From a virus (Duplodnaviria > Caudoviricetes): DNA of 28,080 bases. The translations under genes and the position numbers were made by a program. This document shows, in pieces, positions 1 through 28,080 of this stretch. The stretch is taken from the IMG/VR virus record IMGVR_UViG_3300035396_000739, positions 1 through 28,080 of that record; one strand, 5' to 3'. The notes beneath the pieces were generated by a model that saw only the letters and a program-made list of their open reading frames with translations, had not been told where the DNA came from and ran no database searches. Positions within the stretch are counted from its first letter, which is position 1. Every line of letters begins with the position of its first letter.

Positions 1-66
1 ATAAGTTTATTTTTTAATTTGCGAGAAACATTCCCGACTTTATTATAAATAGTACAAAAAAATAAA

Positions 67-112
67 ACCCCACAATTTTTGAAACTTTTTTTAAAGTTTT
101 TTTTTGTGGGGT
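67..112. terminator. Hairpin terminator downstream of the antirepressor gene, possibly bidirectional
   Basis: ACCCCACAA (67-75) pairs with TTGTGGGGT (104-112), with inner AAACTTT/AAAGTTT and T tracts following on both strands. Confidence 0.6.
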
Positions 113-136
113 CTTTTTTAAAGTAAACAATGAAAA

Positions 137-1336
137 TTATAATAAAGGAATTTGGGGTAAGTAATCATTGTATTTATTCGTGAATAAACTTATGATAAAC
201 TTTTTTCCTTTGTTTGTCCAAAACATTTGATTAGAATATGACTTAGTTCCATCTTTTTTTTCTATCTCTACAGTATTTATATTAATGTAACCTAATCTGT
301 CGTATTTTGAATATAAAAAATATTTATTGCCCCTACGGAATTGTATTTTTTGACTACAAAGATATTTATTCAATTGATTAGCTGTTGTTCCTAAACCTTT
401 GGCAATCTCTGTAATACTAAAACTATCAGCACAATTCAAAACATTGTCGTGATATGCAACTTTTGGTTTGTTGAAATCATTTTCTAAAACTAATTTTTCT
501 CTTACTTTTTCTTCTTCAATCCAAATTTTAGCTCTTTCAATAGGATTATGTATTTGATAAGAAGGCAAAGCAAGTTGAAATGATTGTTTAGCAATTCCTT
601 CCATTTTAATAAAGTAATTTCTTATAGATTCTCCTTTTACTGTATGTTGTCGCATTGCAACTTTTTTTGCTGTATTTAAAGTCAATATAACATCTTCTTG
701 ATTATTTTTGTCAGTTCTTATGTATTTAACAAAATCCTCACCTTCTATTAAAAATTCATTGTTAGTTATATTTCTAAATAACCATTCTGTATAACGAGCT
801 TTAATTTCAAGTGTTGAATGTAAATCTCGTGCATTAACCATTTGTTCACCTTTGTCATTAGTTATAAATTCAAAATTAAGAGTTTCTTTTACTTCTGAAT
901 GTACAACTTCAGTTTTAACTTTGTTAAATTCAATGATAGTTTTTAATTGTTTTTGATATTCTTCACTCATAGCAAATATTCCTCTTTCCCAAGCTTGTAC
1001 AGTTGCTGGTGCAACATTTAATAATTCAGCAATATCTTTTTGTGAAAGACCAGCTTCAATTCTTGCATCTTTTAAATACTTATTTTTTTCTGTCATAGTG
1101 CCATACATCTCCTGTATGCCAGTGACAGTGGGGGTTGTAGAAAATGAAGGTATAGTTTCAATACATTTTTTTTTGTAAAATTCTCTAATTTTTACTTCAT
1201 TTTTTAATGAAGGTTTTGAAATACTATTAATCCAATTTTTAATAGATAGTTCTGATACCCCCAAATTTTTACTTAATACTAAATTACTCAATTTAGTTTC
1301 TTCTTTAATTTTTTTTAACAAATTTTCTACTTTCAT
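137..1336 (-). CDS. Phage antirepressor-like protein: two XRE HTH domains, AntA/AntB domain and KilAC (ANT) domain
   Basis: LSKNLGVSELSIKNW and LKDARIEAGLSQKDIAELLNVAPATVQAWERG (HTH); VNARDLHSTLEIKARYTEW...IRNYFIKME (AntA); KPKVAYHDNVL..SITEIAK...WTNKGKKFI (KilAC). Confidence 0.88.
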   Translation of the reverse strand: MKVENLLKKIKEETKLSNLVLSKNLGVSELSIKNWINSISKPSLKNEVKIREFYKKKCIETIPSFSTTPTVTGIQEMYGTMTEKNKYLKDARIEAGLSQKDIAELLNVAPATVQAWERGIFAMSEEYQKQLKTIIEFNKVKTEVVHSEVKETLNFEFITNDKGEQMVNARDLHSTLEIKARYTEWLFRNITNNEFLIEGEDFVKYIRTDKNNQEDVILTLNTAKKVAMRQHTVKGESIRNYFIKMEGIAKQSFQLALPSYQIHNPIERAKIWIEEEKVREKLVLENDFNKPKVAYHDNVLNCADSFSITEIAKGLGTTANQLNKYLCSQKIQFRRGNKYFLYSKYDRLGYININTVEIEKKDGTKSYSNQMFWTNKGKKFIISLFTNKYNDYLPQIPLL

Positions 1337-1361
1337 TATTTAAACATTTAAAATTTATATT

Positions 1362-1850
1362 TTATACGATTTCCTCGTGTTTTTGTTTCAACTCCTTTAA
1401 AGTTTTTTCAAGAAAAATTAAATATTCTAAAATTATATTTTCATTTTCATCTATTTCTTTTATCTCATCTTTTCGTAAATATGTAAAAAAGAAGGGAGTG
1501 CGGGGGTATAAATATATCTCGATAAAGGCATTTTGTCTTTTTCGAGAAGATTCATCAATTTTGTTATTTAAATTTTCGGCTATATCAACAATTGAAATAA
1601 AGTCATTTTTAAACGATTTAAAGGACTTTGATTTTTGCCTAAAGTATTTCTGTGTTTCGTTGTTGATGTGGCGAGAAATATCCCCCAATTTAGTTAGTTT
1701 GACAGTATTTGTTCTTTTGTCTTCTAGTTTAAAACTAATTGTTGAAATTATTGTATCAGAGTTTCTCTCGATGACTTCAAATTTCACATTAAAATTGTCT
1801 AACTCTAACTTGTAAAATAATTGTTTATTTTTTGCAGCTGTATTTATCAT
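1362..1850 (-). CDS. Hypothetical protein
   Basis: 162-aa ORF in the - strand operon with an A-rich initiation region; no recognisable motif. Confidence 0.65.
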   Translation of the reverse strand: MINTAAKNKQLFYKLELDNFNVKFEVIERNSDTIISTISFKLEDKRTNTVKLTKLGDISRHINNETQKYFRQKSKSFKSFKNDFISIVDIAENLNNKIDESSRKRQNAFIEIYLYPRTPFFFTYLRKDEIKEIDENENIILEYLIFLEKTLKELKQKHEEIV

Positions 1851-1864
1851 ATGTTTTAATTTTT

Positions 1865-1957
1865 ATGCCCCGTTGGCGGGGGCGATTATTATGTTCCGAT
1901 TATCCACATACTGGTTTTCGGAGATGGTTTCCTGATTCTGAAAATCGGATTGTGGCT
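1865..1957 (-). ncRNA. Candidate structured intergenic RNA/DNA element
   Basis: GC-rich island with hairpin CCCCG-TTGG-CGGGG (1868-1881) and pairings TCCGATT/AATCGGA, CCACA/TGTGG, TTTTCGGA/TCTGAAAA. Confidence 0.4.
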
Positions 1958-1964
1958 ATTTTTT

Positions 1965-3659
1965 TTAATTACAGTATTCTAATAATTCTTCTAATTCAAA
2001 ATTTAGTTCTTCTATTGTTTTTAGTTTATTATTTTGTATTCTGTTTAGTAATCTAAAAAAATCGAATTCTCTTATTTTATTTTTGTATGTAAGTAAAGTA
2101 TCTTCAATAGTATTTATTTGTTGTTTTACTATCGTTATATCAATTTTTTCAATTACATCTTCATAGTTAATTGGTGTGATTGATTGGGGGGCTGAAATCG
2201 TTTCTAATGAAGTTAAATACTCATTATATTTTTCATTCATTTCAAATTCTTTTTGTTCTTGTTCTTTTTTCACAATGTTCCAAACTTCTAACTCACTTAA
2301 AATTTCTTCTTGTTCATTATACTCTATTTGTTTTTCTTCTATATTCATAACTTCTTTTTTAATAGTTTTTCTTTCAATATGTTGTTTTAGTTTTTTCTTT
2401 TTTTCTTCTCTTACTTCGTTAAAATTTTCAAATTTAAAATGAGGAATAGTTTTAAAATGACTACAAATAATTTTAAAAGCCTTTTCTTTTTCTTCTTCTT
2501 TAACAATAAAAGAATCGTGAATAGTAACAACACTAATATTATTTTCTATTAAATCTTTACATATAACATCTAAAACTTTAAAAGCCTCTATTTTTTGTAA
2601 CATAATACTAAATTGATTATATCCATTTTTTTCTTTAAATGTATTAATATAATTATTTATTCCTTCAAATTCTTTTTTAAACATCATTTTTTCTTTTTGA
2701 TATGATGATGTTTTTGAGAATAATACACACATCATCATTTTTTTAATTTTATTTCTTTCGTTCAAATATTCATCTTTATTTAATATATTTTTGTTTTTAA
2801 TAAAATTATCATAAAACATTCCTTCACATACCCATTTTTCAAATTTACTGAGTTCTTTTTCATTAATTAAAAAAGCTTCTTTTAAACAAAAATCCCCCGA
2901 ATTATCTTTCTGATTATCAGAGCCCCCAATGGTGTTTGTACTAACATTATGGAGGATAGTATTATTTCTTATCTCTTTTATTATATTTAATAGAAATAGA
3001 GGTTGTGAGTTTGATATGTCTATTTGTGTGTAATTGTTATTGTTATAGAATTTAATATTTGAATTTAAGTTTGTTAAATTAGTGTCTAATCTATTGTTTG
3101 TTTTATTTCTGTGAAAATATAGTTCATTATTTTTAATTGAGTCTAAAGCTTTAAATTGAGCTACTCTTTCATTAATGTTGTTAATATTTTGTATATCATT
3201 CATTACTTCTTCTATTTGTATTTCTTTTACAAAATTTTTAAAATCTATTTTCATTTTTGAGAAATGTTCTGTTCTTGTTTTTGTTTTAAATTTATCTTTT
3301 TTAGAATTAAAAAAAGCAATTTTCTCTTTTTGAAATCTAATATTTTCAACTTCTATTTTTAAAACATTTGATTTTATTTCTTCACGTAATTTATAACCTT
3401 TACATTTTTTATCAATTTCATATTCATTGTCTATGAAAATAATTTTATTAGTTAATAAAAAATTTAAATGTGATTTATAATCGTGTGTTATATTTTGTAA
3501 CTTATGAGAAGGAACTAATACAAAATCATCTTCATCTCTTATTACAGATGTAAAATTAGATAATAACTCATATAAAATTTGATTGTCAAAATAAGATTGT
3601 TTTTCAATTTTAATTTTGTGTTCTTCTGTTACGTAATAATAAATACCTTTTTTTTTCAT
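1965..3659 (-). CDS. DNA polymerase A / T7-RNAP superfamily polymerase (TV-Pol-like), probable replication protein
   Basis: Motif A QIDISNSQP, motif B RNKIKKMMMCVLFS, motif C VTIHDSFIV; wHTH-like N-terminus; no exonuclease motifs seen. Confidence 0.7.
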   Translation of the reverse strand: MKKKGIYYYVTEEHKIKIEKQSYFDNQILYELLSNFTSVIRDEDDFVLVPSHKLQNITHDYKSHLNFLLTNKIIFIDNEYEIDKKCKGYKLREEIKSNVLKIEVENIRFQKEKIAFFNSKKDKFKTKTRTEHFSKMKIDFKNFVKEIQIEEVMNDIQNINNINERVAQFKALDSIKNNELYFHRNKTNNRLDTNLTNLNSNIKFYNNNNYTQIDISNSQPLFLLNIIKEIRNNTILHNVSTNTIGGSDNQKDNSGDFCLKEAFLINEKELSKFEKWVCEGMFYDNFIKNKNILNKDEYLNERNKIKKMMMCVLFSKTSSYQKEKMMFKKEFEGINNYINTFKEKNGYNQFSIMLQKIEAFKVLDVICKDLIENNISVVTIHDSFIVKEEEKEKAFKIICSHFKTIPHFKFENFNEVREEKKKKLKQHIERKTIKKEVMNIEEKQIEYNEQEEILSELEVWNIVKKEQEQKEFEMNEKYNEYLTSLETISAPQSITPINYEDVIEKIDITIVKQQINTIEDTLLTYKNKIREFDFFRLLNRIQNNKLKTIEELNFELEELLEYCN

Positions 3660-3661
3660 TA

Positions 3662-3741
3662 TCTCTGTTTTATTTAATTTATGTCGTCCCTTATTTCAGG
3701 GACAGAGACCCCCGTGGCCAAACGGGGGAACCCTTTTCGGT
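3662..3741 (-). promoter_or_regulatory. Structured 5' leader of the polymerase gene
   Basis: Hairpins CCCCCGT/ACGGGGG (3709-3728) and GTCCCT/AGGGAC (3686-3703); TCTCTGT/ACAGAGA stem reaching to 2 nt from the ATG. Confidence 0.5.
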
Positions 3742-3861
3742 GATTTATTCAATCACTTACATAAATAAATATAAACAAATTTAATAAAAAAATAAACAAA
3801 TACATAAAAAACTATACATTTAACAATTATTTAACATATGTAACTTTTTACATATATATAA

Positions 3862-3889
3862 GACAATTTTGTCCATTGGACAATTTTGT
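3862..3889. promoter_or_regulatory. Operator/iteron-like dyad
   Basis: GACAATTTTGT directly repeated (3862, 3879) around the perfect dyad TTGTCCA-T-TGGACAA. Confidence 0.4.
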
Positions 3890-4031
3890 ATTAATGGCAG
3901 TATTTTCAATTGTTTTTTTTCTTCCATATTTATTTGATTTTCAATGTTTTGTCCCAAAAGGCGGTAAATGTGTATATAAGAACTGTTTGTTTATTTAATT
4001 TAACACATATTAGAACTAAAAAAAATATTAA

Positions 4032-4098
4032 TTTTAACAGTATTGGGGCTATTCATTTTTCTAAAAATGAATGAATAGCCCCCACAATGTTGTTAAAA
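4032..4098. repeat. Long inverted repeat
   Basis: 13-bp perfect stem GGGGCTATTCATT (4045-4057)/AATGAATAGCCCC (4070-4082) plus outer TTTTAACA/TGTTAAAA. Confidence 0.85.
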
Positions 4099-4162
4099 AA
4101 AAACAAAGTGAAGCTGATGGAGCAGCTTTATTGCTCACGAATGTCGTTTATTCAATAAAAAA

Positions 4163-4232
4163 GCCCCACCCTTCCTAAAAAAAACCTTAAAAAACGATGA
4201 ATTTAATAAAAAATTTGGTTGGAGGGTGGGGC
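4163..4232. repeat. Inverted repeat with A-rich loop
   Basis: GCCCCACCCT (4163-4172)/AGGGTGGGGC (4223-4232). Confidence 0.8.
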
Positions 4233-4358
4233 AATATATAATTAAACAAAACTAAAAAAAAGAACGTATTTATATAATATACGAAAAAAAATAAAAAAAG
4301 TTTCAATAATTATACGATTTTTATTTTTTTTTAACTATTTATAAATAAATAAAAGATT

Positions 4359-4829
4359 ATGACTGAAAAAGAACGATTTGAACAAGCTGAAATTAATGAA
4401 AGAAGAAGATTTTATGATTTCGTAACTGCTTATAAACCAGAAATTTGTATTAAAAGTTTCACTCCCATTAATGGGAAAGATAGCTATGATGTTGCTGTTG
4501 TGAGTGGGGGAACAGAAATGTTGATTGAAATAAAATGTCGAGATTTCAATCATGACAAATTTGAAACAGCAATTCTAGAACGAAAAAAAATAAATAAAGT
4601 AAATGAAGTGTTAAATAAAATTAAACAAAAAAGTAATAAAGACATTCCTTTTTATTATTTTTCATTTTATAATGATAAATTGGCTATATTTGATGTGTTT
4701 AGTAAAGTATATGACGTTAAACAAATATTATGTCCCCATTCAACACTCGAAGATAATAACGATAAAGAATTGAAATGGTGTTATTTTTATTTAATTGAAG
4801 ATGCGGTTGAATTAATAAATTTAAAATAA
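4359..4829 (+). CDS. PD-(D/E)xK family nuclease-like protein
   Basis: SYDVAVV...LIEIKCR fits the D...ExK catalytic motif. Confidence 0.65.
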   Translation: MTEKERFEQAEINERRRFYDFVTAYKPEICIKSFTPINGKDSYDVAVVSGGTEMLIEIKCRDFNHDKFETAILERKKINKVNEVLNKIKQKSNKDIPFYYFSFYNDKLAIFDVFSKVYDVKQILCPHSTLEDNNDKELKWCYFYLIEDAVELINLK

Positions 4830-4830
4830 A

Positions 4831-5373
4831 ATGGAAGAAAACAAAAAACTGATAGATAAATACTATCAAAAAAATTACAGTAAACTTAAAGAGATTGCTG
4901 GTAATTGTTTAAAGAAAATAAGAATGTGTGATGAAGAATTACAGATAACTTTGGTTGGTGATGCTTATTGTTATTTAATTCAATTTGAACGTGTTTTTAA
5001 GGACGAGGGGGAGATGGAAAGTATTATTGTTAATTATATACTAAGACAAGTTATGTGGTCTAATACCCCCTTCAAAAAGCTTTATATTTATCCCCAATTT
5101 TTCACAGAAAAGTTTCATGACTTTAAAATGATTTATGAAGATGAAAAAGAAGAAAATGAAAAAAAAGAAACTAAAATAATTTGGCTTGAAGAATATTATA
5201 AAAAATTAGATTCGCCAAAGCAAATTCTTTTTGCCCTTATTTTTTTCGAAGGATATAATTCTTGTGATAAATTATCAACGTATTTAAAAATAACAAGGAA
5301 TGCTGCTTATATGATGAAAAAAAATATGTTGAAAGATATCAGGGATAAATATTCTAATAACAATAATTTATAA
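4831..5373 (+). CDS. Sigma70/ECF-like transcription factor
   Basis: 180 aa; region-2-like YYQKNYSKLKEIAGNCL...GDAYCYL; region-4-like KLDSPKQILFALIFFEGYNSCDKLSTYLKITRNAA; directly upstream of terminases. Confidence 0.62.
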   Translation: MEENKKLIDKYYQKNYSKLKEIAGNCLKKIRMCDEELQITLVGDAYCYLIQFERVFKDEGEMESIIVNYILRQVMWSNTPFKKLYIYPQFFTEKFHDFKMIYEDEKEENEKKETKIIWLEEYYKKLDSPKQILFALIFFEGYNSCDKLSTYLKITRNAAYMMKKNMLKDIRDKYSNNNNL

Positions 5374-5384
5374 TAAAACAAATT

Positions 5385-5783
5385 ATGATTAGTAAAAAGA
5401 AAGATATTTTAGCACACGATAAATTCGCAGACCATTATTCTGTTTACGAGAATGCCACACAAGCTTACCTTCATTGTTTTCCAAATGCATCATATGCAAC
5501 GGCTGGGACTGAGGGGGCTAAGTTGCTTAAACAACCTCATATTCAAGAGAAAATTGAACGTTTTAAAGAAGAATTCAAAATTAAATTTATGTACAGCAAA
5601 GAAAAAATGATTCAAGAATTGTTGGGTGCTGCTGCTGAAGCTCGTGCAATTTATCAATACAATGCTTATAATAATATTATGAATTCTGTTACAAAATTAT
5701 TAGACCTTGCCCCCAAAACAAGTTTAGATTTAACGAGTGGGGGAAAATCAATACAAATAAATTTAAATCTTGGTGATGAATAA
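5385..5783 (+). CDS. terS: Terminase small subunit
   Basis: KFADHY...NATQAY...A.TEGAKLLKQPHIQ.I signature; LDLTSGGKSI C-terminus; adjacent to TerL. Confidence 0.85.
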   Translation: MISKKKDILAHDKFADHYSVYENATQAYLHCFPNASYATAGTEGAKLLKQPHIQEKIERFKEEFKIKFMYSKEKMIQELLGAAAEARAIYQYNAYNNIMNSVTKLLDLAPKTSLDLTSGGKSIQINLNLGDE

Positions 5784-5808
5784 ATTTACCATTCTCAGTA
5801 TTTAATAG

Positions 5809-5816
5809 TATATTTG
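5809..5816 (+). promoter_or_regulatory. Bacteroidota sigma-A-type -7 element (TAnnTTTG)
   Basis: TATATTTG in the terS-terL intergenic gap; no clear -33 TTTG. Confidence 0.3.
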
Positions 5817-5839
5817 TATATTAAAAATTAAAAAATATA

Positions 5840-7180
5840 ATGGAAAAAAAAATAATTAATATTGCCCCCACCTTAACTTCTAAACAAAAACAAACTTTAA
5901 AAATACTATTAGATAATAAAAATGGTATAACTGAAGTCTTATATGGAGGTGCTGCAGGCGGGGGCAAAAGTTATTTAGGATGTTTATGGATAATTATAAT
6001 GTGTTTAAAATATCCTGAAACAAGATGGTTAATAGGTCGTTCAAAATTAACAACTTTGAAACAAACTACTTTAAAAACATTTTTTGAAGTAGCAAAAAAA
6101 CTTGGACTATCCGAAGAAGATTATAAATATAATCAACAAACAAATAATATAATATTTAAAAATGGTTCTGAAGTTATTTTAAAAGATTTATTTTCATATC
6201 CTTCTGACCCCGACTTCGATAGTCTGGGGTCGCTTGAATTAACAGGAGCATTCGTAGATGAGTGTCCCCAAATTTCATTAAAAGCAAAAAATATTGTTTC
6301 ATCTCGTATTCGTTATAAACTAGATGAAAATAATTTAATTCCAAAAATGTATCTTAGTTGCAACCCGTCAAAAGGCTGGACTTATAATGAATTTTATAAA
6401 AAGAAAAAAGATGGAACTTTAGAAATTTTTAAAGAATTTATTCAAGCATTTGTAACAGATAACAATTATATTTCTAAACACTATGTCGATAATTTGAATA
6501 AGTTAGATGAAATTTCAAAAGCTCGTTTATTGAGGGGGGAATGGGAATACTCCGATTCAACTTCCATTTTTGACTATGACTCGATAATTGAAATGTTTTT
6601 AAACTATAACCCCCCAACTTCTACCAAAAAATTTATAAGCGTTGACGTGGCCAGACTTGGAAAAGATAAAACTGTTATTTTAGTTTGGGAAGGATTTAAT
6701 ATAATAGATAAACTAATACTGTCAAAGAAAAATCTTGTTGCCCAAAAAGAAGAAATAGAAAAACTTAAAAAGAAATATAGTATTGGAAATGAGAATATTG
6801 TGTTAGATAGTGATGGTGTTGGAGGGGGTTTATGTGATATGATTGAGGGGTGTGTTCAAATAGTTAATAATTCAAAACCTATTGATGGGGATAATTATCA
6901 AAATCTTAAGACACAATTATATTTTAAACTGGCAGATAAAATAAATAATAAAGAAATAATTATTGAATGTTTCGATAACAATGAAGAAGCTTTGTTAACA
7001 CAAGAATTAGCTATCATTAAACGTACAAAAATAGATTTGGATGGTAAAGTATCAATGACATCAAAAGATATTGTTAAACAACAATTAGGCCGTTCCCCCG
7101 ACTTCTCTGATGCTTTGGCTTATAGAATGTATTTTGAATTAAAATCAAAAGAATGGGATTACGAATTTGACATTATATAA
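5840..7180 (+). CDS. terL: Terminase large subunit (PBSX/SPP1-like)
   Basis: Walker A YGGAAGGGKS, Walker B AFVDE, SCNP motif, nuclease VDVARLGKDKT and SPDFSDAL. Confidence 0.95.
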   Translation: MEKKIINIAPTLTSKQKQTLKILLDNKNGITEVLYGGAAGGGKSYLGCLWIIIMCLKYPETRWLIGRSKLTTLKQTTLKTFFEVAKKLGLSEEDYKYNQQTNNIIFKNGSEVILKDLFSYPSDPDFDSLGSLELTGAFVDECPQISLKAKNIVSSRIRYKLDENNLIPKMYLSCNPSKGWTYNEFYKKKKDGTLEIFKEFIQAFVTDNNYISKHYVDNLNKLDEISKARLLRGEWEYSDSTSIFDYDSIIEMFLNYNPPTSTKKFISVDVARLGKDKTVILVWEGFNIIDKLILSKKNLVAQKEEIEKLKKKYSIGNENIVLDSDGVGGGLCDMIEGCVQIVNNSKPIDGDNYQNLKTQLYFKLADKINNKEIIIECFDNNEEALLTQELAIIKRTKIDLDGKVSMTSKDIVKQQLGRSPDFSDALAYRMYFELKSKEWDYEFDII

Positions 7181-7209
7181 ACAAAACAAAGTAAAATATA
7201 ATTTATAAA
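7179..7209 (+). promoter_or_regulatory. Late promoter motif AAAC-N14-TATAATTTATAAA (copy 1)
   Basis: Identical motif and spacing at five late-gene starts. Confidence 0.75.
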
Positions 7210-7219
7210 TAAAAACAAT

Positions 7220-10027
7220 ATGAACAGAACATACAATCAAGTTTGTGATATTTTTAGACAATTCGTTGACAACCACGGACTTTTAAAAAGATTTAAAGCT
7301 TCTTTTTTAGAAAGCTTTGAACAATTTTCAAAACAAGATAAAAATTTCCCCGTACTTTATATTGTTCCCCAATCAACAAATTTAAATGTAAATCGTAATG
7401 AATATGTTTTTAGAATTTATGTCGTCGATTTATTAAATACAGATAGAACAAATGAGGGGGATGTTATAAATGATACATTGCTTTGTGTTCGTGATTTAAT
7501 TGTTTTTTTTAATAAAAACATTACGTCAATTGGAGAAATAACTTTAGTTAATAATCCCACAGCTTATCCCGTAAATGCATTTCTTACTGATTTAACTGTT
7601 GGTTGGTATTCGGATTTTATAATTGAAGCACCTTCTTTTGAAAGTGAATGTGCAATTCCTTATATAACCCCCCTACAATTTACAGGATTAACTTGTGATT
7701 ATCAAACAATAAAACCTTTTTTAACTTGTGAAACTTTATTAACTTGTGAAAATTTTATTGCTTTAAGTGATAGAGTAACAGTTTTAGAAAATAGACCTTC
7801 GGGGGATTATGTTACGAGAAGTGGTGACACTATGACGGGAGAATTAATACTGCCCGAACTTAGTTTTAATACAACAGCTACAACAACATATCAAGAAGGT
7901 AAATTGCGTTGGAACAATGAAGATGGTACATTAAACATTGGATTAAAAAATGATGTTGAATTACAAGTGGGGCAAGAACAAGTTTATAAAATACAAAATG
8001 ATAATACATATAAAATTGAAAATGGCAAGGTAATATGTTATGCCAATTCAATAGGAAATAGTGGAAACTTTAGGGGTGAATATTGTTTAATTAATAGTGG
8101 TTCAACCCCCTTATTAATTTTAGGTATTGCCACTGAAGATATTGAAATAGGTGAAGTAGGTTATGTAACAGAATTTGGTAAAATACGTGGAATACAAACC
8201 GATGGTGCACAATACGGAGAAACTTGGATAGCAGGTACAATTTTATATGCTTCTACAACTTATTTGGGGGGGTTAACAAACGTACAACCCCAAGCACCAA
8301 ACCCCGCTATTCCGATTGCGGCTGTTATATCAACACACGCAACTAATGGAACTTTGTTTGCACGACCAACTTTAAACTATAGATTAGAAGAACTTATAAA
8401 TGTAGATGGAACGCCCATAACTACAACTGGACAAATATTAGTTTGGGACAATACAAGAAAAGTTTTTGATTTTACAAATAATATAAACAATTATTCTTTA
8501 TTAAGTGAACAAGCGTGGATTAGTTCGGGGGGCACAACAACTTTAAAAAATACAACAGATAAAGTTTTAATAGGACAAACAGGAACAACTATTTATAAAA
8601 CTGAAATATTCAATGACGTTGAAGGAACAGAAATTGCGTTAAGATTAAAAGCCAGTTCTGAATCAATACGACCAGGCATTCGTATTGATGGTGAAAGATT
8701 AACAGCCACTGGTTACGCTTATAACTTCTTTGAAGCTTATACAAATTTAAAAGGTTCACCTTCAATAAGATGTGCAACTTTAGGTTATTATGCTAGAGCA
8801 ACTGCTGTTCCAACAAATAATTATATGTTTTTGGGCTCAGAAATAAATACAAGTTATACAGTAAATACTTTAAGATTATATCCAAATGCTAATACTTGGT
8901 TAAGAGGTAAACTCGCTGTTGGAACGACTGATGCTATAAGTTCTGGTTATATTCCAAAACAAAATTTAGAAATTGTGAGTGGGGGAACTTTTGGTTTTAA
9001 TAATGTTAATTTTAGTCAAACTGCCGATGGTTATTTTAGTGTTAATACAGGCACAAGTCAAAACTTTTTAGGAACTATATCAGGTGTTTTTCAAGGTGCT
9101 TTTGTTGCAAATAAAACAGTAAGTGTAAATTATCCTATTGGAAATTTTGTGGCTTATGCTGATAATCCTGGTACTGAAAGTGGTGCTTTTGTCGGTAGTG
9201 GAATGAGAAGACGTGTTCCGACAAATGGATTGCGATTTTATTTTGGTGAATCAATTGCAGCTGGAACAACAGGGTTTTTAATTGCACCTGTTGGTTCAAC
9301 AATGAATAGTGCGGCAACTTTAATGAATGTTGCAAGAACAAGTGATGGAACAAATTCAGCACTTTTTATAAATGGTTCTGGACAAGTAGGAATAGGCACA
9401 TCTACACCAAGCGAAAAATTAGAAGTTATAGGAACAACTAAAATAGGTTCGACAACATCTTATACATATTTTGAAAACGATGGTACATTAACATTCAACG
9501 GTGAAGCAACTGTTTATGATGATTTTGTATGTTCTTTATCGGTTCCAGCTGCAGGCGTTGCTGCACCAGATATTGTTAATTATACAATTTTAGGAACACC
9601 AACTTCTTTTTATTCTTTTGATGGTGCCGCAACAGAAGAAAGATTAAATTGTAATATTGAAATGTACCACGCATATAAAGTAAATTCTGACGTCGAAATA
9701 CACGCACATTTTATGCCTTCGACTACAGCTGCAGGCGTTGTTGTTTTATATTATGATTATTTTATTAGTAAAGTTAATCAAGCACCGATTGCTGGTGGAA
9801 CATTATCAGTTGTTGTTCCAATCAGTGCAAATACACAATATCACGATTATACAAGAACAATGGGAATAATTTCTGGAGCAACATTAAATATTGGTGATTT
9901 TATAATAGGTTCATTTCGTAGAACTCCTACAGGAACAGATACTTATACAGGTGAAATTATGTTAAAACAAGTGGCAGCTCATTGTGAATTAGACACAGTA
10001 GGTTCAAGACAAAGATATATTAAATAA
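7220..10027 (+). CDS. Structural fusion: N-terminal tail-terminator-like domain plus fibre/beta-rich domains
   Basis: First ~150 aa resemble stand-alone tail terminator proteins (FPVLYIVP...YVVDLL...DVINDTL...VGW...CAIP); YVTRSGDTMTG fibre motif; cement-like GYVTEFGKIRG; VGIGTSTPSEKLEVIG; G/T/S-rich. Confidence 0.6.
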   Translation: MNRTYNQVCDIFRQFVDNHGLLKRFKASFLESFEQFSKQDKNFPVLYIVPQSTNLNVNRNEYVFRIYVVDLLNTDRTNEGDVINDTLLCVRDLIVFFNKNITSIGEITLVNNPTAYPVNAFLTDLTVGWYSDFIIEAPSFESECAIPYITPLQFTGLTCDYQTIKPFLTCETLLTCENFIALSDRVTVLENRPSGDYVTRSGDTMTGELILPELSFNTTATTTYQEGKLRWNNEDGTLNIGLKNDVELQVGQEQVYKIQNDNTYKIENGKVICYANSIGNSGNFRGEYCLINSGSTPLLILGIATEDIEIGEVGYVTEFGKIRGIQTDGAQYGETWIAGTILYASTTYLGGLTNVQPQAPNPAIPIAAVISTHATNGTLFARPTLNYRLEELINVDGTPITTTGQILVWDNTRKVFDFTNNINNYSLLSEQAWISSGGTTTLKNTTDKVLIGQTGTTIYKTEIFNDVEGTEIALRLKASSESIRPGIRIDGERLTATGYAYNFFEAYTNLKGSPSIRCATLGYYARATAVPTNNYMFLGSEINTSYTVNTLRLYPNANTWLRGKLAVGTTDAISSGYIPKQNLEIVSGGTFGFNNVNFSQTADGYFSVNTGTSQNFLGTISGVFQGAFVANKTVSVNYPIGNFVAYADNPGTESGAFVGSGMRRRVPTNGLRFYFGESIAAGTTGFLIAPVGSTMNSAATLMNVARTSDGTNSALFINGSGQVGIGTSTPSEKLEVIGTTKIGSTTSYTYFENDGTLTFNGEATVYDDFVCSLSVPAAGVAAPDIVNYTILGTPTSFYSFDGAATEERLNCNIEMYHAYKVNSDVEIHAHFMPSTTAAGVVVLYYDYFISKVNQAPIAGGTLSVVVPISANTQYHDYTRTMGIISGATLNIGDFIIGSFRRTPTGTDTYTGEIMLKQVAAHCELDTVGSRQRYIK

Positions 10028-10050
10028 TTGTTAAAAATAAAATAAATTAA

Positions 10051-10545
10051 ATGAAAGTAAAAGTAATAAAAGTAGAAAAATATCCCGCTGAAATGCCAGA
10101 GGGGTTTAACATTGGGTTTAACATTGATTGTGAGAATGGACAATCATTTTATAATGAAGGTTTTTCAAGTTATAATGAAAGCACAAATGAAGAACAGGCA
10201 ATAAAAAATGTTTATGGTCTTTTAAAAAATCAAATAGTTGAACAGGTAAATATAATTACTTTAAAAAGTATTTTTTTGAATTGTGAGGTGGGGGTGAATG
10301 GTGATATAATAACTTCAATTATTTATCATGACAGTACAAAGCCTATTCAAATTATATTAACAAATGAAAATTCAATTTTATTAGCAAATGCCTACCCCGA
10401 ACTAATAGTATATAAAAATGAAAATAACATTTCAACTTTTTTTGAGAATGGAAAGGTTTATTTTTATTTAAACTTTTTAATTCAAGAACATAGAGAAATA
10501 TTTTTGGCATTTGGGGCAGAAATAAAAGAAGAAATTGAAATTTAA
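10051..10545 (+). CDS. Hypothetical protein, possible fibre-associated/chaperone
   Basis: ORF directly after the fibre gene with an A-rich initiation region. Confidence 0.6.
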   Translation: MKVKVIKVEKYPAEMPEGFNIGFNIDCENGQSFYNEGFSSYNESTNEEQAIKNVYGLLKNQIVEQVNIITLKSIFLNCEVGVNGDIITSIIYHDSTKPIQIILTNENSILLANAYPELIVYKNENNISTFFENGKVYFYLNFLIQEHREIFLAFGAEIKEEIEI

Positions 10546-10717
10546 ATTTATATATAATAAAGATTCAATCAGTAGAATTTACAAAATAGATTCTACTGAT
10601 TATTTTTTAAATAAAGATGAATATCTTTTTGAAGGAACAGCCCCCGAAGCAATTGCCTTCTTCGAAATTTTAAATATAGATACAAAAATTTTACAAAGAT
10701 TAATTGTTAAAAAATAA
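10535..10717 (+). CDS. Small hypothetical protein
   Basis: TTG start; fills the gap between two genes with short overlaps. Confidence 0.45.
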   Translation: MKFKFIYNKDSISRIYKIDSTDYFLNKDEYLFEGTAPEAIAFFEILNIDTKILQRLIVKK

Positions 10718-10721
10718 AAAT

Positions 10722-11246
10722 ATGATTGATAAAAAATTACTTAAAACTGGGGATATAATTTTAACTTCCTCAAATACTTTTTTAGCAAAAGCAATAAAAT
10801 GGTTTACAAAAAGCAAATATAATCATATAGGAACAATTTTAATAGTTGAAGATATAATTTATATTGTTGAAAGTAATAGTTATGATGGAGGGGCAGGAGT
10901 AATAAATACCCCCATCGATTCTTATCTTAACTCTGATAAAAAATTATTATTTAGACGACCTTATTTTAATATAAATGAAGAAGCTTTTACAAGTTTTTGT
11001 TTAGAAAATGTGGGAAAATTTAAATATGATTTTAAGACTTTATTATTTATTCAACCGTGGCACACATTAACTGGTGGATGGTTAGGAACAAAGAAAGTTG
11101 AAAATGATTCACGCCTTATTTGTAGTCAATTTATCGCATATCTTTTTCACACTTTACATAAAAACTTATTTAGAAATTATCATTCAATGACCCCCGCTGA
11201 CTTCGTAAACTCACACCTATTTTTTGACTTATTTAAAAAAGAATGA
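10722..11246 (+). CDS. Permuted papain-like amidase (YiiX/YebB, NlpC/P60 superfamily)
   Basis: LKTGDIIL, YNHIG (His), YDF, LICSQFIA (Cys), TPAD; ATG at 10722 preferred over the TTG at 10704. Confidence 0.8.
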   Translation: MIDKKLLKTGDIILTSSNTFLAKAIKWFTKSKYNHIGTILIVEDIIYIVESNSYDGGAGVINTPIDSYLNSDKKLLFRRPYFNINEEAFTSFCLENVGKFKYDFKTLLFIQPWHTLTGGWLGTKKVENDSRLICSQFIAYLFHTLHKNLFRNYHSMTPADFVNSHLFFDLFKKE

Positions 11247-11247
11247 T

Positions 11248-11712
11248 ATGGAACTTAAAATAACAGAACACTTTGATTATAAAGAAGTTACGAAAACTAA
11301 ATTTAATTTAGATAATGAACCTTCAACCGAACAACTCGAATATATTAAAGCACTTTGTGAGAATGTATTAGAACGTGTAAGAGAACATTTTAATTGCCCC
11401 ATAATATTATCATCTTGTTTTAGAAGTAAAGCTGTAAATAAAGCTGCTGGAGGGGCAAAAACAAGTCATCATTTGTGTGTGGGGGGTTTTGCGGCTGCTG
11501 ATATTTCTTGTATTGGCTCACATAATTTAAAAGATGTTTATAATTATATAAAAAACAATCTTGAATTCTCCGAATTGGTTTATGAGTTTGGGACAGATTT
11601 TTCTCCAAGTTGGATTCACGTTTCTTTTAATATTGATTCAAGTAAAAATATTAAAGAATGTTGGAGGTCAAAATTAAGAAAAAATTCAAAAACGTATTAC
11701 ATAAAATATTAG
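11248..11712 (+). CDS. Peptidase M15A family endolysin
   Basis: ITEHF, SCFRSKAVNKAAGGAKTSHH...AAD, WIHVS zinc ligands; ATG at 11248 preferred. Confidence 0.88.
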   Translation: MELKITEHFDYKEVTKTKFNLDNEPSTEQLEYIKALCENVLERVREHFNCPIILSSCFRSKAVNKAAGGAKTSHHLCVGGFAAADISCIGSHNLKDVYNYIKNNLEFSELVYEFGTDFSPSWIHVSFNIDSSKNIKECWRSKLRKNSKTYYIKY

Positions 11713-11716
11713 AACT

Positions 11717-12022
11717 ATGGACTTAAATAAAGAATTAAATGCTGCTAGTGTACTGTTACAAAATGCCTTCAAAGCTGAAATAAAAAGACAAAACTTGGTT
11801 GGAACTGGAAAACTTTTGAATAGTATTAAAGTTAAATTCAATGTAAGTACGGATGGAAATATAAAATTTACAATATCTGCTGAAGATTATTTTGAATATT
11901 TAGATAAAAAATATAACATAACAACAAATGTAAAAAACAGTTCTGGATTTTCATTGTTTACGAATGAATTAAAAAGAGTTTATAATTTATATTTGTTAGA
12001 AGAATTAACTAAATTAAATTAA
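11717..12022 (+). CDS. Neck/tail-completion protein (HK97 gp10-like)
   Basis: GTGKLLNSIK motif, size and context. Confidence 0.55.
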   Translation: MDLNKELNAASVLLQNAFKAEIKRQNLVGTGKLLNSIKVKFNVSTDGNIKFTISAEDYFEYLDKKYNITTNVKNSSGFSLFTNELKRVYNLYLLEELTKLN

Positions 12023-12028
12023 AAGAAT

Positions 12029-13738
12029 ATGAGTGTAGCTTATGCAGGTGGGGTTCAAGCAATTAATCCAGCTTATAATCAAAATATACATTACTTTGAA
12101 AGTACAAGACGTAACGAAGAAGGATTTAAATTCGTTGTTGATATAAATTCTGGTACAACAAACATTTGTAGGTTAAGATACTTCCCCCGCCCCAATGACG
12201 GTTTAGGAGAATTTGATGTGAGGGGGATAATTAAAAATAAAGTTTCAACTTATATAAGTAATACATTAAATTCTGTCGCAATCAATGAAAATAATATTTT
12301 TAGATATACTTTTGATGTTGGAGAAGAATATGTAAAATATTGGGCTTTTACAGGAATGTACGCCAGCACAGCAAACACTTTATCAATATCGGCCAGTACA
12401 GATACACATCCTTATTTAGTGGGGGAACAAATAACAATTGCGGCAGACACTGGATTTACAATATATGATGGTTTAGCAACAATAACATCTGTTGCTGACA
12501 ATAAAACAATAACAACAAACATTCCATTTACATCAGCATCGGCAGTAACAGGCACAACAGTTTACTTTGACCATCGTAAAACTTATTATCCGTCTTATTC
12601 TGCGGGGGATGCCTTTAGAGTATTTAAAGGTGCAATACCTCAACGTGAGTTCATGAGTTATGACTATGAAGAATACTATTTAAAGATTTTTTCTACAACA
12701 AATAAAATGCTTACAACTGTTTCAGATTACTACCCAGTTAAAATGACAAATAAAATGTATTTAAACTCTTTAGTAAGTCCAACATTGATAGGTTCAAGAA
12801 ATATAGGTTATACGATAAAAACAAAATTTGGATGGTATACAGATATTTTTCCAACTGGAAGTACATTAGACCCCGTAAGTTTTATCGGTGCTTGTGGCCC
12901 GTATAATATTGAAAATAATACAAACTTTACGCCAGATGATGGAGCAAATTTTGTTAATTCAACTCTACCTGTTTTAAAAAACAAAACTTTAAATGTTTTA
13001 CTTATAGAAACAGCAGGAACAGGGCCAATTTATAATTCAATTAATTTAACAATTGCATCTGGACATTCTTTTGCTGAGGGGGAATTTGTAGATATTAAAA
13101 ATGCAACTTTAGTAGTAGATGGAATAACAAATATAATAGGAACAGGAGCAACAACAATAGAAATATCATTACCTTTTATTTTACTTTCACCAGTTTCTTT
13201 TATACCAACAAATTGTACTGTTAATCAAATAGTTGATGAATATAGTGTTTCTATCTATGGTATTGATGATGGGGAATCATTCACAAAAGAATACAATTTT
13301 GTATTAGATAAAACTTGTCAAAAATTTGAAAACATACAATTACTTTTTGTTGATAGAATGAGTTCTATGATACCAGTAAATTTTGAACTACAAAGTTATA
13401 AAACAATTAATATTACAAGAAGCCAATTTAGAAAAGATTATGGAACATACACAAAAGATGATGGATTTTATTATGACTCATTTGAACGTGGAAATACACA
13501 ATTTAATGTTGTTGAAGTAGAACAATTAGTATTAAATACAAACTGGTTAAGAGAAGTAGATGCTGCTTTTTTAAGAGAGTTATTTACCTCCCCCGAAGTT
13601 TATATCGTTGAAAACGATAAACTTTACCCCGTAATATTAAAGACAGATAGTTTAGCAATATTTACTAAAAATAACAAAAGTAATATTCAATATCAACTTA
13701 CAATAGAATATGCAAACAATAACCCAATAAACGGATAA
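12029..13738 (+). CDS. Tail tip/distal tail structural protein with inserted beta domains
   Basis: PAYN N-terminus; LNTNWL...LRELFTSPEVY C-terminus typical of Bacteroidota phage tail proteins; next to hub and TMP. Confidence 0.55.
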   Translation: MSVAYAGGVQAINPAYNQNIHYFESTRRNEEGFKFVVDINSGTTNICRLRYFPRPNDGLGEFDVRGIIKNKVSTYISNTLNSVAINENNIFRYTFDVGEEYVKYWAFTGMYASTANTLSISASTDTHPYLVGEQITIAADTGFTIYDGLATITSVADNKTITTNIPFTSASAVTGTTVYFDHRKTYYPSYSAGDAFRVFKGAIPQREFMSYDYEEYYLKIFSTTNKMLTTVSDYYPVKMTNKMYLNSLVSPTLIGSRNIGYTIKTKFGWYTDIFPTGSTLDPVSFIGACGPYNIENNTNFTPDDGANFVNSTLPVLKNKTLNVLLIETAGTGPIYNSINLTIASGHSFAEGEFVDIKNATLVVDGITNIIGTGATTIEISLPFILLSPVSFIPTNCTVNQIVDEYSVSIYGIDDGESFTKEYNFVLDKTCQKFENIQLLFVDRMSSMIPVNFELQSYKTINITRSQFRKDYGTYTKDDGFYYDSFERGNTQFNVVEVEQLVLNTNWLREVDAAFLRELFTSPEVYIVENDKLYPVILKTDSLAIFTKNNKSNIQYQLTIEYANNNPING

Positions 13739-13739
13739 T

Positions 13740-16700
13740 ATGACAAAAATACAAATAGGAGATATGGGATATTTAGAAATTGGCGAACAAGTTTCTATTC
13801 CAATTTCATATTCAATTTTAGAAATTCAAGACTTAAGCAAAAGACGTGGGGGTTTTTCAAAATCTATTCAAGTAGAAGGAACACCAAACAATAATGACTT
13901 GCTTGGTTATTATTTTAATGTTAATATTTCTGAAAGTTCATTTGATATTCACGCAAAAGTTGACGTTATTGTAATACAAGAAGGTATAAGTGTTTTTGAA
14001 GGTATAATGCAATTGACTGACGTAACTGTATTGGGTGATTCAATAAAATATACAATCATTTTAAAAGACGAAACTTCTGATTTTTATTTTGACTTAAGCG
14101 ATAAATTGTTAACTGATTTAGATTTTTCTGATTATGACCATTACTGGAGTGCTGGAACAATTATAGATTCATTCAATCATGACTCTGATGATATATATAA
14201 ATATGTTCACACATACACAACAACAAATACAATATCAACAACAACTTTTTATCCTGGAATTTATGCAAAATCTTATTTTGATGAAATATTTAAAACATCA
14301 GGATATAGATATGAATGGGATTCATTATATGAAGATAAATTTGATAAATTAATTATTCCTTACAATGGGGAAAGACCAAAAACTTATAACCCCCTTGGTC
14401 GTATTTTTCGGGTAGGGCTAAGTGCTGATACAACTTATAGTCCAGTTACAAATTATAGTTTTGAAATATTAAAATATGATGATGATTCAACAGAACCAAA
14501 CACAAATCCTAATTTACTTTATGACAGAACAACAGGATATTTTTATTCAACAATTCCACAAAATGGAACTTTTATAACAAATAATAACTTTATTTTTGCA
14601 TTCAATGCCCCCGTTGACGTTGAACTTAAAAGTACTTGGCCAAACTATCCACAACTTGGAAATTTTTATTTACAAGTTTATCTTGCAATTTATAAGTCGG
14701 GGGTAACAACACCAGTTACAAGTACAAAATTAACATATAATGTCGCTCAAAACTTAGCCTCAGCTCCAAACATTACAAATTTAACAGCAGGATATAATTT
14801 TTTCTCACACTCTGATTTTCAAAATTGTGTTTTTCCAAATGTAAATTTAGAAGGAGATGCATACTATACTCTTAAAATGACAGTGCAAACATCTTTTGCT
14901 TCCACAGTAGCTTGGTATTTAAGTGGAACAACAACACTTGCATCTTCTGCAGAAACCCCTACAATTGAATACTATCGTTATAATAGTGCAAATCCTAATG
15001 CAAATTATTTTCATTTTACTGTTTCTGAATTTTTAAGAGAAAATGATTTTCTAAGTTTAAATAGTTTTATTCCAAAAAAAATAAAACAAAAAGATTTCAT
15101 AAATTCTATTTTCAAAAAATATAATATTTATTCTGAAATAGATAAAAATGATGATAAAAAATTGGTTCTTAAAACAAGAAATGATTACTATGACCAAGCC
15201 AGTAAACCTTATTTTCAATGTCTTAGCGTAACAAGACCAATACCCGTGGATGGCATAATTCGTTGGGGGTATAGAAACACATCAGCCCCAGCCAACAATC
15301 AAAATAGGGGGGCTGTTATTTTTGCTGATAGCGGTTTAACTGATAATCAAATTTTAGATTTAATTAAACAAGTAACTATTTATAATCTTAAATTCATTGA
15401 TACCTATCCTGTTCCAAATGCTAATGCTACAATTACTGATAATAAAATGGTAGCTAAAAACTTTGAATGGAATTACGTGGAAGATGGATTAGAAATAATT
15501 GAAAATAGTGCTGAAATAAATCAAAAAGATTGGACTTATAAATTAGATTATAATCAAAGTGTTAAGATTGAAGATATAAAAAATAAGCAAAAATCAAGAC
15601 TTGTAATAACCGACAAATCTGATAGCGATGATTCAAATAAAAAATATACAGATTTTAGTAAAGAAATTTATGGACAAATTGAATATACCTTCGAGTCTGC
15701 TTTTTTAAAAGATACAAATACAATAGAAACTATTTTTTCCCCCACCCCAATCGTCAAAAACAACTTGGGGATGTACGTGCCTTCTATATTATCATTTTAT
15801 CCTAACAACAATATAAGAATATTGTACGATGGGGATACAATAGAAGATACAACTTGGACAATGGGAACTATAGCGGGGGAAGTTCAATTAACTGGTTATA
15901 CATTTTTTGGACACTTTGATAATCCATTCAACCCTACAATAGATATAAACTTTGGTTCTTGTGATTTTTTATTATATGATGATTATCAAAATTTAACTTA
16001 CAACAATTTTTATTACAAATACTGGAGAAGAACAGTTTCTCAATTAGAAACTGGAAAATTATTAACAGCAAAATTTAAACTTACATTAGAAGATGTTGTT
16101 AATATAAAACTAAGTGATAGAATATATGTAAAAGATTGCTGGTATAATATCAATAAAATCAATGATTATAATGCAAATGATGATGGTTTAACTGAAATAG
16201 AATTGATAACTGCTGATGACTTTATTAACTTAGATAACTATAACATTCGTAGAGCCACAACCCCACCTTTTGGGGGCGGTGAATTTGAAATAGAAGGTAT
16301 TGCAATAGCTGATGACACAAACATAAATGATAACGGTTCTTCTAACCTTCCAGGCGGAAGTGATAATAATGTTAATGGTGATAATAATATCGTGTGGGGT
16401 CAAGGATTGAATATAGTAAATAGCAATAATTCAATCGTTGCTGGTAGAAATAATGAAATACAAAATGCAAGTTTTTGTATTGCAAATGGAAGTGGTCAAA
16501 CTATAACTCATGACTATGTGATAGCTGCTGGATTAAATACATTTTCAAGTGGAGTTGGGGGTATTGTTCAAAGTTGCGATGGATTGAGGGGCAGCAAAGG
16601 AACTTATACTTTATATTGTGATTATGAAGCTGATAATACATATTCCGAAAACTCTGGATATACTGGCTATAAGCAAGCAACCATTACAGAAGCTGGAGAT

Positions 16701-17030
16701 GGTTTAATATTCCGTACAGGCACAACATTGAATATTCATTTTACATATACAATAACAAACCCCGAATACAAGTGTACAAACACAGGCAATTTTATGCTTG
16801 ATATTAAAGAAGATGGAACATTGTATACAATTTTTAATGATACAGGAAAGATTGAATTAACATCATTAAGTAATATTTCTACAACAATAGATTTTTTTGC
16901 AACAAATTTAGGAAATGGATTTTATTCTGTATTCCCCATCTGCCAATCATATGATGTAAATGGAACAATAATAGATAAAAGAATGAAATGGTTTATTGCA
17001 TTAGATGTTGTTACAAATTATTACAATTAA
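13740..17030 (+). CDS. Baseplate hub/tail tip protein
   Basis: FSKSIQVEGTPNNN, QKDFINSIFKKYN, DWTYKLD, YNINKINDY; C-terminal N/G-rich beta repeats. Confidence 0.6.
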   Translation: MTKIQIGDMGYLEIGEQVSIPISYSILEIQDLSKRRGGFSKSIQVEGTPNNNDLLGYYFNVNISESSFDIHAKVDVIVIQEGISVFEGIMQLTDVTVLGDSIKYTIILKDETSDFYFDLSDKLLTDLDFSDYDHYWSAGTIIDSFNHDSDDIYKYVHTYTTTNTISTTTFYPGIYAKSYFDEIFKTSGYRYEWDSLYEDKFDKLIIPYNGERPKTYNPLGRIFRVGLSADTTYSPVTNYSFEILKYDDDSTEPNTNPNLLYDRTTGYFYSTIPQNGTFITNNNFIFAFNAPVDVELKSTWPNYPQLGNFYLQVYLAIYKSGVTTPVTSTKLTYNVAQNLASAPNITNLTAGYNFFSHSDFQNCVFPNVNLEGDAYYTLKMTVQTSFASTVAWYLSGTTTLASSAETPTIEYYRYNSANPNANYFHFTVSEFLRENDFLSLNSFIPKKIKQKDFINSIFKKYNIYSEIDKNDDKKLVLKTRNDYYDQASKPYFQCLSVTRPIPVDGIIRWGYRNTSAPANNQNRGAVIFADSGLTDNQILDLIKQVTIYNLKFIDTYPVPNANATITDNKMVAKNFEWNYVEDGLEIIENSAEINQKDWTYKLDYNQSVKIEDIKNKQKSRLVITDKSDSDDSNKKYTDFSKEIYGQIEYTFESAFLKDTNTIETIFSPTPIVKNNLGMYVPSILSFYPNNNIRILYDGDTIEDTTWTMGTIAGEVQLTGYTFFGHFDNPFNPTIDINFGSCDFLLYDDYQNLTYNNFYYKYWRRTVSQLETGKLLTAKFKLTLEDVVNIKLSDRIYVKDCWYNINKINDYNANDDGLTEIELITADDFINLDNYNIRRATTPPFGGGEFEIEGIAIADDTNINDNGSSNLPGGSDNNVNGDNNIVWGQGLNIVNSNNSIVAGRNNEIQNASFCIANGSGQTITHDYVIAAGLNTFSSGVGGIVQSCDGLRGSKGTYTLYCDYEADNTYSENSGYTGYKQATITEAGDGLIFRTGTTLNIHFTYTITNPEYKCTNTGNFMLDIKEDGTLYTIFNDTGKIELTSLSNISTTIDFFATNLGNGFYSVFPICQSYDVNGTIIDKRMKWFIALDVVTNYYN

Positions 17031-17053
17031 AATATAATTTAAAATAAAAAACT

Positions 17054-19060
17054 ATGGCTGAAAAAGATATAAACTTAGGGATAAACATTAACAGCACAGC
17101 TGCCTCTGGTAGCATTAGACAATTAAAAGATGAAATAAAATCTTTAAGGTCTGAAATGGTTAACTTTGATAAAGACTCCCCCGAATTCGATAAACTTGCT
17201 AGAGAAGCTGCTCAACTTACTGATAAATTGGATGATGTAAATGATGCAATCAAAAAAAATAAGGGGGAAGGATTTGAAGCTATAGGAAGACAAATTTCAA
17301 AATTGGGGGATGATTTACTTAATTTAGATTTTAAGGGGGTTAAAACACAATTAGTAAGTTTAGGAACAACTATTAAAGCAAACCCCATAATGCTTTTGGC
17401 TACAGTTGTTATAGGAATTGGATTGGCTTTATGGGAAATTAAAGATAAAGTAAAAATTGTTGGTCAAATGTTTGAAATATTTGGAGAAATTATTAATGAT
17501 GTAATTCAATATTTTAAAGATTTAACAGATTGGATGGGTATTACAGAATTTGCAGCTCAAGATGCTGCTGATGCTCAAATACAGGCAGCAAATGCAACAA
17601 GAGAAGCGGTTGAAGAAAGATATGATGCTGAAATAATTCTTGCTAATGCTATGGGGGAATCAACTTTTGAAATAGAACAAGAAAAAAGAATTGCTCAACT
17701 ACAAACTGTTAATAGTGCTATTGATGCTTATAAAAGAAAAACTGAAGTTGTATATAAATTAACTGATGATGAGAAAAAAGATTATGAAAAACTACAAAAA
17801 GATAAAAATAAATTAGATTTAGAATTTCAAGCTGCTAATTTAAAGTTTCATTACGAAAGAAAAAAAGAATTAGAAAAGTTAATTAAAGACGAAACTGCAA
17901 ATACTAAAAAAAATTATGCAGAAAGAATAAAAGCAGAAGAAACTTTATATTTACTTGGTAATTCCTTTATTAAAGATGAAGCTTTAAAAGAAAAAGATAA
18001 ACTTATAAGACAAAAAACTTTGTATTATGATGATATAAAAAATTATGCTGAAGAAATTAAAACAAATCAGTTTTTAAAAGAAAGAGCTTATTATGAAATT
18101 TTACAATTAAATAAAAAAATACAAAACCTAACAGCTATATTAGGAAAAGCAGCAGCATATAGTCAAGAAATTAAAAATTTAGAAACAGAAATTGATTTAC
18201 AAGTTGAAAAGAAAAAAGGTTTAGATGAAAGTATAAAATCTAACAATATTAATATAAAAATAGCACAAGATAGTATTAAATTATTAAATGAAGAAATAAA
18301 AGCAACATCTAAAAAATATAACATTCAAAAACTAATAATTTCAAATGAAGAAAAAATAGCTAAATTCAATTTAGATAAAGAACAAAGCGATAAAAATCTT
18401 TTAAATTCTCTTAAAGAAAGAGCAGCAAAAAGTAATAAAGAATATAATGATTTTTTAGAAAAAGAAAAAGAATTACCTTTAATATTAGCTCAAAATAGAC
18501 TTAAAGTTTTTAATGATAGCTCTGAAGCTGCAATGAGCTTTACTGAAGGATTATTTGCATTATCAAATCGTTTTTATCAAGACGATGAAAAAGCTATGAA
18601 AAAGAGAGCAAAAAATCAATTCATAATTTCAAAATCTCTTGCACTTGCACAAGCAACTGTTACAGGTTATTTATCTGTAATGGAAGCTTATAAAAATGGT
18701 GTTGCCAATCCAATTCCCCTACTTGGACCATCTACAGGAGCTATTTTTGCAACCATTGCTGGTGTTGCTGCAGCAGCTAATTTAATGAAAATTGCTGCAA
18801 CTCAATACAACGAAGGTGGTTCAACTGCAATGTCCCCATCCGTGGGGGGTAGCTCTGAACAACCAAGAAGTGAAGGTATTTCCCCTTCCTTAACAGCAAC
18901 AGGACAACAAAATAATTTAACTGGCAGAGTACAAAGTGCGAACTCAAACTTAAGACAAGAAGAAGGAACAAATCAAGCCTTTAGAGTTTATGTACTTGAA
19001 AGTGATATTACAAATACACAAGCTAAAGTTGCTCAACTAAAAGATAATAGTTCTTTGTAA
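17054..19060 (+). CDS. Tape measure protein
   Basis: Long A/K/E-rich helical protein; ANPIMLL hydrophobic segment; RVYVLESDIT..Q C-terminus. Confidence 0.8.
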   Translation: MAEKDINLGININSTAASGSIRQLKDEIKSLRSEMVNFDKDSPEFDKLAREAAQLTDKLDDVNDAIKKNKGEGFEAIGRQISKLGDDLLNLDFKGVKTQLVSLGTTIKANPIMLLATVVIGIGLALWEIKDKVKIVGQMFEIFGEIINDVIQYFKDLTDWMGITEFAAQDAADAQIQAANATREAVEERYDAEIILANAMGESTFEIEQEKRIAQLQTVNSAIDAYKRKTEVVYKLTDDEKKDYEKLQKDKNKLDLEFQAANLKFHYERKKELEKLIKDETANTKKNYAERIKAEETLYLLGNSFIKDEALKEKDKLIRQKTLYYDDIKNYAEEIKTNQFLKERAYYEILQLNKKIQNLTAILGKAAAYSQEIKNLETEIDLQVEKKKGLDESIKSNNINIKIAQDSIKLLNEEIKATSKKYNIQKLIISNEEKIAKFNLDKEQSDKNLLNSLKERAAKSNKEYNDFLEKEKELPLILAQNRLKVFNDSSEAAMSFTEGLFALSNRFYQDDEKAMKKRAKNQFIISKSLALAQATVTGYLSVMEAYKNGVANPIPLLGPSTGAIFATIAGVAAAANLMKIAATQYNEGGSTAMSPSVGGSSEQPRSEGISPSLTATGQQNNLTGRVQSANSNLRQEEGTNQAFRVYVLESDITNTQAKVAQLKDNSSL

Positions 19061-19089
19061 ACTTTTTTTAAACTAATATAATTTATAAA
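19059..19089 (+). promoter_or_regulatory. Late promoter motif (copy 2)
   Basis: AAAC ends 19062, TATAATTTATAAA starts 19077. Confidence 0.75.
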
Positions 19090-19102
19090 CAAAAACGTAA
19101 TT

Positions 19103-19648
19103 ATGAAAACATTTAACATTGGTGAAAAACAATACGACATTAAAACTGATTTAGACGAAATCGCTTTAGGGGAGTTCGCTCAAATAACAGAAATTTTATT
19201 AAAAGACTATGAACTATATATCGATAAATATGTTGATATAGTTTCTGTTTTATCAAAAATAGATAGAGAATTAATTGAAGAAATGAACTTAGATGATTTT
19301 CATGAAATAGTCAGCAAAGTTCAAAAAGTTAATTTAGAACAAAACCTTATTGTAAAAGAATTTGATGATTCAATAACAATTAATGACATTGAATATAAAG
19401 CTAAACTTAAGGCTGATGGTACATTTTCCCCCACCGTAAAAGAAGTTTTTCTAATAGAAGATGCTATTAAAAAACATAAAATAAACTATTTTATTTACTT
19501 TGCAGCAATCATCTTCCTTGAAGATGGGGGTAAATTAGACATTGAAAGTATTAAAGATAGAGCACAAATTTTCAAAGAAAATATGACAGTAAGTTTCATT
19601 ATGCCTTACATTACAATATTCTCTGAATATGTTAGAAGTAGAAAATAA
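19103..19648 (+). CDS. Putative tail assembly chaperone (paralogue 1)
   Basis: Acidic; LDEIALGEF...IEEMNLDDF; adjacent to TMP. Confidence 0.45.
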   Translation: MKTFNIGEKQYDIKTDLDEIALGEFAQITEILLKDYELYIDKYVDIVSVLSKIDRELIEEMNLDDFHEIVSKVQKVNLEQNLIVKEFDDSITINDIEYKAKLKADGTFSPTVKEVFLIEDAIKKHKINYFIYFAAIIFLEDGGKLDIESIKDRAQIFKENMTVSFIMPYITIFSEYVRSRK

Positions 19649-20402
19649 AACTTTTTCTTGGAATGATTTTTCTGTTGAAAAATTTCAACAATTAATAATT
19701 GAATTTAAAGAAAATACAGAAGAAGATAACATTGATATTTTATCTTTTTGTTTAGATGTTTCCCCCGAAGAAATTGAACAACTCTCATACGAGGACTATG
19801 TAAATTATTGTAATAAAATGTCTTTTATTTATTCAACCCCATCCTCAAAAATTTATAACTCTTTACAAGTTAAAAACTATAATTTTTATTTAAAAACATT
19901 TAATGATTTAACATTGGGGGAATACGTGGATTTAGAAAACTATGTTAAAGAACCAATAGAAAACCTACACTTAATACTGGCCGTTATGTATAGACAAATG
20001 GAGAGTGGGGGAGACACTTTAAATCCACCTCAATATGAAAAATACTCTCACTATGTTCAACATCGTTCAAGCCTATTTAAACAAGCTAATATAAATTTTT
20101 GTTATGGAATAATAGAATACTTTTTAAAATTTAGAAAAGAAATTTTAGAAAAATATGCTGGATTATTTGAAGAAAATAACAATGAAGAATTAAAAGAAGA
20201 AGAATTAAATAAATTAAATAGAACAGAAAGGATAGAAGTTGTTAATGCTGAAAAGCAGGAAAAAAAAAGACAGAAGTGGGGTTGGTTTCAACTTATATAT
20301 TCGCTATCAAACAATGATATACTTAAAATGGAAGCTGTTACAAACTTACCTTTAATTCAATGTTTAAATGTCTTGGCAATGAAAGCTGAAATGCAAATAT
20401 AA
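19629..20402 (+). CDS. Putative tail assembly chaperone (paralogue 2)
   Basis: WNDFSVEKF...IEQLSYEDY; DLTLGEYVDLE; KWGWFQLIYSL. Confidence 0.5.
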   Translation: MLEVENKTFSWNDFSVEKFQQLIIEFKENTEEDNIDILSFCLDVSPEEIEQLSYEDYVNYCNKMSFIYSTPSSKIYNSLQVKNYNFYLKTFNDLTLGEYVDLENYVKEPIENLHLILAVMYRQMESGGDTLNPPQYEKYSHYVQHRSSLFKQANINFCYGIIEYFLKFRKEILEKYAGLFEENNNEELKEEELNKLNRTERIEVVNAEKQEKKRQKWGWFQLIYSLSNNDILKMEAVTNLPLIQCLNVLAMKAEMQI

Positions 20403-20431
20403 ACAAAAATAAAAAAAATATAATTTATAAA
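20401..20431 (+). promoter_or_regulatory. Late promoter motif (copy 3)
   Basis: AAAC ends 20404, TATAATTTATAAA starts 20419. Confidence 0.75.
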
Positions 20432-20440
20432 TAAAAAACT

Positions 20441-21880
20441 ATGTACCCGACTTATAAAATTACTGTTGATGATATTGAACAAGGAATAACATTTATTAGT
20501 CTTGTTGATTCCCCCGCAATTAAAATTAAAGGTTTAGCATTTGGGGAACATAAAAATAAAACTTTAACAATTCCACTTTCATTCACAAATAAAGAAGAAA
20601 AAAATTTCTCATTTTCAAATAAAGAAGGAAAAAATTTCTCATTTTCAAGTGAAAAACAAATAATAGCAGGACCAACAATGATTCCTGACATTTCAATTTA
20701 TCGTGAAGATGAAGAAATGGGAAAATTTTATGTTGTTTTTGATAAACAAACAATACGAAAAATAGTAGAAAAATTTAATAAAAACCCCCATAAATTTCAA
20801 ATAAATGTTGACCATACTGAAAAAATTGTTGATGCATATATGCTTGGAAATTGGTTTGTTGAAGATAATAACTTTGATAAGAGTAGAAAATATGGATTTG
20901 ATAATTTGCCTATTGGCACTCACTTTGCAGAAGTAAAAATAGATGATGCAGAATTTTGGGAAAAACAAGTTAAAGGTGAAGGAAAATTTGGTTTTTCGGT
21001 TGAGGGGCTTTTTGGTTTAAAAATAAATAAAAATTCAATAATTAATAATTCAATACAAATGGAAAAAGAAAAATTAAAATTAGCTGAAGTTGAAGTATCT
21101 GAGATAAATTTAGAATATTACAGCAAATATGTTAAAGAAGATGGTAGCATAATATATATAAATAATGATTCAATTTACATTCAAAAAGGAGATGTTGTTG
21201 AAAAAGCTCCAGTTGGTGAATATAGAACACAATCAAATTATGTTTCAACAAGTGAAACAATAATTACAGTAACTGAACCTGGAAATATTAGTTCATCAGT
21301 ATCAAAAGAAACAGAAGATAGAAAATATTTAGGATTTAAACAAGTAAAAAATAATAAAATGGAAAAATTAAAATTTGCTAAAGTAGAATCTGCTGAAGCT
21401 AAATATTTTGTTGAGGGAGAAGTAGCAATTGGTAATGCAATTTATACTTTAAATGAAGAAACTTTAGAAAAAGAAGTTGCTAAAGATGGTGACATTACAT
21501 TAAGTGATGGACAAATGTTGGTTATTAAGGGGGGAAAAATTGCTGAGATTAAACCTGCTACAGTTCCAACAACTGAAGAAGATATGAAAAAAACTGAAGA
21601 TGCTCCAAAACCAGCAACTGAAGCTAAAGTTGAAAACGTAGAAGCACCAGCAGCTCCTGCAACTGAAGCCCCAGCTACTACCCCAGCCTTAGACGAAGCT
21701 AAAGTAATTGAAATCATCGATGCAAAAATTGCAGAAGTATATAAAGCAATTGCTGAAATGAAAAATGCTATGGATTCAAAAACTGCTGATGTTGAAAAAG
21801 AAGAAGTAATGGAAAATAAAGAGCAAAGTTTTTACGAAAAATTAGTAGCTTTTAAACAATTCAAAAACAAACAAAAATAA
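20441..21880 (+). CDS. Prohead serine protease (XkdF-like) fused to scaffold
   Basis: ISLVDSPAI, GPTMIPD..IYR, NVDH, GFSVEG; acidic A/P/E-rich helical C-terminus; precedes capsid. Confidence 0.82.
   Translation: MYPTYKITVDDIEQGITFISLVDSPAIKIKGLAFGEHKNKTLTIPLSFTNKEEKNFSFSNKEGKNFSFSSEKQIIAGPTMIPDISIYREDEEMGKFYVVFDKQTIRKIVEKFNKNPHKFQINVDHTEKIVDAYMLGNWFVEDNNFDKSRKYGFDNLPIGTHFAEVKIDDAEFWEKQVKGEGKFGFSVEGLFGLKINKNSIINNSIQMEKEKLKLAEVEVSEINLEYYSKYVKEDGSIIYINNDSIYIQKGDVVEKAPVGEYRTQSNYVSTSETIITVTEPGNISSSVSKETEDRKYLGFKQVKNNKMEKLKFAKVESAEAKYFVEGEVAIGNAIYTLNEETLEKEVAKDGDITLSDGQMLVIKGGKIAEIKPATVPTTEEDMKKTEDAPKPATEAKVENVEAPAAPATEAPATTPALDEAKVIEIIDAKIAEVYKAIAEMKNAMDSKTADVEKEEVMENKEQSFYEKLVAFKQFKNKQK
20586..20648 (+). 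repeat. 30-bp in-frame tandem duplication
   Basis: CAAATAAAGAAG(A/G)AAAAAATTTCTCATTTT twice, one mismatch. Confidence 0.9.
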
Positions 21881-21899
21881 ATTTTCTATAATTTATAAA
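21869..21899 (+). promoter_or_regulatory. Late promoter motif (copy 4)
   Basis: AAAC ends 21872, TATAATTTATAAA starts 21887. Confidence 0.75.
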
Positions 21900-21928
21900 T
21901 AAAATAATAACAATTAAAAATTTAAAAA

Positions 21929-22888
21929 ATGAGTAACAAGAAATTAAAATTCGATTTAACAGTTGATAGCTCTGCTTTACTTTGTCCAAACGCTGAACAA
22001 TTTTATAACACAGCTTATATCAGCTCACCTTCTTTACCAAACAATTTTAGAATGTTGCCTGATGTTAAATATAAAGAAGATATCGCAAATGTTGCATTCA
22101 CACAAGTATTGACAGCATCAACTTGCACTTGGGCAGCTTCGCCACAAACTTTGGCAACCGTAGAGGTAGCTGTTAAGGCGGTAAGTGCAATGCAAGAAAT
22201 GTGTCGTTTTACTTTAGAAACAACTTTCTTAAGCAAACAAATGGCAAAAGGTTCAAATGGTGATTTTACAGTAGCTTCGTTTATGAATTATTACTGGCAA
22301 GAAATATCAAATAAAATTTCTGCTGAAATTGAATCAATCAGATGGGTTGGAGACACAGACACAACAGGCACAGCTTCTGGTTCAACTTACACAGGTAACA
22401 ATTCTTATAGAACTTTGGTAGATGGTTATGAAAAATTGTTAGCTGCTAATGCTAGTGTTATTGATGTAACTGCTACAACTATTACAAGTTCAAACGTTGT
22501 TGCTGAAATAACTAAAGTTGTAAACGCTATCCCTGCCGCTTTAAAAGGTAGAACAAAAGAATTAAGAATTTATATGTCGCCAACAATTGCATTACAATAT
22601 AAAATTGCAACTGCTTCTCAAAATACAGTTAATTATATAACTTCTCCTTTAAACTTATCATTCTTAGATATCCCAATCGTTGAATGTCCTGGTATGACTT
22701 CTACAAAAATGGTTACCACTTTACCTTCAAACTTGGTTTATGCTTTCGATGGTATTGATGATTTAGCTCAATTAGAAACAATTGATTTATCGAAATCTGT
22801 TGCAACTCCAGTTTTAAGAACAAGAGTAGATTTAAAATTAGGTTTCCAAATTTTAAACCCAGCCGAAATTGTTTACTACGGAGCATAA
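21929..22888 (+). CDS. Major capsid protein (HK97 fold)
   Basis: 319 aa after the protease; IESIRWVGDT, VDGYEKL, IYMSP, GFQILNPAEIVYY; followed by a hairpin. Confidence 0.85.
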   Translation: MSNKKLKFDLTVDSSALLCPNAEQFYNTAYISSPSLPNNFRMLPDVKYKEDIANVAFTQVLTASTCTWAASPQTLATVEVAVKAVSAMQEMCRFTLETTFLSKQMAKGSNGDFTVASFMNYYWQEISNKISAEIESIRWVGDTDTTGTASGSTYTGNNSYRTLVDGYEKLLAANASVIDVTATTITSSNVVAEITKVVNAIPAALKGRTKELRIYMSPTIALQYKIATASQNTVNYITSPLNLSFLDIPIVECPGMTSTKMVTTLPSNLVYAFDGIDDLAQLETIDLSKSVATPVLRTRVDLKLGFQILNPAEIVYYGA

Positions 22889-22902
22889 TAAAAAATAAAT
22901 TA

Positions 22903-22934
22903 TGGGGGAACTAAAAACTCCCCCACAATTTTAT
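22903..22934 (+). terminator. Hairpin after capsid gene (terminator or mRNA stabiliser)
   Basis: TGGGGGA (22903-22909)/TCCCCCA (22919-22925), short T tract. Confidence 0.55.
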
Positions 22935-22969
22935 AAAAATTATTTATTAACAATTAAAAAAATAAAATT

Positions 22970-23494
22970 ATGGCTTGCGAAACAATTTTAAATGGAATAA
23001 ATTTAGGTTGCGAAAACGGTGTTGGGAATGGGGGTTTAAAAAAAATGTATATTTTACCTTCAAACTTTTTAACTGCTTCTACCGAAGTTTCTGGTAACAT
23101 TACAGTTATCGGAACAAGCGGCACAACTAAATATAAAGAATATGAATTTATAAAATTCACTGCAAACTACGTTGAAGCTGCTGCAATCAACAAAGAAAAT
23201 GGTTCTACATTTTTCACACAAACAGTAACTTTAAACTTACCTAAACGTGATGTTACTAAGAGAAATGAGATAGCGTTACTTGGTGCAGGACAACGCTCAT
23301 TGAACATTGTTGTATTAGACCAAAACGATACGTATTGGATGTTGGGAAAAACTAATGGTGCTCAATTAACAACTGTTGAAAGTGGCTCAGGAATGAAATT
23401 AGGTGACGGTTCAATGTACACAATTACAATGGTTGCTGAAGAACCTTATCAAGCTTACACAGTAAGTGCTTCTGCTATAACTTCGAATATTTAA
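22970..23494 (+). CDS. Major tail tube protein
   Basis: MAC...GC..GGLKKMY, ENGSTFFTQTV, VVLDQNDTYWMLG, YTITMVAEE. Confidence 0.72.
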   Translation: MACETILNGINLGCENGVGNGGLKKMYILPSNFLTASTEVSGNITVIGTSGTTKYKEYEFIKFTANYVEAAAINKENGSTFFTQTVTLNLPKRDVTKRNEIALLGAGQRSLNIVVLDQNDTYWMLGKTNGAQLTTVESGSGMKLGDGSMYTITMVAEEPYQAYTVSASAITSNI

Positions 23495-23517
23495 CAATAA
23501 ACAAATTTTCATGATTG

Positions 23518-23564
23518 CCCCGCACTTAAAAGCGTTTTTTTTAGAGTGCGGGGTTTTTATTTTT
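23518..23564 (+). terminator. Rho-independent terminator
   Basis: CCCCGCACT/AGTGCGGGG stem followed by TTTTTATTTTT. Confidence 0.75.
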
Positions 23565-23566
23565 AC

Positions 23567-23597
23567 AAACTTTTTGTTTTAAAATATAATTTATAAA
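23567..23597 (+). promoter_or_regulatory. Late promoter motif (copy 5)
   Basis: AAAC ends 23570, TATAATTTATAAA starts 23585, directly after a terminator. Confidence 0.75.
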
Positions 23598-23608
23598 TAA
23601 AAACCTGA

Positions 23609-23974
23609 ATGATTAACTTAACTCAAGATAAAGAAAACATTATTTTTTTAACTTTGTTTGAAAAACAAACATTAGAGTCCCCCTACTTTTTATTCGAATT
23701 TGAAAATGATTTGAATAATAAAAAGTTTTACTTTAATACCGAGGATATATCAACAGTACAATGCTGTAGGTATAATAAATTCATAGTTAATGTAACTGGG
23801 GGAACAGAAAATCTAAGTGGGGGTACAATTAAATTAAGAAACGGAAGTTATACTTATAATGTATATGAAGCATCCGCACAAACATTATCATATTCATCTA
23901 CAACAATGTTATCGTTAGAAACAGGAAAAGTTATAGTAGAAGGAACAGAAAATATAAACTCAATATATCAATAA
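23609..23974 (+). CDS. Virion structural protein (possible head completion)
   Basis: YFLFEF...RYNKF...YTYNVYE...LETGK beta-rich pattern; precedes portal. Confidence 0.45.
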   Translation: MINLTQDKENIIFLTLFEKQTLESPYFLFEFENDLNNKKFYFNTEDISTVQCCRYNKFIVNVTGGTENLSGGTIKLRNGSYTYNVYEASAQTLSYSSTTMLSLETGKVIVEGTENINSIYQ

Positions 23975-23977
23975 CAT

Positions 23978-25168
23978 ATGTCAATATTTAATTTCAATAA
24001 AAAAAAACCAGAGTCTGCAAAAGAAATTGTTAAAGAAGTTGTTGTAGAAGAAAAATTCAATAGCTATTTTGATAGTTTTAAAACACAAGTAGATTATTCA
24101 AATCCAGTCATATCTGACCGATACAATGTAAATGGTTATGTTCCATTTGATACAGATAATCTTTATCCTCAATTTTTAAATAAAATATATCAAAATAGTC
24201 CTATCAATAATTCTATTATTAATTTTAAAAAATTTTTAATTGCGGGGAATGGTTATACAACTGATGTGAGTAAATTGAGGGGGATGGATTTAATAAAATA
24301 TAATCAAATGATTTTACAATTCGCAAATGGCAAATCAATCGATGAAATTTTGGAAGAGTTAACTTTGAATTTTTTGCTTCATTCTGCAATTTATATTAAA
24401 ATAACTTGGAATGATAATTTTACACAAATAATAAAAAGAGAATTTTTACCTTGTGATAAAATTAGAAGTGGAGCAATTAATGAATACGGAGAAATAACAA
24501 AATATTATTATAATTTTAATTGGCAATATCAATCAAGATATAAAACAATTGAACTAGCAGCATTTAATAAACAAGATAAAACAAATAAAGTCCAACTATA
24601 TACATATAAAGTACCTTGTACTACAAATGATTATTATCCTTTATCTTCGTGGACAGCAGCAGCAAACTGGGCATATATGGATTGGCAAATTTCGTTCCTA
24701 CATAAGTCTAATATTGAACAATCTGTAAATCCTTCAATGATTATTAAGTTTTACAAAAAACCTGGTACACCTGAACTAAGGCGTAAAGTAATGCAAGAAA
24801 TGGAAGAATCAATGGCAGGAAAATCTGGATATGCAAAATTATGGGCATTTTTTAGTGATGGTAAAGAAAATAGTCCTGATATTATGCCAGCGCCAGTTAA
24901 CAATTTAGATAAACAATTTGTGGTTACTGCAACAGAAATACAAAGAAATATATGTTATTCACATTCAATAAACCCCCTAATTTTAGGAATAAAAACACCT
25001 GGGAGTTTAGGAAATGGAACCGAATTGGGTGAGAGTTATATGATATTTAATAACTGTATTATTAAACCTACCCAAAAACAAATTGAAAATGTAATTAATA
25101 ATTTATTTTTGCACTCAGGTTTAAATATCAATTTCCGATTAAATAATAAATCAATGATGGAGGTATAA
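23978..25168 (+). CDS. Portal protein
   Basis: DNLYPQFL..Y.NSPINNSII, YYPL, ICYSHSINPLILGIKTPGSLG, IKPTQ..IE. Confidence 0.85.
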   Translation: MSIFNFNKKKPESAKEIVKEVVVEEKFNSYFDSFKTQVDYSNPVISDRYNVNGYVPFDTDNLYPQFLNKIYQNSPINNSIINFKKFLIAGNGYTTDVSKLRGMDLIKYNQMILQFANGKSIDEILEELTLNFLLHSAIYIKITWNDNFTQIIKREFLPCDKIRSGAINEYGEITKYYYNFNWQYQSRYKTIELAAFNKQDKTNKVQLYTYKVPCTTNDYYPLSSWTAAANWAYMDWQISFLHKSNIEQSVNPSMIIKFYKKPGTPELRRKVMQEMEESMAGKSGYAKLWAFFSDGKENSPDIMPAPVNNLDKQFVVTATEIQRNICYSHSINPLILGIKTPGSLGNGTELGESYMIFNNCIIKPTQKQIENVINNLFLHSGLNINFRLNNKSMMEV

Positions 25169-25172
25169 TAAT

Positions 25173-25673
25173 ATGATATATTTAGTAACAGAAACTTGGT
25201 TAAAAGACAATACTAGCATTTGTAAAAACATAAGCATCGAAGATGTAAAACCTGCGATTATAGTTGCACAAGAACTTTTTTTATGTAATTATTTTGGGGA
25301 AAATTTTTACAACCATATTTTAAATGCATATGATACACAAACATTAACTGCTGATGAAATATTGTTATATGAAAAAATACGTCCAGCAATCGCTTATCGT
25401 GCTGCTGAAATGGCTGTTGTTGAACTTACATTACAATTTAGTAATAAAGGATTACAACAATTTTCTGGTGATAATTCTGCACCAGTTGATTTAAATAGTT
25501 TAATGGCTTTTAAAAATGAAATGATTAAAAGAGCGTCTGGATATGAACTTAGATTAAAACAATGGTTAGAATTAAATAAAACTAAATTCCCCATATTTTA
25601 CCCATCAACCGATACATTCGTAAAGCCAGCAGACCCAAACGAAGACTATGATTTTGAATTAGCAATTTACTAA
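25173..25673 (+). CDS. Head-tail adaptor
   Basis: KPAIIVAQE...GENFYN, IRPAIAY, SNKG; follows portal. Confidence 0.65.
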   Translation: MIYLVTETWLKDNTSICKNISIEDVKPAIIVAQELFLCNYFGENFYNHILNAYDTQTLTADEILLYEKIRPAIAYRAAEMAVVELTLQFSNKGLQQFSGDNSAPVDLNSLMAFKNEMIKRASGYELRLKQWLELNKTKFPIFYPSTDTFVKPADPNEDYDFELAIY

Positions 25674-25694
25674 ACAATTTAAAAAATAAAAACG

Positions 25695-25976
25695 ATGGAC
25701 AGAACTAAAGATTTTTTACAGAAAAACCTAAGCCTTGTATATTCAATAATTGTGTTGGCGGGTGTTGTTTTTGGATGGTACGATAATTTTAAAACGATGG
25801 AATTTGAAATACAAAAATACAATGAAAAATTTGAAAAGCAAGAAGTACAAATTGAAAACATAAATAATCAACTACGTGATTATAATTTATTACAGTATAA
25901 AGTAATTAAAATTGATGAAAACGTGAATATTATAAATAAAAAGATAGATGATTTTTTACAAATGAATAAACAATAA
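25695..25976 (+). CDS. Membrane protein, holin candidate
   Basis: One N-terminal hydrophobic segment (LSLVYSIIVLAGVVFGWY) plus coiled coil. Confidence 0.45.
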   Translation: MDRTKDFLQKNLSLVYSIIVLAGVVFGWYDNFKTMEFEIQKYNEKFEKQEVQIENINNQLRDYNLLQYKVIKIDENVNIINKKIDDFLQMNKQ

Positions 25977-26078
25977 CTCATGAAAAGAAGATGGATTTTA
26001 AGAGCAACAGCTCATTGCTCGAATGGTTGTACGGCAATGGGGATTTAATAATTAAACTCCCCCACAAAAAACATAAAC

Positions 26079-26150
26079 GTACAAATGGCTGAATGGTAAG
26101 GCATCGGATTGCAAACCCGAAGGTTGGGGGTTCGATTCTCTCTTTGTACT
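26079..26150 (+). tRNA. tRNA-Cys(GCA), slightly atypical
   Basis: Acceptor GTACAAA/TTTGTAC, D loop with TGG, anticodon loop TT-GCA-AA, T loop TTCGATT, U73 discriminator; CCA not encoded. Confidence 0.85.
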
Positions 26151-26155
26151 CAAAA

Positions 26156-26191
26156 AAAATGGATGCACTAAATTAATAATGCATCCATTTT
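26156..26191. terminator. Bidirectional terminator between the converging arms
   Basis: AAAATGGATGCA/TGCATCCATTTT 12-bp stem. Confidence 0.8.
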
Positions 26192-26212
26192 CTATTCAAA
26201 AAAACAAAAAAA

Positions 26213-26545
26213 CTAAGGAATTATAAATTTGTAAAAATCTTCGCAACTATTCTGATATACTGTTTTACCATTTAATCTAACCTCCAAACCTGAACAATAG
26301 TTATTTCCGCCTGTTGTGGAAAAGAAATTAAATCCGTGACATTCTAATACATCTCCTGTTTTAACTTTAACAGGACGGTCTCCAAGGTCAAGATTCATAG
26401 TGTAATTATTCAATCTAATCTCATTAATTTCCATTTTATCAAGAGTCATCTCATACTCTTTAATTGTTTTACCTTTTGATGTTTCCTCTTTTTGACAAGA
26501 GAAAAATAATATTAATGCTGCTGTTAATACGATTAATTTTTTCAT
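26213..26545 (-). CDS. Lipoprotein, predicted surface exposed
   Basis: MKKLIVLTAALILFFS-C signal followed by QKEE. Confidence 0.8.
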   Translation of the reverse strand: MKKLIVLTAALILFFSCQKEETSKGKTIKEYEMTLDKMEINEIRLNNYTMNLDLGDRPVKVKTGDVLECHGFNFFSTTGGNNYCSGLEVRLNGKTVYQNSCEDFYKFIIP

Positions 26546-26643
26546 TTGTTTTAATTTTTAATTTCACTTATTATTGATAATATTATAATTACTAAATTTT
26601 CTTTAAAATCTTTTATTTTTTCTTTTAAATTTCCCATTTATTT

Positions 26644-26976
26644 TTAGTTTTTAAAATTATTTAAATAAAGTTTACATACAAACATTAATGGTTTTTGTAA
26701 TGAGCACCACGTTCCTTTTTTAAGTTTTCCACATTTTGCAGGAAGTATAAAAGTTTTATAACCATAATATTTTAATTCTGATATTTTTTTAATTTCATTT
26801 TCACTTATGCTTAAAGAAAAATTTTCTATATGATTTTTATAAAATTTTTCCCTAGGTGTTCTAGGTGTTAAAATTGCATAAATATCACCTTCATAGGAAT
26901 CATCACCAATATCCATATCCAATTCTTCTAAACCACATTCTATTAACATTTCAACTTTAAGTTCATAATTTTTCAT
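26644..26976 (-). CDS. Hypothetical protein
   Basis: 110-aa ORF preceded by the repeated expression cassette. Confidence 0.65.
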   Translation of the reverse strand: MKNYELKVEMLIECGLEELDMDIGDDSYEGDIYAILTPRTPREKFYKNHIENFSLSISENEIKKISELKYYGYKTFILPAKCGKLKKGTWCSLQKPLMFVCKLYLNNFKN

Positions 26977-27004
26977 AACTTTAATTTTTTAATTTTGCAG
27001 GAAT

Positions 27005-27026
27005 ATTCCCAACTTTATTATAAATA
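27005..27026 (-). promoter_or_regulatory. Repeated early promoter/leader element
   Basis: 21/22 identical to 27969-27990 (same as 30-51): TATTTATAATAAAGTYGGGAAT on the - strand. Confidence 0.65.
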
Positions 27027-27094
27027 TGTAAAATTTTTATAAACACAAATTTTTTTACAAACTTTTTTTATGTTTGACAACATATTTTTAACTC

Positions 27095-27478
27095 TTATTT
27101 TTTATTTATCCATTCAAATATTTTATCACTCATTATGAATAATTGGTTTAGTTCAATCTTACCCCCCACAACCAATCCACACGCTTCTTTAACCGCACAT
27201 TGCCTTGCAATACTTCTTTGCTTCTCTGGACTCTCTCCCCCACCCCCAAACCCTTTATTCTGGGGTTTATCAATGTTTAAATACCATTTACTATTTCTTT
27301 GTTCCAACTCATATGAAATTTCGTCATTCTCTTTATATTCACCTTCAATCGTTTTGAAATTTACGTGACCCCATTCGCCATTTTGAAGGTAAATTAGAAA
27401 CTCATACATCTTGCCAAATTTACCTGTCCATTCACGTTTAAATTCGATTTTTACTATTTTACTTCTTTTCTTTTCCAT
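27095..27478 (-). CDS. Putative ssDNA-binding (OB-fold-like) protein
   Basis: Beta-rich N-terminus, Gly linker, KQRSIARQCAVKEA motif recalled from phage SSB-like proteins. Confidence 0.45.
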   Translation of the reverse strand: MEKKRSKIVKIEFKREWTGKFGKMYEFLIYLQNGEWGHVNFKTIEGEYKENDEISYELEQRNSKWYLNIDKPQNKGFGGGGESPEKQRSIARQCAVKEACGLVVGGKIELNQLFIMSDKIFEWINKK

Positions 27479-27636
27479 AATTCATCGTTTTTTAATTTGA
27501 GCAACATCGCTCTTATATTTATAAATACGTAAAAAAAATAAAAAAGATACATAAAAAACAACACCCACCCCCATTTTATTCTACAACCCCCATAAACACT
27601 GTAAAAATATTTTCACTACATAATCGTTCTAAATAA

Positions 27637-27662
27637 AAATAGACACTATTAAGCGTCTATTT
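27637..27662 (-). terminator. Terminator after the 60-aa gene
   Basis: AAATAGAC/GTCTATTT stem with a T tract on the - strand. Confidence 0.55.
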
Positions 27663-27742
27663 CCAATTTCTTGCCTCCAAAATTAACATTCTAATTAATT
27701 TGTCGGCAGACTTTTTCCAAAATTTATATCTCTTTTTCACAA

Positions 27743-27925
27743 TTAAATAAATATTAAGGTTAATACTAAAATCATTAATAACCCCCCAACTAAACCAGCA
27801 ACAGCAAGCAATTTATATTGATTTTTTACAAGCAGTTGGGCTAAAACATAAGCATCACTATACTCATAGTCCATATCAAAAATTAAAAAATTTCTGATTT
27901 TTGATTCTAATTTGTCTTTTTTCAT
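27743..27925 (-). CDS. Small membrane protein
   Basis: C-terminal hydrophobic helix LLAVAGLVGGLLMILVLTLIFI; preceded by the repeated cassette. Confidence 0.6.
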   Translation of the reverse strand: MKKDKLESKIRNFLIFDMDYEYSDAYVLAQLLVKNQYKLLAVAGLVGGLLMILVLTLIFI

Positions 27926-27955
27926 AAGTTTATTTTTTAATAAGTTTATTTTTTA
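27924..27955 (+). repeat. 16-bp tandem duplication ATAAGTTTATTTTTTA
   Basis: 27924-27939 and 27940-27955; duplicates the initiation region of the 60-aa gene. Confidence 0.8.
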
Positions 27956-28080
27956 ATTTGCGAGAAACATTCCCGACTTTATTATAAATAGTACAAAAAA
28001 ATAAAACCCCACAATTTTTGAAACTTTTTTTAAAGTTTTTTTTTGTGGGGTCTTTTTTAAAGTAAACAATGAAAATTATA
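27940..28080 (+). repeat. 141-bp direct repeat of positions 1-141 (circularisation overlap)
   Basis: Sequence reads identical to 1-141. 141 is a common maximum assembler k-mer. Confidence 0.95.

Follow-up and report, generated by a model that had tools for sequence, protein, structure and literature searches.

Dispersed G/C runs at silent sites of an AT-rich phage genome and their possible relation to a TV-Pol-type polymerase

Results

Gene content of the phage genome

The window analysed here is a stretch of 28,080 nt with a 141-bp terminal overlap, and the phage genome is a circle of 27,939 bp. At 1965..3659 (minus strand) lies the sole polymerase or primase gene seen in the window, which encodes a TV-Pol-type minimal family A polymerase of 564 aa with the family A core fold (thumb, palm, fingers). 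R190, D214, K306, H381 and D382 of this protein are invariant in 25 homologues and R302, of the R302xxxK306 motif, in 12; the roles of these residues (β-hairpin arginine, two catalytic aspartates, RxxxK) are assigned by analogy to PMC2579912. The PolA match covers residues 125-420 only, and in whole-protein searches neither a Pfam or PHROG match nor an exonuclease or fused nuclease domain was evident. Among the 29 window proteins, Pfam and PHROG searches gave no helicase and no methyltransferase, nor any D5 helicase, resolvase, integrase or transposase.

Upstream of the polymerase gene, an AT-rich divergent intergenic region (3660..4358) carries three inverted repeats with C/G-run arms (3709/3724, 4045/4079 and 4164/4228), which were read by eye and are not among the top pairs listed; we regard this region as a candidate origin. 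The genes for the terminase large subunit and the major capsid protein lie at 5840..7180 and 21929..22888 (both plus strand). A 127-aa protein encoded at 27095..27478 (minus strand), in a gene not adjacent to that of the polymerase, matches DUF3127 with a TM of 0.57, which is under the bar for naming. DUF3127 proteins are presumably SSB-like, and as a weak lead from this structural match the product could be an SSB-like partner.

G and C runs far exceed expectation on both strands

Runs of G4-7 and C4-6 are dispersed over 68..27787 on both strands with GGGG/CCCC as their core. The first-pass annotation had estimated about 140 runs of at least 4, about half of them at least 5; the window holds 146, of which 144 remain in the 27,939 bp without the overlap (about one per 194 bp), and 81 reach 5 or more. 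From base composition, 18 runs of at least 4 and 2.6 of at least 5 are expected, a 31-fold excess for the latter. Runs of exactly 3 are scarce (76 versus 113 expected), and those of exactly 4 (63 versus 15.8), exactly 5 (69 versus 2.2) and 6 or more (12 versus 0.4) are in excess. All 15 TCC CCC and GAG GGG sites given in that annotation are present and in frame; at 7094..7099 (plus strand), for example, TCC CCC encodes an invariant Ser-Pro and the C5 is purely silent.

In 1000 synonymous-codon permutations across the 29 genes, G4+ runs numbered 32.9±4.0 (maximum 45) versus 71 observed and C4+ runs 12.9±3.2 (maximum 22) versus 54; the corresponding values for G5+ and C5+ are 8.3 versus 46 and 2.1 versus 25. 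The resulting 6- and 13-fold excesses of 5+ runs come from permutations that retain the inflated GGG/CCC usage. These data support the earlier proposal of a second signal overlaid on the coding sequence. The excess is of equal size on both strands, and A/T runs have no comparable length threshold. Contigs of 0.9, 2.5 and 5.5 kb, the three longest from the probable source run, together span most of 175-9097; they are not independent of the window and show 0 differences from it, with no indel or variant at any run in this single sequencing run. Given this match and the intact reading frames, an assembly artefact is unlikely, and the run excess in this phage is confirmed as real.

Silent-site choice depends on final run length

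At silent sites, G or C is chosen with a probability of 0.04-0.06 where the resulting run has a length of 1-3, in 22/103 and 30/86 cases (21-35%) where it has a length of 4, in 44/62 and 39/53 (71-74%) for 5, and in 2/18 and 0/2 (about 10%) for 7 or more, and the choice is set by the final length of the run and not by one side of it. A pseudo-likelihood fit that left out three avoided words gave steps of +2.2 (3 to 4), +2.8 (4 to 5), +1.6 (5 to 6) and -1.4 (6 to 7) log units, a best length of 5-6, and similar weights for G4 (2.35±0.39) and C4 (2.62±0.37); an interruption, as in GGhGG, earned no credit (0.36±0.25). Sites capable of forming a run of five are used at 70/200 in the window and at about 1% in controls. 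Poly-G contingency loci consist of few long tracts (8 or more) that switch the reading frame, and could be ruled out here: the longest run is 7, lengths of 7 or more are disfavoured and no indel occurs at runs in the one sequencing run compared.

Gaps in GG-N-GG are filled with G in 16/22 cases and a G5 is lengthened at 1/13 free 3' sites; together these observations fit a recognised motif and not one-sided slippage of the GnT type, and that form of the slippage signature named in the first-pass annotation is unsupported. Extension of G runs on the 5' side is strong (17/19 and 17/25). The base after G5+ is T in 9, A in 5, C in 3 and G in 2 cases, and T is thus not depleted, and on the 5' side A is disfavoured, T or C being preferred over A in both this phage and a second positive phage, G001 (see below). 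At isolated Gly-Gly pairs the first codon alone is GGG in 10 cases, neither in 5 and both in 1, and lone Gly codons stay at 11/252 GGG. Unfilled internal sites on the G strand hold 46 A versus 77 T, compared to about 1:1 at length-3 sites.

Placement of runs along the genome

The capsid gene is run-free as had been noted; it employs TCA CCT, TCG CCA and TCT CCT and realises 0/6 of its five-capable and 0/17 of its four-capable sites (P 0.003, post hoc). That of G001 is also run-free (0/7 and 0/16, P 0.0007). The gene at 27095..27478 is the densest, with 13 runs per kb. Three small genes at 25695..26976 have no runs (0/7 five-capable sites) and are possibly recent arrivals. Of the 11 runs in the terminase gene, several fall on residues that are not those of its homologues: at P143 (CCC) 27/28 homologues have N, and A9, R232 and E336 are further cases.

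Overall spacing is irregular (CV 1.15). Same-strand pairs are slightly dispersed, with 46 within 200 bp versus 63.0±7.5 (P 0.011) and 97 within 400 bp versus 119±10 (P 0.009), these being 2-4 nominal hits among 36 comparisons; G001 shows the same trend (P 0.05-0.07), which is absent for its runs of at least 5. Opposite-strand pairs are not reduced in the window, and the runs in the phage show neither strand polarity nor a switch point. G and C runs alternate above chance (88 versus 71.8±5.9), most of the 19 non-coding runs sit in hairpins, and by an uncontrolled count the main partner of 20/71 coding 5+ runs in local folds is an opposite run. Flank complementarity between adjacent G and C runs shows no surplus (4.4-5.0 versus 4.9 matches for distant pairs), and the number of opposite pairs within 50 bp agrees with chance (21 versus 20.5).

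The excess co-occurs with one TV-Pol subclade

The excess is absent from 165 loci found by terminase and from 79 viral loci with a distant TV-Pol, and one other phage, G001, is positive with a 10-fold excess. G001 has virion genes distant from those of the window and a 54%-identical TV-Pol; in G002, which has no excess, the situation is reversed, the virion genes being close and the TV-Pol distant. The closest terminase relative has a distant TV-Pol and no excess. The run model gains 239 log-likelihood units in the window, 95 in G001, 1.3 in G002 and 3.4 in G004, and five-capable sites are used at 38/159 in G001, 2/243 in G002 and 3/202 in G004. Homologues in G001 exist for 11 window genes, of which TV-Pol alone scores higher against G001 than against G002 (425 versus 51 bits). 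The link to the TV-Pol-like gene raised in the first-pass annotation is thus supported, in a co-occurrence of trait and subclade that comprises two genomes.

The length rule of G001 differs in that credit begins at 3 (n3 +1.01, n4 +0.37). G001 also avoids many GGA/GAG/GAT words, which can push Gly towards GGG. Between the two TV-Pol genes 0/13 runs are shared in position at 54% amino-acid identity, silent sites probably being saturated. A sister-clade enzyme (45% identical) lies in a chromosomal island with no excess. No substitute motif was found in 78 distant viral TV-Pol loci of at least 10 kb (best z 5.7 versus 14.5), which is weaker as counter-evidence because an AT-rich site would need no enrichment. 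An excisionase-like gene and a tRNA end resembling an att site are present in G001, which was examined as 26,733 bp versus 30,287 for its longest contig, so that about 3.5 kb may be missing. No relationship was detectable between its nuclease-like genes and those of the window. GATC, CCGG and CGCG are lacking in both phages, and G002 avoids the same three words.

Sampled Bacteroidota chromosomes lack the excess

No run excess was found in the Bacteroidota chromosomes sampled. Among 401 phylum genomes, 20 stretches were taken from 18 of those richest in TGGGGG, and their ratios for 5+ runs were 0.3-1.9; among 401 class genomes, 20 stretches from 15 that ranked with the densest had ratios of 1.1-2.3 for 4+ and 0.7-4.9 for 5+ runs, the highest coming from an 8-kb piece. 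WWWGGGGGWWW occurs at 286 per Mb in the window (8 sites) and 150 in G001 (4 sites), and at no more than about 31 and 48 per Mb in the families of the two best matches to the G001 tRNA end (25 and 111 genomes). These checks are samples and not the whole phylum, and the actual host may lie elsewhere. The earlier suggestion of a Chi-like tag is weakened, since no sampled chromosome is enriched. Neither of the two outcomes named in the first-pass annotation as contradicting its reading was obtained, as codon shuffling did not reproduce the run count and the sampled chromosomes do not share the excess.

Discussion

Among the relatives checked, only the phage with a close copy of the polymerase shares the runs, which makes TV-Pol start sites likely candidates for their function. 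At slightly less than even confidence, and from sequence comparison, we suggest that the runs have been selected as sites at which this TV-Pol subclade primes or loads. In this model, the phage writes the motif into silent positions of both strands, and its own polymerase would bind the motif on the template and start new DNA chains there: (i) the enzyme would recognise 5'-CCCC(C)V-3' once the DNA is unwound, (ii) it would lay a G-starting primer, and (iii) the host replisome would extend this primer. At 28% GC, chance would provide about 9 sites per strand of 4 or more and about 1 of 5 or more, so that new sites would be favoured once a primase specific for C runs had been acquired. Selection on translation may keep runs out of the capsid gene, and the frameshift risk may cap them below 7. 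The lack of polarity counts against priming, because a site used on the lagging strand only would give polarity. More tentatively still, we propose that the subclade primes at C5 and reshapes the genome it enters, where its start sites would accumulate on both strands, either selected for or created by G5 DNA primers that overwrite near-matches, so that its specificity would be legible from silent codons and each variant would have its own rule (C3-type in G001, C4/5-type here).

The sites could instead write themselves, if a proofreading-free TV-Pol laid G5 DNA primers on near-matches and mismatched primers were sometimes fixed without site-by-site selection. The two-sided dependence and fixed length fit such a process, as do runs at changed residues such as TerL P143, the A shortage at unfilled internal sites and the fact that CCPol makes DNA primers without proofreading (PMC7581432); we nevertheless consider it unlikely, as the slight same-strand spacing is easier to obtain under selection, the A shortage is also expected from recent selection reached mainly by transitions, and no variant occurs at a run in the one sequencing run compared. 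It is rather unlikely that the runs serve as binding or protection sites for a nucleoid, defence or Chi-like protein of an unsampled host lineage common to both phages, with the TV-Pol link as shared history. The trait is seen in two phages and their shared lack of GATC, CCGG and CGCG hints at similar hosts, but G002 avoids these words without having an excess, and the phylum, class and family genomes sampled have none. A Chi- or KOPS-type motif would be enriched and strand-polarised in the host chromosome; the runs are not enriched in the sampled chromosomes and not polarised in the phage, although the host may lie outside the sample. A different phage protein (for DNA coating, anti-defence or self-marking against a phage nuclease) would account for the equal strand use, as for a double-strand binder, and could be encoded in the roughly 3.5 kb that G001 may lack. 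We judge this quite improbable, given that all other window genes shared with G001 are closer in G002, which is run-free, that the nuclease-like genes are not detectably related and that no window protein matches a methyltransferase.

Neighbour-dependent slippage, in which T after 3 or more G's becomes G, is a known process with a length threshold, as here, which lies at 3 G's for GnT (GnT hotspots; Cherry, bioRxiv 10.1101/2022.10.28.514265; PMC12344412), and an exonuclease-less polymerase could boost it. As described, it acts on one side only, uses up the 3' T, becomes stronger with length and prefers a 5' A, the most mutable flank, whereas here filling is two-sided, T is spared after G5+, growth stops at 5-6 and 5' A is disfavoured; the strong 5' extension also contrasts with Cherry's observation that following G runs have little effect. 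Two-site extension models with a threshold of 3 predict at most 5% for the class with the first GGG alone, which holds 10 of the 10/5/1 pairs, and a threshold of 2 is excluded by the lone Gly codons. The one-sided form is thus contradicted, and slippage as a whole is very unlikely. We regard as highly improbable that the runs are by-products of restriction-site avoidance or of RNA/ssDNA stems between G and C runs. Avoidance of GATC, CCGG, CGCG and CATG is strong, and the hairpins, the alternation of G and C runs and the pairing in local folds suggest stems; however, the alternatives GGTGG, GGAGG, GGAA and GGTT are not avoided in the window, the fit without the three avoided words still gives the motif, and neither flank complementarity nor close opposite pairs exceed chance. 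For the window this explanation is largely refuted, and avoidance may add to the GGG usage of G001.

For T7 gp4 and E. coli DnaG, short template words set the starts of priming. The start sites of Aquifex DnaG are C/G-only trinucleotides; its genome has a modest GC content, and the sites show no obvious strand bias (PMC2532735). The fold of the enzyme is TOPRIM, unlike that of the family A polymerase here. The TV-Pol family was described by Iyer, Abhiman and Aravind (2008) as predicted primase-polymerases (PMC2579912). Like them, the window enzyme is a minimal family A polymerase encoded in a small mobile genome; it shares the β-hairpin Arg, RxxxK and two palm aspartates and has no evident nuclease domain. 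The window differs in that no D5 helicase, resolvase or integrase was seen, and a genome-wide motif goes unmentioned in the portions of PMC2579912 drawn on here. CCPol-MP of SCCmec, in 2020 the sole TV-Pol its authors knew to have been tested, primes de novo with dNTPs, mostly with a purine start opposite template C and at no sharp site (PMC7581432). Such PolA-SSB primases (PMC7581432; bioRxiv 10.1101/2022.12.02.518924) share with the window enzyme, for which priming is predicted, the PolA fold and the lack of a proofreading domain. For CCPol, however, there is no unique consensus; priming takes place at an origin and depends on a helicase and an OB-fold partner, whereas the window has a sharp motif genome-wide. 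A 30-fold two-strand build-up of primase sites was not found in the portions consulted of the literature on sequence-specific primases or in literature searches.

DNA uptake sequences and Chi are, like HIP1, short over-represented words. HIP1 of cyanobacteria is a short word 15- to 300-fold over-represented at silent coding sites (PMC5861425; PMC4390886), a range that includes the 31-fold excess of 5+ runs, and selection versus biased repair is disputed for it (PMC5861425), as here. HIP1 is a palindrome in cellular chromosomes with a link to a host methyltransferase, whereas here a homopolymer in a phage is linked to a replication gene. The phage offers a clean case of selection versus drive, with a genome of 28 kb and a single candidate gene. 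It also supplies a candidate TV-Pol substrate, CCCC(C)V, together with a length rule, and reduces the priming question to a simple oligonucleotide assay in which the G002 enzyme is a natural negative control and the G001 enzyme a natural variant; if the model is true, silent codon choices reveal primase specificity. As a hint that bears on the priming reading, among sequences that are related, Gly-Gly occurs 4.0 times per 1000 aa in the subclade enzymes, compared with 0.41 for the sister clade and 0.70 for distant enzymes.

Final run length governs G/C choice at silent sites

The first-pass annotation had described a dispersed excess of G and C runs in the window, and our counts bear this out: runs of length 4, 5 and ≥6 number 63, 69 and 12 against 15.8, 2.2 and 0.4 expected, while runs of exactly 3 are rare (76 vs 113 expected). 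All 15 TCC CCC and GAG GGG coordinates that it listed are in frame, and 1000 codon permutations, the control that it had proposed, never reached the observed counts, though permutation retains the inflated GGG and CCC usage.

Scoring choices at fourfold silent sites by the run produced identifies final run length as the governing variable. G or C is picked at 4-6% of sites when the resulting run is 1-3, at 21% (G) and 35% (C) for a run of 4, at 71% and 74% for 5, at 13/28 and 5/5 for 6, and at 2/18 and 0/2 for ≥7. Where G5 requires two unfavourable changes, both were made at 17 of 61 sites and a single one at 8. A pseudo-likelihood fit to the window gives both strands equal weight, penalises a run of 7, awards nothing for a GG-N-GG left broken and favours T or C over A immediately 5' of a G run, which reads CCCC(C)V on the opposite strand. 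A gapped term, G-N-GGGG (+1.65±0.40), was discounted because it scores similarly in the control phage G002. Some runs lie on altered residues, e.g. TerL P143, which is N in 27 of 28 homologues. The capsid gene was correctly reported as run-free (P 0.003, post hoc) and is also empty in G001, a second run-rich phage (P 0.0007).

GG-N-GG is filled at 16/22 sites in the window and 11/14 in G001; G5 is avoided in both controls, with Gly-Gly filled at 0/60 sites in G002 and 1/44 in the further control phage G004. Likewise, AAA/TTT at silent sites is favoured in the window (+0.42) and G001 (+0.71) and disfavoured in G002 (-0.36) and G004 (-0.51), a contrast that could hint at wider homopolymer tolerance.

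The excess co-occurs with a close TV-Pol in two phages

Using the terminase as the entry point yielded 165 loci, many of them short and some duplicated, in which the observed/expected ratio for runs of 4+ has a median of 0.69 and a maximum of 3.0; that for 5+ peaks at 6.1, resting on 6 runs in 6.8 kb. Around distant TV-Pols (79 viral loci) no excess was found (maxima 2.6 and 4.8). A 5-mer test, strand-symmetric and scored against codon permutation, gives CCCCC a z of 14.5 in the window; among loci long enough to test, no word exceeds z 6.4, and CCCCC ranks top elsewhere only in G001. This phage carries 150 runs of 4+ (4.8-fold) and 53 of 5+ (10.3-fold) along its whole length. Its TV-Pol is 54% identical to that of the window, its virion genes 24-38%, and its terminase has no match. 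G002 shows the opposite combination: its terminase is 65% identical and its gene set the same, but its TV-Pol is distant and its 5+ ratio 0.4. Of 11 genes common to the window and G001, TV-Pol alone is nearer to G001 than to G002. This comparison, which the first-pass annotation had called for, supports a link between the excess and the TV-Pol-like gene.

The structure model of the window enzyme (1965..3659, minus strand, 564 aa) matches family A polymerase domains, and its alignment includes the Arg, RxxxK and two aspartates described for TV-Pol (PMC2579912); by these features it would be a further member of this known family. The tree places the enzymes of the window and G001 in a group of nine (support 91/94, under the starred level), whose sister includes a copy in a Bacteroidales genomic island (L167:10001-11497), with no run excess in the surrounding DNA. 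The island has an excisionase-like gene and adjoins a dUTPase operon; another contig of the same genome carries a second, distant TV-Pol. In the window, G001 and G002, TV-Pol is the sole evident replication enzyme, is transcribed away from the late operon and, judged against the virion genes, has been swapped.

Host composition and restriction avoidance

The TGGGGG density of the window (1,540 per Mb, derived from tabulated counts) is matched by 0 of 401 phylum genomes (highest about 1,170), and 18 of the densest of these are simply GC-rich. A roughly GC-neutral pattern peaks near 97 per Mb in 401 class genomes; the phages hold few such sites (8 in the window, 4 in G001, 3 in G004) and run ratios are therefore the stronger measure. 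Direct run counts in 15 of the densest class genomes gave modest ratios. G001 starts with a tRNA-Arg 3' part matching 7 of 301 class genomes at ≤3 mismatches, and no excess was found in the families of the two genomes that match it best. The run excess was thus not found as a host trait in the chromosomes searched, and the generic host composition trait raised in the first-pass annotation finds no counterpart in the sampled phylum, class and family genomes.

GATC, CCGG and CGCG occur in 0-2 copies each in the window, G001 and G002; G002 avoids them as the window does, yet lacks the run excess. CATG in the window is confined to TCATG/CATGA words. In G001, CTAG, TCGA and many GGA/GAG/GAT words are avoided as well, which makes its restriction footprint unusually heavy; it also has an adenine methyltransferase-like gene (L086:8413-9147) adjoining a nuclease-like ORF upstream of TV-Pol, with no window counterpart. 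At its end, L172:1-62 resembles a tRNA-Arg(CCG) 3' part (≤1 mismatch to Bacteroidia genomes) near an excisionase-like gene; this is likely an att site, and G001 is therefore probably temperate.

Possible origin of the runs

Our favoured reading, held tentatively, is that the runs are selected priming or loading sites for the window-type TV-Pol, which would recognise the motif and prime or load there. CCPol-MP uses dNTPs for priming and starts mostly opposite a template C (PMC7581432), and Aquifex DnaG has start sites of C/G only (PMC2532735). Same-strand runs are somewhat dispersed and opposite-strand runs are not (36 comparisons), modestly favouring a per-strand function. Against this reading count the presence of the trait in two genomes, the different threshold and heavy restriction avoidance of G001, the lack of visible strand polarity of the runs, and the failure to find a helicase gene in the window or the motif in distant TV-Pol phages.

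A slippage-type signature, which the first-pass annotation had also offered, is contradicted in its one-sided form. At known GnT hotspots, T after at least three G's mutates to G at a rate climbing with length and little affected by following G's (Cherry, bioRxiv 10.1101/2022.10.28.514265). In the window, filling is two-sided (16/22 GG-N-GG), G5 is lengthened at 1/13 free sites and T after runs is not depleted, which rules this hotspot out; the flanks also differ, 5' A being the most mutable at GnT (PMC12344412). Neither one-sided nor two-ended extension, modelled as a two-site Markov process, can yield the Gly-Gly table together with unboosted lone Gly codons. What is retained is a process sensing both sides at once, in which the same TV-Pol, lacking proofreading, would write G5 primers over near-matches; we consider such drive unlikely, although it predicts nearly the same pattern as selected sites. 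For that reason, TV-Pol as the cause, through selection or drive, is a somewhat better than even proposition.

Repeated motifs selected at silent sites have been described before as a class, HIP1 of cyanobacteria (PMC5861425) being an example. Of a phage-confined two-strand homopolymer motif following a polymerase subclade we found no report in the mostly freely available literature searched.

The phage and its host

The window holds the whole circular genome of a tailed phage (27,939 bp, 28% GC, 141-bp terminal overlap), with terminase, portal, prohead protease, capsid, tape measure, endolysin, antirepressor and tRNA-Cys genes. Its terminase is nearest, among annotated records, to Flavobacterium and Cellulophaga phages and the nearest cellular copy of its polymerase is in a Bacteroidales MAG, which together suggest a Bacteroidota host. 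The one matching sequencing run is labelled microbial mat metagenome. The tRNA-Cys gene (26079-26151) has hairpins on both flanks, in a phage with an antirepressor and no integrase match. Two 100-bp direct repeats, 70% identical (26968-27067 and 27932-28031), lie upstream of minus-strand genes and are probably duplicated early promoters. At 9068-9210, a lower-depth variant contig carries 11 differences in a 143-bp patch of a 935-aa virion gene.
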